From a virus: a DNA stretch of 64,000 bases. The stretch lies in the IMG/VR virus record IMGVR_UViG_3300020473_000023, positions 32,001-96,000 of that record, one strand, 5' to 3'. The stretch's first letter is position 1. The number at the start of each line of letters is the position of its first letter. Shown here one piece after another: positions 1-64,000 of this stretch. The position numbers and the translations under genes are program-made. The notes beneath the pieces were generated by a model, which made no database searches, had not been told where the DNA came from, and saw nothing but the letters and a program-made list of their open reading frames with translations.

Positions 1-23
1 ATATTCAAACTTAACAAGATGTA

Positions 24-1010
24 TCATTCAATTTCAACTATAAGACCTGACGCTATCCAGGCCTCAAGACCGTCAGCAGACCAGGAACGGATTCCGTCTT
101 CTGATAGGCCTGTCATTGACATGACAGAAGCCGTGCCTAGAGTAATAATTGCAGATCTAATTTCTGAATCTCCAAATATTACTGTTGAATTTTCACAGCT
201 CATTTCACACACAGCGTCTGTTGGATTTTCAAAGTCACAGTGATCAGAGCTTGCAACCCTAACAGACCGATAATCACTCATCATTCTGAATAAGTCTATC
301 CCATTATTTTCTGCATTGCATGTAGAGGGCTCTCCAGCTATAAGGAATGCTGGGCATGATACACTTCCAGCGTGACTCTGGCCAATGTGATCATCAACAC
401 CTGGGATGTCTTCTGTATCTGTGGTATCTAGGCCGAGAACTCCAGCAGCATTTTTATCTTGTGATGCTGCTATGATAGCTGCCAAGCCTCCGGCCGAGTG
501 CCCAGCATACACAGTGCTTGCTGAACCGTGCAGCGAAGCGAGCTCTACCATATTCCAACCATTCATCTCATGATCCACACCAAGCCAGATATTGTAGTGA
601 CAAAGCGTAGGAAGAAGAACCTCCGCACCCCAGGATGACAGGTGCTCAGCCCACCCTGTCATTACTCCAGAACCACGAGCAAATCCATGACCTAGAACAA
701 CAACAGGCGGGTCAGAAACTCCAGGAGAATATACGCTATAGACCATGCTAGGGCAATCTGTTACGCTTGCTGTGTGACTATCAACTGTCACTGAAAACGG
801 TCCGGATTGAAGAAAGTCAGTGATCGGATCATCTACCTGTTCTTCTTCAACTGTATCTTCCTGACTGTCTTCGACTCCTGTCCCACTTTCCTCTAGCAGC
901 TCTATGGAGCCGGTATCATTCTGAACTACTCCTGGTCGATGAATTATATCCACACCACAAGAAAGTGCGGCACAAAGGGATAGGCTTATTAAAAATACTC
1001 TTGTTTTCAT
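24..1010 (-). CDS. Lipoprotein alpha/beta hydrolase (chlorophyllase/cutinase-like)
   Basis: HGF oxyanion segment, GHSAGG nucleophile elbow, DH near the C-terminus. Likely start MKTRVFLISLSLCAALSC (lipobox-like) at 1010, overlapping the upstream stop (ATGA). Confidence 0.75.
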   Translation of the reverse strand: MKTRVFLISLSLCAALSCGVDIIHRPGVVQNDTGSIELLEESGTGVEDSQEDTVEEEQVDDPITDFLQSGPFSVTVDSHTASVTDCPSMVYSVYSPGVSDPPVVVLGHGFARGSGVMTGWAEHLSSWGAEVLLPTLCHYNIWLGVDHEMNGWNMVELASLHGSASTVYAGHSAGGLAAIIAASQDKNAAGVLGLDTTDTEDIPGVDDHIGQSHAGSVSCPAFLIAGEPSTCNAENNGIDLFRMMSDYRSVRVASSDHCDFENPTDAVCEMSCENSTVIFGDSEIRSAIITLGTASVMSMTGLSEDGIRSWSADGLEAWIASGLIVEIE

Positions 1011-1909
1011 ATTGCACCTGCACTGTCCAGTGCTGCTAGAACTCCATCGATAGTCCAAAAAGCAGTGTAAATTTCGCTCTCAGCAATCCATCCACCCCAC
1101 CATTGCTCAAGATACCATCTGTTGTTCCAAGATTTAGTTCTGATAGTTTGGTATGATAGAGTAATTGTTGTATCTTGACCGTACGCGCCATCGACCCAAT
1201 CCCCAAGGAAAAATCCATTTAAAAGATCTTCTGTTTCTGTGTCGTAATAATATCGGAGATCTTCAATAAAATCAGGCGTAATCTCTATCATCAACTCTCC
1301 CAGCACAAAATAATCGTCTTTATGATCTTCAGTAGTTTCAATATCGACTAAAGAATAGGGTAGGTCGAGTGTGAGGTGAGCAACCATGGCTACAACTACT
1401 GCACGGGTACGAGAAGCCTCTGGATTATCTGCCAAATAGTAGTATTGGTTCCAGGCATATGAAGGTTGACCGCCCATCAGAGCCAGCTGAAGATTGGCCA
1501 TGTAGCGTGATGCAAAATCTACAACAATTCTCTCACCCCACTCTTGATCTTCTATTTCTCCGCTCTCTATTGCTCTAATAATTCGATTAGTGATATGTCG
1601 ATAAGTCGTTGGAAACATGCCCCAGGGGTCACTGCAACTCTCAAATAAGGTAGCAATTCCATCAATACGTTCGTATGTACTGTAGACAGTCTCAGAGTCA
1701 GTTACAGCTGCTAGTGCATACACCTGATGGGCAGCTTCGGCTGAGATCAATTCTCCATTACACATAAGCTGATCAACATGACCTGAGCTGATCTCGTGAC
1801 GATCATAGTCTGCTTCTTGACCTGTGTCACCAGCCCCTGTATCTTCAACAACATCATCCGCGCAAGCAGAAATAAAAACAAGGAAAATAATCCTAATAAT
1901 ATACTTCAT
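1007..1909 (-). CDS. Lipoprotein, DUF5995-like
   Basis: Signal peptide ending ISAC. Motifs FPTTYRHIT, DFASRY and AHLTLDLP resemble DUF5995. SD AGGAG. Confidence 0.6.
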   Translation of the reverse strand: MKYIIRIIFLVFISACADDVVEDTGAGDTGQEADYDRHEISSGHVDQLMCNGELISAEAAHQVYALAAVTDSETVYSTYERIDGIATLFESCSDPWGMFPTTYRHITNRIIRAIESGEIEDQEWGERIVVDFASRYMANLQLALMGGQPSYAWNQYYYLADNPEASRTRAVVVAMVAHLTLDLPYSLVDIETTEDHKDDYFVLGELMIEITPDFIEDLRYYYDTETEDLLNGFFLGDWVDGAYGQDTTITLSYQTIRTKSWNNRWYLEQWWGGWIAESEIYTAFWTIDGVLAALDSAGAI

Positions 1910-1928
1910 TATTTACTCCTAAGAGACA

Positions 1929-1956
1929 AATATACTCTTGAGTAAATTAATGTATA
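1929..1956 (-). promoter_or_regulatory. Class A promoter candidate TATACA-N16-TATATT
   Basis: Variant of the recurrent TGWAMW-N16-TAYAAT motif upstream of the gene starting at 1909. Confidence 0.4.
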
Positions 1957-1974
1957 CTGCTCACACTAAACCAT

Positions 1975-2826
1975 TCACAGGTTTTGTAGAATCCAATCTT
2001 CTGCAGTTGCTGACAGCGGACCCTGTATGAATCTATTTATCTTCTGAATATCCTCAGAAGTAACTGCCGTCCCTCTCGGCTTTGTATTATCAATCTCGAC
2101 AAACCGATCCTCACCAAACGCTGCCATGTACTCTGGAATTAGTGATGGGGTGGGCGGAGCTTCAGGCTTGTCTGGATTGATTCCCCCAAACAGTCTCCAG
2201 CATGTTCTTTCAACAGCAATATCGGCAAGCCCTCTTCCGGGTGGGTCAGCAAGGCCCCTCTCTCTATTCCTTCTGACCGACTCTTCTCTTGGAACATTGA
2301 CTGCAATCATCATTGTTTCATATCCCAGCTTTTCTAAAATAGCCTTCTGCTCGAGTGTCTTGTTTAGAGACGCAGCTGTTCCATCGATTATAAGGCCGAG
2401 CCTTCCGTCTACGTAGAATTCTTGAGAGCTTTTCTTTGACAAGCTTCTTCCGGGCTTCAAGCCAAATTCTTCGGGGTCGAGACCCTGCCTCTCAGGTGTG
2501 ACTCCATGCCATCCGGTAATGTTCTTTCTAGCCCTTGCTCCGAGCTTACCGGCTGCTGACTGCTGATCACTGGTAAAGTCCTGCTGATATCCCATCAGGC
2601 CGCTTGCTGTCAAATATCTATCAAGGGCATCATCTTGATTAACAATCTTCATACTGTTGGCTGCTAGAGTTGGAACATTGTTCAATACAAAGCCTATGAC
2701 AGATCCCTTTCCAGACCCTGGACATCCCGCCATGAAGATTGCCTTAAATATCCCTTCATCTCTTGGGCCCTCTCTCAGGAGCTCTTCTCTGATAATTCTT
2801 CTAAGCTGCCTGCGTGAGATCTTCAT
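1975..2826 (-). CDS. P-loop kinase (zeta toxin/AAA_33-like) with N-terminal leader
   Basis: Walker A GCPGSGKG, IIDGT, RNRER lid. Leader MKISRRQLRRIIREELLRE. Confidence 0.75.
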   Translation of the reverse strand: MKISRRQLRRIIREELLREGPRDEGIFKAIFMAGCPGSGKGSVIGFVLNNVPTLAANSMKIVNQDDALDRYLTASGLMGYQQDFTSDQQSAAGKLGARARKNITGWHGVTPERQGLDPEEFGLKPGRSLSKKSSQEFYVDGRLGLIIDGTAASLNKTLEQKAILEKLGYETMMIAVNVPREESVRRNRERGLADPPGRGLADIAVERTCWRLFGGINPDKPEAPPTPSLIPEYMAAFGEDRFVEIDNTKPRGTAVTSEDIQKINRFIQGPLSATAEDWILQNL

Positions 2827-2831
2827 AGACT

Positions 2832-2839
2832 ATAAATAT
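2832..2839 (-). promoter_or_regulatory. Class B (putative late) promoter ATATTTAT
   Basis: Recurrent intergenic motif 5 nt upstream of the ATG at 2826. Confidence 0.55.
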
Positions 2840-2862
2840 TGCTGACACATCCATTTAACAGG

Positions 2863-3087
2863 CTATAGTGGGGGCTCTCCGCACCTTATCTCAGTCACAC
2901 CGTCTATAATTTCCGCATAGAAGTGAGATCCCTCTGAAACCTCGCATGGAAATAGGTCAATCGGAATATCAGCGTGATACGTCTCCTGATCATCAGTCTT
3001 AAATTCCACAGTAGCCATATTGCCCTCAATAACATCAACAACGCCCAGACAAAAAAGCGTTGCAACAAGTAAGTTACAAACTCTCAT
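2863..3087 (-). CDS. Small protein, DUF3006-like
   Basis: VVDVIEGNMATVE...IPIDLFPCEVSEG pattern, hydrophobic N-terminus. Confidence 0.45.
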   Translation of the reverse strand: MRVCNLLVATLFCLGVVDVIEGNMATVEFKTDDQETYHADIPIDLFPCEVSEGSHFYAEIIDGVTEIRCGEPPL

Positions 3088-3094
3088 ATTTTCC

Positions 3095-3592
3095 TCAATT
3101 TTCTACAGAGATTTTTCCGTTCACAAGGGCGCTGGAGCTCTGTACTTTCCCGCCTCCCACGTTAAATAAAACTTTACATCCGACTTCCTGGCATATCTCC
3201 CATTCTGGAATGTCCTCAGGAGCGGCTCTGTCTCCACCTTTGGTAAAGTAGGTTGGCCTAAGCTTTGCTATTGCACCCGTGACTGTCTGGCCCCCGTCGT
3301 CCCATATAACAGCTGCATCGACACCACGTATCCCAGCGATAATCTCTGCTCTTTCTTTTTCTGGCATAAAAGCAAAGCCCTTCTTCCTATCTAGAAATCC
3401 ATCTCCGTTGACTATCACAACGACATATCCGCCATCTTTATCAGCCATGGATGTTGTATCTAAAATACATCTAAGGTGCCCAATATGAAGCGGGTCAAAA
3501 CCTCCCGATGTCATGTAGATTGGGCACCGCTTTTCAAGCCAATCATTGTCAACACATTCCAGAAAATCTTCTATCGTCTCATATACTTTCAT
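3095..3592 (-). CDS. Cytidylyltransferase-like (HIGH) nucleotidyltransferase, RfaE/TagD/RibL type
   Basis: SGGFDPLHIGH, ERAEII, KGGD and KVQSSS motifs. Confidence 0.85.
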   Translation of the reverse strand: MKVYETIEDFLECVDNDWLEKRCPIYMTSGGFDPLHIGHLRCILDTTSMADKDGGYVVVIVNGDGFLDRKKGFAFMPEKERAEIIAGIRGVDAAVIWDDGGQTVTGAIAKLRPTYFTKGGDRAAPEDIPEWEICQEVGCKVLFNVGGGKVQSSSALVNGKISVEN

Positions 3593-3933
3593 TAGAATCT
3601 TTCGTCCTTTACAATTCGCATCACTCGCCTGAGATGGCTAAAGTTTTCTTCATTATATCCAATGTCGGAGCCAAGTACAATATCATCATTTTTAATACTG
3701 TTAATAAGGCAGAGGTCTATTTCCCAGATTTTTTCCAGACTTCCCTTGACAAGAACGTCCCAGACCCTGCTGCCAAAGCCTAGACTCTCAACATCCTCTT
3801 CGCTATACTCAGCTGTTCTCTCTCTGAGGAGTATTCCAAATACATCATCATCAACAGCATTTTTTACTGATGGGTCAATTGCAGAATAAAGCCGAGCGAC
3901 ACCTGTTAGTCTAACTAAGTCTCCAGGTTTCAA
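3592..3933 (-). CDS. Hypothetical protein (MKPGDLV, SH3/KOW-like)
   Basis: Coupled ORF with a typical phage PGDLV N-terminus. Confidence 0.55.
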   Translation of the reverse strand: MKPGDLVRLTGVARLYSAIDPSVKNAVDDDVFGILLRERTAEYSEEDVESLGFGSRVWDVLVKGSLEKIWEIDLCLINSIKNDDIVLGSDIGYNEENFSHLRRVMRIVKDERF

Positions 3934-4466
3934 GCTATCGTGAACTTGGGCATCGTGAGAGATTTACCTGTTGGGAGCCTTGGATCCCAATTCCACTCTG
4001 CATAAGTCGCTGGATCTCCTAGATCTTCTAGATAATCTTCTTTGCCGGTCCCTTCAATTTCTAGACCATCATCCATTACGGTGGCACTGGCAACAGCGAA
4101 TCCATCGTCATCACGAGAAAATGATAATTGAACTGTGAACGATCCACTGACGTCGTCACGGTTTAATTTTGAAGAGTAATCTCTCCAAGTATTCGAGATG
4201 CTCTTGTTGATATCATCGGCGCGGACGAGCTCGTCGACATCATCTTCTTCTTCTTCTTCGTCGTCGTCTTCGTCTTCGTCTTCGTCTTCGTCTTGGTCGT
4301 CTTCTTCTTCTTCGTCTTCTTCGTCTTCATCATCAGCGTCGTCTTCGTCTTCTTCGTCCTCGTCTTCGTCGTCGCCCAGGGCATCAGCTCCCGGGGAGGC
4401 TTCAAGAATTAAGCTAATAAGCTCGTCCCTGACGATCTTTCTAAATTCACTAAGTCTTAATCTCAT
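3930..4466 (-). CDS. Leader-bearing protein with a 48-residue Asp/Glu tract
   Basis: Leader SEFRKIVRDELISLILEA, SD GAGGA, upstream ATACTTAT. Confidence 0.65.
   Translation of the reverse strand: MRLRLSEFRKIVRDELISLILEASPGADALGDDEDEDEEDEDDADDEDEEDEEEEDDQDEDEDEDEDDDEEEEEDDVDELVRADDINKSISNTWRDYSSKLNRDDVSGSFTVQLSFSRDDDGFAVASATVMDDGLEIEGTGKEDYLEDLGDPATYAEWNWDPRLPTGKSLTMPKFTIA
4230..4373 (-). repeat. Low-complexity GAC/GAA trinucleotide tract encoding poly-D/E
   Basis: (tcg/tct)n on the plus strand. Confidence 0.9.
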
Positions 4467-4485
4467 AGGATCCTCGCTTCAATCA

Positions 4486-4493
4486 ATAAGTAT
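4486..4493 (-). promoter_or_regulatory. Class B promoter ATACTTAT
   Basis: Recurrent motif upstream of 4466. Confidence 0.55.
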
Positions 4494-4501
4494 TTACTTC
4501 A

Positions 4502-4756
4502 CTAGTTAAAGTCATCTTCTTCAGGTGTCAGCATAAATTGTTCATATGTAACTCCATCGACCTCATATGTTCCGAGAGTTACACCGGGTGTTGACTTAAG
4601 GGTCTCTGCTATTGACTGTGTAATGGTAAGAAAGTCTGAGAACTCTTCTAGGGGAAGTGTGATTGTAACCCTCTCACTCACAGAAAAACTAACTGTCCCG
4701 GAAGATAGATCAAGCCAAGCGTAATCAGTTACTAGTTCGCCGTCTTTGTTTGACAT
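4502..4756 (-). CDS. Hypothetical protein
   Basis: ORF in a packed operon. Confidence 0.55.
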   Translation of the reverse strand: MSNKDGELVTDYAWLDLSSGTVSFSVSERVTITLPLEEFSDFLTITQSIAETLKSTPGVTLGTYEVDGVTYEQFMLTPEEDDFN

Positions 4757-4937
4757 TTTTCTCTTGAAACCTTTCTATGTTTGGCTCAAACCACGTCACA
4801 ACGTCATCAGCAATAAGAACATTCCAGTAATCTTCGTGTGTAACGCATCGCTTTATTAGAACACCAATCTCAGAGTCTTCAGACTTTCGAGATGTATTTT
4901 TTACTATTTCACCGGGCAAGAATGTAGAAATCGTCAT
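4725..4937 (-). CDS. Hypothetical protein (PGEIV, SH3/KOW-like)
   Basis: Pattern similar to 3592..3933. Confidence 0.5.
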   Translation of the reverse strand: MTISTFLPGEIVKNTSRKSEDSEIGVLIKRCVTHEDYWNVLIADDVVTWFEPNIERFQEKNVKQRRRTSN

Positions 4938-4947
4938 AGGCTACCCA

Positions 4948-5286
4948 TCACTTCTTTGAAGTCTTAGATGGAGCTTTTTTCCTTGTTGACCTTCTAGCCC
5001 GTGGCTTTCTCTTAGGCACAGGGATTTCTTTAGTAGGAGTGGTAGCTTTCTTTTCTTTAGTGGGCTTCTGTACCACAGGCACCTCGGGAGGCAGTTCAGG
5101 TGGCAGTGGAGCCTCAGGTGGGCCAAGGATCGCTAGGACATCTTCATGAGATTCATGAGGTGGAATAACACCAGCCCTGAGCAGGTGCTTTCTCATGTCG
5201 CTATATGTTTTAATTTCATGATGAGCAGCCCAACCTAGAATCTTAAGAAATCTTCTATTTTTATAATCTTCCCATCTAATTCCCAT
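4948..5286 (-). CDS. Hypothetical protein with basic Pro/Lys-rich tail
   Basis: Packed ORF with SD. Confidence 0.55.
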   Translation of the reverse strand: MGIRWEDYKNRRFLKILGWAAHHEIKTYSDMRKHLLRAGVIPPHESHEDVLAILGPPEAPLPPELPPEVPVVQKPTKEKKATTPTKEIPVPKRKPRARRSTRKKAPSKTSKK

Positions 5287-5566
5287 CTGACATAATTCCT
5301 TCTAAGTTTTGAGAGATAATATCATTAAGTATGCTGAGAACAGAATTTACCTGATCTTCTGATAACAAGTCTCCCAAATCTTTAGAAATTTTATCTCTGA
5401 AACTGTTTGGAGAAGCGTAGTTTTGAATATTAGTCTCCATCTCACTAATAGACTTTGCACACACTTCCATTACTTTTTGGAGCTTGTCATCTGACCAGTC
5501 AAGAGACTCTAGAATTGCTGTTTGCTTCGAAATATTAGAAAGCTCATTAAAGAAAAACTCTAACAA
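5276..5566 (-). CDS. Hypothetical protein
   Basis: Packed ORF. Confidence 0.5.
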   Translation of the reverse strand: MLEFFFNELSNISKQTAILESLDWSDDKLQKVMEVCAKSISEMETNIQNYASPNSFRDKISKDLGDLLSEDQVNSVLSILNDIISQNLEGIMSDGN

Positions 5567-5568
5567 GA

Positions 5569-5850
5569 CTAAATCTCCAAATCCCTAATTGCTTCAGATA
5601 CACCTAGTTGAAATCTAGGATCAATCGATACCTCATCAATCTTTTCTTGATTTGGGCTACAGTCATAAAGCGTAACCATATCTTCAGCAATTTTTCTCAT
5701 TGCAGAAATAAAAACATTTCTAGCAGTTGAGTGATTCATCTTAAAACCATCTTCAGACATCTTTTCTGCAATCTCTCTATATCCGAGTCCTCCATCAGAA
5801 CTGACAGTTGCATATCCTCTCTCAACCTTAAAGCCTTTGGGCATTGACAT
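5569..5850 (-). CDS. HTH protein resembling sigma70 region 4.2
   Basis: LGYREIAEKM...NHSTARNVFISAMRKI. Own SD AAGGAG. Confidence 0.65.
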   Translation of the reverse strand: MSMPKGFKVERGYATVSSDGGLGYREIAEKMSEDGFKMNHSTARNVFISAMRKIAEDMVTLYDCSPNQEKIDEVSIDPRFQLGVSEAIRDLEI

Positions 5851-5881
5851 TTATTCTCTCCTTTGGTATAAGTTTATTTTT

Positions 5882-6616
5882 CTATACAGAGACGTTAAAC
5901 TCTTCGTCTCTTTCAATGTCTTCATAGATTCCAAATCGAAGTCTTAGAATCTTTTCTTCTCTTGGCGAAAGCTTTCTTAAAGAGCTCTTAATCACCTCGA
6001 GTGTTTTTTGTCTATCGAGGGCTGCATCAGGCGTCTCTGTCCTGTCATCAGAGATAATCTCTTCAAACCTTCTTCCATTTTTTTCATCGCCGAGTGCAGC
6101 ATCTAATGAAATTGAATTTTGAACAGCTGCAGATTCAAGACTAAGCTTGATCATCGCTTCTGTTACGCCAAGCAAGTCTGCAATCTCACTAGTAGTGGGC
6201 TGGTGTCGAAATTCATCTTCATATTCCTTGCAAATTCTTTTAATTTTCCATATTAAGCCAGAAGCATGAGCAGGAACTCTAACAGTCGACTTATGAGAGC
6301 TCAAGTGCCGACTCACAGACTGTCTAATCCACCAGCTGGCATATGTGCTAAATTTAAAACCTCGTCTCCAGTCAAATCGATCAACAGCTTTCATAAGCCC
6401 AATATTTGATTCCTGGATTAAGTCCTCTAAATCACAGCCCATTTTAGAATATTTTTTTGCAATACTGATCGCTAGTCGAAGATTACACTGAATCATTCTA
6501 TCTCTAGCGTGAAGATCACCATTTTCAATGGCTTGAGAGAGAATAACTTCTTCTTCTCGAGTTAAAAGGTCGTATCTTGATACATCTTTAAAGTAATAGT
6601 TTAATATATTTGACAT
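5882..6616 (-). CDS. Sigma70-family (RpoD/RpoS-like) sigma factor lacking region 4.2
   Basis: Region 1.2 LLTREEE, region 2 NLRLAISIAKKY / DLIQE.NIGLMKAVDRFD..RGFKFSTYASWWIRQ, region 3 SLD, region 4.1 LSPREEKILRLRFG, then stop. Confidence 0.92.
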   Translation of the reverse strand: MSNILNYYFKDVSRYDLLTREEEVILSQAIENGDLHARDRMIQCNLRLAISIAKKYSKMGCDLEDLIQESNIGLMKAVDRFDWRRGFKFSTYASWWIRQSVSRHLSSHKSTVRVPAHASGLIWKIKRICKEYEDEFRHQPTTSEIADLLGVTEAMIKLSLESAAVQNSISLDAALGDEKNGRRFEEIISDDRTETPDAALDRQKTLEVIKSSLRKLSPREEKILRLRFGIYEDIERDEEFNVSV

Positions 6617-6647
6617 TTAATTTACAAATTGATAATTGAAATATTAA

Positions 6648-6665
6648 TGACACAGAATTGTGTCA
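6648..6665. promoter_or_regulatory. Inverted repeat TGACACA-gaat-TGTGTCA upstream of the sigma gene
   Basis: Perfect 7-bp arms in the intergenic region. Confidence 0.45.
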
Positions 6666-6702
6666 CACTAAATATAGTCACGACAATAATAAAGGAAAGG
6701 CT

Positions 6703-6924
6703 TTATTTATTTCTTCGTGATCTTTTTTGAATAAATTCTTCATGAGCCCTTCGTCGCTTCTCTCTAATGAAGATTTCTCTCTGAAGATAACAGAGCTCGA
6801 TTTCAAGATGTTTCTTGTTATCTTTTTGATTTTTATAGGTTAAAAGGTTTTTAATTTTAGAAGATTGACCATACAAATCTTCATCTGCCATAACTGAAAT
6901 CTTATCAATGTTCAGCTTTCTCAT
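6703..6924 (-). CDS. Hypothetical basic protein
   Basis: ORF with SD GAGG. Confidence 0.55.
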   Translation of the reverse strand: MRKLNIDKISVMADEDLYGQSSKIKNLLTYKNQKDNKKHLEIELCYLQREIFIREKRRRAHEEFIQKRSRRNK

Positions 6925-6993
6925 AGATATCCTCTTTTTTAATGTTATCTAGTTGATTAAAAACAGCCATATTGGGATAGTTCCCAATTAATA

Positions 6994-7215
6994 TTATAAA
7001 TCACAATTACACTTTTTACACGTAGATCCAAGCATTTCTTTATATATTTTTTTAACCCTTCTAGAGGCAGTGTGTGTAAATAGAAATGGAACAAGAGAAT
7101 GAACAAAGAGAGCAAAAGAAGCTATGCATGACTCACCGGACCACCTAAGTGATCTTTTCATATGATCAACATAGGAAATATTATTTTCTTTAAGATGAGA
7201 ATCTAGAAGTCCCAT
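6994..7215 (-). CDS. DUF6356-like small membrane protein
   Basis: HLKENNISYVDHM...VHSLVPFLFTHTAS pattern. Confidence 0.6.
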   Translation of the reverse strand: MGLLDSHLKENNISYVDHMKRSLRWSGESCIASFALFVHSLVPFLFTHTASRRVKKIYKEMLGSTCKKCNCDL

Positions 7216-7216
7216 A

Positions 7217-7552
7217 TCACACCGCCATTAAATCAAAAAACGTTTTAACTACAAGCCCAACAAGAACAGAAATCACCATCCAGCTTACCTTTCTATAGGA
7301 GGCAAGCTGAGACTTCATAACAGCAAAGTCCTCTCCAAGCGCTGCTGGGATTCTTGAACAATGTGCTTCAAGAAGCTGAAGCCTTGTCTCTTGGTTGGAA
7401 GTGATATTTTTCATATCATCTAGTGATGTTTCTAGCTTGTTCATGCCCACCATAAGTTGCTCAATCTTTGCCTCGACATTTGCAGAAGAAACTTTAATCT
7501 CTGTTAAAGATTCCTGAAGCTTTCCTACCCATTCAGCGCTAGCATTAGACAT
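7217..7552 (-). CDS. Coiled-coil protein with C-terminal TM helix (XhlA-like)
   Basis: Heptad pattern followed by hydrophobic WMVISVLVGLVV. Confidence 0.5.
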   Translation of the reverse strand: MSNASAEWVGKLQESLTEIKVSSANVEAKIEQLMVGMNKLETSLDDMKNITSNQETRLQLLEAHCSRIPAALGEDFAVMKSQLASYRKVSWMVISVLVGLVVKTFFDLMAV

Positions 7553-7685
7553 TTTCTACCCTCCCTCTAAAGCGAAAACAAAACAAACAAAGCACAAGAT
7601 TAATTAATCTGAACTTAGTACTTTTCTATAATATAAAAGTAAAGGAGTCTTGTGAACACTGAAGAAGAAAATCTATTATCTACGA

Positions 7686-8069
7686 TCATAAGACAATAGG
7701 TTTTCCATTATGTAGAACCCTCTTACTGTTAACTGTAATTACTTTAACAATCTCTACACCAGGTAATTTTTTAATATTTTTGCAAAGGCTGTAAATGTTA
7801 TCATAGTTCGTCTGACCGTCTTTCGGTAAAAACTTAACATAAACAATAAGAATAGAGTTTCCACCTCTTGTACTTCTAAGCACCTTATCACCCTGTCCGA
7901 CAACAGAAACACCTTCAAGAACTCTAATTCTTGTTAAAGTGTCTGGAACATGACCGTCTGGATGCATTATTAGTCGCAACGTTGTCTTGGCAAGATTTAC
8001 TTTAAGTCGAAAGTCTGCCTCAAGCAGAAGGTCAATAGCTGATCTTAAATCTTCTTCTTCCCTTTTCAT
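7686..8069 (-). CDS. Hypothetical leader-bearing protein
   Basis: EEDLRSAIDLLLEAD leader, upstream ATATTTAT (8090..8097). Confidence 0.6.
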   Translation of the reverse strand: MKREEEDLRSAIDLLLEADFRLKVNLAKTTLRLIMHPDGHVPDTLTRIRVLEGVSVVGQGDKVLRSTRGGNSILIVYVKFLPKDGQTNYDNIYSLCKNIKKLPGVEIVKVITVNSKRVLHNGKPIVL

Positions 8070-8116
8070 TGCAAGAAGCCCCCGTGTGAATAAATATCAT
8101 CCACAGTAGGTAAAAT

Positions 8117-9727
8117 CTACAACTGATGAAACTCAGCTTGGTCCTCGTCTACCATCGTGCATCCGACAGTAAGCATCATAGATGCAGCTGAGGAAGCATT
8201 CTCCAGTGCAGTTCTAACAACCTTTAAAGGATCTATAATTCCCATCTCCATCATATCACCATACTCATCTGAAAATGCGTTGTAGCCAAGATTCTTTTTC
8301 ATTCCAGTAACCCTGTCTAGAACAACATCCGGTGTTCCTCCAGAATTAATTACGATCTGTCTCAAGGGTTCAGAGCATGCTCTTCTTACAATCTGCCTTC
8401 CAGCCTCGAATCCAGACATAGCATCTGCATCATTATTAGAAAGTATGCTCGCTGCCCTAACAAGGGCAACTCCTCCGCCAGGTAAGATCCCTTCTTCTAT
8501 TGCTGCCTGAGTAGCGTGAAGCGCATCATCAACCCTGTCTTTTCTCTCCCGTAATTCAACCTCTGTCGCACCACCAACCTTAAGAACAGCAACACCACCA
8601 GAGAGCTTCGAAAGCCTATCTTTTAAAATCAACTCCTCAGCCTCTTCAAGAGCGGGGGATTTAAGCTGCTCCCGTATTGAAGTGACTCTTTCCTTAACAG
8701 CTGATTGATCACCTGAACATCCGATAAAGACGGTATTGTTTTTTCCACATATTATCTTTTTACACGTTCCAAGGTTTTCAATGCTGGCTTCTTTAAGAGA
8801 GGTCCCTGTCGTATCCGAGACAATATCACAATCTAAAAGAACGGCGAGGTCTTGAAGCATCGCTATTCTGCTTTCTCCAAATCCAGGAGACTTAATTGCA
8901 CAAGACTCAAGTGTCCCTTTAAGGTGATTAACAACAAGACCCTGCATTGCATCTCCGTCGACATCATCTGCAATTACAAACAAGGGATGACCTGATTCGA
9001 GAACGACTTCAAGAATGTGCATAATATCTTTAAGATTTGTAATTCTAGAATTAGAAAGTAAAACATAGGGATTCTTAATCTCAGATATCATCTTGTCTTG
9101 ATTGTTGACAAAGTATGGAGACAGGTACCCTCTTTCAATATTCATTCCCTCTACAGTTGTTAAAGTAGTATTAAATCCTTTTGCCTCCTCAACTGTGATC
9201 ACACCATCTCTTCCAACAGAGTTAATTGCCTCAACTAAAAGAGATCCAATTTCTGTCTCCCCGTTGGCTGAAATAGTACCAACATGTTCTATTTCTTTAT
9301 CTGTTGTAACTTCAATAGAAAGCTCTCTTAGCTTGTCTATTACATCTGAGACTGCACTTTCGATACCCTTCTTAATTTCTGATGATTGAAATCCAGCAGC
9401 AAGCATCCGAACCCCCTCAGAAAATATTGATTGAGATAGAACTGTTGCTGTTGTGGTGCCGTCACCTGCAACTTCAGCCGTTCTAGAGGCTGCCTCTTTA
9501 ATAATTTGAACACCTAGATTGTCAAACTTATCTTTTAAATTTACAGCCCTGGCAACTGTAACCCCATCTTTTGTCAGGATTGGCGAGCCAGATTGTTGCT
9601 CAATGACTACGTTTTGACCTCTTGGTCCCATAGTTATTTTAACTGCATTTGCCAAGATATTTACTCCGGTTAGGAGCCTCTCTCTTGCAGAAACATCAAA
9701 CTTTATAATCTTATTTGTCTGAGACAT
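8117..9727 (-). CDS. groEL: Chaperonin GroEL
   Basis: TMGPRG, TKDGVTVA, GDGTTTATV, GGGVAL, GIIDP motifs. No GGM tail. Confidence 0.97.
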   Translation of the reverse strand: MSQTNKIIKFDVSARERLLTGVNILANAVKITMGPRGQNVVIEQQSGSPILTKDGVTVARAVNLKDKFDNLGVQIIKEAASRTAEVAGDGTTTATVLSQSIFSEGVRMLAAGFQSSEIKKGIESAVSDVIDKLRELSIEVTTDKEIEHVGTISANGETEIGSLLVEAINSVGRDGVITVEEAKGFNTTLTTVEGMNIERGYLSPYFVNNQDKMISEIKNPYVLLSNSRITNLKDIMHILEVVLESGHPLFVIADDVDGDAMQGLVVNHLKGTLESCAIKSPGFGESRIAMLQDLAVLLDCDIVSDTTGTSLKEASIENLGTCKKIICGKNNTVFIGCSGDQSAVKERVTSIREQLKSPALEEAEELILKDRLSKLSGGVAVLKVGGATEVELRERKDRVDDALHATQAAIEEGILPGGGVALVRAASILSNNDADAMSGFEAGRQIVRRACSEPLRQIVINSGGTPDVVLDRVTGMKKNLGYNAFSDEYGDMMEMGIIDPLKVVRTALENASSAASMMLTVGCTMVDEDQAEFHQL

Positions 9728-9729
9728 TT

Positions 9730-9921
9730 TTACCCTTTAAGGATTTTCCGCTTAGATTCTGAAATAATTGAACCTGCATCGAGAACTCTTCGGGACTTTG
9801 TGAGAACATTTTCTGCAACCACTATATCTCCAACCTGTATTGCAACCTCACACTCCTGAAGAACGCCTTTGTCTCTTAGATCCTTGATATCAGAATCAGA
9901 TAAAATCTTTTCAATGCTCAT
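9730..9921 (-). CDS. Hypothetical protein
   Basis: Coupled ORF directly upstream of groEL. Confidence 0.55.
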   Translation of the reverse strand: MSIEKILSDSDIKDLRDKGVLQECEVAIQVGDIVVAENVLTKSRRVLDAGSIISESKRKILKG

Positions 9922-10364
9922 ATTAGCCCCTCTATTTTTGACATATTAACCTTTCCTTTAATCCCATTTCCGAGATCTATCATTACTGTACTATCTAACT
10001 GGCTTCCGGTGTCCATGATATCAATAGCCTTTTTACTTATATCTTCATCATCACTGGAATTAAAAATTTCACTACTGGTCTCAAACTTTGAATTAGCAAT
10101 TGCAATAGATTCATTAACAAGAGTATCTATTGCAGATGTTGCATTTTCTACCATTAAGGCTCTAATATCTTTTGAACTTGTAAATATTTCACAATCTATT
10201 TTTGAAAGATCGATCTTAGTGCCTTCAGAATTCGGAAGCTTAACGACATAAGAAACATTTTCTCCCTCAATGCTCTTTCTAACTATTTGCTCGACAATTT
10301 GAACCGGTGCTATTTTTTGGCTTTTGTTAATTAAGAGATATAAAATTTGACCAACATCATACAC
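9918..10364 (-). CDS. Hypothetical protein
   Basis: ORF with SD GGAG. Confidence 0.6.
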   Translation of the reverse strand: MYDVGQILYLLINKSQKIAPVQIVEQIVRKSIEGENVSYVVKLPNSEGTKIDLSKIDCEIFTSSKDIRALMVENATSAIDTLVNESIAIANSKFETSSEIFNSSDDEDISKKAIDIMDTGSQLDSTVMIDLGNGIKGKVNMSKIEGLI

Positions 10365-10410
10365 TTGAATTCTCCGACTAGAAAAGATACACTACAGAAC
10401 AGAAAAAGTA

Positions 10411-10440
10411 TAAAAAAATAGGAGACCTTTCGGCCTCCTA
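10411..10440 (-). terminator. Rho-independent terminator
   Basis: Minus strand TAGGAGGCC-GAAA-GGTCTCCTA then T7. Confidence 0.85.
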
Positions 10441-10463
10441 GTTTTAAACTATAGAAAAATAAA

Positions 10464-10661
10464 TCACCGCTTTAAGCTATTGAGATATTCTTCTATATCA
10501 CCCGTAAGGACAAGAAAGGTCTCCTTCCCGCCGGATTGTTTTGTATATGGTGATAAGTTAAGTCTCATTAACTCATCTCTTAGGCGATGCTCTTCTCTGT
10601 ATCCGCCATATGTGGTATAAATCTGTACTAACCGCTCAATAACGGAAGGATGTAGCTGCAT
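10464..10661 (-). CDS. Hypothetical protein
   Basis: SD AGGAG. Confidence 0.55.
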   Translation of the reverse strand: MQLHPSVIERLVQIYTTYGGYREEHRLRDELMRLNLSPYTKQSGGKETFLVLTGDIEEYLNSLKR

Positions 10662-10673
10662 TATTTCTCCTGG

Positions 10674-11282
10674 CTATTTAAACCCGATTCCAAGTCCCGC
10701 AACAGCAACCTGTCCAGGCTTGCTGTGTTGAGGCTTATTATCACCGTACATCCAGTTTCTTGTAGTGTATAGGCCGCCGTCACCCATTTCTTCAACTATG
10801 CTACCAATCTCTTTTCTAATGGCATCTCTAAGTTGATTTTCTTCCTGCAACCTCTTGCTTGACAAGTTGTTTCGCTTAGCTCGCTCTTTCTTCATTCTAG
10901 AAATCTCTCTTCGAAGCATAGACTCATTAATCTCAACCATCTCTTCCATCGGGCCGCCAAGCTCTTCATCGGTGATGGCGTCATAGTCCTGCTCCTCAAC
11001 TGGGGCGAGCGAATCGAGGGCTTCCGCGTCTTCATCACTCATCGTCATCTCATCACCGCCTCCTGGAGGATCATCAAGTTCTCCCATGGCGAATGGGTTG
11101 TTATCTTCATCGCCGCCCTCTGGAGGCTCGTCAAGCTCATTCAGGTCTCCTGAATACCAATCAACTCCCTCATCATGGCCCTCATCATGTCGGCTTTGAT
11201 TTCCTGACTCATTTAGTGATCTTCTGTCTGAAGAAGTAGAAATTCCAGCAAGCTTTGCTAGTCTATTGGCATTGAAACGCAT
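10674..11282 (-). CDS. Acidic putative prohead core/internal protein
   Basis: RLAKLAGI, SLNE, INESMLRREI, EENQLRDAIRKEI. Upstream ATATTTAA. Confidence 0.55.
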   Translation of the reverse strand: MRFNANRLAKLAGISTSSDRRSLNESGNQSRHDEGHDEGVDWYSGDLNELDEPPEGGDEDNNPFAMGELDDPPGGGDEMTMSDEDAEALDSLAPVEEQDYDAITDEELGGPMEEMVEINESMLRREISRMKKERAKRNNLSSKRLQEENQLRDAIRKEIGSIVEEMGDGGLYTTRNWMYGDNKPQHSKPGQVAVAGLGIGFK

Positions 11283-11330
11283 GATAAATCTCCTATACGC
11301 TGAATTAAATATTTCACAACTTTAGAAAAT

Positions 11331-11717
11331 TCAATCAACTTTTATATGTTCTTGCTCTGTAGTTTCAGCTTCTAGGTTATTTCTAACCCTCCCGGTTATT
11401 GCAGAACCCTTTGCGGCAGCAACTCCAAGCGGCTCTAATCCCAGAGCGCCTCTAACAATATCGTAAATTGAAGGAGAAAGCTTATCTTTAAGAACAGCCA
11501 TGTCTGCGTATTGGTGAAGATCCCACTCATATACGGGAACCTCTTCGCCCTCCAGCCCCGGTTCGTAATTTCCACTAGCACGACTTTCAAATATAAATAG
11601 CATTCTGGGCATATCTTCACCCAGTGGAACCATTATAAAGGGTATCTGGGAAGATACACCCTCCTGAGACTCTTCATACATGATCTCAGGAAACCAATTA
11701 GAAACTTTTTCTGTCAT
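11331..11717 (-). CDS. Hypothetical protein
   Basis: SD GGAGG. Confidence 0.65.
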   Translation of the reverse strand: MTEKVSNWFPEIMYEESQEGVSSQIPFIMVPLGEDMPRMLFIFESRASGNYEPGLEGEEVPVYEWDLHQYADMAVLKDKLSPSIYDIVRGALGLEPLGVAAAKGSAITGRVRNNLEAETTEQEHIKVD

Positions 11718-11781
11718 AGCAAACCTCCGCTAATATGTGTATTATGCCACAATTAAATCCAAAAGTTTATATTATATTTCT

Positions 11782-12951
11782 CTATAAAGCCGGCTCTGCT
11801 TCAAGGGGTCGAATTTGCTGCAGTGTTTCTTCATAGATTGGCTTTATTGCTACTAGGATTGCCTCTTGGACTTCGGGTGAATCAGAGGAAGTCTCGCTTA
11901 CAATTCTATCAAGAGACCCCCCGATAACACCAGAAAAAATATCTGGAATTAAAACCCTTATTTGAGAAAATAAATCCTCAGACCCTGCCTGAATATCTTC
12001 GACAGTAACGTTTTCTCCAGTAATCTTTTTCACTCTTTGAGCAAGGACTTGCGGGGTAAAAGACCCTGATTCTCCGGGTTTTCCCATAAGAGAAGAAAGG
12101 CTTATAGCAAGTGAATTTAAATCTTGAGAAGACATGGCATCACGATACATTACCAATAGATTGTCCATGTCTAATCTGGCAGAATTTGACAATTCAGAAA
12201 CTACTTCTGGAACCTGTGACACATCAATCTGTGGCAGCACTTCTTGAGCTGGGTCAGGAAGTTCACCCAATCCATCATCAGGCTCTTGAAGGTCATCAAT
12301 CTCTGGATCAACCTCAACGACTTCAGGATCTATTTGACTCTGATCAATGGGCTCTAGATCGACAAGAGGCTCATCTTCTAAGGGTGTAGCCAAGATAGTT
12401 TCTTGTGCCTCTTCCTCTTCCTCTGCAGCCGCCTCAATCGCATCGTCAACTATTTTATCTGCCTCTGCCTCTTCTCCAGCCCTAGCCTCATCTGCCTCTA
12501 ATAAAAAATCAAGCGACATATTTTCAAGACTGAACGTATCAAGTGAATAGTGAATGCTTTCTGTTGCAAGGCCAGTTGTCTGAAGAATTCCTGGACGCTG
12601 CTGCGTACGCCCGAGAAAACCTCGTGCCTTTCTAAGTGTTGTAGCTTGATTGGTCACGATGCTTTCATAATCCGGAGTCCCACCCCCAAGAAGTCCCTTC
12701 ATCCCTTCAGCACCTATCTTAAATACTGATTCAGCTCCCTTGTAGGCAGCAACACCAGCGTAAGCAAGAGATGAGACAACACCTATGGCATGCCCTATTA
12801 TCTTCTTAACAGAACCTATCCACCCAATAACGTCAGGCATAGTACCCACACCGACAGACTGACCGGCACGTCGGACGTCTCCTCGATCTTTTCGTTCAGC
12901 AATTAAAGACTCTCTAATAAACTGACGGATTAATTTTTCATTTGAGCTCAC
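11782..12951 (-). CDS. Acidic leader-bearing hypothetical protein
   Basis: Probable GTG start at 12951 after SD GGGAG. NEKLIRQFIRESLIAE leader, internal FLLEAD. Confidence 0.6.
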   Translation of the reverse strand: MSSNEKLIRQFIRESLIAERKDRGDVRRAGQSVGVGTMPDVIGWIGSVKKIIGHAIGVVSSLAYAGVAAYKGAESVFKIGAEGMKGLLGGGTPDYESIVTNQATTLRKARGFLGRTQQRPGILQTTGLATESIHYSLDTFSLENMSLDFLLEADEARAGEEAEADKIVDDAIEAAAEEEEEAQETILATPLEDEPLVDLEPIDQSQIDPEVVEVDPEIDDLQEPDDGLGELPDPAQEVLPQIDVSQVPEVVSELSNSARLDMDNLLVMYRDAMSSQDLNSLAISLSSLMGKPGESGSFTPQVLAQRVKKITGENVTVEDIQAGSEDLFSQIRVLIPDIFSGVIGGSLDRIVSETSSDSPEVQEAILVAIKPIYEETLQQIRPLEAEPAL

Positions 12952-13207
12952 CAAACAACTCCCTTCTCTCAGCAAGTGTTCTTAGGACAAGCCTAACACC
13001 TGTTAGATCATGATAATAATTAATCAGCTCCTGCTCAAAATTATTAAGCCACTGCTCCTTTGTCTTAGGGTCTCTGGTGGAAAAATTCTTTCTAAGCCCT
13101 GAGGGTATTCCAAGCATGATCTGCTTCTTAATCATAACCCAGTCATCCATGTCGCCCGCGTAAGATGACACAAATTCAACTTGCTCCCTGATCCTGTCAG
13201 GAATCAT
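12938..13207 (-). CDS. Hypothetical protein
   Basis: ATGA-coupled ORF. Confidence 0.6.
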   Translation of the reverse strand: MIPDRIREQVEFVSSYAGDMDDWVMIKKQIMLGIPSGLRKNFSTRDPKTKEQWLNNFEQELINYYHDLTGVRLVLRTLAERRELFGELK

Positions 13208-14679
13208 CTATTCATTCCCAGCAAGAGCATCTCTCTGACGAACTCTCTTAGGAGCGATTCCCGAATCTTATCATACATGACAAATCCACTTTCTTGCCCT
13301 TGGGGCGACATCTGAACATCTCCAATTGTAATATCTTCCTTGTTAACAGCCCTAGCTGGATCAAGCATAACAGCAGCTTTTGCCCTATCTGCTATCACGA
13401 TTTGAAATCTAAGGCCCATTATCGGCTTGACGGGAGATGATTCCGAGTCTCCAGCGGGAGGTGAAAGATATTTCTTAGGCCTTCCTGCAGAACCGGTTAT
13501 AATTACTGTAGGTTTCTCATTTGGAGAGAGGTCATCAATAGAAGAGTAGACAGATCCAGGTATAGTGAGTGTTTTTGTGGATGGGTCCCATTCTCCTACG
13601 GGCTCATCGGCGTAATAGTCTCCTTTAAGGACAAGGTCTGCTCTATTTTCTCCAGACCCAAAGACAGCATGCTCCATAAACTCAGGACCCAAATACTCAT
13701 CTGGAACTGTAAAGTTGGTTCTAATCTGTTGACCATCCTTTTCAACAACCATCTTAGAGCCCGCTTGATTTGGACCTGCTCCAACTATCTTTGCTATTCC
13801 CCCACCGTCAACCTCGACTCCAGAACCTTCCAGGGCCTGAAGGAGCGGGCTTAGCAGGGGAAAGGACATGTCCGCAGAGAGCCAGTGACCAGCATTTATC
13901 ATTTTCATGCTGACACCTATCTCACTCTCACCTCCGTTGTACACAATGTCGACATCACTCTTTGAGGTAACTCCGCCCTTCTTTTCTGTTCCGGCAGCCT
14001 TGGCGCTAATAACTCCCTTAAGTGACGTATTATTCTTGCCTTTCCGATCCAGAAAGACAACAGTTAAAGGATAATCTCGACCGAGATCCGACTCATACGG
14101 GGGAAGCCCTTGCACAGCAAGATTTATGTCATCAGTGACTCTTTCTTCGCTTATAATCCCTAGAGACTTCGAGCCTCCTGCCCCTTGGACCTTAAATGCA
14201 AGTTTTTGATGAGGTGTAATGTCATCTTTCCCTGTCTTTGTAAACTGGCCAAGAGATTTAACAAACTCAATTGGACCAAGGCCCTGTGGGCCTTGCATGA
14301 CCTGAACTTTTATTCCTTGATTTTTCACCATTTTCTGGAGAGCCTGAGCCCCTGACTCTCTCTGCTCCTGGTCTTTTCCAGAAATTAGTGAGAGGTTCTC
14401 AAGAAATGTAATTATCTCTCGATTGTGTGGATCATCTTTGAGAATTATACCTTGAATAAATTCTTCTGGATAAAGATCTCCGTCAATGGAAGCTTCTTTG
14501 CGAACGCTAATTGTAAAGTAGTCGCCTGTTCGGATCTTCTCCAGCATTATTAAAAATCTATCAGGCCTACCGGCACTGCTCTTTGGCTTTGATAGCTCTC
14601 CAGCAGTCAGCCCGACCCGATTGGCTTCTAGAAAAAGCTCTCTTATGTACTGTCTAAGAAGTGACTCAGAAATCATCAT
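13204..14679 (-). CDS. Putative PD-(D/E)xK-type nuclease with leader helices at both ends
   Basis: GIISEE...KSDVDI...GVSMK pattern. N-terminal ESLLRQYIRELFLEA, C-terminal ESLLREFVREML. Confidence 0.45.
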   Translation of the reverse strand: MMISESLLRQYIRELFLEANRVGLTAGELSKPKSSAGRPDRFLIMLEKIRTGDYFTISVRKEASIDGDLYPEEFIQGIILKDDPHNREIITFLENLSLISGKDQEQRESGAQALQKMVKNQGIKVQVMQGPQGLGPIEFVKSLGQFTKTGKDDITPHQKLAFKVQGAGGSKSLGIISEERVTDDINLAVQGLPPYESDLGRDYPLTVVFLDRKGKNNTSLKGVISAKAAGTEKKGGVTSKSDVDIVYNGGESEIGVSMKMINAGHWLSADMSFPLLSPLLQALEGSGVEVDGGGIAKIVGAGPNQAGSKMVVEKDGQQIRTNFTVPDEYLGPEFMEHAVFGSGENRADLVLKGDYYADEPVGEWDPSTKTLTIPGSVYSSIDDLSPNEKPTVIITGSAGRPKKYLSPPAGDSESSPVKPIMGLRFQIVIADRAKAAVMLDPARAVNKEDITIGDVQMSPQGQESGFVMYDKIRESLLREFVREMLLLGMNR

Positions 14680-14715
14680 TATTGTATACCTGATTATCTA
14701 GTATACATATTCACT

Positions 14716-15525
14716 CTAAGACGTTCTTAATAGCGACTCATTAATATAGTTAGTCGCCCGTAGAGCCTCTCTGGGCATCTTTGACTCATAGTCTGCAATG
14801 TAATTCATGCCCGTTGCACCTGTGACTCTGTCGCTGAATTCACGCAAAACAGGCCTAATTCGTGCGTCCTTTACACAGTAGTTAACGAGACCCTTAAAGG
14901 TTCGGACATCTTCAGGTTGCGCCTTAAGCTTAAGGACCTTCATGATGTGCCGTGGACAGGTGATTCTACGCTCTAGAATCGGACCCCTGCCTCGCTTAAT
15001 CATCATCCCACCTGGATAGGCTATGGTAATCTTAACATCCTCTCCTGAAGATTCAGTAATCTCTCTAGATCGATCCTTAGCAATCAGGCTAAGTAGAAGG
15101 TTTCTAAAGACACCCTTTACCTGGCCTCCCGACATAAGCCACGCAGTTCCGGAAGGATCTTGGCTTGTCATCACATCTATCTGAACATGTTCATTTAATT
15201 GGGTGCCTCTAATTGGGTACCTGACTGAGACAATTGATCCAACCTTCTTAACTTGGTCTAGACCGAGAGACTCAGATAGATATTCAAACACCTCATGCTT
15301 AAAGTATTTTGGATCTAGATCTCCGCAGCCTACGACCACATCCATGTCACCCAGAAGCTGTGATGTTGATCTACTGTCTGTGCTTCCCAGTGGGTGGCAC
15401 TCAGTTATTCCAAGCTGACTAAGGTAGTCATCCCTAAATGAGCATAGCGTCTCTTCAACGTTCTCTCGCCTAATCATTGTAACAGTTGGATTTCCAAAAG
15501 CGTCCCTAAAAACCTTACCACCCAT
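14716..15525 (-). CDS. Pol-beta superfamily nucleotidyltransferase
   Basis: LGST...GDMDVVV...VQIDVM. Probable start MGGKVF at 15525. Confidence 0.7.
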   Translation of the reverse strand: MGGKVFRDAFGNPTVTMIRRENVEETLCSFRDDYLSQLGITECHPLGSTDSRSTSQLLGDMDVVVGCGDLDPKYFKHEVFEYLSESLGLDQVKKVGSIVSVRYPIRGTQLNEHVQIDVMTSQDPSGTAWLMSGGQVKGVFRNLLLSLIAKDRSREITESSGEDVKITIAYPGGMMIKRGRGPILERRITCPRHIMKVLKLKAQPEDVRTFKGLVNYCVKDARIRPVLREFSDRVTGATGMNYIADYESKMPREALRATNYINESLLRTS

Positions 15526-16750
15526 GCCAGTAATCCTCTTCAAAAAATGTCTTTGTCCAGTAGGTCTTCTTGGCAAAAGTTATGGGATCTTTGCCATAGG
15601 AAAATAGGGCATTCAATCTATTGACCGGTGTGAACATGCCTACAAGTTTGGTCTCCCTTCCCTTCCACTCAAATACAAAACCCTCTGTGGATTTTTCAAT
15701 TAAATCCTCATTGGTCTCAATGCACTTAAGAAGAATTCTAACCTCATCTATCTGATCAACTGTTCCTATCAGGCGACTATTAACGAATGCCTCTCTGATA
15801 ATTGTCATCCCTTTCTTAATCTGATCTGGGGGGTATGCTTCCAGCTTAAAGTCAATGGGTCTAAGAGTGATAGCGCCTATCTTCTGAATGGCATTATCAA
15901 ATGGGATTCGGGCCTCTGCGACAATAAGCCTTCCTTTCTTTTGTAATTTTTTAAACTGATCCCAGGAGCCTGGCCTGCCATACTGCTTAAACTTTCCAGC
16001 AATCGGACCCTTGTTAAAGACGAGTCTTTTCGCTGCATCTCTTCTGATCTCAGGTGGAATAAAGGCGTACTTGGAGATGTGGGACTCAACTAGAGAAACC
16101 ACAAGATCTCCAATTGTGTGGTCGTCATTCAAATTATGCTCGACAAGAATCCCGCCGAGTTCGTCACAAATATCTATAATTTCTTGAAAAGATACGTCGG
16201 GCTTTTTAAGATCGACCTTATGTGGATGTCTAATGGGTATTGTTGTAGACGTTCTTGCGGCATCGGAGAGAAGCGCCCTATAGTTGTCATTGTCAACCTT
16301 GGCATCTCTCTCAAGATCCCACCCTTGAATAAAGTAAATTCCCGAGTCCTTATAGGGAATAGTGTTCATATTTTTTGGATCTATTAGTGCAGTCTCAACA
16401 ACAACAGTTCCATCTTTAAAGAATCCAGCGTGCCTCCTTGCAACATCTTTTAGGGAGGAATATGCATTTAGATACGCACGCCTTACGCTTTCTTTCTCTT
16501 CAATATCGTATTTTTCACAAATCCCGCGCTCATTAAGGCCACCTGACCTGATCGAGGAGAGAGTCACGCCCTTGAAGAAAAACCTGAGTTCACCGTTTAT
16601 GACGGTGAATGTAAGGTTTTGTCCATCCATTTTTTCAACTGGATTCTTAATCAACCGGGTGTCTGCAGTAAAAAATGCATCAATCATTTCAAACAAATCA
16701 CCAATTGGAAGATCTGTAAGCTCATAAATATTTTTAATATGTCCTCTCAT
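15515..16750 (-). CDS. ATP-dependent ligase-like (KxDG) protein
   Basis: EKMDGQN (motif I), EGFVF (motif IV), TKL (motif V). Confidence 0.65.
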   Translation of the reverse strand: MRGHIKNIYELTDLPIGDLFEMIDAFFTADTRLIKNPVEKMDGQNLTFTVINGELRFFFKGVTLSSIRSGGLNERGICEKYDIEEKESVRRAYLNAYSSLKDVARRHAGFFKDGTVVVETALIDPKNMNTIPYKDSGIYFIQGWDLERDAKVDNDNYRALLSDAARTSTTIPIRHPHKVDLKKPDVSFQEIIDICDELGGILVEHNLNDDHTIGDLVVSLVESHISKYAFIPPEIRRDAAKRLVFNKGPIAGKFKQYGRPGSWDQFKKLQKKGRLIVAEARIPFDNAIQKIGAITLRPIDFKLEAYPPDQIKKGMTIIREAFVNSRLIGTVDQIDEVRILLKCIETNEDLIEKSTEGFVFEWKGRETKLVGMFTPVNRLNALFSYGKDPITFAKKTYWTKTFFEEDYWHGW

Positions 16751-17401
16751 CTAACCTCCGCAAAGCACTTTTAAAAATTCATCAGAAGACCTAATTCCAT
16801 TATAATTAGTTTCAAACAGGAATGAAGGTACATAGTTTTTAACTGATTCTACATCTTTTTTAAGAACAGCCCTTCTTATAGCTGAGCCCCTGACCTTTAC
16901 AAGATCTTCTATTTTCTTATTAGACAGAGTAGGGTAAAAATTTTTCATTGACATGGTCAATCTTTCAATATCTCCAGATGTAAAGAAAAGTCTATTATCC
17001 GACACAAGATTTCCAAAATACTTCTCTTCAAGGGGAGTTCCAATATATTTGGTAAACCTATGCTCATCATCCTCACCTGAATATACAGTTAACAGGTCGT
17101 TGCTATTTTTATCATTTTTAATTCTTTCAATTAGAAAAAATATCTCAACGAGAGGATTGGGAACACCTTTCTTAACAATGATCCTGTCTCCAAACATTTC
17201 ATCTAATGAAGACTTAACAATATTAAAGATTCTCTCAGCCATCTCTTCTGTATAGAGAAAGTCCGAGTTTTTCTTTCTAGGTGAAACACCATAAAATAAA
17301 TAAGTTATATCATTGTCATCCAGAGATAAAGATATTTTTGAAAAATGACCCGTTGTGAAAGGCTTGAACCCGCCTCCAAAGACACCTATTTTCATTTTCA
17401 C
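16751..17401 (-). CDS. HIGH-superfamily nucleotidyltransferase
   Basis: GGGFKPFTTGH and C-terminal VRGSAIRR...VP (ISxTxIR-like). Confidence 0.75.
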   Translation of the reverse strand: MKMKIGVFGGGFKPFTTGHFSKISLSLDDNDITYLFYGVSPRKKNSDFLYTEEMAERIFNIVKSSLDEMFGDRIIVKKGVPNPLVEIFFLIERIKNDKNSNDLLTVYSGEDDEHRFTKYIGTPLEEKYFGNLVSDNRLFFTSGDIERLTMSMKNFYPTLSNKKIEDLVKVRGSAIRRAVLKKDVESVKNYVPSFLFETNYNGIRSSDEFLKVLCGG

Positions 17402-17412
17402 ACCAGTATTTA

Positions 17413-17616
17413 TTAATCGTTCTTTTCTTCCAGCTCTCTTTCTGCCTTGTCAATTGCGCCCTTAAAAGAAGAATAGACAAATGACCTTAGTTCATCATCT
17501 GTTATCTCTCTAAACTCAGAGATCTTCATTGACTTTCTAACAATATTATAAAATTCAGGCGTGCAATCTATCTCAAGATTTCCGCCATTTCGTAGCTTAA
17601 TAGTTCTTTTTTCCAT
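17413..17616 (-). CDS. Hypothetical protein
   Basis: Probable start MEKR, just downstream of a class A promoter. Confidence 0.55.
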   Translation of the reverse strand: MEKRTIKLRNGGNLEIDCTPEFYNIVRKSMKISEFREITDDELRSFVYSSFKGAIDKAERELEEKND

Positions 17617-17622
17617 AAGCTT

Positions 17623-17650
17623 ATTATACAATATACTGTGCTATTTTACA
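17623..17650 (-). promoter_or_regulatory. Class A promoter TGTAAA-N16-TATAAT
   Basis: Recurrent motif with fixed spacer. Confidence 0.6.
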
Positions 17651-17668
17651 TGAGTACGGCTTATAAAC

Positions 17669-18367
17669 CTAATTTCTCATCAGCTGCTTCAGCCGAGATC
17701 TAACTTCTGAAAGGTCTTGGCCGGCGCCCGCTTTAATTGGTGGAGATGTATCTTCTTCTCCCGGGGCAGGCTCTTCTTCTCTCCGATCTTCTTCGGGCTC
17801 TTCTTCAGATCCATCTGATTCTCCGCTAGATACATCAATAGAGGCTGGGGGTTCGGAGGGATCCTGGGCTTCTGTTCCTGAAACTTGACTTCGCATGAGT
17901 TGGTCAACTGTAGCTAGATATCCGAGAAGAAGCTCTTTCTCACTATCATCTAGTCGGTCAAGCCACGCTTCCATGTCCTGCTTTACTTCCTTTCCTTTGA
18001 GAGAGGGTGCAGCTCGAATATCATTAATCTGATCTCTGATCTTGTAATATGTTACGTCTGGAGATGTTTCAATCTGTTCTTCCTCGTCGCCTGCGGGCTC
18101 GGGTTCTCCCCCTTCTTCATCTCCTTCAGGCTCGGAGAGATCTGAGCCTTCTTCGTCAGCGGGAGGGTCTTCCCCTTCATCTTCTTCACCCGCTTCCTCT
18201 TCTTCCTGCTCTGATATCTCTCCGTACTTTCTAAGATCGTCTTGGATTCTTTTTGACATCGCCTCTTGGCGCTGTTTGAGAACACCCTCCCTGCCTTCGC
18301 TCTCTTCTTGAAGAATTGTTAAGAAACTCTCAAGTTGAGATGCATTCCCTATTCTAAAGATGCTCAC
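17669..18367 (-). CDS. Acidic hypothetical protein (internal head/scaffold-like)
   Basis: LESFLTILQEE leader, E/P-rich linkers. Confidence 0.6.
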   Translation of the reverse strand: MSIFRIGNASQLESFLTILQEESEGREGVLKQRQEAMSKRIQDDLRKYGEISEQEEEEAGEEDEGEDPPADEEGSDLSEPEGDEEGGEPEPAGDEEEQIETSPDVTYYKIRDQINDIRAAPSLKGKEVKQDMEAWLDRLDDSEKELLLGYLATVDQLMRSQVSGTEAQDPSEPPASIDVSSGESDGSEEEPEEDRREEEPAPGEEDTSPPIKAGAGQDLSEVRSRLKQLMRN

Positions 18368-18558
18368 TTCTTTCTCCCATACTTAATGGTATTTTGCCAT
18401 CTCTCCCTATAGAGCTTATTATACCTTCTCTGGGGTGTTTCCTCAATTTTTTCAAGATCTTCCTTTGGCATTTGCTTAGCAGCATTTTCTCTCTTAACGA
18501 TATCCTTGATAAACTTATCAAACTTAAACTTGCTCATTTTTTCTGCCCTCCAAGACAT
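18364..18558 (-). CDS. Hypothetical protein
   Basis: Coupled ORF. Confidence 0.5.
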   Translation of the reverse strand: MSWRAEKMSKFKFDKFIKDIVKRENAAKQMPKEDLEKIEETPQRRYNKLYRERWQNTIKYGRKK

Positions 18559-18569
18559 TATTAACTATT

Positions 18570-18923
18570 TCAATCAAGACAAATAGTCAACTCAACATTG
18601 TGATCATATGAAGATAAATTTACCTTAACGCCTGTGTTTTCTAAATTAATTTTCTCAAAGCTTAGCAAATTTAAGTCACCATGCTTAACGTACAGTGATC
18701 CTTTAAGATTGCCTCTCACAAGAAGCTTAACAAGCTCTGTTGTTGAATTAAATGAAATTTTAACTTTTTTTTCTGCTCTTGCAAATTCATTAATTTCAAA
18801 TGAAAATGCTCTGTTGTCAATAAAGATCTGACCAATGAACAAAGTGCTAGCGTCAGTTGCATCTCCAGATAAACATCTTGGATCAATCTTTCCTACAAGA
18901 GAGTCGCTCATCATAACAGTCAT
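18570..18923 (-). CDS. Hypothetical protein
   Basis: ATGA-coupled ORF. Confidence 0.55.
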   Translation of the reverse strand: MTVMMSDSLVGKIDPRCLSGDATDASTLFIGQIFIDNRAFSFEINEFARAEKKVKISFNSTTELVKLLVRGNLKGSLYVKHGDLNLLSFEKINLENTGVKVNLSSYDHNVELTICLD

Positions 18924-19348
18924 AGCTGATCCTCACCTTGCTGGTCGGAAATATAAAAGTCTTGAATATCTCTGTATAAATTGTCACAAAAGCCAGCCAG
19001 CTCTTTATCCAGCTCTGTAACCTCATTAACATTATGTGTATAAGTTTCAATCTTAACATCGCTACCTTCGATAATAATTCTGGCATGATGTCCCATTTCC
19101 TCTTGCTCAAAGATTAAGTGTGTCACAAAATCTTTTACCATTCTAGGATCGTTAAAGGAAAACACCCGAGTTAATCTTTCAACCTCGCCGTCGCTTACAA
19201 CCATCCACTCAGACCTGCTAACAGCAACAGGAAGCTCTCCGATCACACCGGGAGAAAGATTTCCTAAAATTGAATCTATTCCTTTCATTTTCATATCACT
19301 CTCCTCCTGCAAGATTGACCTTCCAACAACTTCTAAGAGTGACTGCAT
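18920..19348 (-). CDS. Pterin-4-alpha-carbinolamine dehydratase-like (PhhB/PCD)
   Basis: W...LTRVFSFND...FV...EEMGHH...THNVNEVTELD...A pattern. Confidence 0.8.
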   Translation of the reverse strand: MQSLLEVVGRSILQEESDMKMKGIDSILGNLSPGVIGELPVAVSRSEWMVVSDGEVERLTRVFSFNDPRMVKDFVTHLIFEQEEMGHHARIIIEGSDVKIETYTHNVNEVTELDKELAGFCDNLYRDIQDFYISDQQGEDQL

Positions 19349-19373
19349 TAGAATATCCCCTGTAGTATTATAC

Positions 19374-21068
19374 TCAAACTTCCGGATTACTTAAAGCTTT
19401 TTGAATGGAATTCTTAACCTTGGCTGGTTCCTCAATCCTTTGAGCGTACTGTTGAGCAAGCGCGGTAGAATTAGCTGGATCAGCCGACCAAGCTCGAGCT
19501 CTTTCTAGTGCTTGTGAGAATTGAATCGGTGTCATTCCAGCTGCAATCTTTGCCTTAGCAGATTTTGAATTTGGACTAGTCTCTCCAATTAGCATCTTTG
19601 CAAATACTTGCTTGGGGTCTTGAATTCCCATTTCTGAGAGTATGACTCCCGCCTGTACCTTCCACGCCTTTAAGAAATCATTGACAAAGGGTTGAAAGAA
19701 TATTAGTTTAAAGTAAGTCCTAAAGTGATCGCCCGACATCTCAGGAGCTATTCTTGATGACCTAACAATCTGATTGACCTGATTTCTATCAACTCCCAAA
19801 CTAAAAGATCTCATTCCTCGCTTAAACGTTTGAAGAGCTCTTCCTTTAATTGTTTCCATGACGTCAGGAGGAATTGCCATACTTTCAAGATAATACTTAA
19901 TCATCGGCTTAAAGGCAAACTGTCTAGCACCTGCTGCTGATGCAAACCCCTCTTCCTTTGCTATTTGCGTCCAGAGATCTGATAGATCTTTTGGTGCAGC
20001 AACGACTTCTTCTTCCTCTGCAGCATCTTGAGCTCGAAGGGCTTGAATTTCCCTTTCTGATTCTCTTCTTGCTCTAAGTTCTTCAGCTGCACCCGATTTA
20101 GATAAGATCATCTGTGCCATTTCTTGATATGCATTAATCATATTCTGGTCTGTCTCAGATTCAGATCTTCTAACTAGTTCAGCGGCAACGTCTTCTTGTG
20201 TGGCTGGCGGCGCCATCCACTCACCTGTTTGTGAGTCTTTTTCACCCTTGAGCATCCTAAGAGCTATCTGATCAACAGCTTTATTTGCATCAAGCTGCTC
20301 TTGACTCCAGTCAGTGGGAGGGGGCTCTGACTGTACCGGTGTCACGGACTTCATAACAGCCTGTGTCACTCCGTGCCTAACCATATCAATTTGATCTGGT
20401 GTAAGATTGTATCTGCTAAAAATTTGAGAAACCGCAGGATCAACATCGGCAGGACCTATCTTTTGACGGAGCTGGATTTGCATCATATCGGGTGACTGAG
20501 GCCTTTGTCCGGTTCCTCCTAGAACTTTTCCGACTGTTGTGTATCCAAAGTTTATGGATCTTAAATGGTCTAATACACCTTGAATAGCATCTTCAACAGA
20601 GGGAGCATCATCCTGCTCTGCAAGAAGCCTACGAATTGACTCTCTTATCTGATCTTCGGCTGACTTCTTTTCAAACTTTTCTAAATCAGGGCTATAGTCT
20701 ATAAGCCTTACACCGCTGCTCCCGTCAAGATCTCCTCGAAGTCTGGCTTCCTCTCTATCTAGTGCCTTATCAAGAAGCTTATGAAGCTGCCTATAGTAGT
20801 ACTCAATCTGGTGAGAAGGAACTTCTCTTGCAATAACAGAGGCTGAATTTCCAAGCTCAACTGATGAAGCGGGGATAAATTCTGGGTCTTCAACCGGTGG
20901 TTCGTCAACAGAAAGCTGAACTGCCATCTGCTCTCTTGGGACTATTGGTTCGTCTTCATCGTCTTTGGCAGGAATTTCAGAAATATTTGCAGTATGAAAA
21001 CTTCTTTCTTCATTAACCATTGACTTAATAAAGTCTTCTAGAGCCCTTCTATCAATAATTACATTCAT
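19374..21068 (-). CDS. Large leader-bearing hypothetical protein
   Basis: RALEDFIKSMVNEE, EDQIRESIRRLLAEQ. Upstream ATATTTAT (21086..21093). Confidence 0.65.
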   Translation of the reverse strand: MNVIIDRRALEDFIKSMVNEERSFHTANISEIPAKDDEDEPIVPREQMAVQLSVDEPPVEDPEFIPASSVELGNSASVIAREVPSHQIEYYYRQLHKLLDKALDREEARLRGDLDGSSGVRLIDYSPDLEKFEKKSAEDQIRESIRRLLAEQDDAPSVEDAIQGVLDHLRSINFGYTTVGKVLGGTGQRPQSPDMMQIQLRQKIGPADVDPAVSQIFSRYNLTPDQIDMVRHGVTQAVMKSVTPVQSEPPPTDWSQEQLDANKAVDQIALRMLKGEKDSQTGEWMAPPATQEDVAAELVRRSESETDQNMINAYQEMAQMILSKSGAAEELRARRESEREIQALRAQDAAEEEEVVAAPKDLSDLWTQIAKEEGFASAAGARQFAFKPMIKYYLESMAIPPDVMETIKGRALQTFKRGMRSFSLGVDRNQVNQIVRSSRIAPEMSGDHFRTYFKLIFFQPFVNDFLKAWKVQAGVILSEMGIQDPKQVFAKMLIGETSPNSKSAKAKIAAGMTPIQFSQALERARAWSADPANSTALAQQYAQRIEEPAKVKNSIQKALSNPEV

Positions 21069-21104
21069 ATTCTAACCCTCAAAGGATAAATATGGACCAA
21101 TGGT

Positions 21105-21566
21105 TTAATTTGCTGACGAAGAGATTGAATTTAAAATCCAAACTGATAGTGCAGTCATCCCTATCCCAGCTGCTGTCCCGACGCCGAACCAAACAGCGTT
21201 CTTATTTCCCGAAGCTCTCCTCAGTCTATCATATAAAAAGTTCACTTCTTCACGCTTGATATTCATGTGCATATCATATCTTTCCTGACATGCATTGGAA
21301 GAGATCTCTGACCTTTCTATTTGAAGATTTAGCTCAGCCTCCCTTAGCCCGACCTCTCTATCGATCCTTATCTGGCATGCAGCATCTTGATTTTCTAACT
21401 GAACAAGTATGTCAGCTGCTGCCCTTGTGCTAAAAAGTGTACCATCAAAGGGTGCAACCTCACCCTCTTCAATTGACACTATGACTGCCCCTACTTCGTC
21501 ATCTGCCTGTGCGGTTGAAGAGAAGATCCCAAGTGAAAGAAGAACCATCAGAGATCTTAATAACAT
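21105..21566 (-). CDS. Secreted coiled-coil protein with C-terminal TM helix
   Basis: Signal peptide ending AQA, GEVAPFDG, C-terminal hydrophobic helix. Confidence 0.6.
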   Translation of the reverse strand: MLLRSLMVLLSLGIFSSTAQADDEVGAVIVSIEEGEVAPFDGTLFSTRAAADILVQLENQDAACQIRIDREVGLREAELNLQIERSEISSNACQERYDMHMNIKREEVNFLYDRLRRASGNKNAVWFGVGTAAGIGMTALSVWILNSISSSAN

Positions 21567-21569
21567 TTT

Positions 21570-21980
21570 TTACTCCACATGAATTTCAAATCCAGTAAGC
21601 TCAGAGAGTCTTCTCGTAATTTCATCTGGATCTTTTTTATTTTTCTTGACTAGAGACTCTATTTCCTTCTTCTTCTTTTCATCGAGTTCTTGATTTGATT
21701 TCTCATATTCCTCCTCGACTTTTTTCATAGTCTCAATCATTCTATCTTCTGCTTTCTTGAGCTCTTCTTTTTCATTTTCATGTATATCCTGTAACGCTTT
21801 CATCTCTTGTTCATGAAGCTTTCTAGAATTTTCCAGAACCTTTGACATTGAAGATGTCTTTGCTCTCTGCGTCGCATACACAAAAATGACCAGAATGGCG
21901 CCTAGAACAAGCTCCCAATGTGCTTTAATCCATATCCAAGATTTCTTAAGATAGTATTTTAGCCTTAACCATGTCAGCAT
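21570..21980 (-). CDS. Membrane-anchored coiled-coil protein (i-spanin-like architecture)
   Basis: N-terminal TM LVLGAILVIFVYA followed by a charged coiled coil. Confidence 0.5.
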   Translation of the reverse strand: MLTWLRLKYYLKKSWIWIKAHWELVLGAILVIFVYATQRAKTSSMSKVLENSRKLHEQEMKALQDIHENEKEELKKAEDRMIETMKKVEEEYEKSNQELDEKKKKEIESLVKKNKKDPDEITRRLSELTGFEIHVE

Positions 21981-21982
21981 TT

Positions 21983-22228
21983 CTAACCATTCTTTCCATG
22001 CTTCCATGAAATCGCAGCGTCAATAACTGTTTGACCGCCAATATAGATCATTGCAATCATACCCCAAGAGTCAGCATCTAAAAAATTATAAACAAGTAAT
22101 CCTGTGGCTGCTAAAAACACAAAGAACTTTCTTGAGATTAGTCGTCCCATTATCCTATCCAGAAAGCCAAGTTTTTCACCTTCTGCTATCGCCTTAACTT
22201 CTCTCATGACAATTTCATCATCACCCAT
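21983..22228 (-). CDS. Holin-like two-TM protein
   Basis: SRKFFV...TM, TM...YIGGQTVID. Confidence 0.5.
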   Translation of the reverse strand: MGDDEIVMREVKAIAEGEKLGFLDRIMGRLISRKFFVFLAATGLLVYNFLDADSWGMIAMIYIGGQTVIDAAISWKHGKNG

Positions 22229-22239
22229 AGTATCTCTCC

Positions 22240-22566
22240 TTAATGAAATATATCATCATCGTCAACTTTGTGAAATGAATAATCACTTTCCATATCTTCT
22301 ATGGATATTTCTGTTAGGTCTGAATTGCTAAAATTCTTTATTCTATCTACCTCTAGGGTAAGCTCTTTTTGAACTGAAGTTAATCCGTACTGATTGACAG
22401 CGACCTGCTGAATGACTTCACTGTGGATGTCTTGAATCTTAGAAATTTTTACTATAATTTCTGAAATTGAATCTATGTGACTGGAGTCTTCAATAATCTT
22501 TGAGAACTTCTTTGGCTTCATTGAAAAAAGCTTCCATAAATTTCTTAAAAAATAAAAAAGTCTCAT
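22240..22566 (-). CDS. Hypothetical protein
   Basis: Packed ORF. Confidence 0.5.
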   Translation of the reverse strand: MRLFYFLRNLWKLFSMKPKKFSKIIEDSSHIDSISEIIVKISKIQDIHSEVIQQVAVNQYGLTSVQKELTLEVDRIKNFSNSDLTEISIEDMESDYSFHKVDDDDIFH

Positions 22567-22569
22567 ACA

Positions 22570-22857
22570 CTACTCCGAAGACAGAGGGTTGTCTGTCTCA
22601 ATCACACTAAATATTGACTCTGCATCAGTGTCAGAAAGCCTTCCAATTGCCTTATCTCTCTTCTTTTTTTGAATTTCTTCAAGTATGTCAATCATATCTG
22701 GATTTGCCACTGCAATTCTTTGAACTATCTCTTCAAGAACCTCTTGCATTGAAAGGCTATGCTTAAAGCATGCAATTCTAAAATGCGAATGGGTCTCTCG
22801 CAACAGGGAAAAGTGAACTGACTTCTTTGTTTCAAAATCAATAAGCTTATCATTCAT
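22570..22857 (-). CDS. Ribbon-helix-helix-like DNA-binding protein
   Basis: KSVHFSL strand followed by two helices (SMQEVLEEIV). Confidence 0.5.
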   Translation of the reverse strand: MNDKLIDFETKKSVHFSLLRETHSHFRIACFKHSLSMQEVLEEIVQRIAVANPDMIDILEEIQKKKRDKAIGRLSDTDAESIFSVIETDNPLSSE

Positions 22858-22866
22858 CTCAAGTCA

Positions 22867-23475
22867 CTAGTCTCCGCCAGTAGCGGGCAAGCCTTCAGGG
22901 TCACCAATAGCACCGATTCCTGGCTCTCTCCCACCAGCAAGTGCAGAAGCAGGTTCTCTAATAGGGGCTATATTGAAATCAAAGTTTGTATCTAGAATAT
23001 TTTTAAATTCATCTATATAACCTTGGTCATAATTTTCGTCTAAGAAGTTAATAGCTCTATTTATTATAACAGTAGGGATATCTAGTCTAGCTCGGTATCC
23101 CAAGGCTAGTTGGGCAACTTTTTTAGTAAAAGAGTCAATATTCATTGCAGGACGCTTGGCAGGCTCTACAGGAGCAGATACATCGATATCTTCGCTTCCG
23201 ACGGGATCTTCAACTCCTGGGTCTTCCGGGGCTAGATTTTCATCTTGCTCAAATAGAAATGCTGATAGATTAAGATTGCTCAATGACTCAGTGACAAGAT
23301 CATCTGAGCTGACTATTGAACTAGCCTCGAAGTCAATCATGTGTGAGTCAATTTGATCGTCAACTGAATCCATAGACAGCCTGACTTTTGTCGAAGCATC
23401 TGCCATTGAAACAGGTTGATTTTCTTCATCCTGCTCTAGGATCATCTTCCTAAGATCATTAATTGAAATTTTCAT
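22867..23475 (-). CDS. Acidic leader-bearing hypothetical protein
   Basis: MKISINDLRKMILEQ, FLFEQ. Confidence 0.6.
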   Translation of the reverse strand: MKISINDLRKMILEQDEENQPVSMADASTKVRLSMDSVDDQIDSHMIDFEASSIVSSDDLVTESLSNLNLSAFLFEQDENLAPEDPGVEDPVGSEDIDVSAPVEPAKRPAMNIDSFTKKVAQLALGYRARLDIPTVIINRAINFLDENYDQGYIDEFKNILDTNFDFNIAPIREPASALAGGREPGIGAIGDPEGLPATGGD

Positions 23476-24203
23476 GAGAACCTCAGTGCTTGTGCAATCT
23501 TTTCTGCTCTTTCAAACCTTGACTCAATTACAGGCCAGTTGAGCTGTTTCATCATTCCATAGGTATATGTCTTAGCATCCTTAAGATAATCTCTATAATA
23601 TGCATGCTGCCAAACGTCCATCACTATAATCGGATATCCGCCAAATGGAACATTTAGACTGTGAAGGTCAACAATAGTATTGACATACCTTTGCAAGTAT
23701 GTATTAAAATAGGTCACAGCCCAGCCGCAGCGAGATGCCATACAGCAAGCTATAAAATCTTTTTGCCAGGCATCGAACGTTCCAAAGTCACGCTCCAGCC
23801 TCATATATGCCAAAGAGTCCATTCCGATTTGACTGTGTAGATCGCTAATATTTGCAAAATAAAGCTCATGCAAATAAATGGCATTCATGTTATATGTTTC
23901 ATCAATCTTAAGTGCTCTGTACTGAGAATGATTTGAGCTTACCTCTTCTCTATTTGCTGAGTCCAGCTGAGCACTGATTTTATTGAAATCATCAATGTAT
24001 TGCTCGTAAAGCTCAAGATGGTTTGTCTTATTTTGCTTACTTAAAAGCTCAGTGGGCAAATTAAACACCTTGTCTTGAGCGACATATGCTTCTTTGACTA
24101 AATTATTTCCCGGAATATCAGTCTCAGCATCAGTAGTGGGTTCTTCTTTATCAATTCCCAGGGTTTCTCTTATGTTCTTAATGATTTCTTCTTCTGTGAT
24201 CAT
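23472..24203 (-). CDS. Fe/Mn superoxide dismutase-like protein with N-terminal extension
   Basis: NHLELY, LHELYF, FGTFDAW, GWA, DVWQHAYY. Confidence 0.85.
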   Translation of the reverse strand: MITEEEIIKNIRETLGIDKEEPTTDAETDIPGNNLVKEAYVAQDKVFNLPTELLSKQNKTNHLELYEQYIDDFNKISAQLDSANREEVSSNHSQYRALKIDETYNMNAIYLHELYFANISDLHSQIGMDSLAYMRLERDFGTFDAWQKDFIACCMASRCGWAVTYFNTYLQRYVNTIVDLHSLNVPFGGYPIIVMDVWQHAYYRDYLKDAKTYTYGMMKQLNWPVIESRFERAEKIAQALRFS

Positions 24204-24208
24204 TGAAA

Positions 24209-24505
24209 CTACATCCTTTCATATTTAGAAATATCTGATGAAGGTATGGCATAATAGTCACCGTTTTCATCATCTTTAACTATTAAGACAGCCCCATCGG
24301 GTCGATCCAATAGCTTAACACAGGTGTAAGTATATCCTGAGTCTTTGTTTCGTATCTTAAACCCCTTGCTTATTAGGGAGGTTCTATCGTCTCCCACACC
24401 TGCAAATAGGGAAATACCATCCCCTTCGGAGATATCAGAGTCTTTCTTCTTTCTTTCAGACTCTATTATTTTTAAAATATTGCTTTTAGACAAGACAGTT
24501 GTCAC
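24209..24505 (-). CDS. Hypothetical protein
   Basis: GTG start with SD GGAG, SNILKIIESE leader. Confidence 0.55.
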   Translation of the reverse strand: MTTVLSKSNILKIIESERKKKDSDISEGDGISLFAGVGDDRTSLISKGFKIRNKDSGYTYTCVKLLDRPDGAVLIVKDDENGDYYAIPSSDISKYERM

Positions 24506-24526
24506 CTAAATTCTCCAAGATATAAA

Positions 24527-24946
24527 TTAATTATCATCCTTAGAGATAAACTTAACTACTTCTATCTCAGCATCTCTTAAGATTTCTAAAGAAGTTAAGT
24601 CCCTATAGTCTTCTGAATATACCACAGTAGAGATTCCTGAGTTGACAATTGCTTTTGCGCACATCCTGCACGGGCTTAGGGTGACATACATAATCTTCTT
24701 TTTAGGGTTGTTATAATCCATCTTAAGAAGGGCGTTAATTTCAGCATGAATCATTCCCGACTCTCCTGGAGAAGATGACTCTACTTCATTCGGGCCCCCC
24801 ATATAGTTTCCATTATATCCGACAGCAAGAACTTGAGTATTATCATCTGTCACAACAACAGCCCCCACTTGGTGCCTTTGATCAACCGATCTTCTTGCTA
24901 TTGAATAGGAAAAATCCATCCATATCTGGTGCCACGTAGGTCTCAT
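24527..24946 (-). CDS. dCMP deaminase (ComEB-like)
   Basis: VGAV, GYNG, HAEINA, PCRMC. Probable start MRPTW at 24946. Confidence 0.92.
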   Translation of the reverse strand: MRPTWHQIWMDFSYSIARRSVDQRHQVGAVVVTDDNTQVLAVGYNGNYMGGPNEVESSSPGESGMIHAEINALLKMDYNNPKKKIMYVTLSPCRMCAKAIVNSGISTVVYSEDYRDLTSLEILRDAEIEVVKFISKDDN

Positions 24947-24959
24947 TTGTCTTCCCTCT

Positions 24960-25634
24960 CTACAGTAAGTTAGAATAAATTGTAGAATAGCTTTTATTGT
25001 ATTTAAATTTTTCAAAATCCTTTTCATAAAATTTTAAAAATTCACTGAGCACATTTGGAAATCTTTCCCACGGAACTCTAATATCTGGAACGTCCTTAAG
25101 CGACACGTTCTCCCGAGGGAGAGAAGTTGATGGAGATATTATTTTTCTTCTCTGCAACTCAGACAAAAGTTCAGGTATTTGATCTTCTATCCTATACCAG
25201 TCTGTTCCTTCTCCGATAAATTCAAATTGGCTTCTAAAGTGATTATCATCTACCCCGGGTCCATTTTTAGGAATTACATTTTTAAAAAGATCTGTTACCC
25301 AGTCAATAAATCCCAGTGGGTGGGGATATTCAATTCCAAACTCTTTTGCCTGCTGCTTTGCTTTAGAAAATATTCTATCGTATGGGTTTCTAACAATAGT
25401 AAATTCATACTCCCACGTTCTATCCCAAAGATCCCTTAGGGCTCTATGCTGATGCTTGGACCGCTTATTGTCAGATACTTGAATCTCTCTAGACATTCTA
25501 GTCGGAAGAGGTCTATCTTTTTCAGCAATCTTCCACCCCTGGCTTTCGATCATCTTTCTAACAGAGCTTCCGCCAGCCTTTGGAATGTGAACAAATAAAA
25601 TTCTTCTTCCTTCACGTTCGTATATTGATGACAT
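24960..25634 (-). CDS. Sulfotransferase (Sulfotransfer_2 type)
   Basis: FVHIPKAGGSS (5'-PSB), VRNPYDRIFS (3'-PB), HFRSQ, YEKDF..F.Y. Confidence 0.85.
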   Translation of the reverse strand: MSSIYEREGRRILFVHIPKAGGSSVRKMIESQGWKIAEKDRPLPTRMSREIQVSDNKRSKHQHRALRDLWDRTWEYEFTIVRNPYDRIFSKAKQQAKEFGIEYPHPLGFIDWVTDLFKNVIPKNGPGVDDNHFRSQFEFIGEGTDWYRIEDQIPELLSELQRRKIISPSTSLPRENVSLKDVPDIRVPWERFPNVLSEFLKFYEKDFEKFKYNKSYSTIYSNLL

Positions 25635-26623
25635 TATTCCTCATCTTTAGATGACTCAATTTTATCTAAGATCTCTTCAACCTTGGCAACTGCCTCCTTG
25701 TCGCTCTCTTCTGCTAGAGCACTCTGAATTTTCTTAAGCTCTTCGCGAGCAGCTGAGGTGTCAACAGGCTCCTCTTCGACAGGCTCCTCTTCGGGGTCAA
25801 AGATATCATCAACACAAAGCTCGCCGCTTATCTGAAATCCTGCAGCTTTTTTGTGACCACCGCCTCCAAAACTCTTTGCAATCTCAGAAACATCAACTGC
25901 ATCATGAAAAGCCCTTAGGCTTACCTTGTTGATTCTATCCTCATGATCATAATACCATATAACAGCAAAGTCGCAATCAGGTGCAAGCCTAGCTCCGATC
26001 TCAGACATCCAGTGAGAAGAATTAACTACTATGACCTTCATTCCCTTATATTTTCTTACAACTGCCTTTTCACAAACCTTTTTAATGACTGTTTTACTAT
26101 AAGCAAGTATGTAAGATCCACGCTTAACAGCATCATCAAACACAGAATCATCTTCAAACTTCTCAAACTCTTCAAACTCGAATGGCACCATGTCAAATGC
26201 AGCACTAAACTCTTTTGAATAATCAAGCTCCCACTTCCAAAGATCTCGATCCTGAATATACTTGATAAACTTCGGCGGCTCTTTTCCTGGGTGAAACCAC
26301 TCCCATGCAAGCATTGCTCCGGATTTTGTCATATCAAAATGTGTGTTCGATATATCGTGAAGCTCTACCATCGCAGACTTATGGTGATCAATGACCAGCA
26401 ATGAGTTTGCTTCATCAATCATCTTCTTTGTCGTGGCATTGTCAAAGGAAAAATCTAAGATTACCACATTTTTTCCTTTGACATCTGGTGGAGGTGTGCC
26501 ATGTTTGCAAGCGTAGTATTCTGTTCTATTTCCTAAAAACTTCCAGGCTGAATAAGCCGCACCGAATCCGTCAGTACAGTTTGCATGGTAAATTACACAA
26601 TTCACACTGCTTGGTTCAATCAT
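25634..26623 (-). CDS. DHH/DHHA1 phosphoesterase (NrnB-like)
   Basis: YHANCTDG, ILDFS, DHH, GGGGHKKAAGF. Confidence 0.9.
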   Translation of the reverse strand: MIEPSSVNCVIYHANCTDGFGAAYSAWKFLGNRTEYYACKHGTPPPDVKGKNVVILDFSFDNATTKKMIDEANSLLVIDHHKSAMVELHDISNTHFDMTKSGAMLAWEWFHPGKEPPKFIKYIQDRDLWKWELDYSKEFSAAFDMVPFEFEEFEKFEDDSVFDDAVKRGSYILAYSKTVIKKVCEKAVVRKYKGMKVIVVNSSHWMSEIGARLAPDCDFAVIWYYDHEDRINKVSLRAFHDAVDVSEIAKSFGGGGHKKAAGFQISGELCVDDIFDPEEEPVEEEPVDTSAAREELKKIQSALAEESDKEAVAKVEEILDKIESSKDEE

Positions 26624-26658
26624 TTTTTACCCACCTGAAACAATAAGTTCATCAATAT

Positions 26659-27216
26659 CTATTTTGACTGATTCATAAAACTGTGATGAAACCAGGATCT
26701 TGGCTCATAGAGCTCAGAGCCACCGACAGTAATTTCATCAAGACCAGAAAGCTTTCTGTGTGTATAGTACGCATCCTGCCCGGAAATTGGACACACAGCG
26801 GGACAAACCTCAATCTTTGTTGCCCATGGCATCATGTCTCTAATTTCCTCAAAAACATTTCCACTAGCAGAAAGCTGAAGTGAAGATACTACAACAGTCT
26901 TTCCCTCTCTAAAGAGGGAGAGAAGTGCTGATGCAGAACCATCTATCATAAAAGCCTCATCTACGGCAATAACATGAATATTTTCTTTATCCTGTAGATA
27001 TTTTAATATATCTTCACCAGTTTTTACACATGTGGCTGAAATCTTTCCCCCTGAATGTGTACAGATCTCACCTAAAGAATACCTGTCGTCCATTGCAGGC
27101 TTAAAGCAGACAATATTTCTATTTTGATATCTAAATCGATCTAGAGTTGCCATAAGCCTGGTCGTCTTAGATCCAAACATGGGACCAGTAAAAATTATAA
27201 ATTCAGGAATTCTCAA
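26659..27216 (-). CDS. tdk: Thymidine kinase
   Basis: GPMFGSKTT, KP..DDRY, VDEA, VGG.E.YEP. Confidence 0.9.
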   Translation of the reverse strand: MRIPEFIIFTGPMFGSKTTRLMATLDRFRYQNRNIVCFKPAMDDRYSLGEICTHSGGKISATCVKTGEDILKYLQDKENIHVIAVDEAFMIDGSASALLSLFREGKTVVVSSLQLSASGNVFEEIRDMMPWATKIEVCPAVCPISGQDAYYTHRKLSGLDEITVGGSELYEPRSWFHHSFMNQSK

Positions 27217-27634
27217 CTATAACCTCCGCAAGGTGTGCAAATGACTTATCCTCTCTTCCATAGTCGTCAATAATTCTAATTACACTATGATTTCTAGTGT
27301 CCCCTATTTCAAATATTATTGAATCTACTTCGGCTGTTATTCTATATGGACACTCAGATTGAATATTTAAGCACTCACCTTGAGACAGCGTCATCTTTCT
27401 CATTGGATGATTTGAAGGGTCTTCAAAAAATCCCTGATCTGCACAGTCAACAGAAACTCTCCCTTGAACGACAAATAAAGTTTCTGTCTTAACTTTATTC
27501 ATTTTAAAACTTAGCCTCTTTCCAGCTTCAATGGTTAGAATTTTTCCATAAGCATTTGGTGCTGTCCATGAAACCTCTGTGCCCCACGGCTTTACGTGAT
27601 TGTTGGAGACACCTCCCCATATTGCCTTACTCAT
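27203..27634 (-). CDS. Cupin (mannose-6-phosphate isomerase type II C-terminal-like)
   Basis: KPWG, K.L.I.AGKRLS, RIIDDYGR. The usual metal-binding His residues appear substituted. Confidence 0.7.
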   Translation of the reverse strand: MSKAIWGGVSNNHVKPWGTEVSWTAPNAYGKILTIEAGKRLSFKMNKVKTETLFVVQGRVSVDCADQGFFEDPSNHPMRKMTLSQGECLNIQSECPYRITAEVDSIIFEIGDTRNHSVIRIIDDYGREDKSFAHLAEVIVENS

Positions 27635-28631
27635 CTTTAAGACCCCACCACTCAACTGTTCTTTCTAGTCCCTCCCAAATTCTCACAACAGGCTCATACC
27701 CAAAATCTTCTCTAGCATTTGTAATATCTGCCTGAGTGTGCATAACGTCACCCGGCCTCCACGGTGCGTCAGTCACCTCTATATTAGGAAATTTATCTCT
27801 GAAGAAATCTAAGATTTGATTGTTTGTTGTTCTATCTCCGCAGGCAATATTATAATACTGTCCCTCAAAATCATCATCTCGACTTGCTACTAAAATATTA
27901 GCCTGAACAACGTTGTCAATATAGCAAAGGTCCCTTGACTGTGTTCCATCTCCATCACTCCTTAGGGGAAGGCCTCTAAGGACAGCATTGCACCATGCAG
28001 AAACAGCTGTTGAATACGGAGAATCTCCATACTGCCCTGGGCCAAATACATTAAAATATCTTAGGCACACAATATCAATATTATAAAGATTGCAAAAAAC
28101 ATTTGCGAGGTCTTCAATTGAAGATTTCTGCCAAGCATATGGAGATTTGGGGTCCTTTGGGTGATCTTCTGAAGTAGGCATTAAATCTGCCCCTCCGTAA
28201 ACAGAAGAGGATGATGCCCAGACAATTCTTCTAACGTTTCCAACACATGCTTCAAATAACCTGACAGTAGATCCAATATTTGTATTTGTTGTTATAGAGG
28301 GATTTTCAACAGAAAACAAGACTCTGGGTATTGCTGCCTGATGAAATACAACATCATATTTTCTCTGAGATATTTGATAAATTATTCCATCGGCAGCGAA
28401 GTCATCCTGAATAACCACAACAGTTTCCTGACCCCTTCCTGACTGTTTGTTAAATTCCGGGAGAAACTCTGAACTCGGAATTACTCTAAAGCTTAGCCCT
28501 TCTAAAAGCTCTAGATGGCCGTTTGACATATCGTCTACGATGTCAACTGTCCAGCCTTGACTGACAAGCTCTTTTGTTAGATTTGATCCGATGAATCCAC
28601 ATCCGCCTGTAACTAGTGCTCTTTTTTCCAT
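27627..28631 (-). CDS. NAD-dependent nucleotide-sugar epimerase/dehydratase
   Basis: TGGCGFIG, SSSSVYG, YAWQK, RYFNVFGP. Confidence 0.92.
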   Translation of the reverse strand: MEKRALVTGGCGFIGSNLTKELVSQGWTVDIVDDMSNGHLELLEGLSFRVIPSSEFLPEFNKQSGRGQETVVVIQDDFAADGIIYQISQRKYDVVFHQAAIPRVLFSVENPSITTNTNIGSTVRLFEACVGNVRRIVWASSSSVYGGADLMPTSEDHPKDPKSPYAWQKSSIEDLANVFCNLYNIDIVCLRYFNVFGPGQYGDSPYSTAVSAWCNAVLRGLPLRSDGDGTQSRDLCYIDNVVQANILVASRDDDFEGQYYNIACGDRTTNNQILDFFRDKFPNIEVTDAPWRPGDVMHTQADITNAREDFGYEPVVRIWEGLERTVEWWGLKDE

Positions 28632-28650
28632 ATTTCTACCTCGGTATATC

Positions 28651-29559
28651 TTACTCAAGAATGTGTGCAGAGTTTAAAGTGAAATGCATTCTACAAAAAT
28701 TACATCCTTCACCAAGCAGGCTCCAGCATTCTGAAGCTATAAAGTATAGAAACTTTAAATCGTGCTGAAACTTGTTATTAATATCTGTTGATCTACAGAC
28801 AAATCTGATATCTAGGACTCCGCCTCTGTTGAGAATGTGAATCATTGAGATGCAGGTATCTTCTGTGAACACGTACCTTCTAGAGCCTATACCTTCTTTT
28901 CTTTCATACGGATTATTTCCTGCTTGCTCATCATCTATTTTATTCATCAGTGTGTTGTAGATGTGACAATAGTATTCTTTCTCTGACTCCTCACTCATAG
29001 AAGATATATCTGACTCTTTAAATTCACCATCGTCATGAAGTGTAAAGGTTAGTTGATTGCACTCCTTGTTTGGAAAGTGTTTGACAAAATTCCCAATCTG
29101 GCCGTAGATCTCTTTTAAGCTTAGATTCTTTTCAATGCAATTATGATAGTCAACAACCATGCTTGCAAGACGCCCTGATGCTCCATTCATAATGCCATAG
29201 ACGTTTGAGAGTGCAGGCCATCTGGCAAACTCTTTGTAAAAGTAATCATACGAATCCTTAAGAGATTCAATTGTGTGAATTTCATCTCCCCGGTGATTGT
29301 ACCTTTCTCTAAGGACCTCAAATGTAGGCATCATAAAAACATATCTGTTGTTAAGATTGCTAACCTCTTCATAGAATTCTCTAGTTGCTTGATCGACATC
29401 TCTGTTATACATCTTAGAAAATACCATTCTTGATAGCTTCGACCTATCCATTAGATGCCATCGGTAGTCAGTCTTTTTGTGAATGTCACTAATAAGTGTT
29501 GTCTTTCCAGAAAGGTCTGGCCCTTCAATGGAGATCATATTGATTGGAAAAGTTAGCAT
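28651..29559 (-). CDS. dNMP kinase fused to a truncated thymidylate synthase/dCMP-hydroxymethylase-like domain
   Basis: N-terminal EGPDLSGKTT, DRS, RGD. C-terminal SRR, DTC, RSTD-x7-D, SAHI. Confidence 0.75.
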   Translation of the reverse strand: MLTFPINMISIEGPDLSGKTTLISDIHKKTDYRWHLMDRSKLSRMVFSKMYNRDVDQATREFYEEVSNLNNRYVFMMPTFEVLRERYNHRGDEIHTIESLKDSYDYFYKEFARWPALSNVYGIMNGASGRLASMVVDYHNCIEKNLSLKEIYGQIGNFVKHFPNKECNQLTFTLHDDGEFKESDISSMSEESEKEYYCHIYNTLMNKIDDEQAGNNPYERKEGIGSRRYVFTEDTCISMIHILNRGGVLDIRFVCRSTDINNKFQHDLKFLYFIASECWSLLGEGCNFCRMHFTLNSAHILE

Positions 29560-29568
29560 TATCCTACC

Positions 29569-32500
29569 TCACACATTAATCTTTCTCATCTTGTAGGAAG
29601 ATGTACTACATCCCCAAGATTCAGTTGATGCAACTTCAGCAATCCATATTGTATATGGATCAGGAACTTCTTTAAACTTTGTCCAGACTCTAAGCCAGCA
29701 GCTTTCAGAATTGTTATCGCAAACTCTCATTCTATAGAATATCTTTCCATTCTTGGTCTTCTTCTCAATAATTTCCTGAATGCAGAACCAGACTACATCT
29801 TTTGTCTTTCCAGAGAGTGCAGTAATCGGCTTAAGTTCAGACTTCTTAATCTTTTCCATTATCTTGGGAGGAAAGACAAGCGTCTCGTCAGCTCCTGACA
29901 TTAAGTCAACACTGAACCCGATCTTTAGGGTTCGAGACCAGTCAGCAGACCCGTAGTTGTCAACAATAAGCTTAGGAACAAATTCCTCAACAGTTGCCTG
30001 TGTCTTGAGGAGGCGCTTATGTGCAGTCTTTGTCATCCCATACCTACCTTTCTTCAATTGATCATAGTTTCCAACAATTATATCATGAAGCTGTCTGTGA
30101 TTTTGAATTTCTCCTTGGGATATTTCTGCTATACTTCCAAACGCCTCTACCTTACAAAGAGAATCAAAGGCTGTTTTATTTAGCTTGGAAGGCTTCCACT
30201 TCCCATCTTCTGTAAATAAAATATCATCAAGGGTGCTATATGGTCTATTTTCCATAATCTCAGTAACAGCAGATCCTCCAACACCTTTGATAGCAGTAAG
30301 CGGTGGTACGAACCCTTGCCTTTCTTCACTATACACCCAGACGTCTGAAGAAGCATTGATATCGGGTTGAAGGATTTTATATCCTAGTGACTTGATCTCT
30401 GCTATGATCTTTGCAAACTTTGGAGATCCGTTCCACGTCTGAAGGCATGTAGCGAGCCATTCCTTTTCATGGTATGTGTGTAACCATGCAGAATAATATG
30501 AATCAACAGCGTAGGCGACCGCATGTGACTTATTGAAGCCATAGGCAGAGAACGCCTCAATTGTCTCGTAGAGCTTGGTTGCTTTGTCTTCTGCCATGCC
30601 AGATAGTTTAACGGCACCTCCAATAAACTTCTCTCTAAGGTCAGCCCTCTCTTTTGCCTTTTTGTCATTCATGTCAAGAGACTTCTTGACAAGAGTCTTT
30701 CTCATCTTATCTGAAGCGCCTTTGTCGAATCCGCACAGCTTTTGTGCAATAAGCATGAACTGCTCCTGAAAGACGACGAATCCACGGCTTTCGCTTAGGA
30801 GATCTTCAAGGACAGGGTGGTCGTATGTAATGCTTTCAATGTTTTCACCGGCCCGAACATATTTCCTATGAACGTTAGCTGCAAGGGGTCCTGGTCGATA
30901 GATTGCTGTAATGGTTGCAAGGTCTTCAATAGATCTAGGCTTGGCAGCCACACAGAAGTTTCTAGCACCTGTATTTGTGAACTGAAATACTTGGACGAAT
31001 CTCCCATCGTGATAAACGTATTCCCAAACCTTTTGATCATCCATCTTGTGAAATCTACTATTTAGATTTGCATCAAAGAATTCATTAATATCGTCAAACG
31101 TAGGATTTTCTACGCCTTGGTTTCTTAGGATGAGTCTGATAGAATCTTCCACCATTTTAAGAGTTGCTAGCCCAAGAAAGTCAAATTTAAGAAATCCATT
31201 CTCTTCAAGGTGCCTCCAGTTCATTCCTTCTGACCACGGTGTTTGAAGCTCACCCCTAACTTTAATGACAGGCATACTGCTCTCAAGATCTGGGCAGACT
31301 AATACACCGCCAGCATGGCGACCGATCGATCTAGGCTCCATAAAGAGAGATTGAACGTGCTCTGCAATCTTAGGGTTATCGTTCATAAATTCCCGATAGG
31401 GTTCGCTGTATTTCATGCAGTCCTCATGAGAAAGAACATATGTTGACTTTTCCTCATGATCACCCATGGCTCTTGGCATTACCTCTCTTTCCAGCGGACC
31501 TGTTAGAGCGTTTATCTTATCAAAAGGAATTCCATAAAACTTAGAAACGTCCTTAACAAGTGACCTTAACTTTAAAGTGTTAAAGTTGGAGACAGGTATG
31601 ACAGAGTCTTCGCCAAAGAGCTCTCGAGAGACATCGATGAGTACATCTCTATCACCTACGTCAGAATCAATATCAGGCCAAGAAGCCTTGTGAATGCCAA
31701 GAAATCTCTCGAACAGAAGCCCATATTGAATAGGGTCAATGTGGGTAATCCCAAGGACATAGTTTACTAAGCTTCCGCCACCAGAACCTCGACCCGGACC
31801 GAGTAGAGTTCTATGCTGAGACTTCTCAAACACCTTAGTTAGAGTCAAGAAGTAATTTTCAAAGCCTAGCTGCTTAATAACAGACATTTCCTCCCTAATC
31901 CGATTGACGTACTCGAGATTGTCATGAAGCCCTTCTTTGATCATTCCCTGCTTTACCTGTTCAACAAGCTGAGTAAACGCAGGCTTCTCAGGTGTTCCGA
32001 AGTTTGGAAGCTTTGCTGATCCGTCAAACCAGACTTCTTCGCAGAGGTCCCAGGCAATTCCATGAGATCTCTCAATTGCTTCTCGAACAGCTGTCTCACT
32101 TCCCTTATAGAAATCATATTTATCATAGCTCTTTCCAAATTCATCCCACATCTGCTGTGCATTCTTAGGATAGAGCTCACACTTTAAATCCTCCTTCTGG
32201 GGAAGTTTAGGCATTTCATCGCCTCTTGCACCCATTCTTCCAAGCATCTTATACATCTCTCTTGCCTCCCACATGTCTGGATTGCAATAGTGAGAATCAG
32301 CTGTGGCAAGAAGTGGGACTCCTGTCTTTTCAGAAAGCTTGATCAAGCACCTATTGGCAAGGTTTTGTGCAACAAGATCATTAAACTGTATTTCAAGAAA
32401 AAAGTTTTCTTCGCCTACGGCATCTACAAATCTGTCTGTCATATTCTCAAGCTTTCTCATGATCTGATTAAGGACAACAGGATCGTCTACAAGATCGGGT

Positions 32501-33153
32501 GTCAGCTCATCAAACCTCTTTCCTTCAAAGTGCTGAAAGATATGGCCCGAAGGACGCCCACCAACACACGCTGTGGACACAGCAAGCCCTTCAGAGTGTT
32601 CCTTAAGCATCTTGTAGTCAATACGGGGAAACCTATAGAACCCCTCCTTGTATGATCTCTTGACCAATCTAAAGAGGTTCTGCAACCCTTTGTAATTCTT
32701 AGCGAGAACTACAAGATGGTACCGCTTTTTCCAGGAGGGATAGGTTCCCCTCTCTGCCTTGGATTCATCTTCGTTTTCAATAACCAAGCCATCGTTCTCA
32801 TCCCCCTCAGAAACCTCACTCTTTGACTTCTTCTGAAGTTCTTTCTCAAGCCTGACCTGCTCTCTATATTGATTATAGTCTGTTTGCCATTCGTCTAAGT
32901 CATCTACAAAGTAGCACTCACAGCCATAGATGTGTCGATATCCCACCCCTTTGTTCTTTAGCTTTTTAGCATAGTTGTGAGCATGAGCAGCAGAGTTCAT
33001 GTGCCCATGATTTGTTAATGCAAAAGCATCCATTCCATTTTCAAGAACAAAGTCAATATGCTCGTTAGGGTATCCAAGGCCATCATATACAGAGCTTCCA
33101 TCGTGAGCATGAAGACCTACAAATCTTTTAGGTATGGTAAAATTATTAAACAC
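29569..33153 (-). CDS. dnaE: DNA polymerase III alpha subunit
   Basis: PHP domain (HAH, TNHG, DSHY), GRGS, PDIDSD, KFDFLGL, FNKSH, C-terminal OB fold. Confidence 0.96.
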   Translation of the reverse strand: MFNNFTIPKRFVGLHAHDGSSVYDGLGYPNEHIDFVLENGMDAFALTNHGHMNSAAHAHNYAKKLKNKGVGYRHIYGCECYFVDDLDEWQTDYNQYREQVRLEKELQKKSKSEVSEGDENDGLVIENEDESKAERGTYPSWKKRYHLVVLAKNYKGLQNLFRLVKRSYKEGFYRFPRIDYKMLKEHSEGLAVSTACVGGRPSGHIFQHFEGKRFDELTPDLVDDPVVLNQIMRKLENMTDRFVDAVGEENFFLEIQFNDLVAQNLANRCLIKLSEKTGVPLLATADSHYCNPDMWEAREMYKMLGRMGARGDEMPKLPQKEDLKCELYPKNAQQMWDEFGKSYDKYDFYKGSETAVREAIERSHGIAWDLCEEVWFDGSAKLPNFGTPEKPAFTQLVEQVKQGMIKEGLHDNLEYVNRIREEMSVIKQLGFENYFLTLTKVFEKSQHRTLLGPGRGSGGGSLVNYVLGITHIDPIQYGLLFERFLGIHKASWPDIDSDVGDRDVLIDVSRELFGEDSVIPVSNFNTLKLRSLVKDVSKFYGIPFDKINALTGPLEREVMPRAMGDHEEKSTYVLSHEDCMKYSEPYREFMNDNPKIAEHVQSLFMEPRSIGRHAGGVLVCPDLESSMPVIKVRGELQTPWSEGMNWRHLEENGFLKFDFLGLATLKMVEDSIRLILRNQGVENPTFDDINEFFDANLNSRFHKMDDQKVWEYVYHDGRFVQVFQFTNTGARNFCVAAKPRSIEDLATITAIYRPGPLAANVHRKYVRAGENIESITYDHPVLEDLLSESRGFVVFQEQFMLIAQKLCGFDKGASDKMRKTLVKKSLDMNDKKAKERADLREKFIGGAVKLSGMAEDKATKLYETIEAFSAYGFNKSHAVAYAVDSYYSAWLHTYHEKEWLATCLQTWNGSPKFAKIIAEIKSLGYKILQPDINASSDVWVYSEERQGFVPPLTAIKGVGGSAVTEIMENRPYSTLDDILFTEDGKWKPSKLNKTAFDSLCKVEAFGSIAEISQGEIQNHRQLHDIIVGNYDQLKKGRYGMTKTAHKRLLKTQATVEEFVPKLIVDNYGSADWSRTLKIGFSVDLMSGADETLVFPPKIMEKIKKSELKPITALSGKTKDVVWFCIQEIIEKKTKNGKIFYRMRVCDNNSESCWLRVWTKFKEVPDPYTIWIAEVASTESWGCSTSSYKMRKINV

Positions 33154-33175
33154 TACTACTTGCCTCCTATGTTTA

Positions 33176-33203
33176 ATTGTAAATCAAATAGGGAAAATTT
33201 ACA
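33176..33203 (-). promoter_or_regulatory. Class A promoter TGTAAA-N16-TACAAT
   Basis: Upstream of dnaE, followed by SD AGGAGG. Confidence 0.6.
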
Positions 33204-33215
33204 TGAAAATAGAGA

Positions 33216-34286
33216 TCAATCTATAAATTTTCTTCTCAGCCTGAGGGACTCTAGCTTTTCAATAAGCTCTTTCTCTTCTGGGGAAGCGTCTGTCGGGATG
33301 CTTACAGTAACATGAACATTGTGAAATCCACGAATCTGAGCATTGATATCAACAGGAAGCCCTTCATTTGAAATTTGAATAATATCACCTGGCTGAATTC
33401 CCGGTCTAATTTCTACAGAAAGAGTCTTATCTATTCCCCCTATATTAACCTTTGACCCAAGAACAGCTTCACTATAGGATATAGATACGTGACTATGAAT
33501 ATCACTACCATCCCTATAGAGCTTCTGGTGATCTTTGACTACAATCTCTAAGAAAGCATCTCCGGCAATGTCCGCTGTGGCTTCTTTGTTTCCCATGCCC
33601 GAAAGCTTAAGAACATTTCCAGAATGGATTCCACTGGGTATCGAGACATTAATTTCCTTTTTCTTTCGTACAGACCCAGAACCGTGACAGCTAGAGCATG
33701 GGTTGGATATTGTAAATCCGTATCCTGAGCAGCTTCCACAAGAAGTTGCAAATGTTACAAACCCCCCGACACTTTGCTGAACCCTTCCTGTTCCGGCGCA
33801 TGTCTTGCACCTAGACCTATCTGACTTATCTAAATAGCCATGCCCTGAACACGGTTCACATAGAACTATTTGATTGATATGAATAGTCTTACTGCAACCT
33901 GTTAGGACTTCTTCAAGGTCTATTTCAATCGTATTCTTAGTGTCTGATCCCTTTCTCTTAACATCACGCTGTCTTCTTCCACCAAAAAAGTGATCAAATC
34001 CTGAGAACATATTTTCAAAATGTCCGAATATATCTCTTGGATCGAACTGAGAAGAGAAGCTAGAAGAGACACCCTCGTGTCCAAATCTATCATAATTTAC
34101 ACGCTTTTCAGGATCAGAAAGCACTGAATAAGCCTCGGCTGCTTCTTTAAATTTTAGCTCAGCATCCGGATCATCTGGATTCTTATCAGGATGATATTTC
34201 ATAGCCTGCTTTCGATAAGCTTTCTTTATATCACCCTCAGAAGAGTCTTTTTTAACTCCTAGTATTTCATAATAGTCTCTTTTCAA
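33216..34286 (-). CDS. dnaJ: Chaperone DnaJ
   Basis: J domain with HPD, G/F region, four CxxCxGxG repeats. Confidence 0.95.
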
Positions 34287-34540
34287 ATATCTTTCTCGTA
34301 ATAGTTTCTAGTTACAATCATTTCAGATTTCTCACCGTCTACAGAGTATTTAATCTCCATTTCCCAAGAAGGCTCTTTGACATTGTTTAAGAATCTTTCC
34401 TGAATATAGAATAGCTCGTCTCTTCGCTTAACTTTTTCTACTTCTTCTTTTGCAGACTCCCAAGAAGAGAAAATTCCAACCAAGGAAGTTGAAATATTTC
34501 TACATCGGATAAGGGCATATACTTTATTCAATACTTCCAT
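34283..34540 (-). CDS. Hypothetical protein
   Basis: KVY...LVGIFSS.E.A pattern common in phage ORFs. Confidence 0.5.
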
Positions 34541-34964
34541 AGTAAGGCTCATGAAGAAGCATGCTGAGATCTGAGCATCGAGAAAGATAATCATCAAGCT
34601 CATCAAACGAGGTGCAGACCTTGGCCCCCGATTGTGCTAGCATTAGATTAAATGTAGCTCCTTCTGGAAGCCCTGCACAAAAATAAACTATAGGTGTATC
34701 AGATTGAAAGGCAACGCCTGCTTCAAAAATACTTCCCATATCTTTATCGCGAGTATTGCAAATTACAAAGTCATTTCCAAGAATGTGTTCAACATTTCCC
34801 TCAAACGTCTCTCTTTGTGTCTTAAGATCAGCTGTTGGCGGACATACAAAGAAGTCTTTTGGTGAAAAATAGTCAAATCCATTTTTTGTAAGAAGTGATT
34901 TAATAGTTTCAACCTCCTCAAAGGCAGTCGGTGTAAACCAAGAGCTTGCAATATACGCTTTCAT
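34524..34964 (-). CDS. Nucleoside 2-deoxyribosyltransferase/nucleotide N-glycosidase family protein
   Basis: YIAS.WF, FSP, DMGSIFEAG, NLML. Confidence 0.82.
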   Translation of the reverse strand: MKAYIASSWFTPTAFEEVETIKSLLTKNGFDYFSPKDFFVCPPTADLKTQRETFEGNVEHILGNDFVICNTRDKDMGSIFEAGVAFQSDTPIVYFCAGLPEGATFNLMLAQSGAKVCTSFDELDDYLSRCSDLSMLLHEPYYGSIE

Positions 34965-34974
34965 TAACTTTCTC

Positions 34975-35964
34975 CTATTTGTTATTGTTCATATAGTTTG
35001 CGTATTCATCTTTCATTTCTTGAATTTCTTCAAGAGTTGAAGTCCAAATTTTCTCAAAAATAGTTGGACCGTCATTAGGAACTGTTCCCTTAATATCTTC
35101 TCGACGAGATTGATAAATTGAATCATCAGGGTGATATTCAAACAGATCGTTCTTTGGCTCCGGCCAGTATAGATTTGTTCCCCTTGAGGTGAAGCCACCT
35201 TGTCCATCGGAAACTCTAAAAGTCTTTACATAGTGCATATCAGGCTTGTCAAAGTTAATTCTAGAAGAGGCTTCTGGGAGAACCTTGATTAGCTCCTTAG
35301 CCATATAGGCTGCCAGCAAATTGTCTGCAGCTGGTTGAATTTGCATATCTTGCCTCTGGGCGATGAAGCCTAAAAGATCTTTGAGATTAAGTCTCATCAG
35401 ATAAAAAGATGTCATGCACTTTGGAAGAATCATTCTAGCATCCATCATAGAGACATCTTTTGAATCTGTCATGTCTGCATAGAGCTGCTTTGCCTCCCTT
35501 GTTAGTGTAATCCACCTATCTAAAAATTCAGGAGAGTTTTCAACAGCCTCAGGAATAACAGCAGGATCATCACGAAGATCTCGATCGCCGGTGCACTGGG
35601 CGGCAAAAGAACCGGCTCGGTGTCGAATAATATGCGTGACTTCCTGGAATGACAAGCCGCTTAATTTAAAAGTAAACCCAAAACATTCCATTGGTGTTGG
35701 TAGTGCCCTAAAGCAGAGGACGTCTTCCAGATTAGAGGACATTTCTTGCGGTGTGGCTGTTGTAGGATTTGTGTCATCAGGGTTGTCTGCCCAGGTGGCT
35801 TTTACGTACTGCCAGGCAACGTTTAATGCCTGATCCCGAGTTGGATAGTCAACAAGCTCAACCTTTAAGGCTGACAAGTTGTTAAAAAATTCTGTAGTAG
35901 GCTCCTGTCCGAACTTTAGGTCCATTGGGAGACTGATTGGCTTAAGATTATGATTGACTGGCAT
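34975..35964 (-). CDS. thyX: Divergent flavin-dependent thymidylate synthase (ThyX-like)
   Basis: HIIRHR..SF, DARMILP, NLKDL..F..QR. The RHRx7S serine is replaced by Cys. Confidence 0.75.
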   Translation of the reverse strand: MPVNHNLKPISLPMDLKFGQEPTTEFFNNLSALKVELVDYPTRDQALNVAWQYVKATWADNPDDTNPTTATPQEMSSNLEDVLCFRALPTPMECFGFTFKLSGLSFQEVTHIIRHRAGSFAAQCTGDRDLRDDPAVIPEAVENSPEFLDRWITLTREAKQLYADMTDSKDVSMMDARMILPKCMTSFYLMRLNLKDLLGFIAQRQDMQIQPAADNLLAAYMAKELIKVLPEASSRINFDKPDMHYVKTFRVSDGQGGFTSRGTNLYWPEPKNDLFEYHPDDSIYQSRREDIKGTVPNDGPTIFEKIWTSTLEEIQEMKDEYANYMNNNK

Positions 35965-36020
35965 TTATCTTCCTTTCATATTGATTGTTACACGAAGGTG
36001 ACACTTTGTTCACCTCTTTT

Positions 36021-36974
36021 TCACATAAAATTATTCTTCATTAAAAGAGCGTCGATGAGAACTCTTAGCTGGCTCGGGCCATAATACATCTTGACGCCTT
36101 CAACACTTTCAAGCTCTGAATTGTATGAAGTAACGGGAGAAAGAGTTGAAACTCCGTGCTTGGCATATTCAGCGCTATGTTTGGCAGAATCATCAATAGC
36201 ACATACAATTTTTCCAGAGTCAAAATATTCAGACTTAGTTAGCCATCTATACTTCTCAGCGCTAAAATCAACTCTGTGAAATTTTAACCCTGATTTGCTT
36301 AGCCACCTGTATGTATCATACTTACATTGAAGAACATCTCCTGGCCGAGCTGTTAAGAGTTGAATCCAGCATCCGCTATCATAAAAGTGATTTATAGTCT
36401 GTACGACACCTGTATCTACTGTGAGAGTTCTAAGCTTTCTTTCTGCCAAAAAGTCATCAAATACTTCTTCAGGATTTAGTCCGGCATCTCTAACTTCTGA
36501 TGTAGTATAATACTCAGTAGACTCTCTGTCGACTAAAACGCCTCTCTCGGATTCAAGCCAGTCAATAAAGTTAGATCTAAAATGTGCAATCACATCATCA
36601 ATATCAAATACAAGGACAGGCTGGCCCTCCCAGGCCTGAGATTCGATATGATATCTCATATGAAGAAACATGTCCTTATCTTCAAATGCGTCAGATAGAG
36701 ATCCTGGGTCTATGTTCCAAAGATTTAAAATTGCAAGAAGATATCTAAAAACATCAACTGATTCGTATAGAATCTTTGAAGGATCAGCAACGCTCCTAAG
36801 TCGTCTATGATCTTTAAAGTTAACTGCGCTTATTAGTTCAGAAACTTCGGCATGAAGAGCCAGGGCAAAAGATTTTGTCATCTCTTCTCTTTCACTATCT
36901 GACATATTTTCAGGTTTAAAAAAAAGATCAGAAAATTTATTTTGACGATTAAAGAAATAGTCTAAGTCTCTCAT
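36021..36974 (-). CDS. All-alpha NTP pyrophosphatase (dUTPase/MazG-like) fused to an NT5C-like HAD nucleotidase
   Basis: EVSE...YESVD, then FDIDDV, LTAR, IDDS. Confidence 0.8.
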   Translation of the reverse strand: MRDLDYFFNRQNKFSDLFFKPENMSDSEREEMTKSFALALHAEVSELISAVNFKDHRRLRSVADPSKILYESVDVFRYLLAILNLWNIDPGSLSDAFEDKDMFLHMRYHIESQAWEGQPVLVFDIDDVIAHFRSNFIDWLESERGVLVDRESTEYYTTSEVRDAGLNPEEVFDDFLAERKLRTLTVDTGVVQTINHFYDSGCWIQLLTARPGDVLQCKYDTYRWLSKSGLKFHRVDFSAEKYRWLTKSEYFDSGKIVCAIDDSAKHSAEYAKHGVSTLSPVTSYNSELESVEGVKMYYGPSQLRVLIDALLMKNNFM

Positions 36975-36990
36975 ATTTCCTCCTAGTTCA

Positions 36991-37018
36991 ATTATAACTT
37001 AGAAAGAAATAAAGTACA
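36991..37018 (-). promoter_or_regulatory. Class A promoter TGTACT-N16-TATAAT
   Basis: Upstream of 36974 with SD AGGAGG. Confidence 0.6.
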
Positions 37019-37025
37019 TGAGATA

Positions 37026-37397
37026 CTAATATCCTTCTGTCAACCTTTTGTGAATTACTTCGTCCTTTCTAGTATACTCTCTAAACAAATCATCTGAGCT
37101 AAATCCTGTCATAATGAGAAGAGAGAAAAAGTAATTAAAGGCATCAACCATCTCTTCAAGAAACTTCTCTCTATCGAACCCAGAGATCTCAGTGACTCTA
37201 TGCGGTTTCCAGTTTTTAAGATGCTGAAGGGCTTCGAACATTTCTTCGACACCCCTTAGAGCGACATCCCTGCAAATCTGCTGATCCTCTTTTTTACTTA
37301 GGTCTAGAGGGGCGGTTGGAGTTGATCCGGGAATTTTTTCACCCAAAGATCTCATAAACAGCTCCCTCAGTTCAAACATAGAATCAAGCTTGTCCAT
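37026..37397 (-). CDS. All-alpha dUTPase/dCTPase (MazG-like)
   Basis: EEMFE, WKPH, EEMVD, K...HKR...GY. Confidence 0.8.
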   Translation of the reverse strand: MDKLDSMFELRELFMRSLGEKIPGSTPTAPLDLSKKEDQQICRDVALRGVEEMFEALQHLKNWKPHRVTEISGFDREKFLEEMVDAFNYFFSLLIMTGFSSDDLFREYTRKDEVIHKRLTEGY

Positions 37398-37405
37398 CTA
37401 AAATA

Positions 37406-37645
37406 TCAACTCTCAACTAGAAGAGAGTCAACTGCGAGTGCTTCCGCGTCATCAAGCATTTTCTGAACTTGACCGTCTGATATTTCCCTATATTCACTTG
37501 TTAAAACAAGCTCCTCGTCATTCTCTTCAGAGGTGGTAACCTTAATCATTCTAAGGTGATCAACTACGTCTGTTCCGCTTAGGATGGCCATTTGCAAAAG
37601 TTTTGCTACGTGGCTGATGACTTCATTTGAAAGTGTATAATTCAT
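37406..37645 (-). CDS. Hypothetical protein
   Basis: Packed ORF. Confidence 0.6.
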   Translation of the reverse strand: MNYTLSNEVISHVAKLLQMAILSGTDVVDHLRMIKVTTSEENDEELVLTSEYREISDGQVQKMLDDAEALAVDSLLVES

Positions 37646-37647
37646 AT

Positions 37648-38454
37648 TTACTCCTGTACTTCTGGAACCCAGTGGGTGGTTCTTCCATCTTTTGTTTTTT
37701 CTTTTATGACAGTGTTTCCGTGCGGATCTGTCTTTTGATTATAAACCAAAAACCTTTGACTGTATTCTCCTATCTCTCCTTCAAATCCAGAATATGTACT
37801 AATTGTAGCACCTCCTGTATCATAGGACGCCCTTATTGTCTTCTTGATGCTTTCATTTAAAAGAATGATCTCTTGATCTGAGAGAGATTTGCATGCCCTG
37901 TGGGGTGAGATTTTTGAAATGTAAAGAGATTCTGCTTTAAGATAGTTTCCAACCCCGGATATCACAGACTGATCCATTACAGCTTGGGCAATTGTCTTTT
38001 TATTGCACGCTCTAATTCTTCTTAAAAAGTCATCATTCTTAACATCGTCATTTAGCATGTCAGGCCCTAGAGAGTTTAACTTATTAATTAAAAGATCTTT
38101 TCCCCTTACAATCTTTAAAGTTCCAAAGTTTCTAATATCGTTAAAAAAAATAGACTCTCCGCCTAGACAAATCTTGACCCTTGAGTGCTTGTTGCGGGTT
38201 CCCGACCACGTCCCAGACATTCCCAGTGTATTCCAAATAGCCCATTCATTTTCAAGAATTATAAAGATAAACTTTCCATGACACCCAGCACCTGCAATTT
38301 TCAATGGAAGTTCATGTAAAATACTATCAAAACCGTCGGGCGGACCGTGATTCTTATATCTACCAGATAAAATCTCAATGCCATCTAGAGATTTCCCCCC
38401 AACTCTTTCAGCAAGAGATTCAGCAATTCTTCTAACTTCTGGGCCTTCTGGAAT
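37648..38454 (-). CDS. Fpg/Nei DNA glycosylase with zincless finger (ATT start)
   Basis: In-frame extension gives (M)PEGPEVR. Also GK, LGMSG, DIRNFG, LGPD, H2TH DQ..ISGVGNYL, GRTTHW.P..Q. Confidence 0.92.
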   Translation of the reverse strand: MPEGPEVRRIAESLAERVGGKSLDGIEILSGRYKNHGPPDGFDSILHELPLKIAGAGCHGKFIFIILENEWAIWNTLGMSGTWSGTRNKHSRVKICLGGESIFFNDIRNFGTLKIVRGKDLLINKLNSLGPDMLNDDVKNDDFLRRIRACNKKTIAQAVMDQSVISGVGNYLKAESLYISKISPHRACKSLSDQEIILLNESIKKTIRASYDTGGATISTYSGFEGEIGEYSQRFLVYNQKTDPHGNTVIKEKTKDGRTTHWVPEVQE

Positions 38455-38473
38455 GACACACCTCCTACTTAGT

Positions 38474-38501
38474 AGTATAATTTATATCAGGAGCTTGTTC
38501 A
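38474..38501 (-). promoter_or_regulatory. Class A promoter TGAACA-N16-TATACT
   Basis: Upstream of the Fpg/Nei SD AGGAGG. Confidence 0.55.
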
Positions 38502-39161
38502 ATGAAAAGAATCATAGTTTCGGACACACACATAGGGACTAGATTCTATAAGTCTGAAGAGCTTTTAAAGTTTCTTAAAACAGAGGAGTTTGATCAGCTC
38601 ATACTTGCAGGCGATATCATAGACTTTATTAAGATACCGACATTTACTGAGAGGTGTATGGAGATCTTGGAGGCAATTGGAAAAAACAAGGAAATCATAT
38701 ACGTCGTAGGAAATCATGATGAAAGCCTGGTTGGATTAATTGGTAGGCAATTTTTTAATATTAAATTTGTTAAGAAGTATGAGTTTCAAGAGGGAAAGAG
38801 AAAGTTTAGAATAGAGCACGGAGATGACTATGACAAGGGTGTAATTCACAATAGAGTCTTTATTAAGCTCCTATCAGTTATTCAAAATATGCTAGAATTT
38901 GCATTTAACTTTGACTTCACAACGTGGTGGACGTCGATTCAAATTAAAAGGCATAAGCTGAGGAGTGTTATTCATATCCTTAGACATCACCCAAATATTG
39001 ATGTATTTATAATGGGACATACACACATACCTGAAGCAGTTATCTGGATAGACGAAGATCAAAATATTAAAACATATATCAATGCAGGTGACTGGGTTAC
39101 ACACCAGACATATGTTACAGTAGTTAACGGCGTGTCTAGACTAAGAAAGTTTGAATCTTAG
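38502..39161 (+). CDS. Calcineurin-like metallophosphoesterase (LpxH-like)
   Basis: SDTH, GDIID, GNHD, HGD, GHTH, NAGDW. Confidence 0.88.
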   Translation: MKRIIVSDTHIGTRFYKSEELLKFLKTEEFDQLILAGDIIDFIKIPTFTERCMEILEAIGKNKEIIYVVGNHDESLVGLIGRQFFNIKFVKKYEFQEGKRKFRIEHGDDYDKGVIHNRVFIKLLSVIQNMLEFAFNFDFTTWWTSIQIKRHKLRSVIHILRHHPNIDVFIMGHTHIPEAVIWIDEDQNIKTYINAGDWVTHQTYVTVVNGVSRLRKFES

Positions 39162-39588
39162 ATTTTTCTTCATTCTCTCTAAGCCAGCCGTGATAGTCGT
39201 TAAGGGCGTGGTCTCTTGGCTCAACATTTCTCCAGTCACCTAAGCAAAATATCCTGTAAGCATCAGAAGCATACTTTCCTATTCCATACAGAACTTCTGG
39301 ACTATTTCTCCAGTCTTTTGTTAGGTAATCATTAGACATTCTAATAAGTGTCTTAGATCGTCTCTGAGACAATCCGAGCGGTTGAATCATATTCTGCAAT
39401 TTTTTTTGATTTGCACATGCTGCCTTTTCAGGGGTAGGGTAAAGATCAAAAAACTTCCACATATAAGGTTCCGATTCAACCCTTTTTGTTAGATTGCAGA
39501 ATATACAGGCTACAAATATCTTCCAGGGGTCTTTCCAGAGACTCTCTTGAATTAAGTTATACGGTGACTTCGGGGGCATCCATGTCAT
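39136..39588 (-). CDS. MBD4-like HhH mismatch DNA glycosylase
   Basis: PPKSPYNLIQE.L..DPWK, LYGIGKYASDAYRIFC, P.DH.L..Y..WL. Confidence 0.88.
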   Translation of the reverse strand: MTWMPPKSPYNLIQESLWKDPWKIFVACIFCNLTKRVESEPYMWKFFDLYPTPEKAACANQKKLQNMIQPLGLSQRRSKTLIRMSNDYLTKDWRNSPEVLYGIGKYASDAYRIFCLGDWRNVEPRDHALNDYHGWLRENEEKSKIQTFLV

Positions 39589-39766
39589 TGTCATCTCCAG
39601 TATTATCATACTGAAGCAGATCTCTGTTGTTCAAGCTCTTCTTTTGAACTATCCTGTCTGAAATAGCACATGCTAGTTCGAGAAATGTGTTTCCAATAAA
39701 ATTTATGACTAGAGATAGAATCACCATAAAGACAATTACGATAATTATCGACGGAATCTGTGTCAT
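39557..39766 (-). CDS. Small membrane protein
   Basis: N-terminal hydrophobic helix. Confidence 0.45.
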   Translation of the reverse strand: MTQIPSIIIVIVFMVILSLVINFIGNTFLELACAISDRIVQKKSLNNRDLLQYDNTGDDNDMDAPEVTV

Positions 39767-39768
39767 TT

Positions 39769-40503
39769 TTAATCTTCCTCTTTATCATGACTAGGTATGT
39801 CGGAAACATTCTTAAATTTTTTTCTCGCCCATGCGATTGACTTCCCTGGGTGCTTTCTGGATCTCTTCTTTCCCTTTTTTCGATTAGCTTCAGACCCTGT
39901 CCACCCTCTCATGTCAATAAACTTCTTTAAAATTGACTGTCTCATGTCATCATCAGCGTGTGCCCACTGCCAATACAGACTATTTTTTATTGTGACAATT
40001 TCACCCTTTGTGAATTTAATTTTAGCCTTTATGACAGATATCTGATCTTCATCAATGTCTCCTACTTCTATCCCAAGTTGAAAAGCTGTCTCAAGAAGGC
40101 CAGAATACGATTTTTTATTATATGACTCAACAGTCTTTTCATAGATGTCTTTTAAATTTTTCTTTCTAGATTCTCTTAGATTTTTTGGAAAATGATCTGG
40201 GTGTGTTTCTTTGACAATTTCTCTAAAAATCTTTTTTGCCCAGGCAGGATGCGCCGTCTTATCAGAAGTACATGCGGCTTCTTGAACTGTGGGAGTGCTA
40301 TCGTGATCACTAGTCTGTGGAGGGCTATCTGTATTTTTATCTAATGCGCTATCAAAAACGTTTAAATCGTAGTGAAGCTGTCGAATTGCATTATTAAATT
40401 CTAATTTTGCCTTCTCAAAAATAGAGCTACATTCACTAAGCTCCTCTTCAAGATACTTCATTTGGAACAAGAGCTTTCTTGCTGTTCTTTCTGGAGATCT
40501 CAC
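39769..40503 (-). CDS. J-domain-like protein
   Basis: KKIFREIVKETHPD followed by helix III. Confidence 0.65.
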   Translation of the reverse strand: MRSPERTARKLLFQMKYLEEELSECSSIFEKAKLEFNNAIRQLHYDLNVFDSALDKNTDSPPQTSDHDSTPTVQEAACTSDKTAHPAWAKKIFREIVKETHPDHFPKNLRESRKKNLKDIYEKTVESYNKKSYSGLLETAFQLGIEVGDIDEDQISVIKAKIKFTKGEIVTIKNSLYWQWAHADDDMRQSILKKFIDMRGWTGSEANRKKGKKRSRKHPGKSIAWARKKFKNVSDIPSHDKEED

Positions 40504-40511
40504 CTATGATC

Positions 40512-40751
40512 TCATTTTAAAGATCTTAAAGCATGTGAGACAGTGATTAAATCTTCATATAGCAAATAAGGCCACACAGGGCTTAACAAAAGATGTCTTC
40601 TGGCTCTAAGCTGCCTATCTTTTGATAATAACTTTAAATCTCTTGACTTAGAAGTTTCTAGAATGTGATGATAATCAACTATCTCTCTAATTGAAGCTAA
40701 AAGATAAAAAAATGCAATAAAAAAATAAACAATTAACATTGACTGTATCAT
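40512..40751 (-). CDS. Small membrane protein
   Basis: TM helix, WPY motif. Confidence 0.5.
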   Translation of the reverse strand: MIQSMLIVYFFIAFFYLLASIREIVDYHHILETSKSRDLKLLSKDRQLRARRHLLLSPVWPYLLYEDLITVSHALRSLK

Positions 40752-40773
40752 AGACTCGCTCCTCCGAATACAA

Positions 40774-41343
40774 TTATTTAATCATATTTCTAATTAGATT
40801 TCTTATCTGATTTTCAGATAAATCTTTCATACTAACTTCATCACGCTTAGAAGCGTTTTTCCTTTCAGCCAGCTTCTCTCTTTTTTGAGAAGGAGGTGGT
40901 TTAACGACCTTGACGACAGGAGGATGACTTCCTGTCTCACTTATTAGGCTTCCAGCTGTGGGTGACTTCCCTCCTTTCCTTACTGTGGTTCCAATAAGCT
41001 GAGCCGACGCAGATCTAACGGGTCTTTTCTTTCTACTAACTGCTTCAGCTGTCACCCTTACTGACTTTTCAAAGTTAACTTCAAGCTCAAGTGGGACAAA
41101 GACTCGGTCATCAACTATAACTTCTAATCCAGAATTATAAGAGCCCTCTCTTAAAACTTTTTCAAGCGGGGGTACAGTAACATTGACTGTGCCGTCTCTC
41201 TCTATTTCTCCTGGAAAGGCAAAAGACATTTCTTGACCTTCAATCAAAAATCTGCAGGATGGATGAGCGGGAGAGCTCCCCTCGATATTTACCTGAAATG
41301 TTATTTCATTATTGTTGTCTAAAGATAGATCTATGGAGCTCAT
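40774..41343 (-). CDS. Hypothetical protein
   Basis: Beta-rich N-domain (LEVIVDDRVFVP), C-terminal SENQIRNLIRNMI helix. Confidence 0.6.
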   Translation of the reverse strand: MSSIDLSLDNNNEITFQVNIEGSSPAHPSCRFLIEGQEMSFAFPGEIERDGTVNVTVPPLEKVLREGSYNSGLEVIVDDRVFVPLELEVNFEKSVRVTAEAVSRKKRPVRSASAQLIGTTVRKGGKSPTAGSLISETGSHPPVVKVVKPPPSQKREKLAERKNASKRDEVSMKDLSENQIRNLIRNMIK

Positions 41344-41344
41344 T

Positions 41345-41701
41345 TTATATTATTCCTTTTGCAACATTTAGTACGTTTATAACTATCTTATAGGCGGGCT
41401 TATAGACATTAGAAACTGCAAAGTTATTGATAGAGACCATGATTTCTTTGCTTCTATTTATTGAACCCCTTTTTGTACTTGTTACAGGATAGATGAATTC
41501 TTCACCATTTACAGATATTAAAGAGACAGTCACCTTGTAGGTATCGACTACCTCACCGGCGAATCGGATCGATTCACGGGTAGCTTTTTTAACAGTCTGC
41601 GCTGTGTATGTGGCAATCGCCTCAACAGCCCGGATGACTACACCCTGGCCTCTGGTTATTAACCCTCCGCCTTCACCGAAACCACGGGAGAGAATGGACA
41701 T
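41345..41701 (-). CDS. Hypothetical protein
   Basis: Packed ORF. Confidence 0.55.
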   Translation of the reverse strand: MSILSRGFGEGGGLITRGQGVVIRAVEAIATYTAQTVKKATRESIRFAGEVVDTYKVTVSLISVNGEEFIYPVTSTKRGSINRSKEIMVSINNFAVSNVYKPAYKIVINVLNVAKGII

Positions 41702-41706
41702 TTAGA

Positions 41707-42138
41707 CTAGTCCAGTCTATTTCTTTCAAAAACGTTCTCAACAGAAGGAGATCCGTCACTTCCTGACATTCCGAATTGCGCAACTACAGTTTGATTATCA
41801 TCTGCATAAAAAGTCATAACCTTTGTAGTCTTATCCAGCTTCCACTTTCCCCCTTCAATGTTCTTAATAAAGTTTATCTGTTCAGGCTGAGGATTGTACT
41901 CTTCAGTTGCGTAAACAGGAGAATCTCCCCCTGTATCCCATAGAATTGATCCCTTAAAGTCAGCAGAAAAATATACACTTGCGCTATAGATTCCCGTACC
42001 TGCAAGAATTTCACCGACACCAGATGTCACCCTAGAGCCGCTTAGTGCTCCAGTAGAGCTAAACAGCCTATACCCAACTGTGGTAAGTCCTGTTAGACCT
42101 GATCCAAAATTAACATTTTTGACTAAAGTAATGGGCAT
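41707..42138 (-). CDS. Putative virion protein
   Basis: Gly/Ser/Thr-rich beta protein. Confidence 0.5.
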   Translation of the reverse strand: MPITLVKNVNFGSGLTGLTTVGYRLFSSTGALSGSRVTSGVGEILAGTGIYSASVYFSADFKGSILWDTGGDSPVYATEEYNPQPEQINFIKNIEGGKWKLDKTTKVMTFYADDNQTVVAQFGMSGSDGSPSVENVFERNRLD

Positions 42139-42261
42139 ATAATTTCACATCTTTAAAATAGACAACGACTTCTTACTCATGTGCTGTAATATTTTCAACT
42201 TCAGAATTTCTAACTGTCTTTATGCGTTGAGGTTTTTCACCTATCTTTCTTATTTTTTTTT

Positions 42262-42690
42262 TTAGGAAGTGCCTGCCCTTGCCATTCTGGCTGTTGGAGA
42301 AACACTCTCTTCCTTTTCTTTCTCTGCCTCTTGTTGTGCCTTTATCAAAATATCTTCTCTCTTAGCAGCAGCCTCTAAGATCATCTCATCAAGAACTTCT
42401 ACCTGGCATTCGACCTTCATGAGATAATCATTCTCATTAGACTTTAAATCTATCAAGACAGTTAAGATGTTGTTTGAAAATGTCTCGACATACTTGGCAA
42501 GGTCTTCATTGGTCTCTTTAACTCTTAAAACCTCTTCAACACAAGCTGTCTTCACACTCTCAAATGCTGTCTCAAGGCCAGCAATAGAAGTTCTAGAACT
42601 AGATAGTTCTCTTTTACTATCTCTATTTTCAACTAATTCTGAGATTAATCTCTCAAGATACTTACTTTCGAATTCCACTTTGCACCTCAA
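42262..42690 (-). CDS. Coiled-coil hypothetical protein (possibly frameshifted near its end)
   Basis: Helical ORF. The -1 frame stays open to 42173. Confidence 0.55.
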   Translation of the reverse strand: MRCKVEFESKYLERLISELVENRDSKRELSSSRTSIAGLETAFESVKTACVEEVLRVKETNEDLAKYVETFSNNILTVLIDLKSNENDYLMKVECQVEVLDEMILEAAAKREDILIKAQQEAEKEKEESVSPTARMARAGTS

Positions 42691-42751
42691 TTATTTGCTG
42701 GAATGTACATAGAATATTACTGCAGCTTATTATTAAATTAAACCCAAACTT

Positions 42752-42788
42752 AAACAAAAAATGGGGGACCCCAAAAAGAGGTCCCCCA
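42752..42788 (-). terminator. Rho-independent terminator
   Basis: TGGGGGACC...GGTCCCCCA hairpin followed by TTTTTTGTTT on the minus strand. Confidence 0.85.
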
Positions 42789-42813
42789 AAAATATCTTCT
42801 AGCCTAGTTTAGA

Positions 42814-45800
42814 TCATGCCCAGACGACGAATGTAAGAATATCATCTGCCTGAACAGCGAATTCAAACTTAACTCTACCGGCTGAACCACCTGGGTACCA
42901 GTCACCGTTAGAAGCAGCGTCGTTTCCGGCAGTCATAAGCTGACCGTTGACATAAACTTCCTTAGCGGCTATACCAGCATTTGTCCAAGTTGCACCGAGA
43001 CCTGTATTGACGTCTGCGTTAGCACTTGCTGCTGTACCGGAAAGAATAGCCTTCTGCCTCTTAGAGATGACGTACGTTGCCATGTCTGATGCCGGCTGAA
43101 GCTTGGATGTTCCACCATCATTGACGAAGATACCATCACCATCAGCAAGTGTGATTGAACCACCAACTGAAGTTCCTCCATCTAGAAGGTTGATTTCTCC
43201 AGCAGTTGAAGTGATAACAGTTCCGCCGTAAGAAAGCTTAGCAGCAGTGAAATCAGCTACGTGGCTAGAGTCGATGGTGAAAGCAGTTGTTGAACCATGA
43301 GCAGCACCGAGACCAAACTCGAGCTTATCTGTTCCATCATCAAGTCCGATACGATAGTCCTGAGCGTTTCCGTCAAAGACCAGCATTGTATCTTCAGCAC
43401 CAGCATCACCGAGTACAAGCTTTGGATTTGTACCAGCAATAACAACACCAGCAGCAGGCTGATGAATGCGAAGCTGATCTGTTCCATTCTCATCATACTC
43501 AATGCCGGCATCACCAGCGTCACCAAACTCAATCTTGACATCATCGCTGATTCTTAGACTAGCACCGGCATAAAGAAGAACATCGTTACCGTCTTCATCG
43601 TACTCGAATGAAGCATCATTTCCGTTACCGAAGACAAGCTTCTTATCATCAGCAATGTTAATACCTGTTGCATTCATAGCGTAGAGGTCATTTCCGCCAA
43701 GCTCGAATGTAATAGTATCATCCGCTGAAGCGCGAATTGATGTGTCATCATCAGCATCAAGATCAATACGACCTGTTCCACCCATGCTGATTGAACCCTG
43801 ACCGTTTAGATCAATTGCATCAACATATAGGTTGGCCCAAGCTGTACCAGAAGCACCAAGTGAATCAGCTGAATCGCTGTTTGGAACGACATTACCGTCA
43901 ACCTTTAGCTCACCACCTGCAGGGTCAATAACAACATCAGCACCGGCAATGATCTTAAGATCAGTGTCAACGTCGATGTAATCACTAGCGCTATCAATCT
44001 CAAGACGATCAACTCGTGTGTTACCACCGGCGGCAACGAGAAGGTTGTTTGTCTGTGTAAGAGTAAAGTCGCCATTATCCCAATTAATAACACCACCTTC
44101 CGCGAGATAGAGATCTGACCATCTCTCATTAGCATCACCAAGAGTAGCACCATCATCGCTTATTGGCTTGAGGTGACCGGTCTTGAGGGGAACACCTGCC
44201 TGAGGTGCGCCCATTGATCCTGATGAAGGAGATGCTGCGAAAGTTCCAAATTCAAACTCTGAATTTGAAGCATCATAATTGATAGCAGGAAGGAATGAAT
44301 GGACCGCTGCTCCTCTTGCGAAGATGATAGCTCTATCGCCAGTATTGTTCCAGTCTTCATTTAGTGATCCTGAGACACCGAGTCCGATGATTGAGTCCTG
44401 GAATACTGTGTTGGATGACGAAACTGTCGTTGTTGAACCCTGAACAATGAAGTCACCTTGAACAGTTAGATTTCCACTAATGTCTGCAGCACCGTTGATG
44501 TCAATAAGAGTAGAATCAAGATTGATCTCATCTGTAGCAGCAACAGTTAGCTGGGCAGCTGTGTTTCCATGAATGTACTGAGTAGCATCATTAAATTCAA
44601 TCTTCTTGGTTGAAGCCATGAGTAGTGAATCAGCAGAGCCATCAAGTCTGAAGATTTCTGTCCCGCCTGCATCCTTAACAATAAGATCTCCACCGGCTGA
44701 CATATCAAGTGACCCGTGAAGGGTACCAGCCTTCTTGAAGTCAATCATGTCTCCACCAGCATCGATAATAATATCATCACTAGCGTCAAGAACGATGTCA
44801 CCACCACCGACGGCGATTGTCATATCTGTTCCATCTGAGGAGATCTTGTCATCGTGACCTGTTCCATCGAATGCTAGAGGAATATTAGCAGGAACCTCAA
44901 CGAAACCACCAGCTGTCAGCTTAATATCTGTACCACCGGCAATTGTGAGGTCAGTTCCATCACTCTGAAGATATTCACCACCTTCGTCATATAGGAACAT
45001 CTTACCGCGTGTAGCTGACAGACGAATTTGCTCTTGCCCAGCTTGATTTTGGAAGACGAGGTCGTCTGAGGCAACCTGAAGCTTTACAATGATCTCACCA
45101 GCTGTTCCATCCATGTCAAGAGCAAGCTGTGCTGTTCCGCCATCTTCAAATGAGATATCACCAGAGTCAGAATCGATCTTAACAGTCGTAGCAGCATCAA
45201 GCTCAATTGTTCCATCTGACCCAGCTAGAAGTCTAGCATCTGCTGGCTGATGAACGAATGTGCCTGTGTCACCGACATGAAGCTTCATTGTGCTGTTGAG
45301 TGTAACACCGGCATTGTGAACGTGCGTCAGTGTGACATCAGAATCATCACCCATCTTAAGAATGACACCATCATCCTGAAGATCGAGAACAGGTGAGTCA
45401 ACAATGACAGAGCCATCAGCTTCAATTTCAAGATTTGAATCTGAAACTTGCTTGATGTGTGTAGCAGAGTCACCGAACTGAAGCTGACGTGATGAGTTCA
45501 GAAGAACACCTGTATCAGCAACGTGAGTTAGCTTGACATCCTGATCTGCACCAAGATTGACAACACCTCCATCAGCGAGGAAGAGGTCTGACCACTCCTT
45601 GTCTGCAGCACCGAGAGCAGCACCGTTTGCTGATGCTGGGAATATGCTTGTTGAAAATGCTCCAGAGGCTGCTGAAGTAAATGTTGCAGCGCCGTGAATT
45701 CTCTTAATAGAGGAAGCCATGTGATTTAGAATATCACCTAGATCATCTAGAGCAAGACTTGTAGAAGCTGCAGCTGATTCGGAGTCGGTTGGAATAGACC

Positions 45801-45840
45801 CTGAGATCTGACCCAACCTTACTTTTGTTTTTAAAGCCAT
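42814..45840 (-). CDS. Tail-fibre-like virion protein with internal repeats
   Basis: G/D/S/T-rich, repeated WSDL.LA.GGV, DV.LTHV...G and FG...DA...YDE.G.D.L. Confidence 0.7.
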   Translation of the reverse strand: MALKTKVRLGQISGSIPTDSESAAASTSLALDDLGDILNHMASSIKRIHGAATFTSAASGAFSTSIFPASANGAALGAADKEWSDLFLADGGVVNLGADQDVKLTHVADTGVLLNSSRQLQFGDSATHIKQVSDSNLEIEADGSVIVDSPVLDLQDDGVILKMGDDSDVTLTHVHNAGVTLNSTMKLHVGDTGTFVHQPADARLLAGSDGTIELDAATTVKIDSDSGDISFEDGGTAQLALDMDGTAGEIIVKLQVASDDLVFQNQAGQEQIRLSATRGKMFLYDEGGEYLQSDGTDLTIAGGTDIKLTAGGFVEVPANIPLAFDGTGHDDKISSDGTDMTIAVGGGDIVLDASDDIIIDAGGDMIDFKKAGTLHGSLDMSAGGDLIVKDAGGTEIFRLDGSADSLLMASTKKIEFNDATQYIHGNTAAQLTVAATDEINLDSTLIDINGAADISGNLTVQGDFIVQGSTTTVSSSNTVFQDSIIGLGVSGSLNEDWNNTGDRAIIFARGAAVHSFLPAINYDASNSEFEFGTFAASPSSGSMGAPQAGVPLKTGHLKPISDDGATLGDANERWSDLYLAEGGVINWDNGDFTLTQTNNLLVAAGGNTRVDRLEIDSASDYIDVDTDLKIIAGADVVIDPAGGELKVDGNVVPNSDSADSLGASGTAWANLYVDAIDLNGQGSISMGGTGRIDLDADDDTSIRASADDTITFELGGNDLYAMNATGINIADDKKLVFGNGNDASFEYDEDGNDVLLYAGASLRISDDVKIEFGDAGDAGIEYDENGTDQLRIHQPAAGVVIAGTNPKLVLGDAGAEDTMLVFDGNAQDYRIGLDDGTDKLEFGLGAAHGSTTAFTIDSSHVADFTAAKLSYGGTVITSTAGEINLLDGGTSVGGSITLADGDGIFVNDGGTSKLQPASDMATYVISKRQKAILSGTAASANADVNTGLGATWTNAGIAAKEVYVNGQLMTAGNDAASNGDWYPGGSAGRVKFEFAVQADDILTFVVWA

Positions 45841-45873
45841 TATAGTTTTCCTTTGTTTGTAGATTATTGGCTT

Positions 45874-45956
45874 TGTCAGTTTGCAACGTGCAAATCTGAC
45901 ACATAACCTAACGTGCCTTTAACGAAACGTGACTATAACATTAACGAAAACTAACT
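45874..45956. repeat. Hairpin plus array of TAAC/AACG short repeats in the 5' leader of the fibre gene
   Basis: TGTCAG-TTTGCA-acg-TGCAAA-t-CTGACA hairpin, six TAAC, three AACGTG. Confidence 0.6.
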
Positions 45957-45981
45957 TAATATTGAGACTCTAAAAGAGCCA

Positions 45982-46203
45982 TCACCTACTATATATCATC
46001 CTCTTCAAGTTCCTGACGTGATTATCGTAGTCAGAAAACTCAGAATTAAGAAACTCTAATGATAGATTTTGACACTTCTGATCGGGATCAGCAAATGTAA
46101 AATTAAATTTTCCCGACTTCAGTCTTTCCGCCCTAATAAGCTTTACACCCTTCATTAATAAAAAGGCAGCAATAGAGAGGTCTGGGGTTGAATATTCTTT
46201 CAT
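45982..46203 (-). CDS. DUF5659-like small protein
   Basis: YST.DLSIAAFL..KG.KL...F.F.D pattern. Upstream ATACTTAT (46239..46246). Confidence 0.65.
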   Translation of the reverse strand: MKEYSTPDLSIAAFLLMKGVKLIRAERLKSGKFNFTFADPDQKCQNLSLEFLNSEFSDYDNHVRNLKRMIYSR

Positions 46204-46312
46204 CTAGTTAAATTCCAAGGTTGAGTGATATCTCACAAATAAGTATCATTCAACACAATAACTTCAAAAATGAAAGAAAGATTTTCGATAAAAATAAACG
46301 TGGTTCACATAG

Positions 46313-47566
46313 CTATGTGGTCGGTGCATTTGTTGAATAGTTTGCAAAAATGACGCTCCCAGACTCAGGAAGAGAGCCAGTTGTGAAGTACATATTTGAT
46401 CCTGTTACTGAGTAATCTTGATATCCTGCACTGGTAATCGACGTTGCTGGAGCTTGGAAAATACCGTTAACAAAAACAGAGACGTTCTTTACATTGTCGG
46501 GTTGATAATTCAATGTAAATTTTGTATTGGAGCCATTGCTCATTCCAAGATACTCACTAAACACATAGCTTGGTGATGATATTGTAATTGACCCACCAGT
46601 TCCAGAAGAAACAGAGGCAGCGCCTGCAGACCTAATATAGCTTGTCCCATCAGATAGCTTTGTAATAGACCCAGTTATTTGAGAAGACTTTACAGGACCA
46701 GAAAATACTGAACCTGTAAGAGTTGCAATAACAGAATTATTTACAGACAGCGTTAAATTTCCATTCGCACCTGAGTCTGCAGAGCTTAATCCGGTTCCTG
46801 CAACTAGAGCTCTTTCTGCGCTTAGAGACCCAGTCGCTGTCTTGACAAGATACGTTGCATTTGGATCTCCGTCTCCGCCACCGCTGCTGCCACTAGAGAC
46901 AACTTCATCAAGCATTTTTCCGACATAGGCAAAAGCTTTTGCATATGCTGGTATCTTACCTGAATCATAGTCCTGTAAGAATAATATTCCATTATAATAG
47001 TCTACATTCCAGTCAATATTGTCCAAAAGGGGGATCTCATCGCCAACAGACCCGCTATCATCTTCAAAAATTTTCACTATATACGGATTTGGTGAGTCCT
47101 GTGAAAAGAACGGAGGAATTAGCTGAAGCGAGCCAAGTGTTTCATGAACGATCTTGTTATTGTTAAACGTTCCATTTCCCTCTCTGGAATTGCTAGAGTT
47201 TGACACATAGTCGGAAGGCATTACAAACTTATAACAGTGCGGACCAGACGACTGAGATGACTCTCCAGAATCTGATCCAGCACCACCGCCAGAAGAGTCA
47301 GCATCGTATGTAGTTCCAGTTAGTACTGTGAGGGCAAATTGAATATATTCAACAGTTGCCGGAGCACCGTTTGAAGCACTTTGAAGCAGATAGAGCGTCT
47401 GACTTGGGCCCGTAGGTATCTCTTCTCCAAATATAAGCTTTGATGAAGCTTGGATGTTTGATCCAATAACTTCCTCACCGTCAACTTTTAGATTTGATGT
47501 GTGAGCTTTCCCAAGTAGCTTCTTCTGTGCGAAGAAAGTTGCTGAAGTGTTACTTTTTCCTGCCAT
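46313..47566 (-). CDS. Putative virion structural protein
   Basis: G/S/T-rich, W.VDYYNGIL, C-terminal VFVNG...DY beta domain. Confidence 0.65.
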   Translation of the reverse strand: MAGKSNTSATFFAQKKLLGKAHTSNLKVDGEEVIGSNIQASSKLIFGEEIPTGPSQTLYLLQSASNGAPATVEYIQFALTVLTGTTYDADSSGGGAGSDSGESSQSSGPHCYKFVMPSDYVSNSSNSREGNGTFNNNKIVHETLGSLQLIPPFFSQDSPNPYIVKIFEDDSGSVGDEIPLLDNIDWNVDYYNGILFLQDYDSGKIPAYAKAFAYVGKMLDEVVSSGSSGGGDGDPNATYLVKTATGSLSAERALVAGTGLSSADSGANGNLTLSVNNSVIATLTGSVFSGPVKSSQITGSITKLSDGTSYIRSAGAASVSSGTGGSITISSPSYVFSEYLGMSNGSNTKFTLNYQPDNVKNVSVFVNGIFQAPATSITSAGYQDYSVTGSNMYFTTGSLPESGSVIFANYSTNAPTT

Positions 47567-47567
47567 A

Positions 47568-50500
47568 CTAGCTCCAAGCCACGCTTACTTGTGACACATA
47601 TCCGGTCCAGCTTTTATGAGCAGATATCTTTATTACGAGATATTCTTGACCTGATACAGTTCCATCTACTGTAGATCCATTAAACGTGCACGAGTTTGCT
47701 GCACCACCACCATCGACAGTTGCATCGAGGTCTCCGCTTAGGCAGCCATCTCCAGCACTAATGTTTCCTGCTCCGGCAGAAGGCTTACCTAGATCTAAAA
47801 ATCCCGTCTTTCCTGGAACATTAACTTCAATAAAGATATTTTTATTAGCACCTAGAGAAGCAGCATTTCCCCCTGTCTTTCCTACAATTGTAGCATCTCC
47901 ATATACTGTAATTGTCACACTGGGTCTATCGTTTGCTGTGTTATTTAAAAATCCTCTGTAATATTCTCTAGTTGCAACACCAAGAGAGCTGTAGTTTACG
48001 TTGCTTATCGGACCATCAAGAACACCTCCCTCACTATATCTTCTAAAGTCTCCGCTATTGCCGCCCTTTAGTGGGCTTATTAGTTTTCCATCGTATAGCA
48101 TAAGGCCTGTGTAATATCCAGAAAAATTACTATTATCATTGATTGACCCTGTAGATGACCAGTTATAAGCAACAGCAGTGACATTTGCCTGTGCAGAAAA
48201 ACTCCCACTCTGAATTCTAAATACCTCTCCATTAAAGTACTCAGTGGTATTTGCATTTGAATTATCGCTTGCAGAGTAGACATGAAGAATTGATGATGTC
48301 ACAACAGACGTTGTTAGATTTGTCTTGAGTGGGTGATCAAAAACTAAAGATCCAGATGCACTATATGAAGTTGAAAAAGATCCGCTTAGCGATGATGATC
48401 GAGAAAACTGTATAGATCCTGTAATATGAACATCAGCATTTTGAGAATTTGTAGATGTGCTTAGTGTTTGAAGGCTGTCTGTAGAAGAGTTAGTTGACTT
48501 TGTCGAGGAAAGTCCGGTACCGGCCTGAACTATCTTTACACCTGTTGCATTTGTCAGATTTGTAAATGATATTGCTGAATTACTGTCTGAGTAAACGTTT
48601 TTATAGAGGTTTGACACCCTGGCTTCGATGCTTCCGCTCGGCTGTACAAAGTATTTTACACCGCTTAGGTAGAATAGATTGTCGTCTCCAAAGGGTTGCA
48701 GAATTAACCCAGCAGCACTTAGTGCGTTTGAATCATTGTCATTTACCCATTCAACATAATTTGTAGTTCGTGTCCCCCAGCTTCCAACATGCTTTACTCT
48801 TGCATAATTCCATCCATTTCTCTGATGCCCTGTATGCACTCTATACTTTCCTGTTCTATGTGTCTCAAGGTAGTAGGGAACTTCATTATCCCACTCTGCA
48901 GGTCTCCAGACGCTTAGGTCAAAAAATCCACTATTGCTAGTAAAAGATGTGCCTGTTCCTGAGCCTGGCTCTCCGGCACCGACGTTATTATATGCACCTG
49001 CTAAGCTAACTGTATGAACATCAGAGCCATTTACCTCTAAGACTAATGATCCGCTACTTGCATCAGAGAATGAATTAGCAACATAGTCTGGAGAATTTGC
49101 AGAAACATCTTCGTTTAAGTCTCCTTCAACGATCGTATTAAGTGCAAACACAGAGCGCCTAAGGTTGTTAGAAGAGGCAGCAGTCTGATATTTTCCATTA
49201 ACATCTACAGCAGAAAATCCAGCAGCAGTCCCTACATCTGTATATCCCGATATTGACTTTGAAGATCCAAAAGAAAGATTACAATCTGTACCATCATCAT
49301 TGCAGTCAATATCATCTAGATCTGGAATAGCGGTTATTGTACCTGTTCCTGCTCCAAATGTAACAGTAATTTGGCTTATATAGCCTGTCCAACCAGTGTC
49401 TGCCTCAATTCTTAGTCCAATATATTCATCATCTCCGACTCCAACTGTACCAAGCGTAACATAGTTTGTAGCGTTTAAGCTGCTATCAAAGCTTAGTGCG
49501 CCATTGGCTGTGTGTGCACCATCATTATCATCATAGTCATCAAGTACAAACTCAGTTGCTAGATCAAGCCAGCCAGTCTCCCTAGTTCCATCTGACGGGA
49601 ATTTAACAAAGACTCTAATTCTCCCACTATTAAGTGCTGTCGCTGCTGTGACAATCGTTGTTCCCGATCCGTTAATTGCAATCGTTAGATCGTACTTTGT
49701 TGATCCAGTTTCATTTTTAAACCATCTATAGAATGTTCTCTGTCCGGACTCTCCAGAATAATTTGGATTTCCCGGTGGAGAATTATCTAGCTTTCCGCTC
49801 TCTGAGGAGTCTCTAAAGTCACCCGATCTTAATGTACTAGTTGGCGAATAAAGTCTTGAGTTATAGAATTGCAACCCATTGCTATGCCCACCGTTTGAGG
49901 ATGTTATATGCTTCTCAGAATCCCAATTATTTGCAGAGTTGATTAAAGAAGCCTGTGTACTATAAGCCCCGCTAGTAATCCTATATTCTTCTCTTCTAAA
50001 GGTTTCTGACTGAGCTGTTGATGTATTTGACAAGTTATACATCAATATTCCTGTGGTGGATGCTTGACCACTATTTGAAAGATTGGACTTAAGTGGGTGT
50101 GTAACGTTTATACCGGCTGTTAGTGCTCCACTTATAAAGTAATTTGAAGTTACAGCCCCTGATCCAGTTATATGAAGAACCTTTGTGTGTGTTTCGCCTG
50201 CTCCTATGGAAGGCTTTGACTGTGCACTTATTGAGAATGATGGGCTTGAGCTCTCTGCAGCACTATTTGAAGTTGTAAAAGTTATATTAGTACTATCATA
50301 AACATACTTGTATGCATTCGTGACCCTGGCAGCATACGTTGCTGTTCCGCTTTGAAAGTATTCAATTCCAGACAAATGGATGCTACCGGAGCCTACAAAT
50401 GATAATTCATTTCCTGCAGCAGCCAGGGCATCGGGATTGTCATCATTGACCCATTCAATATAATTTGTATTTGAGGTTGTTCCTGTCATAACATGTGAAA

Positions 50501-51350
50501 CTCTAGCATAGTTCCATCCACGCCTTTGACTTCCTGATGCTATAACAAATTGACCTGTTCTGTGCTTAAAGGATGCAAAAGAATTTCCATTTGAAAGTGT
50601 CCCTGTTGACTCAGTAGAAAAGAAATTAAAGCCGGAGCCATTTGCATCAAGATAGGAGCCCGTTCCAAGCCCAGATGTCCCACTTCCGATGATTGCAGTA
50701 GTTAGATCAATCTCCTTAATTGTAGACCCATTAACCTCAAGTCGAAGAACACCCGTCTCACCGTTTCCAAAGGAAAATTCAGGATAATTTTGTACGCTAT
50801 TTCCCTGGCTATTAGATCCTACGTCAGCATTTAAGACACCGCTTATGTGTGCATCACCATCAAAGACCCCAAGCCGTATATTATTACTACTAGTCGTTAC
50901 TGTATAAGATCCGTTTACATCAACAGCAGAAAGCCCAGCAGAAGTTGAAACACTAATATATGCAGGGGACCCAGAAGACTGGTTGTTGCTAGACCCAAAA
51001 GAAAGAATTGAAGCTGTCCCAGTATTTTTAGAGCTTATGTCATCTAGGTCCGGAGCGGGATCAGGCGCAAGTGCCTTAAGAACTTCATTAAATTTATCAA
51101 TAGCTGTACCTATTGCTGTCGAAGAAGTAAAGCTAGAAAATAATCCGTCTGTGTAGTCACTATCTTCTGCGGTCCCAATTGTAGATCCTGCTGATATTGA
51201 TGCTGATATTGCAAAGGAACCAGATCCCATATCAGCTATTGTAATATTGTCTCCAGCCTTCAGAGTACCAGATAGAAATCCGCCAAATCCGTCAGCAATT
51301 TGAATAGACCCAACAGACCCTGAGGATTCAGTAACTCTAGTGGCTGTCAT
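47568..51350 (-). CDS. Large virion structural protein made of two ~576-aa tandem repeats
   Basis: Duplicated PDLDDI, LSFGSS, LEVNGS, HRTG, GWNYARV.H, TNY.EWVND, HPLK.NL, WTGY.SQ. Confidence 0.75.
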   Translation of the reverse strand: MTATRVTESSGSVGSIQIADGFGGFLSGTLKAGDNITIADMGSGSFAISASISAGSTIGTAEDSDYTDGLFSSFTSSTAIGTAIDKFNEVLKALAPDPAPDLDDISSKNTGTASILSFGSSNNQSSGSPAYISVSTSAGLSAVDVNGSYTVTTSSNNIRLGVFDGDAHISGVLNADVGSNSQGNSVQNYPEFSFGNGETGVLRLEVNGSTIKEIDLTTAIIGSGTSGLGTGSYLDANGSGFNFFSTESTGTLSNGNSFASFKHRTGQFVIASGSQRRGWNYARVSHVMTGTTSNTNYIEWVNDDNPDALAAAGNELSFVGSGSIHLSGIEYFQSGTATYAARVTNAYKYVYDSTNITFTTSNSAAESSSPSFSISAQSKPSIGAGETHTKVLHITGSGAVTSNYFISGALTAGINVTHPLKSNLSNSGQASTTGILMYNLSNTSTAQSETFRREEYRITSGAYSTQASLINSANNWDSEKHITSSNGGHSNGLQFYNSRLYSPTSTLRSGDFRDSSESGKLDNSPPGNPNYSGESGQRTFYRWFKNETGSTKYDLTIAINGSGTTIVTAATALNSGRIRVFVKFPSDGTRETGWLDLATEFVLDDYDDNDGAHTANGALSFDSSLNATNYVTLGTVGVGDDEYIGLRIEADTGWTGYISQITVTFGAGTGTITAIPDLDDIDCNDDGTDCNLSFGSSKSISGYTDVGTAAGFSAVDVNGKYQTAASSNNLRRSVFALNTIVEGDLNEDVSANSPDYVANSFSDASSGSLVLEVNGSDVHTVSLAGAYNNVGAGEPGSGTGTSFTSNSGFFDLSVWRPAEWDNEVPYYLETHRTGKYRVHTGHQRNGWNYARVKHVGSWGTRTTNYVEWVNDNDSNALSAAGLILQPFGDDNLFYLSGVKYFVQPSGSIEARVSNLYKNVYSDSNSAISFTNLTNATGVKIVQAGTGLSSTKSTNSSTDSLQTLSTSTNSQNADVHITGSIQFSRSSSLSGSFSTSYSASGSLVFDHPLKTNLTTSVVTSSILHVYSASDNSNANTTEYFNGEVFRIQSGSFSAQANVTAVAYNWSSTGSINDNSNFSGYYTGLMLYDGKLISPLKGGNSGDFRRYSEGGVLDGPISNVNYSSLGVATREYYRGFLNNTANDRPSVTITVYGDATIVGKTGGNAASLGANKNIFIEVNVPGKTGFLDLGKPSAGAGNISAGDGCLSGDLDATVDGGGAANSCTFNGSTVDGTVSGQEYLVIKISAHKSWTGYVSQVSVAWS

Positions 51351-51428
51351 TTTTTACCCCGAGATGATAACAAAAAGATCACAGATGTTTCATAAAAGTA
51401 CCATCTCTATGATCTATTGTTAAAAAGC

Positions 51429-51845
51429 TTACCGTTCCTTTTCAGTCCGCCTATCCTGATAGTCAGACCGAATAGTTTTAATTGGAACAGGCTCACCATC
51501 TCCATCTATTCTGACAAAAACCATATCAACAGAAACAACATTTCTCTGTGACCCATTGTAGACACTATGCCTTCTAGCTTCTAGCCTAATTGTAATTGAT
51601 GAAGTTCCGATTCTTATAACATCAGCGTATATCTTAATAATCTGTCCAGCCCTAACAGGTTTCTGAAAGACTACTTCAGAAATTGACTTAGTAACCATTT
51701 TTGGTGTACCACACACTTGGGCTGTGAACGCAGCTCCTGCTTCATCAAGCCACGAAAGCATTACGCCTCCGAACAAGTTTCCATGCATCCCTAAGTTCTG
51801 GGTCTTGCAAATGTGCGTTGATACAAGTTCCATTTTATGTCTCAC
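51429..51845 (-). CDS. Hotdog-fold acyl-CoA thioesterase (YciA-like)
   Basis: HGNLFGG.ML.W.DEAG, VT, F.KPV..G, GTSSI, FV.ID..G.P. Confidence 0.88.
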   Translation of the reverse strand: MRHKMELVSTHICKTQNLGMHGNLFGGVMLSWLDEAGAAFTAQVCGTPKMVTKSISEVVFQKPVRAGQIIKIYADVIRIGTSSITIRLEARRHSVYNGSQRNVVSVDMVFVRIDGDGEPVPIKTIRSDYQDRRTEKER

Positions 51846-51849
51846 AAAG

Positions 51850-52770
51850 CTATAGACAATACATAGGAGACTGTCTCACGATTTGAAGGTTTGATTCGAG
51901 ATCAAATCCAGCGCAGTCAATCTTTCTCCTTGTCAGGTGAAAGTGATGAATAAAACCCTCAAACTTTCCCTTAGAAGCCTCTGGTGACACACCAGTTGAC
52001 ATCTCACCATTTTTCATTGGACAGGCTAATGGGATTCCGTATCCGATATGGATTGCTTTCCACAGCGCTCTGGCTGCCTCAATCTGTATTGGATAAAATC
52101 CGAGATGAGGCTTATGCTTGCTCCCATGGGTCCATGAATCCTCCAAAATTGGTCTAGCTCCCAGGCCATTTTTTTCATACCAGCTCTGATACTTTGTATA
52201 ATACGCATTTGATATCTCCACACCAATAGATTTTTGATTCCACTTTTGACCACCGGCGTGCCAGGCACCGTGCTGAGTGTCTAGCAGCTGATAAATTGTA
52301 CCATCATTATCAATACAAAAGTGAACAGAGGCACCTCTCTTCTTTAGTACATTTGCACATGAATCTGATGACAGGCAGACATCCCAGTGATTAACGAAGA
52401 ATGTTGGCTTTCTTTCTGGCTTTCCTGAATAGTCGTAGTAGTTTCCCTTCTTTGTTTCTAGCCCTCCGTGCTCATCCCAAAGAACAACCTTTTTCCACTC
52501 AATTGGAATGAACTTTCCATTATGAACTATCCATCTATTAGAGTCAAATCGCCTATTAGCTGGTTTAAAGCTAGATATTTCTGACTCTCTTTCAGTCCAG
52601 ATTCTTCTGTATGTGGTGGGCCCAACCAGGCCGTCAGCTGTTAGACCATTCTCTCTTTGCCACTTTCTAACTGCTGATGTTAAAGTATCGTCAAAATAAT
52701 CACATCCAAACCATCCAGGCTCCCACCCAAGATTTGAGGCAGAAGATCTATTATAAAATACTTTATCCAT
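51850..52770 (-). CDS. Endolysin: peptidoglycan-binding domain plus Amidase_2
   Basis: AVRKWQ..NGLTADGLVGPTT, HWD, SVHF.ID.DG.IYQ, AWHAG, SIGVE, H...K.DC. Confidence 0.88.
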   Translation of the reverse strand: MDKVFYNRSSASNLGWEPGWFGCDYFDDTLTSAVRKWQRENGLTADGLVGPTTYRRIWTERESEISSFKPANRRFDSNRWIVHNGKFIPIEWKKVVLWDEHGGLETKKGNYYDYSGKPERKPTFFVNHWDVCLSSDSCANVLKKRGASVHFCIDNDGTIYQLLDTQHGAWHAGGQKWNQKSIGVEISNAYYTKYQSWYEKNGLGARPILEDSWTHGSKHKPHLGFYPIQIEAARALWKAIHIGYGIPLACPMKNGEMSTGVSPEASKGKFEGFIHHFHLTRRKIDCAGFDLESNLQIVRQSPMYCL

Positions 52771-52773
52771 ATC

Positions 52774-53376
52774 TCACTCAAAATCTATGTCAACTGAGAC
52801 GTTAATGTTAAACTTGGGAACTCTTAGCTGATTTGCCATTCCATGCTTTTTAGCCTCAGTTGCATCTAGAAACCAATCAGCATGACCCTTCCTGTGGACA
52901 ATCTTAAGAAAATAATCATCTTTCTTTCCACAATTACGAGCCATCATTGAATATACTTTTTGATTTAGTCTGTCTGTCTCTTCCGCACTGACCTTGACTT
53001 CTTCAACCTTCCCCCACGCCATACTTGAAACGTCGTGAATCATCACAGTGGCATCAGGATCCATAAACCTCATTCCCTGCTCACCAAAGGAAAAAAGTAT
53101 GGCGCCGCAAGACATCGCTTTTCCTTCAACGATTGTAGCTATGGGAAGCTCTGAATGACTTATGGCACTAATCATGGACATCAAACTGTAGACCTGTCCG
53201 CCATACGAGTCTATAACAACAGGAACTACCTTTTGTCCTGTATTGTGAGCTTGGGCCATTTGCTGCTGAAACTCTTTTGCAGATTTTTCATCAAACTTAT
53301 TTACAGTAATTATTACTGGATTTTTTCTTAGCTCCACTTCCTTAATAAGCGGAGACATACTAGTCGTCCATTTCAT
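52774..53376 (-). CDS. clpP: ClpP-family protease
   Basis: IDSYGG, AMSCG (Ser), MIHD (His), DWFL.A.EA...G. Confidence 0.85.
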   Translation of the reverse strand: MKWTTSMSPLIKEVELRKNPVIITVNKFDEKSAKEFQQQMAQAHNTGQKVVPVVIDSYGGQVYSLMSMISAISHSELPIATIVEGKAMSCGAILFSFGEQGMRFMDPDATVMIHDVSSMAWGKVEEVKVSAEETDRLNQKVYSMMARNCGKKDDYFLKIVHRKGHADWFLDATEAKKHGMANQLRVPKFNINVSVDIDFE

Positions 53377-53392
53377 TGTATATACTATTCCT

Positions 53393-55855
53393 TTAAGAGC
53401 ACTTTGACCAGCCGCAAGACATGCATGTCACACAGCCTTCTTGATATCTTAGTGAATCCACTGCATCACAGCTTTCACAAATATTTTTTCCTGGAGAGGT
53501 TCCATCCTGGATGTAAGTTTTTAGGACTCTTGCAATCACTCTGGAGAATGAAAACATATCCATTTCTCTATCTTTTTGAAGCTGTTCAACAACATAATTG
53601 ATAGGTGCTCCGTGTCTCAATGCAAGAGAGATAGTCCTTGTAAATCCAGCGTGATTTGGATTATCAAACACATCAACAATATCTTTTATAAGAATTTCGT
53701 CTTCAGGGACACCAATTCTAAGATCATATCTAGAATTCTTCGTCTTATAGTGGTGCTTGATAATCGTGCCTTTTCTATACTTCTTAGGGATCTCTATATA
53801 CTTCTGGAGACCTCCCATGACCTCATAGGGCCTTCCACCCATTAGGCCAACAAGAATAGTCCAGGCCTCACCCTTGATGGTTGCATGGTGTATAGAGCAC
53901 TCTAGCTCGAAGGGCCTGAAGGGTGCCTCGTGCGTCTTAAAGGCCTGGTCCTCTTCTTTTTCTTCTCCGATCAAGACGCCAGTTCTACATCCGTCTCTGT
54001 ATACAGTTAAGCCCTTACAGCCTAACTCCCAACCTGCCTCATAAATCTTTTTTACCTCATCGACAGTCACATCACTGGGAAGGTTAATGGTAGAGGATAT
54101 CCCGTGATCAATCCATCTTTGTGCCGCAGCCTGAAGCTTGACTCTTGATTTCCAGTTAATTTCACTTGCTGTTGACATGTGATACGGAGAGTCTTCAATT
54201 TCGGAAAGACCAGTTTTATCCATCCAGTCTTTAAATCCATGATGATACACTTCATACTCCTTCCAGGAGTCTCCGAGATCATCTATAAAGTCTGCCTCTA
54301 CACCTTCAGTTGTCTGACTTATCTTTCTTCTTCTTGTGTATTTTAACATAAATGCTGGTTCAATTCCACTTGAGGTCTGTGTTAAAGTTGAGACAGATCC
54401 AGCAGGTGCAGTTGTTAAAATTGAAATATTTCTTCTTCCTGTGCTCTTGCTCATTTTAAGTGTCTGATTGCATGAATCCCAGATTCTCTCTAGAAATGGG
54501 TGCCCGACCTCTCTATCATGATTGTGAATGGGGAAGGCCCCTCTTTCAGATGCCATAATACATGAAGACTTGTACGCAGAGACAGCAAGAGTTTTATATA
54601 TTTCTTCAACTATGGTAATAGACTTTTCACTTCCGTATCTTATTCCAAGAGAGGCAAGTGTGTCTCCTACAGCAGTAACTCCCAGCCCCGTTCTTCTTCC
54701 ATTTAGTGCCTTTTTTCTAATTGTCTCCCATAGATCCTTTTCAATCTTCTTGACTTCTTTGGCTTCCGGATCCCTCTTAATTTTTCTTAAAATCTTGTCT
54801 ATTTGTTCAACTTCAAGATCAATCATGTCGTCCATTAGCCTTTGTGCCTTGACGGCACAGTCACCAAATCTTTCAAAATCAAACGAAGCTGACTCAGTAA
54901 ATGGATCATCAACAAAAGAAATAAGATTAACAAGCATCAGTCGACACGAATCATAGGGAGCAAGAGGTAGCTCAGAACAGGGATTGGTAGAGGTTGTTCC
55001 ATACCCCTCTTCTCCATAGACATCAGCAGGAGAATTTCTAATAACTGAATCCCAAAAAATTAAACCCGGCTCAGCAGAATCATGAGCAGCATCAATTATT
55101 TCATCCCAGATCTCTCTTGCATCAACCCAGCTTTCAACAATGTGATCTGCATCTTTCTCAACTGGAAACCTGAGGTGTAGATTTTCATTATTCTTAACAG
55201 CCGTTAAAAATTCATCAGAAAGCCTAATTGAAATATTTGCGCCTGTTACCTTCTTTCTGTCTCTTTTAATGTTGATATAGTCACTAATCTGAGGATGATG
55301 GACAGAGATAGTAAGCATTAGGGCACCTCTTCTGCCTCCTTGTGCCACCTCTCTTGTAGAGTTGGAAAATCTCTCCATAAAGACTTCTATTCCATCTGTA
55401 GTTCTAGCTGCATTTCCAGTCGGCAAACCTTTCGGCCTTAGGGTAGAAATATCAAATCCAACTCCTCCACGACGCTTGGCAATCTGAACAAGCTCTTGAT
55501 CCGACTTTAGTATTCCTCCATAAGAATCTCTAGGCGATTCAATGACAAAGCAATTAGAAATAGACTGTATCTGATTATTGTTTCCAATTCCCGCCATGGG
55601 CGACCCTTGTGGGACTACGTATTTAAACTCTCTAAAGAGCTCGTAGATCTCATCTTCTGAAAGTGGGTTGGGATACTTTGATTCAATTCTAGAAAACTCT
55701 TTAGCAAGCCTCCTGTGCATATCATCAGGGGTTCTCTCTTGGTATCCTCCGGCACGATCACAAAGAGCATACTTGGTCGCAAAGACACTGGCTGCCAAAT
55801 CATCACCATTGAAGTATTCAGTCGAAGAACTGATCACATCTTCAAGTTTATGCAT
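53393..55855 (-). CDS. nrdJ: Class II (B12-dependent) ribonucleotide reductase
   Basis: SNCFV, GGVG, RRGA, NPCSE, APAGS, YRDGCR, C-terminal TSCPD-like region and CxxC...CxxC ribbon. Confidence 0.9.
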   Translation of the reverse strand: MHKLEDVISSSTEYFNGDDLAASVFATKYALCDRAGGYQERTPDDMHRRLAKEFSRIESKYPNPLSEDEIYELFREFKYVVPQGSPMAGIGNNNQIQSISNCFVIESPRDSYGGILKSDQELVQIAKRRGGVGFDISTLRPKGLPTGNAARTTDGIEVFMERFSNSTREVAQGGRRGALMLTISVHHPQISDYINIKRDRKKVTGANISIRLSDEFLTAVKNNENLHLRFPVEKDADHIVESWVDAREIWDEIIDAAHDSAEPGLIFWDSVIRNSPADVYGEEGYGTTSTNPCSELPLAPYDSCRLMLVNLISFVDDPFTESASFDFERFGDCAVKAQRLMDDMIDLEVEQIDKILRKIKRDPEAKEVKKIEKDLWETIRKKALNGRRTGLGVTAVGDTLASLGIRYGSEKSITIVEEIYKTLAVSAYKSSCIMASERGAFPIHNHDREVGHPFLERIWDSCNQTLKMSKSTGRRNISILTTAPAGSVSTLTQTSSGIEPAFMLKYTRRRKISQTTEGVEADFIDDLGDSWKEYEVYHHGFKDWMDKTGLSEIEDSPYHMSTASEINWKSRVKLQAAAQRWIDHGISSTINLPSDVTVDEVKKIYEAGWELGCKGLTVYRDGCRTGVLIGEEKEEDQAFKTHEAPFRPFELECSIHHATIKGEAWTILVGLMGGRPYEVMGGLQKYIEIPKKYRKGTIIKHHYKTKNSRYDLRIGVPEDEILIKDIVDVFDNPNHAGFTRTISLALRHGAPINYVVEQLQKDREMDMFSFSRVIARVLKTYIQDGTSPGKNICESCDAVDSLRYQEGCVTCMSCGWSKCS

Positions 55856-55892
55856 ATTTTAATCTCTCCAAGATTTTTAAAATTACAGCAGA

Positions 55893-57287
55893 CTAACTAT
55901 TACTGTTAATCTCCTTCCACTTATTCTTCAGTATGGTTTTCATGTCATTATTATCTGACCTTAAAGCCTCGCTCAGTGTCATTTCATCGTCATTGTCGAC
56001 AACAAGGATTTTTGACCTAGCAGTGTCCATCCTCATTGGAAATAAAACACCGTCTCTTCCTGCTCTATTTTTTGCAATAAATATTCTACCAAGGCCGCTG
56101 GACTTTTCTGTCGGCTTTCTAGAAAGTGAAACCACAACATCGGCAACCATCGCTTTTCCATATGCTTCTGACATATTTTCAAGACCAACAATGTCTGAAT
56201 TAGCAGAATCTCTATTGGCTTGAGAAGCGGTCCAGACAGGAATATTCATATCCATTGCTAGATTTCTTAATTCTTCATAGATCAGCTTGAGTTCATGCCT
56301 AAGCGAATCATACTTCCTAGAAGATCTCATGATATCAGCGTAATCAATTACAATTAAGCTTGGAACGAATCCCTTTAAGGATAGCTTTTCCATGTGGTTC
56401 CTAATCATCATTACTGTAGCTGATCCTGTCGGATATTCCTTAATAATCAGTCTTCCAAGATCCATATCATTATACTTCTTAAGTACTTCATCCTTTCTAT
56501 CAATAACTTCATTGCTTGGAATGTCACAAAAATTAGAATCGTATCTTAAGCCGACAGCAGTTTCTGAAAGTTCGAAAGTGTAGTGAACGACATTCTTTCC
56601 ACGCCTTAAAGCTTCAGCACCCACACTAACGAGGAAGTGACTCTTTCCGACACCCGTATTGGCTGTCACAACTCCAATCTCACCTCGACCAAGTCCGCCG
56701 TTTAATATGTCTTTCTTATCAAGCTGAGGGATTCCAGTAGGGCATGCACATCTACTAATGTGAACAAACCGAGCTTCAGCGTCTTCCATAAAGTCATGGC
56801 CAATTGAAGCGGGCATTCCTACAGATAGTGCGTGTCTCATAAGATCCATCACAGACTCTAGCTTACCACCTGAAATTCTTTCAACTGCCTCTTCCAGGGC
56901 TTCTTTCATTGCTTGCTGCTTACAGAAATCAAGCGTCTTTTCTTTGACAAACTTAAGATCCCCCACATCAGGGTTCATCCTAATTCTATGCAAGAATTCA
57001 ACTATTTGATCTCTAAGAATTATGTCCTTTCCCTCTCTTAGATCGTCACGAACTATCGTGATCAAGAGAGGGAGTGTGGGAAAGTCCTTGTACTTAAGAT
57101 AGTAAGAAAAGTACTTGTCTGAGAGATATCTCAAATACTTTAAATCAAAGTACGTCGGAGTCATAACCTCCGACATCTGTGTAGACCAATTCTTGTCAGT
57201 GATTAGGCACTGAAAGATTTTCTCCTGAAAGGACTTGCCATATTGCTTAAAGTGTGCAGTCCCTTCAGAAGCATACTCATTTATCAT
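55893..57287 (-). CDS. Replicative helicase (DnaB/T4 gp41-like)
   Basis: ANTGVGKS, TFEL, KEYP, IDYAD, TASQANR, KNRAG. Confidence 0.92.
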   Translation of the reverse strand: MINEYASEGTAHFKQYGKSFQEKIFQCLITDKNWSTQMSEVMTPTYFDLKYLRYLSDKYFSYYLKYKDFPTLPLLITIVRDDLREGKDIILRDQIVEFLHRIRMNPDVGDLKFVKEKTLDFCKQQAMKEALEEAVERISGGKLESVMDLMRHALSVGMPASIGHDFMEDAEARFVHISRCACPTGIPQLDKKDILNGGLGRGEIGVVTANTGVGKSHFLVSVGAEALRRGKNVVHYTFELSETAVGLRYDSNFCDIPSNEVIDRKDEVLKKYNDMDLGRLIIKEYPTGSATVMMIRNHMEKLSLKGFVPSLIVIDYADIMRSSRKYDSLRHELKLIYEELRNLAMDMNIPVWTASQANRDSANSDIVGLENMSEAYGKAMVADVVVSLSRKPTEKSSGLGRIFIAKNRAGRDGVLFPMRMDTARSKILVVDNDDEMTLSEALRSDNNDMKTILKNKWKEINSNS

Positions 57288-58254
57288 TACTACGTTTTCC
57301 AATGTTCCTCATTGATAGAAAAAGGTGATCGATGTCAAGATTTTGAATTCCATTCTTTATCATCATCCTGATTAGTGATATTTTATTTGGTGCGGGGCTA
57401 AAAGTATCAATTGAACTTTCAATCTTTTTAATTTGTTCGGGAGATAGGTTTGAAGTATCTAAGTAAGTCAATTTCCAGTTGGTTCTAATTAGGTTCTCAC
57501 TATCAGCTATTTCTTTAAAAATCTTAGGTGATCTCTTCTCTTGGGCTCTTTCTTTAGCCTCTGATATTATGTCTAATATTGTGCAGTCGTCCTCTGATGA
57601 TAGCACTGGAAATCTTTTTGATATGGTCTTAAACCCAGCCCCCTTTACACCCTTTATATTGTCAGAGGGATCGCCGCATATGGATTTTGCTAAGCAAAAA
57701 TTATTTGGGCTTATTCCAAACTTTCCTACAACCTCTCTCTTGTTGACAAATTTTTTCCATGTAGGAGAGTAAATGACTGTCTTGTCATCTAGAAGCTGGT
57801 AGTAATCTCTATCAGAAGAGATAATCACCTTTTTATCATTTCTAAATTTGTACCTAGAAAGATATCCTATAACATCATCTGCCTCACAGCTGTCAACATA
57901 AACTTGAATTACAGGTAGCTTTTTTAATGAACTTATCAAGAAAGAAACTTGATCATTTCTATTCTCAATTGTGTTGGGAATATCTTCATCTTCATAAAAT
58001 CGATTTAGCTTTTGAGGCCTTCTTCTCATCTTATAGGCAGGAAGAACATCCCTTCTCTTTTTAGACCCGCCACCTTCCCATACTACGACAACAGACGTGG
58101 GAGACATTTCAAGACATATCTTTTTTAGGCCGTTTAAAAATCCAACTATGCCCCCTACGTGGTAGCCTTGATCGCTCATTGCTGGATGAGCAACATAGTG
58201 ACGCATAAAAAGATTAAATGCATCAACTAAGACTACAGGTCTTATCTTGTTCAA
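57277..58254 (-). CDS. 5'-3' exonuclease/flap endonuclease (T4 RNase H-like)
   Basis: VDAFN, YK..R, EADD, SSDRD, GD.SDNI.GV.G.G.KT. Confidence 0.92.
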   Translation of the reverse strand: MNKIRPVVLVDAFNLFMRHYVAHPAMSDQGYHVGGIVGFLNGLKKICLEMSPTSVVVVWEGGGSKKRRDVLPAYKMRRRPQKLNRFYEDEDIPNTIENRNDQVSFLISSLKKLPVIQVYVDSCEADDVIGYLSRYKFRNDKKVIISSDRDYYQLLDDKTVIYSPTWKKFVNKREVVGKFGISPNNFCLAKSICGDPSDNIKGVKGAGFKTISKRFPVLSSEDDCTILDIISEAKERAQEKRSPKIFKEIADSENLIRTNWKLTYLDTSNLSPEQIKKIESSIDTFSPAPNKISLIRMMIKNGIQNLDIDHLFLSMRNIGKRSNDK

Positions 58255-58260
58255 TTGATC

Positions 58261-59412
58261 TCACTCGATCTCAAGGGCTATAGATCTTACTTCCTCATAT
58301 GACTCAATATCAATATCGGGATCTTCACTAAACTTCTTAACCATTGCTGCTTCTAAAAGATCATCAATATATTTTGAGTATTCTGGATCTTTTAATATCT
58401 CATCAAATTTTGGCTTATGAAACTTCTTTTCAATCATCACTTCCCCTGTTTTAACATTGGTTACAGTAAAACACTTCCATGCACCTGTTCCAGAAATCGT
58501 GACTTCATTCCCGTTAATAACTTCTGGACCATGCTTTCTTAGAATATCAAATACCTGCTCATGCTCTTTGATTCCAACGCCGAAGTGAATTTCAAAATTA
58601 ATCTTTCTGAAGGGTGGGGCAACCTTATTTTTAATAGTCTTAGCAGAGACGTGAATTCCTATAACATCGTCTCCGTCCTTAATTTGCTGACCCGCACCTA
58701 GCTTTATTCTGGTAGACGAGTGAAATGGAATTGCCTTTCCGCCGGGAGTAGTGTCTGGATCTCCATACATGACACCAATCTTGGTTCGGATCTGATTGAG
58801 AATTACAAATAATACATTTTGATTTGCAATGACACCAGTAATCTTACGCATTCCCTTAGAGATGGCTCGTGCTTGGAGCCCGATCGACTCTTTGTCGTAA
58901 TCTCCGAGAAGTTCTGCCTTTGGAGAAGAAGCAGCAACAGAGTCCCATACAATCGTTACAGGGATGTTTTTATCCATCGCCTTTGCCTTCATAATTGTCG
59001 CCTCAGCGATTGAGAGAACCTCCTCTGTGCAATGTGTATCAACATACACAAACCGCTTGGCCACGTCTACTCCAAGCATCTTTAAATTCTCAACAGACGT
59101 AGCGTTCTCTGTGTCAATATACACAACAATGCCTCCCATTCGCTGAGTCGTTCTTGCAATCTGTGTTGCAATGTGGGACTTTCCAATAGAAGGAGGCCCA
59201 AATACCTCTACAATTCTACCCTCTGGAAGGCCTCCATCCCGCCTATTTGAACAGATGTAGTCAAGAAGCTTTGATCCTGTGCTAATCCATCGATTAACAT
59301 GAGTAGGAGATTCATCTTGGCTCAGGTTATATGCTACACGGCTCCCATGCTCCTTATTAAGAGACTTAATTAATTCACTAGTAAAATCAGCTGTCTTTGG
59401 CAAACTATCCAC
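58261..59412 (-). CDS. recA: RecA/UvsX recombinase
   Basis: GGLP.GRIVE, GPPSIGKS, DTE, DSVAA, NQIR.KIGVMYG, GG, KNK.APPF. Confidence 0.95.
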   Translation of the reverse strand: MDSLPKTADFTSELIKSLNKEHGSRVAYNLSQDESPTHVNRWISTGSKLLDYICSNRRDGGLPEGRIVEVFGPPSIGKSHIATQIARTTQRMGGIVVYIDTENATSVENLKMLGVDVAKRFVYVDTHCTEEVLSIAEATIMKAKAMDKNIPVTIVWDSVAASSPKAELLGDYDKESIGLQARAISKGMRKITGVIANQNVLFVILNQIRTKIGVMYGDPDTTPGGKAIPFHSSTRIKLGAGQQIKDGDDVIGIHVSAKTIKNKVAPPFRKINFEIHFGVGIKEHEQVFDILRKHGPEVINGNEVTISGTGAWKCFTVTNVKTGEVMIEKKFHKPKFDEILKDPEYSKYIDDLLEAAMVKKFSEDPDIDIESYEEVRSIALEIE

Positions 59413-59423
59413 CCTTCATATCT

Positions 59424-59457
59424 AAAAAAGAGTGAGGGAGGGGAAACTCCCTCACCC
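59424..59457 (-). terminator. Rho-independent terminator between ssb and recA
   Basis: GGGTGAGGGAG-TTTCCC-CTCCCTCACTC then T6. Confidence 0.8.
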
Positions 59458-59466
59458 AATATTCAA

Positions 59467-60258
59467 CTATTCCATCAAATCTGCAAAAGCATCATCAAGA
59501 GACTTATAGCCAGACCCATCAGAGGTAGAGCTTGTACTTTCAGATGTGCTGGTTCCAGTATTTGAAGATCCGCCCATGGAGGTCCCCATAGAGTCATCAT
59601 CTGTATCTGAGTTTAGCCAGTCATTGATGATCTTGGTAAGCTCGTCATGCGACTTGCACTCGTACATCTTAGTAGGGTCTGGAATATCTGACATCCACTC
59701 AGAAGCCTGAGACTTGTTTGTAGAAAGAGCAGTCTCCTTTCCTCGGGGTCGAACTGTAGTTGTTGCCCACTTTCTTCCCGCTTCTCGAGTGCAAGTAACC
59801 TTGACGTCTCTTCCTTCAAGTGGGTCTGTAATATCTCCATAATCCTCATCAAGCATAATGTTAAGAAGGGACTGATAAACCATCTTTCCAAATCCCCAGA
59901 TCTGGACGCCTTTTTCCTCTTCTCCTCGAACAATGATGGGTGCATAAACGCGCATCTTTGGATAGAGCTTCTTGGCTAGCTCGTATGATTCACGGGCGTC
60001 ATCCCCTCGAAGCTTTGTAATCAAATCCTGGATAGGGTCTGGATCTCCGAACTGATAGGGGGCCAGAAGGCCGGGATTGTTTCCAATATTATAGTAAAAC
60101 CACAGCTCCTTAAAGGGCTGTCCGTCATTATCTGGAAAAGAAATAAGCCTAATTGTGGAGTCTTCACCCTCAGTAGGTCTCCAAGTTGAAGACTTCTTCC
60201 TTCTATTTCCACTTAGTGCATCGAGCCTTCGCTGTAATGCCTCTCTGTCAAATGCCAT
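59467..60258 (-). CDS. Single-stranded DNA-binding protein (gp32-like)
   Basis: WRP..G...IRL, PF, DYGDITD..EGRD, acidic-aromatic tail LDDAFADL. Confidence 0.85.
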   Translation of the reverse strand: MAFDREALQRRLDALSGNRRKKSSTWRPTEGEDSTIRLISFPDNDGQPFKELWFYYNIGNNPGLLAPYQFGDPDPIQDLITKLRGDDARESYELAKKLYPKMRVYAPIIVRGEEEKGVQIWGFGKMVYQSLLNIMLDEDYGDITDPLEGRDVKVTCTREAGRKWATTTVRPRGKETALSTNKSQASEWMSDIPDPTKMYECKSHDELTKIINDWLNSDTDDDSMGTSMGGSSNTGTSTSESTSSTSDGSGYKSLDDAFADLME

Positions 60259-60302
60259 GTTAACCTCCTAGATTTTTAAACTGGTAAATTGGCAATATAT
60301 TT

Positions 60303-60324
60303 TTGTGATATAATGATATCACAA
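60303..60324. promoter_or_regulatory. Inverted repeat TTGTGATAT-aatg-ATATCACAA in the ssb leader
   Basis: Perfect 9-bp arms just downstream of TGAACA-N16-TATGTT (60329..60356). Confidence 0.55.
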
Positions 60325-60360
60325 TTTAAACATACAGTCAAAAAATAGGTTGTTCAACAA

Positions 60361-62163
60361 TTAATAGCTTTTTACCGGATAGGTCATCCAAGCCTTAGAT
60401 CTCTTACCGCCTCCGAAGCCTCTCTCATTTGCATAGATCGACCTTTCTCGAGCTTGATGGTCGTGATCTATTCCTGCATCAGGGCCAGTTCCAAGGGGAG
60501 TTACAGGTCCACCTCCACCTGCTGCTGCACCGCTTGCCTCTTCTACCTCATCGTCATCTTTTTTTTTTAATTTCTTTGAATCATCTTTTGCATCAAGAAT
60601 TTTCTTCGCCTCCTCGCGAATAATTCTTCTAAGCGCCTGCTCCTCAAGACTTCCGGGAATTGTCCTCACGGGCCTGGCAGAATAAGCCGAATAGCCGTCG
60701 TCTCCCTTGTAGGAGACAATATATTCATCTGATATATCTTCTCTCTCTTCTTGCTCTTCAGAAGATATGTACTCTTGACCATAAGGTAGGACGTCACTAG
60801 GAAGATATCCTGGACCGCCGTGTCTGCTTGGAAGCTCTTCTGTAACCTCTTCTTCCTTTGCTTCTCTAATCATCTCTCTGATAAAAGTTCTCAATGTTGA
60901 TTCTGACATTCCTAAATTCCTCATTATCATATTATATCTATTCTCAAGAAGCTGAAACCTTGCTTCTGAAATTGGGCAAGCACACCCCTCTGCCTCCGGA
61001 AAGCTCACCTCATCACCTGGCATCACCGGGACAGCCGGCTCTATGCCTCCTTCAGCATCAGGATTGTCTGCTTCTAGATCGGGCTCATCTTCCTCTATTT
61101 CTGCCCTTGCTTCATCAGAAATCGGCAACTCTTCAACGATACAAAGTGAAGTATCTCCATCCAGTGCAGTGTATAGAGAGCCTAGCCTTGAAAGTGAAAG
61201 AGAGGGCATTTGCCTAACAGCAGAAAAAACCGGACCAAACCCAGACTCTAGTCGACTCATCGCCTCTCCAAACTTTGGAGAGACTGATTCAATATTCTGT
61301 GACACCTCTAATGCTCCAGAAAGCATCTGTGCTAATCTTGAAGATAGGCTAAATATAAGACGCTCTATTGGAAGTGTTCGAACAAAAAATCCAGAAAGTC
61401 CTGAGATGAAATTCACTGCAGGAAGAGTTGCGGGTTCATCGCCGGGTATGGGAATTGCAACTAGTGCAAATACGGAGTCGTATGCTTGAACTATTGTTAC
61501 AATTGCATCTTTAAGGGCAGTTAGGAATTCTCTAAAGCGAGATCTTGACTCGAGTCTGATTGCTGGATCCAGGTTGCAAATATTCTGAATTATCTGGATC
61601 ATCGGTCCATCTGACGGCTCTATCAATGATGATGAAAGGATTTCTGGATCGACACCTATTAAATCACACATCTCTTCAATGGCAACTCTTCCAGCCTCTG
61701 CCTCCCTATCTAGAATCATCTTTCCAAGAAGGAGGTCAACGCCTGGAACCGAAAGCCCGAGGCTTTTTGCTGCATCTTCGACAAATCCTGGTAAAAATCC
61801 CTCCTTCAGCGGGTTAAGTTTTTCCTGTCTTCGTCTAGGTCTCATTCCCAGTGAATAGAGAGGGAGCTTTCCTGTCCTTAAAAAGAAATCATCATCTTCA
61901 AAGTCTTCATCGTCAACCTGGGTTGGAAACATCGGTTCTGCACATGAATCGTCTTCAAACCCCCTGTTGACTCTTCCAATCCCATCGATAGAAGAAAATC
62001 CACTATCAGCGCTCATTGAAGGTTGACCTGATGATCCTGTATATTTGTATCTTCGAGGTCTTCCAAGATATTGAGATCCGTCAGATGTAGCAGAGGGTCC
62101 TGATGGAACCTTTATTCCGTGACTAGAATAGTACCCAGTCTTACTCTCGCCATTATCTTTCAC
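60361..62163 (-). CDS. Large acidic hypothetical protein with internal leader-like helices
   Basis: SESTLRTFIREMIREA, EEQALRRIIREEA. Upstream ATATTTAT (62168..62175). Confidence 0.65.
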   Translation of the reverse strand: MKDNGESKTGYYSSHGIKVPSGPSATSDGSQYLGRPRRYKYTGSSGQPSMSADSGFSSIDGIGRVNRGFEDDSCAEPMFPTQVDDEDFEDDDFFLRTGKLPLYSLGMRPRRRQEKLNPLKEGFLPGFVEDAAKSLGLSVPGVDLLLGKMILDREAEAGRVAIEEMCDLIGVDPEILSSSLIEPSDGPMIQIIQNICNLDPAIRLESRSRFREFLTALKDAIVTIVQAYDSVFALVAIPIPGDEPATLPAVNFISGLSGFFVRTLPIERLIFSLSSRLAQMLSGALEVSQNIESVSPKFGEAMSRLESGFGPVFSAVRQMPSLSLSRLGSLYTALDGDTSLCIVEELPISDEARAEIEEDEPDLEADNPDAEGGIEPAVPVMPGDEVSFPEAEGCACPISEARFQLLENRYNMIMRNLGMSESTLRTFIREMIREAKEEEVTEELPSRHGGPGYLPSDVLPYGQEYISSEEQEEREDISDEYIVSYKGDDGYSAYSARPVRTIPGSLEEQALRRIIREEAKKILDAKDDSKKLKKKDDDEVEEASGAAAGGGGPVTPLGTGPDAGIDHDHQARERSIYANERGFGGGKRSKAWMTYPVKSY

Positions 62164-62184
62164 ATAGATAAATATTCACAGCAA

Positions 62185-62778
62185 CTAGCTATTGCTAGTC
62201 TTGGATTTGTGAATTACCATAGCTTTAGCACTTTGCAAAGCAAGGGCAAGAGTGGGCTCGTGTCCCACATAGAACCTATTTTCTTCAAAATGACTTCCAG
62301 AAGCTATTTGAATAGCAATCCATTCTTCGGGCTCTAGTGTAATCCCAAACTGCTGTATCAGACAGAGTGATCTGTGAGAGACTGACATTCTACTTAGATT
62401 TTCGTTAAATTTAAACATCTGGCCAAGCTTCTCTCTATGCCAGTCTGAATCTTGCAAGATAAAATAGTCTTGATCTGTGGAGCCTACTTTTCCAATATCA
62501 TGAAGCAACCCGACCCTAAGAATTGAAGAAGTTGACAGCCCAAGATCATGAGACTCGTTTATCTTTCTCATCGTAGAAGTAACGTCGAGAGAGTGCTGAA
62601 TCAACCCTCCGGGAAAGGCTGAATACTGATCAAGTCTTGAGCTAGCTGGGCAGGTAGAAAGTCTTTCTCCCAGAGATTCTAGCATGTGATTTAAATTATG
62701 ATCAGAAAGCCTTCCGCAAAGCTTTTCAAACACACTCCAATTATTTTCAATATTCTCTATAGATGGATTCATAGTCAC
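62185..62778 (-). CDS. HD-domain phosphohydrolase
   Basis: PAS, GGL..HSL.V, LLHDIGK. Confidence 0.82.
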   Translation of the reverse strand: MTMNPSIENIENNWSVFEKLCGRLSDHNLNHMLESLGERLSTCPASSRLDQYSAFPGGLIQHSLDVTSTMRKINESHDLGLSTSSILRVGLLHDIGKVGSTDQDYFILQDSDWHREKLGQMFKFNENLSRMSVSHRSLCLIQQFGITLEPEEWIAIQIASGSHFEENRFYVGHEPTLALALQSAKAMVIHKSKTSNS

Positions 62779-62788
62779 CTCTTATAGA

Positions 62789-62816
62789 ATTATATTTTAG
62801 CAGACAGCAGTGTACA
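62789..62816 (-). promoter_or_regulatory. Class A promoter TGTACA-N16-TATAAT
   Basis: Recurrent motif. Confidence 0.6.
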
Positions 62817-63437
62817 CTAAAGTCTTACTATCATCATCAGTGATTTTTGTGCCCTGTCTTTAAAGCCGCATGGGTTGATTGCGTATCTTTCAGCCGGGTT
62901 TATCTTATTGTCAAGTAAGTTTCTTAGGGCACATGCTATTTGCTGATCAGTTGCAATTCTTTTTTCAGGTTTTTGAAGATAGACAGCAATCTCACCTCGG
63001 CGGATGTCTGTTTCAATCTTTTCAATATCGTTTCTTAGTGGGTGAGATCCACCTGAGACGAGGGAGCTAAGCTGGCCTCCGACAGATTGGACAGACAGTT
63101 GAGACTTTTTAAGAGGCTTTGGTTCTTCTGGAACTTGTAGGGCTTTCAGCTTTCTCTTTTTTGAAACGGGCTTTCTTAGACTTTGATCAGGATTTGCCTC
63201 TATATTATACAGACGCATCAGCCAGTAAGCTGAATCAGGGCTAATTTCATTAAATGACTGACCTTTTGAAAGAATTAATTTACCCTTTTTAGGCTCGAAA
63301 AGATCACTAGAAATAGGCTCATCAGGAGAACCTATGATCTTCTGAATGATGTACCCAAATTGGCCTACATTTCTAATATTTAAAATTTCAATCTCCTCTC
63401 TTATGATCCGAGAAAGATTTTTTCTGCTTATCTTCAT
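62817..63437 (-). CDS. Leader-bearing hypothetical protein
   Basis: MKISRKNLSRIIREEIE. Upstream ATACTTAT (63453..63460). Confidence 0.6.
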   Translation of the reverse strand: MKISRKNLSRIIREEIEILNIRNVGQFGYIIQKIIGSPDEPISSDLFEPKKGKLILSKGQSFNEISPDSAYWLMRLYNIEANPDQSLRKPVSKKRKLKALQVPEEPKPLKKSQLSVQSVGGQLSSLVSGGSHPLRNDIEKIETDIRRGEIAVYLQKPEKRIATDQQIACALRNLLDNKINPAERYAINPCGFKDRAQKSLMMIVRL

Positions 63438-63467
63438 TACGCCCCTCATAGGATAAGTATTTCGAAA

Positions 63468-64000
63468 CTATGCTATGATCTCAGTCGCAACGGGGAAAGA
63501 TCCATCAATTCCCGGGATAGAGAGTGGGTTTGAGATAATCTTTAAAAATTCTCTCATGCTTGAATCTGGAACATCAACAATTACAGCATCGTGAATAACG
63601 AAGACAGGATCTATATCTAGCCCCCGGTCTGAAAAGTCATCCATTAGTTTTGAAAAACCTAAAAGTGCCCCATCAGCTGCAGTTGACTGAATAAATCTAT
63701 TTACTAAAATATGTTTGGGAGCATTTTCAACTGATAGTTGTCGACCATAGTGATTTTTAACTGTCTGATCTTTCTCTGCTTCTTTTTTTAATCTTCCCTC
63801 GAGGGCACTTATTTTAAAATATTTTCTAATTTTTTCAAGAATCTTTTTTGCCTCCGATGGCTCACAATCTCCAATAAGCTTTGCGAGTTTTCTAGGAGAC
63901 ATCCCATATAGAGAGCTGATGGTTGCAATCTTTGCAACATCCCTGTTGACTGAGGACTCTAGGGCGTTGGATCTTACTATTTCATAGACATCACTGCAAG
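63468..64000 (-). CDS. Degenerate family-A DNA polymerase domain (5'-truncated by the window edge)
   Basis: Frame open to the edge: RDVAKIATISSLYG (motif B), YGR, N..IQSTAAD, VIHDA (motif C). Confidence 0.75.
   Translation of the reverse strand, partial: CSDVYEIVRSNALESSVNRDVAKIATISSLYGMSPRKLAKLIGDCEPSEAKKILEKIRKYFKISALEGRLKKEAEKDQTVKNHYGRQLSVENAPKHILVNRFIQSTAADGALLGFSKLMDDFSDRGLDIDPVFVIHDAVIVDVPDSSMREFLKIISNPLSIPGIDGSFPVATEIIA

Follow-up and report, generated by a model that had tools for sequence, protein, structure and literature searches.

About a dozen unrelated proteins of an uncultured marine T4-type giant phage are, judging by their sequences, probably loaded into the capsid and co-injected with the DNA. 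The window studied here is a stretch of 64,000 nt within a 106-kb viral contig (G000); all leaders, motif copies and the protease gene listed below lie on its minus strand. Because these proteins share one helical tag that ends in the motif of T4-type head proteases, capsid loading and injection with the DNA are probable, and the explanation we favour, with some reserve, is that their common motif marks the core of a T4-type N-terminal propeptide for capsid targeting, which this lineage has greatly expanded. An amphipathic helix of 14 to 25 residues, at a fixed distance from Met1, would bind the helical scaffold or core during prohead assembly, by which the attached protein becomes enclosed; a gp21-type (S77) protease would then cut after the Glu of an L/I-x-E, within the leader or at its end, and the freed cargo would remain in the head and enter the host together with the DNA. 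For this lineage, each of these steps, from core binding through cleavage and packaging to ejection, is inferred. The putative targeting helix comes in two classes: class A reads M-K-I-[ST]-x3-L-[RK]-x-I-I-R-E-E, and class B has the core L-L-R-[EQ]-[YF]-[IV]-R-E-x-h-h-x-E after a short, variable N-terminal stretch. Among the candidate cargo are a P-loop kinase, a superoxide dismutase (SOD)-like protein, polyacidic proteins and numerous ORFans.

The core motif, [LIF]-[RK]-x-h-[IV]-R-E (scanned as [LIF][RK]x[LIVMFY][IV]RE), occurs 12 times on the 106,284-bp contig versus 0.14 times in controls (500 per-protein shuffles of the whole contig), and eight times within the first 25 residues of the contig's proteins versus 0.02; this enrichment bears out the common leader proposed in the initial annotation. 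The motif mostly lies 7–8 residues from Met1, and 11 of the 15 strong copies start at residue 5–9 of the likely start. A compositional artefact of a proteome rich in Lys, Arg and Glu has a next to negligible chance of accounting for this: some of the strings quoted earlier do score like shuffled sequence, but the motif is 85 times as frequent as in shuffles, and 400 times at N termini, while a DNA pattern for the leader matches at least 120 IMG/VR stretches and the reversed pattern matches none. For the core motif set, chance is refuted by these two controls. I-R-E is present in every core copy. In an E-rich amphipathic helix, frequent [LI]xE is to be expected for trivial reasons.

All 12 genes named in the initial annotation begin where it placed them and contain the strings it quoted. 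As instances of the leader, seven genes of the window with strong copies and four with weaker leaders backed by orthologues stood up; the C-terminal string of gene 40774–41343 and internal strings in genes 10674–11282 and 19374–21068 do not score above noise. A profile match in 39769–40503 was discarded as a false positive, caused by helix II of a J domain plus its HPD. According to the initial annotation, an equally frequent motif in replication enzymes would refute its proposal; none of them (DnaE, RNR, helicase, UvsX-like, gp32-like, RNase H-like) carries the motif.

Class A leaders occur in gene 1975–2826, which encodes the P-loop kinase of 283 aa (residues 1–19, 2770..2826; start M-K-I-S, core L-R-R-I-I-R-E, end L-R-E right before Gly20), and in gene 62817–63437, for a protein of 206 aa (residues 1–17, 63387..63437), where the leader is retained in the orthologues of the relatives G001 and G010 and of IMG/VR loci L028 and L125. 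A class A variant opens the 202-aa acidic protein of gene 22867–23475 (residues 1–14, 23434..23475), starting M-K-I-S and ending I-L-E before Gln-Asp; the syntenic homologue in G003, a complete genome, has another leader, which ends L-T-E before Gln-Asp. Class B is represented by the 389-aa protein of gene 11782–12951, read from a GTG at 12951 (residues 1–19, 12895..12951; core L-I-R-Q-F-I-R-E, end I-A-E), whose G001 orthologue is 42% identical overall and retains the leader. It also opens the 491-aa protein of gene 13204–14679 (residues 1–18, 14626..14679; end F-L-E before Ala), in which 14 of 18 leader positions are invariant in seven homologues down to 38% identity.

A second class B motif ends the same 491-aa protein (about residues 473–491, 13207..13263) and is kept in 7/7 homologues. 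AF2 models both ends alike, with a helix 4–18 on a low-confidence linker at the N terminus and a helix 473–488 after a low-confidence linker (434–472) at the C terminus. The body, previously described as a possible nuclease, matches no family or fold. Two internal copies occur in the 600-aa protein of gene 60361–62163, at residues 421–435 (60859..60903), with a Met five residues upstream of the motif, and at residues 508–522 (60598..60642); both are conserved in the G001 orthologue. At such C-terminal or internal copies, a cut after I-R-E would leave the helix attached, which speaks against a propeptide.

A further strong copy opens the 178-aa protein of gene 3930–4466, where the first 22 residues (4401..4466) end I-L-E before Ala23, with about 55 residues of Asp/Glu downstream. 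The four weaker cases match the core motif poorly but have a leader at the N terminus, and their orthologues or homologues preserve an [LIV]-x-E|small junction. In the 127-aa protein of gene 7686–8069, a weak leader (residues 1–17, 8019..8069) ends L-L-E before Ala; the G001 orthologue retains L-x-E|A, with a body 80% identical and different first 17 residues. For gene 10674–11282, encoding a 202-aa acidic protein, the true leader is not among the internal strings quoted in the initial annotation; it is formed by the N-terminal 25 residues (11208..11282), which end L-N-E before Ser, and S-L-N-E|A is retained in G001. A doubtful case is the 564-aa protein of gene 19374–21068 (residues 1–20, 21009..21068; end V-N-E): its core-motif score is at noise level, and the corresponding stretch of the G001 orthologue reads L-E-E-F-I-S-S-R-I-K-E. 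The SOD-like protein of gene 23472–24203 has an N-terminal extension of 38 residues (24090..24203), which contains I-I-K-N-I-R-E and ends V-K-E before Ala39.

The 12 leader-bearing bodies on the contig show no mutual similarity except for one weak 18-residue match, in keeping with the portable helix on unrelated domains suggested by the initial annotation, and the bodies of 102 IMG/VR leader proteins fall into 91 clusters; Pfam matches were obtained for only 2 of these 102. The leader is non-random, N-terminal and portable. In the 102 leaders, [LI]xE is 5–8 times denser at residues 16–30 than elsewhere, and 66 of them have a second [LI]xE at residues 16–32, with G, S or A as the next residue in 52%; that the leader contains or ends in L/I-x-E holds, as had been claimed. 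Between G000 and G001, leader proteins are 42–62% identical and replication genes 88–95%.

The kinase and SOD assignments were both confirmed by Pfam (Zeta_toxin/AAA_33 for 1975–2826, Sod_Fe_C for 23472–24203), and the homologues of these two proteins provide what we regard as the strongest evidence, namely exchangeable leaders on a fixed [LIV]-x-E junction. Homology between the kinase and all its cultured-phage homologues begins at residue 20; among 46 homologues, E19 is invariant and G20 nearly so. In the wider family, [LIV]-x-E directly precedes the body in 111 of 112 homologues, behind 79 different leaders (median 14 aa; mostly 6–25 aa, with a few far longer), and some homologues in other phages have near-T4 (CTS-like) leaders at the same position. 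One homologue of the window kinase, the 87-kDa Gp53 of the Agrobacterium phage Atu_ph07, yielded 31 peptides in virion mass spectrometry and peaks in a gel band otherwise made up of 20–22-kDa proteins (PMC6102473 Table S5). In the SOD-like family, [LIVM]-x-E|[SA] stands directly before the conserved body in 120 of the 120 best homologues, after leaders of 21–39 aa.

The same structures could be read as an uncleaved, shared docking or oligomerisation tag that directs its proteins elsewhere than to the capsid, perhaps to an assembly or replication factory, to the membrane or to the GroEL, DnaJ and J-protein chaperones that the phage itself encodes. The helix is amphipathic with heptad-like spacing, the motif is found inside proteins and at C termini too, and the phage does encode GroEL, DnaJ and one more J-domain protein. 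AF2 places the kinase leader in a helix (5–16) followed by a lower-confidence loop before strand 28–33; as this helix is modelled fairly confidently (moderate to high AF2 confidence; pLDDT 87 for residues 1–10), it may pack on the body, and the kinase's invariant L-x-E-G may simply belong to the structure of the fold. We nevertheless hold such a docking role to be unlikely: it leaves unexplained why two cargo families keep an invariant [LIV]-x-E|small junction beneath leaders that are exchangeable, why other phages have T4-CTS-like leaders on this kinase, why the Atu_ph07 homologue is located in the virion and why head-module proteins bear leader-like helices (see below), features for which a capsid-targeting propeptide is our preferred reading.

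In the complete relative G003, the motif occurs 34 times versus 2.6 expected, 23 of the copies being N-terminal versus 0.3, and at least 14 leader genes stand in tandem; six are found within 5 kb in locus L068. An N-terminal copy is present in 121 of the best 150 profile hits and two copies in 105. Internal copies have retained their Met in 109 of 144 cases, and in-frame fusions keep an internal Met-Lys-Ile-Thr. Such tandem arrays, fusions and duplicate copies are what one would expect if the leader merely resulted from the shuffling of gene cassettes, with arrays of small genes recombining through a common 5′ module, or if it were an expression-optimised N terminus, in either case with no role in sorting. 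This is quite improbable, as leader codons vary synonymously and paralogous leaders have no common upstream DNA and no nucleotide-level conservation; selection on the leader is at the protein level, not at the DNA level. Furthermore, the leader is far better conserved than the bodies over deep divergence, and the same cargo carries lineage-specific leaders on a fixed junction.

T4 provides the closest parallel to the proposed propeptide, with its capsid-targeting sequence (CTS) of 10 residues, cleavage at L/I-X-E and an Alt protein trimmed at both ends (PMC9026906). Like the CTS, the leader marks unrelated, rapidly evolving proteins with a short tag at the N terminus, and its last residues are L/I-x-E with a small residue next; both share a Met-Lys start and h-x-x-h-[IL]-x-E (Y-Q-E-F-I-A-E in T4, L-R-[EQ]-[YF]-I-R-E in class B), in sequences too short for a statistical homology test. 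The 491-aa protein, tagged at both termini, recalls Alt. Unlike the CTS, the leader has 14–25 residues and two sequence classes, and it occurs in tandem arrays, in in-frame multi-copy proteins and at internal and C-terminal positions. T4 tags three to four proteins, whereas leader genes make up about 12% of the genes on the contig and a leader profile retrieves about 8,500 protein cluster representatives (E ≤ 0.001). T4 cargo consists of small basic proteins; the putative cargo here includes enzymes and polyacidic proteins instead. The leader was not found in the cultured phages T4, P-SSM2, Syn9, S-PM2 and HTVC008M.

Many different head-loaded proteins, trimmed after Glu, are also described for the giant myoviruses phiKZ, 201phi2-1 and SPN3US, whose heads contain over 50 proteins, ejection proteins among them. 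Their cleavage motif is A/S/G-x-E; they belong to a different lineage, and their propeptides, unlike the window leader, have no single common leader sequence. Encapsulation peptides of bacterial microcompartments likewise consist of a short terminal amphipathic helix with a flexible linker that recruits unrelated enzymes into a protein shell, but they have no protease-type junction, and the shell protein family PF00936 was matched in none of four genomes (G000, G001, G010 and the complete G003), while control genomes matched.

The link to T4-type heads rests on relatives, since neither the 106-kb contig nor G001 has an S77 protease or head genes. A gp21-type S77 protease was found in all 15 large relatives tested, G010 among them, and the Gp23 capsid protein in all five of those tested for it; in these relatives, the initial annotation's appeal to T4-type head maturation finds its genes. 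S77 also occurs in 11 of 22 further leader-bearing fragments, but two contigs with the leader, of rated completeness 62% and 81%, gave no S77 match. Within the window itself, the single protease gene, 52774..53376, encodes a ClpP/S49-like and not a gp21-like enzyme, for which the leader could conceivably serve as recognition tag, degron or substrate. This enzyme is 94% identical in G001 and matches phrog_94, head maturation protease (3.9e-23), as well as phrog_1827, ATP-dependent protease. We consider such a pairing highly improbable: the gene lies between RNR and endolysin genes, outside a head module, the documented preference for L/I-x-E is that of gp21-type proteases and not of ClpP-like ones, and the relatives have an S77 protease within the head module besides.

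In G010, whose core genes are 84–92% identical to those of the window, S77 is located at 74,593–75,015, and three small genes between it and the scaffold and capsid genes begin with leader-like helices, two of which end L-N-E|G. T4 prohead core proteins gp67, gp68 and gp22 have multiple L/I-x-E sites cut by gp21. The helix at the start of the relatives' small head-module proteins is reminiscent of these, and so is the window protein of gene 3930–4466, which shares with gp67 the layout of helix, L/I-x-E and polyacidic run, although it lies outside any head module and has an extra 90-residue C-terminal domain; homology to gp67, gp68 or gp22 was not detectable with PHROGs. Protease specificity appears to be conserved between T4 and G010: in the capsid protein of G010, L-L-R-E|A stands no more than about five residues from the position of F-L-T-E|A in T4 gp23, and, like T4 gp22 (16 [LI]xE versus 5.7 expected), the G010 scaffold (23 versus 12.6) and a core-module protein (15 versus 5.6) are enriched in this motif.

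The window spans bases 32,001-96,000 of a contig of 106,284 bp (viral in IMG/VR, about 40% complete by CheckV), which has 140 of its 151 ORFs on the minus strand; no close cultured phage was found for the window. The replication genes specify a DnaE-type polymerase, RNR, a helicase, and RecA/UvsX-like, gp32-like and RNase H-like proteins, and the window also has GroEL, DnaJ, a sigma factor, an endolysin, a ClpP-like protease and large tail-type proteins. The initial annotation had listed twelve genes with a common leader, i.e., a short N-terminal amphipathic helix holding or ending in L/I-x-E, on otherwise unrelated proteins; all twelve start positions and all the strings quoted are correct. 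Over the whole contig, [LIF][RK]x[LIVMFY][IV]RE was observed 12 times, compared with 0.14 times in 500 shuffles made protein by protein, and eight times within the first 25 residues of a protein, where the shuffles gave 0.02; a chance origin of the motif is excluded. In a motif profile, 15 strong copies stand clear of the noise floor (shuffle maximum 6.2 bits); the quoted strings include such strong copies, and some of them score weakly. Six more leader genes lie on the contig beyond the window, and a profile match at 39769-40503 is a false positive caused by helix II and the HPD of a J-domain. Equal frequency of the motif in replication enzymes had been named as an argument against the leader, and none of those of this phage carries it. 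Literature searches for the motif strings returned nothing relevant, and we found no paper describing the motif.

The leaders fall into two classes. Class A reads M-K-I-[ST]-x3-L-[RK]-x-I-I-R-E-E and occurs on the genes at 1975-2826, 22867-23475 and 62817-63437, with a looser form on 3930-4466. Class B has the core L-L-R-[EQ]-[YF]-[IV]-R-E followed by h-h-x-E, is preceded by a short, variable N-terminal stretch, and occurs on 11782-12951 and, at both termini, on the 491-aa protein encoded at 13204-14679. The first Leu of the leader lies five to nine residues from the likely start codon. Selection acts on the leader peptide, since paralogous leaders use different synonymous codons and have no upstream DNA in common; the synonymous variation rules out a conserved DNA or regulatory element. 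Identity to G001, a syntenic relative of the contig, is 42-62% for leader proteins against 88-95% for replication and structural genes. Across seven homologues of the 491-aa protein, some as distant as 38% identity, the leader is unchanged at 14 of its 18 positions, and the C-terminal copy is kept.

Stripped of their leaders, the bodies have no mutual similarity except for one weak 18-residue match. The AF2 model of the 491-aa protein is weak (pLDDT 58), with the N- and C-terminal helices both on low-confidence linkers; its body, previously taken for a possible nuclease, matched no Pfam or PHROG family and no fold, and that assignment stays unsupported. In the AF2 model of the kinase (1975-2826), residues 5-16 form a helix, after which come a loop of lower confidence with the L-R-E/G junction (the slash marks the cut or junction point) and then the first strand of a P-loop NMP-kinase/zeta-like fold. 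The 178-aa protein encoded at 3930-4466 consists of a leader helix ending in I-L-E, about 55 residues of nearly pure Asp/Glu and a 90-residue domain, and has the same layout of helix, L/I-x-E and polyacidic stretch as the T4 prohead core protein gp67.

The strongest evidence for the leader reading is provided by the families of cargo proteins. The kinase has 5,049 homologues; of the best 120, 112 have a junction that can be recognised, and in 111 of them [LIV]-x-E abuts the conserved body. The leaders, 79 different ones, have a median length of 14 residues and mostly measure 6-25, a few being far longer; some are near copies of the capsid-targeting sequence (CTS) of T4. When the kinase is compared with cultured phages by tblastn, the alignment begins only at residue 20, the first after the leader. 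The homologues of Melnitz, HTVC008M and RsoM2USA have leaders of 8-10 residues ending in L-x-E/G, and in Atu_ph07 the kinase domain lies inside gp053, with V-T-E/G just before it. Gp53 of Atu_ph07 (87.08 kDa) was detected in virions through 31 unique peptides that cover 45.5% of it, and seems to be processed, because its abundance peaks in band 9, whose other proteins are of 20-22 kDa (PMC6102473 Table S5). Virion mass spectrometry of RsoM2USA, limited to ten abundant bands, does not list the kinase homologue. The SOD-like protein (23472-24203) has 2,097 homologues, and all of the best 120 carry a 21-39-residue extension that ends in [LIVM]-x-E/[SA] and abuts the conserved body; no homologue was found in cultured phages. 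The predicted cut after Glu would make residue 39 the new N terminus of the window's SOD-like protein and residue 20 that of its kinase. Among orthologues of the weaker leader genes of the window, the leader likewise varies, the junction is fixed and the body conserved. A docking tag for a destination other than the capsid would accommodate the C-terminal and internal copies of the leader but not these junction data, and we consider it unlikely.

At least 120 IMG/VR stretches matched a degenerate class A pattern at the DNA level, and none matched the reversed pattern. The 136 ORFs from these stretches carry the leader at the true N terminus, have a median length of 120 aa and almost never belong to a Pfam or PHROG family. 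Leader genes occur in tandem arrays, six of them within 5 kb at the IMG/VR locus L068, and a row of five class B and at least 14 class A genes in G003, a complete relative of 293 kb, where 34 motif matches compare with 2.6 expected. Such arrays would be accommodated if the leader were a by-product of cassette recombination, an explanation that does not agree with the codon data and is, in our opinion, very improbable. A search of 1.84 billion cluster representatives with a profile built from 102 leader proteins gave some 8,500 matches at E<=0.001. Two copies are held by 105 of the best 150 matches, and a Met lies at the canonical distance in 109 of the 144 internal copies; these two-copy proteins resemble leader-body cassettes fused in frame, as does the 600-aa protein of the window (60361-62163). 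Many of the database proteins P0250-P0398 have two or three full in-frame leader units, each with its own Met-Lys-Ile-Thr, and may represent gene fusions, internal starts or protease-cut polyproteins. A tblastn search with a 25-aa leader and one whole small leader protein gave no match in 50,697 phage records, and the core DNA pattern is at chance level in T4, P-SSM2, Syn9, HTVC008M and S-PM2 (one match against one control match).

Five large leader-bearing contigs (255-293 kb), whose DnaE is 43% identical to that of the window, all have Pfam Gp23. Peptidase_S77, i.e., the gp21-type prohead protease, was found in all 15 large contigs tested (these five and ten additional relatives recruited via the 417-aa protein of the window), and in 11 of 22 other leader-bearing fragments. 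The head module is absent from the window's own contig fragment and from G001. The close relative G010, with core genes 84-92% identical to those of the window, follows the T4 order in its genes for terminase, portal, S77 protease, scaffold and capsid; the protease lies at 74,497-75,117, the scaffold at 77,675-79,165 and core-module proteins at 73,604-74,500 and 75,560-76,072. Between its protease and scaffold genes are those for three small proteins that start with a leader-like helix, ending in L-N-E/G in two of the three; the arrangement is the same in G003 and in the further relative G004. The G010 capsid protein has L-L-R-E/A within about five residues of the position aligned to F-L-T-E/A of T4 gp23. 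[LI]xE is enriched in the G010 scaffold (23 against 12.6) and in a G010 core-module protein (15 against 5.6), and likewise in T4 gp22 (16 against 5.7). A PHROGs search returned no family for the G010 head-module proteins or for most leader proteins. The window's ClpP/S49-like protease gene (52774-53376; flanked by RNR and endolysin, 94% identity in G001) is the one point in favour of the leader as a degron for that protease, which we regard as extremely improbable. Microcompartment-type encapsulation is ruled out, as no shell genes are present.

In T4, IPIII reaches the prohead core by means of the 10-residue CTS, in which residues 4 and 7 serve in targeting and 8 and 10 in processing; gp21 cleaves after L/I-X-E, Asp in place of the junction Glu prevents processing and leaves targeting intact, and both ends of Alt are trimmed (PMC9026906). 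The CTS is suggested to allow T4-like phages to package varied proteins (PMC9026906, review). The T4 sequences and the window leaders have the pattern h-x-x-h-[IL]-x-E in common. From this pattern and the facts on the CTS and gp21, we infer binding, cutting, packaging and ejection of leader proteins in the window's lineage: the leader helix would co-assemble with the helical prohead core, an S77 protease would cleave at its Glu sites, and the cargo would be kept in the head and injected together with the DNA. Tentatively, and as a possibility that we place short of probable, the leader could be a dialect of a "packaging code" that is general among T4-type phages and specific to each lineage, and in which a cargo family swaps its leader to suit the prohead core of each lineage; ORFan families in their thousands, among them polyproteins of the in-frame form leader-body-leader-body that the head protease would cut into units, would then form a very large, unexplored pool of injected proteins, which could be anti-defence and host take-over effectors.

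The principle of a capsid-targeting leader is already known. What appears to be new is this leader with its two classes, the scale, the arrays and polyprotein-like fusions, and the pattern of exchangeable leader and fixed junction, which in the kinase and SOD-like families amounts to a natural experiment on the co-evolution of tag and prohead core. If the leader reading is true, a short signature would mark the proteins co-injected with the DNA by a large group of marine giant phages that are abundant and uncultured; the marked set, about a tenth of their genes and nearly all without known function, would serve as a ready-made list of candidates for host take-over and anti-defence factors. Since the T4 CTS is already in use for loading foreign proteins into capsids (PMC9026906), new leader/protease pairs would widen the capsid-loading toolbox.

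A k-mer search for a promoter common to leader genes gave a weak lead, the octamer ATATTTAT, present eight times on the gene strand against once on the other. It lies at 2839, 8097, 21093 and 62175 in the window (minus strand) and near 65,520 in G010. Five genes of the contig have it 12-42 nt upstream, four of them listed in the initial annotation, among which only 1975-2826 has a strong leader; one leader gene of G010 is also preceded by it. The octamer may be a promoter element, but the numbers are small. The T4 late promoter TATAAATA is not used. Most window genes have no evident Shine-Dalgarno sequence ahead of the start codon, which may point to the host group.

The window encodes GroEL (8117-9727), a full DnaJ (33216-34286) and an additional J-domain protein with helix II plus HPD (39769-40503), a chaperone set unusually complete for a phage. 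Its ClpP/S49-like protease is also found in G003 and G010, which have a distinct S77 prohead protease as well. In T4 itself (NC_000866), a fourth ORF opening with the ipI codons (Met-Lys-Thr-Phe-Lys-Glu-Phe) occurs on the minus strand at 19,111-19,130 (L221), besides ipI, ipII and ipIII. Two adjacent tail-sheath paralogues, each of more than 1,000 aa and alike at their N termini, are present in G001 (5073-11368) and G010 (87,308-94,023). Upstream of the structural module of G010, positions 1-32,000 (L188-L189) hold about 30 successive genes of the glycosyltransferase/sugar-nucleotide type.

Follow-up and report, generated by a model that had tools for sequence, protein, structure and literature searches.

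Known Systems of Cytosine Modification by TS Homologues

The closest known counterparts of the system described here are the 5-hydroxy-dCMP synthases of T4-like phages, which have the thymidylate synthase (TS) fold, namely HY126 AfhB (9iqu/9iqc), RB69 gp48, DLP3 gp80, and RL38J1 gp216 (PMC13326640). The synthesis of 5-substituted dCMP by TS homologues encoded beside a TMK/YorR-like kinase gene is a known principle, and in DLP3, RB69, and RL38J1 the kinase gene adjoins that of the TS homologue (PMC13326640). In T4, the respective set comprises a pyrophosphatase (gp56, a dCTPase/dUTPase), a TS homologue (gp42, dCMP hydroxymethylase), a dNMP kinase (gp1), and a dCMP deaminase (cd), together with a thymidylate synthase branch. 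Another cytosine-specific TS homologue is MilA (5b6e, 5b6d, 5jp9), a stand-alone bacterial protein of 318 aa which acts on a ribonucleotide in antibiotic synthesis.

Layout of the Module

The window is the whole stretch of 64,000 nt that was analyzed (positions 32,001 to 96,000 of IMG/VR record IMGVR_UViG_3300020473_000023) and belongs to a 106-kb phage fragment, which represents ~40% of a jumbo genome. In this uncultured marine jumbo phage, the genes at 24527-39609 form the module for replication and pyrimidine nucleotides (table 1). All named parts are located on the minus strand, with the metallophosphoesterase alone on the plus strand. The arrangement recurs in 80 related viral loci and is therefore not a product of chance. 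These 80 loci, used for the counts of neighbors, are anchored on the fusion gene, and a separate set of 69 loci is anchored on DnaE.

The module has one unusual element, that is, a kinase–TS fusion gene directly after dnaE, and the DNA of the phage carrying it probably contains an altered cytosine. All gene classes named in the first-pass annotation were found, i.e., DnaE, kinase–TS, gp56-like, MazG–HAD, DHH, metallophosphoesterase, NDT/Rcl, ThyX, Nei, and MBD4-like, and its calls of MBD4-like and Nei-like glycosylases are correct.

Table 1. Genes of the module, with window coordinates, strand, supporting matches, and occurrence in the 80 fusion-anchored loci
Gene product	Coordinates	Strand	Evidence	Loci
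dCMP deaminase	24527-25027	-	PF00383 E 2.5e-22; HAE and PCxxC zinc motifs	70/80
Sulfotransferase-like P-loop protein	24960-25634	-	PF03567 E 7.6e-6; phrog_3347 E 2e-18	5/80
DHH/DHHA1 phosphoesterase	25634-26623	-	phrog_4771 E 3e-79; Pfam DHH, DHHA1	49/80
Thymidine kinase (TK)	26659-27216	-	PF00265 E 7e-31	66/80
Small cupin	27203-27655	-	phrog_7851 E 1.4e-10; weak Pfam cupin matches	24/80
NAD-dependent NDP-sugar 4-epimerase	27627-28658	-	PF01370 E 8e-45; TviC-like E 6e-52	56/80
Kinase–mini-TS fusion, 302 aa	28651-29559	-	AF2, Foldseek, VIA-align, hhalign	
DnaE-type family C replicative polymerase	29569-33153	-	Pfam PHP, DNA_pol3_alpha, finger, HHH_6	80/80
DnaJ co-chaperone	33216-34286	-	Pfam DnaJ, DnaJ_C, DnaJ_CXXCXGXG	14/80
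Nucleoside 2-deoxyribosyltransferase (NDT)/Rcl-family N-glycosidase-like protein	34524-34964	-	PF05014 E 3.9e-11	49/80
Divergent ThyX	34975-35964	-	PF02511, 64.6 bits	
MazG-like NTP pyrophosphatase (N-terminal) + HAD-type phosphatase (C-terminal) fusion	36021-36974	-		
gp56/dUTPase_2-like all-alpha NTP pyrophosphatase	37026-37397	-	PF08761 27.4 bits (cut-off 22.9); phrog_12184	
Full-length Nei (endonuclease VIII-like)	37648-38454	-	Pfam H2TH, Fapy_DNA_glyco, C-terminal domain	10/80
Calcineurin-like metallophosphoesterase	38502-39161	+	PF00149, PF12850 E ~2e-12	11/80
MBD4-type HhH-GPD glycosylase	39136-39609	-	phmmer vs PDB E 1.6e-48, 144 residues	3/80

The Kinase–Mini-TS Fusion

The AF2 model of the fusion protein shows two domains (pLDDT 94). 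The first of them (residues 5-148) is a YorR/thymidylate-kinase-like dNMP kinase (Z 13.9 against YorR 3kb2 in VIA-align) with invariant P-loop, DRS, and RGD motifs, and residues 146-302 form a minimal TS fold of ~155 residues with a dCMP-type Asp267. In VIA-align, the best match of the TS domain is MilA (Z 11.9, rmsd 2.8, 137 residues), followed by AfhB (Z 11.5) and ThyA (Z 10.9). The best Foldseek matches are entries of the phage dCMP hydroxylase, with 9iqu at the top (E 4.9e-6) and also 9iqc. In hhalign, the fusion aligned in register with T4 gp42, RB69 gp48, and E. coli ThyA taken together (93% probability, E 3.8e-8), and the probability against RB69 gp48 alone was 91%; the A1 profile retrieved T4 dCMP hydroxymethylase from the PDB in register, weakly. 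The TS domain was not detected by PF00303 in the Pfam search.

The domain lacks the C-terminal 55 residues of ThyA, which close over the folate, and most of the W80/W83 region, and for this reason the cofactor, and even catalysis, are uncertain. The protein ends just past the S-A-H motif, similarly to RB69 gp48. Compared with the 5-hydroxy-dCMP synthases, the TS domain is ~60-80 residues shorter and fused to the kinase, whereas in the AfhB group the associated YorR/TMK-like kinase is adjacent. Unlike T4 gp42, it has no folate-closing C-terminus and escapes PF00303, and its kinase differs from T4 gp1 in being TMK/YorR-like and fused.

The catalytic set is highly conserved among 116 relatives, which span 35-88% identity. 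Hardly any variation, or none, is seen in the catalytic Cys, the phosphate-binding pairs Arg-Arg and Arg-Ser, the His, and the Asp that selects dCMP. Equivalents of C146, R126/R127, R166/S167, H207, E58, and Y94 are conserved at 98-100%, those of E58 and Y94 being candidates placed by eye. The N177 position is Asp in all 116 relatives, and an acidic residue (Asp or Glu) occupies the L143 position in 74%; both the 5-hydroxy-dCMP synthases and T4 gp42 likewise have Asp at the former and an acidic residue at the latter. The D169 position is occupied by Asp259 in the fusion phage (D 68%, N 23%, and E 9% in the family), in agreement with T4 gp42; the diagnostic D169N mark of the proven 5-hydroxy-dCMP synthases is absent from this protein. 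Stand-alone forms of 165-200 aa show the same motifs as the fusion. By published rules, these TS features denote a dCMP substrate and a non-methyl product (PMC13326640).

The dCMP-modifying enzyme with a kinase proposed in the first-pass annotation is, thus, a real two-domain protein with TS fold and cytosine-type Asp in the dnaE operon, and its activity is a candidate one. The same annotation regarded the system as undescribed; this holds for the fusion architecture and the subfamily, but not for the underlying principle, which is already published (PMC13326640).

Linkage to dnaE and Distribution

A gap of 9 nt separates the end of dnaE from the fusion gene, which overlaps the next gene by 8 nt; dnaE and the fusion gene share one operon. 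The fusion directly follows the DnaE of its clade in 62 of the 69 DnaE-anchored loci. Its neighbor is a family-C polymerase and its carriers are marine jumbo phages, in contrast to the T4-like phages with 5-hydroxy-dCMP synthases; T4 itself has a family B polymerase. The family is nearly virus-only (one full-length match in 185,579 species genomes), and the fusion protein was found in no cultured phage. Seven fusion-less relatives retain the deaminase, TK, NDT, ThyX, MazG, and Nei genes; those with the rest of the cluster include a genome of 318 kb, 93% complete.

Pyrimidine Supply and Pool Cleaning

The pyrimidine layout resembles that of T4, as had been suggested from the first reading, in that a dCMP deaminase and a gp56-like pyrophosphatase accompany a thymidylate synthase, the last being ThyX and not ThyA. 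The true start of the deaminase is probably an internal ATG ~27 codons in, and the enzyme would make dUMP for ThyX. The divergent ThyX, a flavin-dependent thymidylate synthase, carries a Cys at the Ser88 position and a C-terminal extension of ~100 aa, with the RHR motif, R177, and R204 invariant. In the PDB, its family profile best matches the S88C mutant of T. maritima ThyX (E 6e-6), and structures of both ThyX and PolB were matched by the AF2 model (E ~1e-8).

The family profile of the small pyrophosphatase aligns with its T4 homologue gp56 (hhalign 95%, E 2.3e-8) up to the shared C-terminal GY end. It is a candidate dCTPase/dUTPase by homology and could be an ordinary dUTPase instead. The MazG–HAD protein matches a 123-aa MazG-like family (hhalign 98%, E 1.4e-14) and, over residues 110-286, HAD-type PHROGs. 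The NDT/Rcl-like protein retains the position of the catalytic Glu against PDB 6evs (E 1e-4), and its gene is also present in 7/7 fusion-less loci.

Repair Glycosylases

The start codon of Nei is an ATT at 38454, preceded by an AGGAGG site; with this start the gene is longer than the mechanical ORF and retains the catalytic PEGPEV N-terminus; in relatives, ATG, GTG, or TTG is found at this codon. E. coli Nei excises 5-hydroxycytosine.

The MBD4-type gene shows ~50% identity (estimated from the alignment) to the mouse and human MBD4 glycosylase domains over the 144-residue catalytic domain and retains the catalytic Asp. In contrast to mammalian MBD4, it is a phage gene consisting of the catalytic domain alone, without the methyl-CpG-binding domain. 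MBD4 enzymes act on T, U, or 5-hydroxymethyl-U paired with G and excise these bases. At least 347 clusters of this type occur in marine metagenomes, and within IMG/VR the gene was found in this phage group alone; of its 39 loci there, at least 22 are on fusion-bearing contigs. It is present in three of the four large fusion genomes and absent from the one near-complete fusion-less genome. The supposed co-occurrence with the fusion was not borne out statistically: 27 of 50 phage-clade records have the gene, 26/45 with the fusion versus 1/5 without (a non-significant difference, with shared ancestry as a confounder).

In this lineage, the genes for Nei and for the MBD4-like, NDT-like, DHH, HAD, and metallophosphoesterase proteins are accessories for repair and house-cleaning, which would suit a modified-cytosine DNA.

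Proposed Pathway and Alternative Explanations

On balance, we lean toward a pathway in which the fusion makes a C5-modified dCMP that is phosphorylated by its kinase and then incorporated by DnaE, while deaminase, ThyX, and TK supply dTTP. The dCMP, possibly derived from dCTP through the gp56-like pyrophosphatase, would be held by R227/R228, R256/S257, H299, and Asp267. Cys236 would attack C6 and a C5 substituent would be installed, most likely hydroxymethyl or hydroxyl. The fused kinase would convert the product to the diphosphate, a cellular NDP kinase would give the triphosphate, and the phage DnaE would insert the modified nucleotide. The parallel dTTP supply would operate as in T4. No DNA glycosyltransferase, neither the arabinose/hexose transferases of the 5-hydroxy-dCMP systems nor the glucosyltransferases of T4, was found among the ~90 proteins scanned, from a contig of ~40% of the genome.

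An ordinary nucleotide-supply and repair module in a phage with canonical DNA is unlikely, though it deserves serious weight. The cluster would then boost dTTP/dNTP supply (deaminase, ThyX, TK, RNR) and keep the pool clean (MazG, HAD, DHH), and the dNMP kinase would carry in its TS-like half either a dCMP-binding domain, non-catalytic or regulatory, or a remnant. The truncation of a TS domain unseen by PF00303 is in accordance with this, as are the lack of a glycosyltransferase among the ~90 scanned proteins and the nature of the other genes, common phage auxiliaries that persist in fusion-less relatives including the 318-kb genome. However, the nucleophilic Cys is kept in 100% of the 116 members, and the candidate Glu/Tyr pair and the phosphate binders in 98-100%. 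The motifs are kept in stand-alone forms as well as in fusions, and therefore are hard to explain without catalysis; cytosine chemistry is favored by the Asp found without exception at the specificity position. That the product is a modified cytosine nucleotide not meant for DNA, such as a MilA-like (ribo)CMP for a small molecule, signal, or inhibitor, is very improbable. The top VIA-align match is indeed MilA, a CMP hydroxymethylase, and in such pathways MilA-type enzymes work together with hydrolases of the NDT family, but the position directly after the replicative polymerase, the deoxynucleotide type of the fused kinase (TMK/YorR/dNK), and the conserved counterpart of H207, the ThyA residue that binds the deoxyribose 3'-OH, point to DNA.

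The first-pass annotation went further than our preferred pathway and proposed a full integrated system with all parts co-adapted, from synthesis through exclusion of canonical dCTP (pyrophosphatases, nucleotidases, N-glycosidase) and a dedicated polymerase to MBD4-like and Nei repair of modified cytosine after deamination or oxidation. The parts exist, but their distributions are in part independent, and their linkage is weakened by the fusion-less relatives, which keep the deaminase, TK, NDT, ThyX, MazG, MazG–HAD, and Nei genes, and we regard this reading as improbable. The finding of the MBD4-like gene in this phage group alone within IMG/VR, its presence in most of the large fusion genomes, and its close homology with the catalytic Asp speak for it, and the Rcl/NDT family includes enzymes cleaving 5-modified pyrimidine nucleotides. 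On the contrary, the Nei, metallophosphoesterase, and MBD4-like genes are scarce near the fusion (10, 11, and 3 of the 80 loci), the association of the MBD4-like gene with the fusion is not significant, and, given the activity of E. coli Nei on 5-hydroxycytosine, the Nei of the phage itself would conflict with a 5-hydroxy base left unshielded.

Other Genes of the Stretch

DnaJ is located inside the stretch but outside the nucleotide system, and the sulfotransferase-like gene, with its few occurrences, is no core member of the cluster. The epimerase gene runs over the fusion stop codon and is retained in five of the seven fusion-less loci.

A kinase–thymidylate synthase fusion next to dnaE

The AlphaFold model of the 302-aa protein encoded next to dnaE showed two domains (pLDDT 94, pTM 0.90, using an alignment of 39 of its 213 relatives). 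The kinase domain (residues 5-148) superposes on YorR of a Bacillus subtilis prophage (3kb2, Z 13.9), which is also matched by profile (E 6.7e-7), and on thymidylate and deoxynucleoside kinases (Z 11-13; dTMP kinase 5h70 Z 12.5). The P-loop kinase fold and the P-loop, DRx and LID arginine motifs are all present, and the invariant residues of this half are E12, G13, D15, G18, K19, D38-R39-S40 and R90-G91-D92 (P-loop, DRS and RGD).

The thymidylate synthase (TS) domain (residues 146-302) aligns to MilA (Z 11.9), to the HY126 dCMP hydroxylase AfhB (Z 11.5) and to ThyA (Z 10.9); these values are tied within 1 and do not discriminate among the three as the nearest fold. Foldseek returned >250 matches at E<=1e-3, those listed being TS-family entries, with two AfhB entries as the best. 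The domain is invisible to PF00303, as no Pfam match was found on the fusion protein at E<=0.01 and the six-frame search of the contig gave nothing at E<=10, with the controls matched. The 213 relatives, all from marine metagenomes and of ~300 aa each, carry no informative name.

The profile of the C-terminal domain matched that of T4 gp42, RB69 gp48 and Escherichia coli ThyA with a probability of 93% (E 3.8e-8) and in exact register. In detail, R227/R228 correspond to R126/R127 of ThyA, C236 to C146, R256/S257 to R166/S167, D259 to D169 and H299 to H207, while E233 and D267 occupy the positions of L143 and N177; the motif spacing (C-x19-RS, D-x7-D) is also exact. C236, R227/R228, R256/S257, E193, Y196/Y197 and D267, the cytosine-type Asp, are invariant in 116 relatives. 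H299 is kept in all 115 relatives that reach this column, and Y218 in 114 of the 116. The L143 position is acidic (Asp or Glu) in 74% of the same set, and the D169 position is variable (D 68%, N 23%, E 9%).

The fusion stops 3 residues past H299, whereas ThyA continues for 57 more, and thus it is without the tail which closes over the folate. The W80/W83 region is also much shortened, with ~25 residues between the candidate equivalents of E58 and Y94 against 36 in ThyA. Judged from the alignment, both folate-binding elements of ThyA, that is, the C-terminal tail and the W80/W83 helix, appear to be missing. Because of the missing C-terminus, the use of methylene-tetrahydrofolate is doubtful.

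Predicted substrate and product

In TS homologues, Asp at the N177 position confers selection of dCMP, an acidic L143 position accompanies non-methyl products, and D169N is the mark of the flavin- and O2-dependent 5-hydroxy-dCMP synthases RB69 gp48, DLP3 gp80, RL38J1 gp216 and HY126 AfhB (Lee et al., NAR 2026, PMC13326640). By these rules, the enzyme is predicted to take dCMP and to give a non-methyl product. The Asn mark of the 5-hydroxy-dCMP synthases is absent from the present phage, which has D259 and carries the complete T4 gp42-type set of an acidic L143 position, Asp169 and Asp177 (E233, D259, D267). The Asp at position 169 speaks for a hydroxymethylase, the truncation and the closest solved structures for a hydroxylase, and the enzyme may be of either type. 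RB69 gp48, like the fusion, ends just past the S-A-H motif.

A YorR/TMK-like kinase gene adjoins the TS homologue in DLP3, RB69 and RL38J1 (PMC13326640); there the two are neighbors, whereas in the present phage the same pair lies in one chain. The dCMP-modifying enzyme with kinase proposed in the first-pass annotation fits this protein, as modeled, with its YorR-like kinase and a TS-fold domain bearing the dCMP-type Asp. Its newness is that of a fused, minimal and Pfam-invisible branch of the known TS-homologue route to modified cytosine.

At 9 kb downstream of the fusion lies a gene for a homologue of pterin-4a-carbinolamine dehydratase (PF01329, E 5e-14), which is close to the fusion in 25 of the 80 loci; a pterin-dependent hydroxylase was not identified.

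Gene layout

The source is a single IMG/VR virus record of 106,284 bp, of which bases 32001-96000 form the window; it represents part of the genome of an uncultured jumbo phage and is ~40% complete (CheckV). Nearly all genes are on the minus strand, and the set includes DnaE, DnaB, a RecA/UvsX-like recombinase, an exonuclease, the RNR large subunit, a sigma-70 factor, GroEL and DnaJ, together with several very large proteins showing no family match. Megablast of a 16-kb stretch against 50,697 phage records gave no match at the DNA level. Every gene class named in the first-pass annotation is present where it had been placed. The genes from dnaE to TK overlap or are spaced by 9 nt and therefore form one operon.

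Features of the contig and their occurrence around the fusion. Numbered genes follow the order of transcription; the last column gives the number of fusion-anchored IMG/VR loci (n = 80) with the gene <=10 kb of the fusion. The prefixes L001 and L002 denote individual loci of the source contig outside the window.
Order	Feature	Coordinates	Strand	Loci
1	MBD4-type glycosylase	39609-39136	-	3
2	Metallophosphoesterase, divergently transcribed	38502-39161	+	11
3	Nei	38454-37648	-	10
4	79-aa ORF
5	gp56-like pyrophosphatase (123 aa)	37397-37026	-	28
6	MazG-HAD fusion	36974-36021	-	27
7	ThyX	35964-34975	-	41
8	NDT/Rcl-family protein	34964-34524	-	49
9	DnaJ
10	DnaE	33153-29569	-	80
11	Kinase–TS fusion	29559-28651	-
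12	NDP-sugar epimerase			56
13	Cupin			24
14	TK			66
15	DHH phosphoesterase			49
16	Sulfotransferase-like protein			5
17	dCMP deaminase	25027-24527	-	70
	Fe/Mn superoxide dismutase C-terminal domain protein	23472-24203	-
	564-aa protein	19374-21068	-
	Pterin-4a-carbinolamine dehydratase homologue	18920-19348	-
	GroEL-type chaperonin	8117-9727	-
	Sigma-70 family factor	5882-6616	-
	GMP reductase/IMPDH-family enzyme	L001:11878-12903
	PP-loop ATPase	L001:12896-13540
	SET-domain protein	L001:18766-19188
	MT-A70 adenine methyltransferase	L002:4739-5338
	Two tandem Methyltransf_24 genes	L002:8986-10490

Distribution of the fusion and its association with the polymerase

The mini-TS profile retrieved 454 clusters (50% identity) among 1.84 billion representatives. 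These are mostly 300-aa fusions, and some are stand-alone proteins of 165-200 aa that share these motifs and belong to no Pfam family. Tblastn showed no cultured phage carrying the fusion. The scan of 185,579 species genomes gave a full-length copy on one contig only, a MAG contig which is probably mis-binned, and no host clue.

DnaE lies <=10 kb from the fusion in all loci anchored on the latter. In the reciprocal set of 69 loci anchored on this DnaE clade and with sufficient downstream sequence, the fusion is present in 62, usually as the very next gene. For the seven loci without it, the absence within the locus was confirmed by HMM search, and in five of them the whole records, including a 93%-complete genome of 318 kb, were also devoid of the fusion. 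Canonical ThyA was found in none of the large genomes.

The fusion-less loci retain much of the gene cluster. The deaminase and TK are found in six of the seven, NDT in all and the epimerase in five, and ThyX, MazG and Nei in several. The MBD4-like gene is usually located farther from the fusion than the 10-kb loci reach; at least 22 of its 39 loci are on fusion-carrying contigs, the remaining ones being 3-21% fragments. Over whole records, it occurs in 26 of the 45 that carry the fusion against one of the five that do not, a difference which falls short of significance and is confounded by ancestry.

The first-pass annotation had proposed synthesis, pool exclusion, polymerase and deamination repair as one integrated modified-cytosine system. 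From the locus counts and the fusion-less loci, the tie of the fusion to the polymerase stands, whereas a tie between the fusion and the remaining genes of the cluster is not demonstrated.

We lean toward the reading that the fusion would convert dCMP to a C5-substituted dCMP and would then phosphorylate it for the phage DnaE, amid a T4-like pyrimidine flow. The conserved TS residues and the constant proximity to dnaE are compatible with this. An ordinary module is less likely, though to be taken seriously: the DNA would be canonical, and the TS-like domain would be noncatalytic or serve a different role. The genes retained in the fusion-less loci and the truncation of the TS domain speak for it; the invariance of C236 and D267 speaks against it. 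The same minimal domain without folate tail raises another possibility, rather improbable in our opinion, in which it performs a C5 chemistry on dCMP other than methylation, hydroxymethylation or hydroxylation, or uses a cofactor new to the superfamily, with the kinase channeling the product to DnaE; this marine jumbo-phage clade would then contain an undescribed base.

The fully integrated system finds no support in the distribution data, even if all of its gene classes are present, and is improbable to a still greater degree. That the product of the fusion is not destined for DNA is very unlikely, because of the position of the gene and the deoxynucleotide-type kinase.

To our knowledge, all prereplicative pyrimidine hypermodifications known from phages start with a TS homologue, and every new branch has until now brought a new DNA base (5hmC, 5hmU, 5mC, 5hoC). 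The mini-TS branch is abundant in the ocean, occurs in most members of the DnaE-carrying jumbo-phage clade and is missed by standard annotation. If it is active, a large fraction of the DNA of marine giant phages would be noncanonical in its chemistry, with a bearing on restriction and CRISPR evasion, on virome sequencing bias and on how viral diversity is estimated. The fused kinase would then offer a compact two-step module for the enzymatic synthesis of modified dNTPs, and the MBD4-type glycosylase would be a second point of interest.

Repair glycosylases

Both glycosylase calls of the first-pass annotation, Nei-like and MBD4-like, were borne out. Residues 8-151 of the MBD4-type protein match the catalytic domain of mouse and human MBD4 (E 1.6e-48), with ~50% identity over 144 residues as estimated from the printed alignment. 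The catalytic Asp is kept within a GKYxxDxYRIF motif, and there is no MBD domain. The type forms at least 347 clusters in marine metagenomes and, within IMG/VR, is apparently confined to the present jumbo-phage clade, raising the question of an evolutionary link to the eukaryotic repair domain and of the origin of the latter.

In Nei, Pfam finds three domains, and the N-terminal Pro-Glu, the H2TH and the C-terminal finger are present. The mechanical ORF is without the catalytic N-terminus, which is restored (PEGPEV) from an ATT codon (38452-38454) located 6 bases behind AGGAGG. At the same start codon, 16 relatives have ATG, GTG or TTG (one CCG). A weak start, a regulatory feature or an error of sequencing may each account for the ATT.

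Nucleotide-pool enzymes

The 123-aa protein scores 27.4 bits with PF08761 (cut-off 22.9) and matches T4 gp56 by hhalign (probability 95%, E 2.3e-8), the alignment running to the C-terminal end that the two have in common. By these matches it is a gp56 homologue, which may act as dCTPase, dUTPase or both. Its paralogue forms a fusion with a HAD phosphatase, seen also in relatives devoid of the kinase–TS protein, and this MazG-HAD protein could in principle degrade an NTP as far as the nucleoside. The dCMP deaminase has both zinc motifs, and the NDT-family protein keeps the catalytic Glu position.

ThyX shows the ThyX fold in the model and is above the Pfam cut-off but below that of NCBIfam (39 bits against 88). 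The family retains RHR as well as both substrate arginines and has an invariant Cys at Ser88 of the RHR-x7-S motif, which explains why the best PDB hit is an S88C mutant. A conserved C-terminal extension of ~100 aa (Y245, R250, a G-T-N-L-Y-W-P stretch, D281, R288) is poorly modeled by AlphaFold. This divergent ThyX is read as a predicted working dTMP synthase. Phmmer searches of PDB with the MazG-like protein, with the MazG-HAD fusion and with ThyX as a single sequence were uninformative.

Transferase candidates, composition and neighboring genes

No DNA glycosyltransferase or other transferase was found by Pfam, PHROG or NCBIfam in ~90 scanned proteins of the contig, which itself covers ~40% of the genome; many of these proteins have no family. 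The 564-aa protein was considered as a hidden transferase and was dropped, since its relatives (278-1087 aa) share only ~19% of its length. It has no family, the protein atlas gave nothing for it, and its relatives have only a block of ~110 residues in common, suggesting a modular protein that evolves fast. A sugar link to DNA modification through the epimerase, the cupin and the sulfotransferase-like protein was also abandoned: the epimerase is kept without the fusion, the sulfotransferase-like gene is rare around it and no transferase was found.

Over the whole contig, palindromic restriction sites showed no marked avoidance (strongest GGCC, z -3.4; GATC not avoided). CpG is depleted (odds ratio 0.62) with a slight TpG/CpA excess (1.09-1.10), which is compatible with protected or methyl-type DNA and too unspecific to count. 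Modified DNA would agree with both statistics, without either being diagnostic.

The superoxide dismutase domain protein is found near the fusion in 58 of the 80 loci. In L035, L071, L084 and other related loci, the dnaE match is divided into two to three tblastn pieces over 5-7 kb, and this suggests inteins, introns or genes inserted in dnaE.

What the first reader, a model, noticed from the sequence alone, without database searches (positions are those of the whole stretch)
28651..29559. dNMP kinase fused to a minimal TS-fold domain with the dCMP-specific Asp
Seen: C-x19-RSTD-x7-D...SAHI. Known (recalled sequences): T4 gp42 dCMP hydroxymethylase has C-x19-RSND-x7-D...SLHVY. That last Asp (Asp179, versus Asn177 in E. 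coli ThyA) selects dCMP over dUMP. Here the domain is only about 155 aa, seems to lack much of the folate-binding region, and has Leu for the HxY Tyr. It sits directly downstream of dnaE. Inference: an enzyme that modifies C5 of (d)CMP, possibly with an unusual donor or partner subunit, and channels the product to its own kinase.
Basis: partly seen in the sequence, partly recalled or inferred. Interest (0 to 1): 0.85.

Follow-up and report, generated by a model that had tools for sequence, protein, structure and literature searches.

The report
Phage kinase fused to mini thymidylate-synthase
A large uncultured marine phage encodes, right after its DNA polymerase gene, one protein joining a nucleotide kinase to a stripped-down thymidylate-synthase-like domain with a cytosine-nucleotide active site, so it may build an altered cytosine into its DNA, but the chemistry is untested.

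Summary
The 302-aa ORF (28651-29559, minus strand) has two domains. Residues 1-146 are a YorR/thymidylate-kinase-like P-loop kinase. Residues 147-302 are a 156-residue thymidylate-synthase (TS) fold carrying SRR, Cys236, x19, RSTD, x7, Asp267 and SAH. These residues are invariant, or nearly so, in 81 syntenic homologues.

The closest solved relatives are all cytosine-nucleotide enzymes and are statistically tied: MilA, the flavin-dependent dCMP 5-hydroxylase AfhB, and T4 gp42.

The domain lacks TS's C-terminal closing segment, and probably the Trp80/Trp83 region. The pterin-contacting Asp169 position varies (N39/D31/E10). A conventional folate site is therefore unlikely.

Stand-alone versions of the mini domain exist. 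In some phages one sits immediately after a true gp42 orthologue, so it is not simply a shrunken hydroxymethylase.

YorR-like kinases also neighbour TS homologues in published 5-hydroxycytosine clusters. The fusion fits that recurrent pairing.

My best reading is Cys-dependent C5 modification of dCMP, with 5-hydroxylation as the single likeliest product, coupled to phosphorylation by the fused kinase. Product, cofactor and channelling are all untested.

This scan found the same family earlier on other DNA and reached the same reading.

The parts
28651..29559 (-). Whole ORF, 302 aa plus stop: kinase::mini-TS fusion
   Evidence: more than 213 full-length homologues; 81 in IMG/VR
29122..29559 (-). 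N-terminal P-loop kinase domain (res 1-146), YorR / thymidylate-kinase / deoxynucleoside-kinase-like
   Evidence: PDB profile hit to YorR 2axp, E 5.6e-7; VIA Z 13.6 to YorR 3kb2, 12.7 to dAK, 12.5 to dTMP kinase; phrog_761 'thymidylate kinase' 2.5e-9
29497..29526 (-). P-loop EGPDLSGKTT (E12, D15, K19 invariant)
29440..29448 (-). DRS motif (D38, R39 invariant), counterpart of the DR[YFH] motif of thymidylate kinases
   Evidence: the motif equivalence rests on my own knowledge of TMPK
29284..29304 (-). Lid-like R86-x3-R90-G-D92 (all invariant or 80/81)
   Evidence: (aligned with YorR RVRGDE)
28654..29121 (-). C-terminal minimal thymidylate-synthase-fold domain (res 147-302)
28981..28983 (-). Glu193, invariant in the fusions and in stand-alone mini-TS proteins; candidate counterpart of TS Glu58 at the start of helix B
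   Evidence: the equivalence is inferred from secondary-structure order only
28876..28884 (-). S226-R227-R228, aligned with the SRR (Arg126'/Arg127') phosphate-binding pair of TS
   Evidence: hhalign; invariant R227, R228 80/81
28852..28854 (-). Cys236, aligned with the catalytic Cys (Ec C146 / T4 C148); 81/81
28783..28794 (-). R256-S257-T258-D259 (Ec R166-S167-C168-D169). R and S are invariant; D259 position is N39/D31/E10
28759..28761 (-). Asp267, at the Ec Asn177 / T4 Asp179 position that selects cytosine over uracil; 80/80 aligned
   Evidence: role of the residue as cited in PMC13326640
28663..28671 (-). S297-A298-H299 (Ec H207 position); the protein stops 3 residues later
29569..33153 (-). 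dnaE (Pol III alpha), 9 nt upstream; found upstream in 80/80 related loci
27627..28658 (-). NDP-sugar 4-epimerase-like extended SDR; its start overlaps the fusion's stop by 8 nt; within 3.5 kb in 51/80 loci

Best explanation
This is a bifunctional nucleotide-modifying enzyme of a marine jumbo phage. SHOWN: residues 147-302 form a minimal TS fold. It retains every residue that TS-family enzymes use to hold a pyrimidine 5'-monophosphate and to attack C6. These are SRR227/228, Arg256, Ser257, Cys236 and His299, plus Asp267 at the position that selects cytosine. Residues 1-146 are a YorR / thymidylate-kinase-type P-loop kinase with an intact P-loop, DR motif and lid. INFERRED: the domain binds dCMP and Cys236 adds to C6. 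The activated C5 then attacks an electrophile held in a rebuilt cofactor pocket rather than a classical folate pocket. My single most likely pick is a flavin hydroperoxide giving 5-hydroxy-dCMP, as in AfhB / RB69 gp48 (about 0.3). Hydroxymethylation or some other C5 chemistry remains open. The fused kinase then phosphorylates the modified dCMP. The cell's diphosphate kinase would make the triphosphate, and the co-transcribed DnaE would incorporate it. The MazG-type pyrophosphatases, dCMP deaminase, ThyX and TK encoded nearby would manage the canonical pools. The confidence given is for 'Cys-dependent C5 modification of a cytosine nucleotide coupled to the fused kinase', not for the specific product.
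For: Fold and residues: (TS family fills all top ranks; MilA Z 11.4, AfhB 11.3, ThyA about 10). Sequence homology to the dCMP-specific branch. Purifying selection on both active sites across 81 syntenic homologues down to 28% identity. The fusion is the only TS-fold gene in the lineage, with no PF00303 in the own 106 kb or in relatives of 284 kb (100% complete), 236, 237 and 202 kb. ThyX supplies dTMP, so the domain is not the thymidylate synthase. A non-classical cofactor site is suggested by three points. The protein ends 3 residues after His299 and aligns only to Ec ThyA 1-210. A 12-14-residue deletion lies before the Cys. The Asp169 position varies N/D/E. AfhB is the top Foldseek hit for both models. 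Kinase-TS link: YorR/TMPK-like 'nucleotide kinases' sit beside the 5hodCMP synthases in DLP3 (gp78, best fold hit YorR 3kb2), RB69 (gp45) and RL38J1 (gp214) (PMC13326640, Table 1). RB69 gp45 shares the GPDxxGKTT P-loop. Separate kinase genes matching my kinase-domain HMM lie next to TS homologues in L084-L086 and L097. Context: the gene is translationally coupled behind dnaE and lies amid MazG-like NTP pyrophosphatases, dCMP deaminase, TK, ThyX and an NDT-like protein.
Against: No activity has been measured for any member. Pfam and NCBIfam models of TS and of thymidylate kinase do not reach threshold. This protein has Asp, not the Asn proposed as diagnostic for 5-hydroxy-dCMP synthases (PMC13326640). 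The region holding Tyr94, which AfhB-type and gp42-type enzymes keep, seems deleted. No flavin reductase was identified. No glycosyltransferase lies beside the gene, or anywhere in the 106 kb, with the three Pfam models tried. Stand-alone mini-TS genes coexist with a true gp42 orthologue, so the family's role may not be a primary C5 modification of dCMP. The kinase's substrate is unknown: the fold is as close to deoxynucleoside kinases as to dNMP kinases. No evidence on the virion DNA is available.
Confidence: 0.5

Rival explanations
1. Folate-dependent dCMP hydroxymethylase, a gp42-type enzyme in miniature. CH2-THF is bound with help from the kinase domain or the dimer partner, the product is 5-hydroxymethyl-dCMP, and the fused kinase phosphorylates it.
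For: T4 gp42 is the best PDB sequence hit (E 2.6e-4). This protein keeps Asp at the Asp169 position (RSTD) and has an acidic residue three before the Cys. The IRD-like Arg245 is shared with gp42.
Against: The C-terminal closing segment is absent, and probably the Trp80/Trp83 region too (secondary structure). Asp169, which contacts the pterin in TS, is replaced by N or E in 49 of 80 orthologues. Stand-alone mini-TS genes sit directly after a real gp42 orthologue, which would make them redundant. hhalign does not favour gp42 over the hydroxylase family.
Confidence: 0.15
2. The mini-TS performs a different Cys-dependent reaction. It could act on an already 5-substituted dCMP, for example by re-forming the exocyclic methylene intermediate and trapping another nucleophile. 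Or it could use a so far unknown electrophile. Either way the product would be a cytosine derivative not yet described.
For: It coexists with a gp42 orthologue inside a sugar-activation cluster (kinase, HAD, NTP-transferase/APH) in L084-L087. Neither the folate-type nor the hydroxylase-type signature is fixed at the Asp169 position. The architecture is distinct and minimal, and the domain also occurs alone.
Against: The fusion lineage has no canonical TS homologue to supply a 5-substituted substrate. There is no direct evidence for any such chemistry.
Confidence: 0.15
3. The TS-fold domain is a non-catalytic or regulatory dCMP-binding module. It would act as a specificity or allosteric domain for the kinase, or as a scaffold in a dNTP-synthesis complex, and the phage DNA would carry ordinary cytosine.
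For: Major parts of the TS catalytic apparatus are lost. No modification-dependent partner such as a glycosyltransferase lies next to the gene. A dCMP deaminase and ThyX indicate ordinary pyrimidine metabolism.
Against: The nucleophilic Cys is invariant in 81 fusions and in every stand-alone copy aligned, together with Glu193 and His299. Pure binding domains usually lose the nucleophile. Stand-alone copies exist without any kinase.
Confidence: 0.1
4. The kinase works upstream rather than downstream. It would be a deoxycytidine or other nucleoside kinase that feeds dCMP to the TS-fold domain, or it phosphorylates something other than the nucleotide's 5'-phosphate.
For: The fold is equally close to deoxyadenosine kinase (Z 12.7) and dTMP kinases (Z 12.5). 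YorR itself is uncharacterised. In RB69 the T4-gp1-type dNMP kinase, not gp45, was the enzyme shown to phosphorylate 5hodCMP (PMC13326640).
Against: The P-loop carries the Asp of the thymidylate-kinase EGxDxxGK signature, and the lid resembles RxxxRG of type II TMPKs (comparison from my own knowledge). This rival is compatible with the main reading of the TS-fold domain.
Confidence: 0.15

Closest known systems
Flavin/O2-dependent dCMP 5-hydroxylases (5hodCMP synthases): AfhB of E. coli phage HY126 (PDB 9iqu, 9iqc), RB69 gp48, DLP3 gp80, RL38J1 gp216 (PMC13326640)
   Same: TS fold. Aligned SRR, catalytic Cys, RS, cytosine-type Asp and SAH[VI] motifs. Top Foldseek hit, VIA Z 11.3 over 140 residues. 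A YorR/TMPK-like kinase gene accompanies the synthase in all three published clusters.
   Different: Those enzymes are 217-238 aa, stand alone, reach Pfam PF00303 and keep the YGPR (Tyr94) region. All carry Asn at the Asp169 position. Here the domain is 156 aa and fused to the kinase, gets no PF00303 hit, and has Asp at that position (N in only 39/81 relatives).
T4 gp42 deoxycytidylate hydroxymethylase (PDB 1b49/1b5d) and its orthologues
   Same: C-x19-RS[NT]D-x7-D spacing, Asp179 equivalent, Arg in the I-R-D turn, S-x-H near the end. Best PDB sequence hit, E 2.6e-4; hhalign 94.6%.
   Different: gp42 is 246 aa with a folate site and a C-terminal extension. It is not fused to a kinase. In L084-L087 a gp42 orthologue (50% identity to T4) and a stand-alone mini-TS are separate adjacent genes.
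MilA CMP hydroxymethylase (PDB 5b6e/5b6d)
   Same: Best VIA-align match (Z 11.4, rmsd 2.8 A, 139 residues); specific for a cytosine nucleotide.
   Different: 318 aa, bacterial antibiotic pathway, folate-dependent, no kinase domain. No sequence-level hit was found.
Thymidylate synthase ThyA
   Same: Core fold and nucleotide-binding residues (Z about 10 over about 140 residues, Ec residues 1-210).
   Different: Asn177 is Asp here. About 70 internal residues and the last 54 or so residues are missing. The phage uses ThyX for dTMP.
B. subtilis SPbeta YorR (PDB 2axp, 3kb2) and thymidylate / deoxynucleoside kinases
   Same: P-loop kinase fold, Z 13.6 over 139 residues. Profile hit E 5.6e-7 including the DR..S and RGDE motifs.
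   Different: YorR is a separate 173-aa protein of unknown substrate. Here the kinase is 146 aa and covalently joined to the TS-fold domain.

Membership tests
Thymidylate synthase / dCMP hydroxymethylase superfamily (fold level) | TS alpha/beta fold | tested here: met
   Domain-only model, pLDDT 97.2. 338 or more Foldseek hits at E<=1e-3, all TS family at the top. VIA Z 11.4-9.5 for the top 50, 138-143 of 156 residues aligned.
Thymidylate synthase / dCMP hydroxymethylase superfamily (fold level) | Catalytic Cys, Arg166/Ser167, and the Arg126'/Arg127' pair | tested here: met
   C236, R256, S257, R227 and R228 aligned by HMMER and hhalign; invariant in 80-81 of 81.
Thymidylate synthase / dCMP hydroxymethylase superfamily (fold level) | Reaches the Pfam PF00303 model | tested here: not met
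   No PF00303 hit even at E<=10; none in the genome scan.
Folate-dependent TS-family enzymes (ThyA, gp42, MilA) | C-terminal segment that closes over the folate | tested here: not met
   The protein ends 3 residues after His299. The structural alignment stops at Ec residue 210 of 264.
Folate-dependent TS-family enzymes (ThyA, gp42, MilA) | Conserved Asp169 (pterin contact) | tested here: inconclusive
   Asp259 in this protein, but N39/D31/E10 across 81 syntenic orthologues.
Folate-dependent TS-family enzymes (ThyA, gp42, MilA) | CH2-THF-dependent activity | not testable with these tools
   Needs an enzyme assay.
dCMP-specific branch (gp42, AfhB, MilA) | Asp at the Ec Asn177 position | tested here: met
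   D267, 80/80 aligned.
5hodCMP synthases (AfhB / RB69 gp48) | Asn at the Ec Asp169 position (diagnostic proposed in PMC13326640) | tested here: not met
   RSTD in this protein; Asn in 39 of 81 relatives.
5hodCMP synthases (AfhB / RB69 gp48) | Bound flavin and O2-dependent hydroxylation | not testable with these tools
   Needs purified protein (colour, UV-vis, LC-MS, 18O2). The paper describing AfhB itself was not in the library.
5hodCMP synthases (AfhB / RB69 gp48) | Acidic residue at the Ec Leu143 position | tested here: inconclusive
   The residue 3 before the Cys is E here (D43/S13/Q8/N6/G5/E3 in the family). A 12-14-residue deletion directly before the Cys makes the equivalence uncertain.
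YorR / thymidylate-kinase-like P-loop nucleotide kinases | P-loop, DR motif, Arg-rich lid, kinase fold | tested here: met
   EGPDLSGKTT, DRS and RxxxRGD, all invariant. YorR E 5.6e-7; Z 13.6.
YorR / thymidylate-kinase-like P-loop nucleotide kinases | Reaches Pfam Thymidylate_kin or dNK thresholds; defined substrate | tested here: not met
   Only sub-threshold AAA and cytidylate-kinase hits. PF02223 was not found in the genome scan. The substrate was not testable.

The most novel reading that the evidence does not exclude
[quoted passage not shown] It would carry out a C5 chemistry on cytosine nucleotides that is neither folate-type hydroxymethylation nor AfhB-type hydroxylation. A widespread lineage of marine jumbo phages, in which the fusion always follows dnaE, would then carry a cytosine derivative not yet described.
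Probability: 0.2. Interest if true: 0.9.

Novelty: new variant of a known kind. Interest (0 to 1): 0.7.

Why it matters
Phage DNA base modifications defeat restriction and CRISPR defences, and they have repeatedly yielded new enzymology and tools. This family is large: 432 clusters at 50% identity match the domain, and more than 200 are full-length fusions. It is confined to uncultured viruses and has no Pfam or NCBIfam name.

If the domain is active, it is the smallest TS-fold catalyst known. It would show which parts of the fold suffice to activate C5. The fusion would also assign a role to the unexplained YorR-like 'nucleotide kinases' found in the RB69, DLP3 and RL38J1 5-hydroxycytosine clusters.

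It would also flag an abundant group of marine jumbo phages as carriers of modified cytosine. That affects how their DNA behaves in sequencing and in host-defence studies.

Tried and rejected
- **No cultured phage.** tblastn against 50,697 phage records finds no phage with the fusion. The only hit is a 93-residue kinase match in a faecal contig. The stand-alone proteins P0343 and P0373 had no hit. P0376 hit only canonical Bacteroides-phage TS weakly.
- **No canonical TS or thymidylate kinase.** No PF00303 or PF02223 in the own 106-kb record (about 40% complete by CheckV).
- **Glycosyltransferases.** GT1, GT2 and GT4 Pfam models found nothing in the own 106-kb record. GT1 genes occur in 2 of 4 large relatives but about 100 kb from the fusion, so they are uninformative.
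- **D/N/E split.** I asked whether the D, N and E variants at the Asp169 position go with different neighbours. There was no clear association beyond sequence divergence.
- **Loci searches.** The search for related loci failed for alignment A5, found nothing for P0343, and for P0376 returned only L097, which is a canonical 323-aa TS homologue rather than a mini-TS.
- **Missing paper.** The original AfhB paper (He et al.) is not in the library, so flavin-contacting residues could not be compared.
- **No coordinates.** Model coordinates are not exposed. The interdomain geometry and the 'channelling' idea could not be examined.
- **ESM Atlas.** The nearest clusters are TS/dCMP-hydroxymethylase-like at score 0.90. 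This is a lead only.

Full report
**What is there**

The window is part of a 106-kb IMG/VR virus record that CheckV rates about 40% complete. Nearly all its genes lie on the minus strand. Besides the replication genes, the phage encodes GroEL, DnaJ, RNR, DnaB and a UvsX-like recombinase.

The ORF at 28651-29559 (-) encodes 302 aa. It starts 9 nt after the stop of a 1194-aa dnaE. Its own stop overlaps the start of the next gene by 8 nt. SAH299-I-L-E-stop. The T4 gp42 string it was compared with is confirmed by real alignments.

**Two domains**

AlphaFold2, run with a 46-sequence alignment, gives a confident model (pLDDT 94.5, pTM 0.90).

- **Kinase domain (residues 7-151).** It superposes on SPbeta YorR (Z 13.6), deoxyadenosine kinase (12.7) and dTMP kinases (about 12.5). 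A family profile finds YorR in the PDB at E 5.6e-7, aligning the DR..S and RGDE motifs.
- **TS-fold domain (residues 147-302).** I modelled it alone (pLDDT 97.2). It hits only TS-family chains at the top. In Foldseek, AfhB (9iqu) leads at E 1e-6. In VIA-align the top matches are MilA Z 11.4 (2.8 A, 139 residues), AfhB Z 11.3 and ThyA about 10. E. coli ThyA is covered only over residues 1-210.

At sequence level the domain profile reaches T4 gp42 (E 2.6e-4) and AfhB (6.9e-3) in the PDB. Profile-profile comparison gives 95.8% / E 8e-9 to the RB69 gp48 family and 94.6% / 7e-8 to gp42 orthologues. These two are effectively tied. Pfam's TS model does not detect the domain.

**Conservation**

More than 213 homologues of about 300 aa exist. 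Nearly all come from metagenome assemblies, many of them marine (Tara), and none has a curated family assignment. In 81 IMG/VR fusions, with identity down to 28%, both active sites are fixed:

- Kinase: E12, D15, K19, D38, R39, R86, G91, D92.
- TS-fold domain: E193, R227, C236, and in 80 of 81 also R228, R245, R256, S257, D267, H299.

The position equivalent to E. coli Asp169 is not fixed: N39 / D31 / E10. This protein has Asp there.

**What is missing**

Relative to gp42 and gp48, 12-14 residues directly before the Cys are deleted. Only about 15 residues of coil join helix B to the SRR strand. ThyA has about 60 residues there, including Trp80, Trp83 and Tyr94; this comparison rests on my knowledge of the E. 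coli structure. Everything after His207 + 3 is absent.

A classical folate site is therefore unlikely. The Tyr94 region that both gp42-type and AfhB-type enzymes keep also seems to be gone. This is a distinct minimal branch, not a trimmed copy of either.

**Context**

Synteny is strongly conserved across the lineage (gene identities):

| Neighbour | Loci of 80 |
|---|---|
| dnaE upstream | 80 |
| NDP-sugar 4-epimerase-like SDR (within 3.5 kb) | 51 |
| TK | 67 |
| dCMP deaminase | 68 |
| DHH phosphoesterase | 49 |
| Fe/Mn SOD | 57 |
| NDT-like protein | 47 |
| ThyX | 39 |
| Two MazG/dUTPase_2-like pyrophosphatases | about 25 each |

All these loci belong to one lineage, so the counts show inheritance rather than independent association. 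No canonical TS homologue exists in the own record or in four large relatives, one of them 284 kb and rated 100% complete. The fusion is thus the lineage's only TS-fold protein, and ThyX makes its dTMP.

**The kinase-TS link**

Lee et al. (NAR 2026, PMC13326640) showed that TS homologues of RB69, DLP3, RL38J1 and others make 5-hydroxy-dCMP using O2 and a flavin. Their Table 1 lists an unexplained YorR/TMPK-like 'nucleotide kinase' in each cluster: DLP3 gp78, RB69 gp45 and RL38J1 gp214.

RB69 gp45 shares the GPDxxGKTT P-loop with this protein. Separate kinase genes matching my kinase-domain HMM sit beside TS homologues in four further metagenomic loci. The fusion is a Rosetta-stone-type argument that this kinase type acts in the same pathway as the C5-modifying enzyme.

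**A complication**

A profile search of 1.84 billion representatives found 432 matches. Among them are stand-alone mini-TS proteins of 164-200 aa with the same invariant residues.

In loci L084-L086 the gene order is: kinase, then a 223-aa protein, then the mini-TS, then a HAD phosphatase, then an NTP-transferase/APH fusion (L087 keeps the gp42-like protein followed by the mini-TS). The 223-aa protein is 50% identical to T4 gp42. The HAD and NTP-transferase/APH genes resemble RB69 gp51 and gp52:53.

Where a genuine dCMP hydroxymethylase is present, the mini-TS is kept next to it. It is therefore not simply a small hydroxymethylase. I cannot name one function that fits both settings (notebook).

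**Verdict**

My best reading (0.5) is Cys236-dependent C5 modification of dCMP in a non-classical cofactor pocket, coupled to phosphorylation by the fused kinase, feeding a modified dCTP to the adjacent DnaE. Flavin-dependent 5-hydroxylation is the single most likely product (about 0.3). The rivals are:

- folate-dependent hydroxymethylation (0.15);
- other or downstream C5 chemistry (0.15);
- a non-catalytic binding module (0.1);
- a kinase acting upstream rather than downstream (0.15; compatible with the main reading).

No paper in four full-text searches describes this fusion or the mini domain. The same family was noted, and followed up with the same conclusion, on other genomes in this scan. 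I read those notes after reaching my own reading.

Noticed in passing
L084:4702-8371 (also L085, L086, L087): Stand-alone mini-TS (181 aa) overlapping the end of a T4 gp42 orthologue (50% identity). The cluster also holds a YorR/gp45-like kinase, a gp51-like HAD phosphatase and an NTP-transferase/APH fusion like RB69 gp52:53 / AfhE. It looks like a sugar-hypermodified hydroxymethylcytosine cluster with an extra TS-fold gene.
   Followed up: partly
L097:4257-6720: A 179-aa kinase matching my kinase-domain HMM lies two genes upstream of a 323-aa canonical TS homologue. This is another instance of the kinase-TS pairing.
   Followed up: partly
window 26659-29559: Four genes overlap end to start: fusion/SDR by 8 nt, SDR/cupin by 29 nt, cupin/TK by 14 nt. 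This suggests one translationally coupled unit behind dnaE.
   Followed up: no
window 23472-24203: A 243-aa protein with only the C-terminal Fe/Mn superoxide dismutase domain recognised by Pfam. It is conserved near the fusion in 57 of 80 related loci. SOD is unusual in phages. A link to O2/flavin chemistry is pure speculation.
   Followed up: no
window 34524-37397: Four nucleotide-metabolism genes upstream of dnaE/DnaJ: an NDT-family (nucleoside 2-deoxyribosyltransferase-like) protein, a long weak-scoring ThyX (329 aa), a MazG/dUTPase_2-like domain fused to a HAD-like domain, and a second MazG-like pyrophosphatase. Together they look like a pool-control module of the kind seen with modified-base phages.
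   Followed up: partly
window 37648-38304 and 39136-39609: Fpg/Nei-type and HhH-GPD-type DNA glycosylases encoded by the phage.
   Followed up: no
window 24960-26623: A sulfotransferase-like gene abuts a DHH/DHHA1 (NrnA-like) phosphoesterase. NrnA-type enzymes hydrolyse pAp, the by-product of PAPS-dependent sulfotransfer. The sulfotransferase is present in only 4 of 80 related loci.
   Followed up: no
window 8117-9727 and 33216-34286: Phage-encoded GroEL (phrog_5725, 1e-156) and a full-length DnaJ.
   Followed up: no
BFVD hits of model m053e17760e16: Small TS-fold viral proteins of 151-174 aa, e.g. A0A3G1L3Q7 of Synechococcus phage S-CBWM1 and W8CQ29. These may be stand-alone mini-TS proteins in cultured phages. 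Not checked at sequence level.
   Followed up: no
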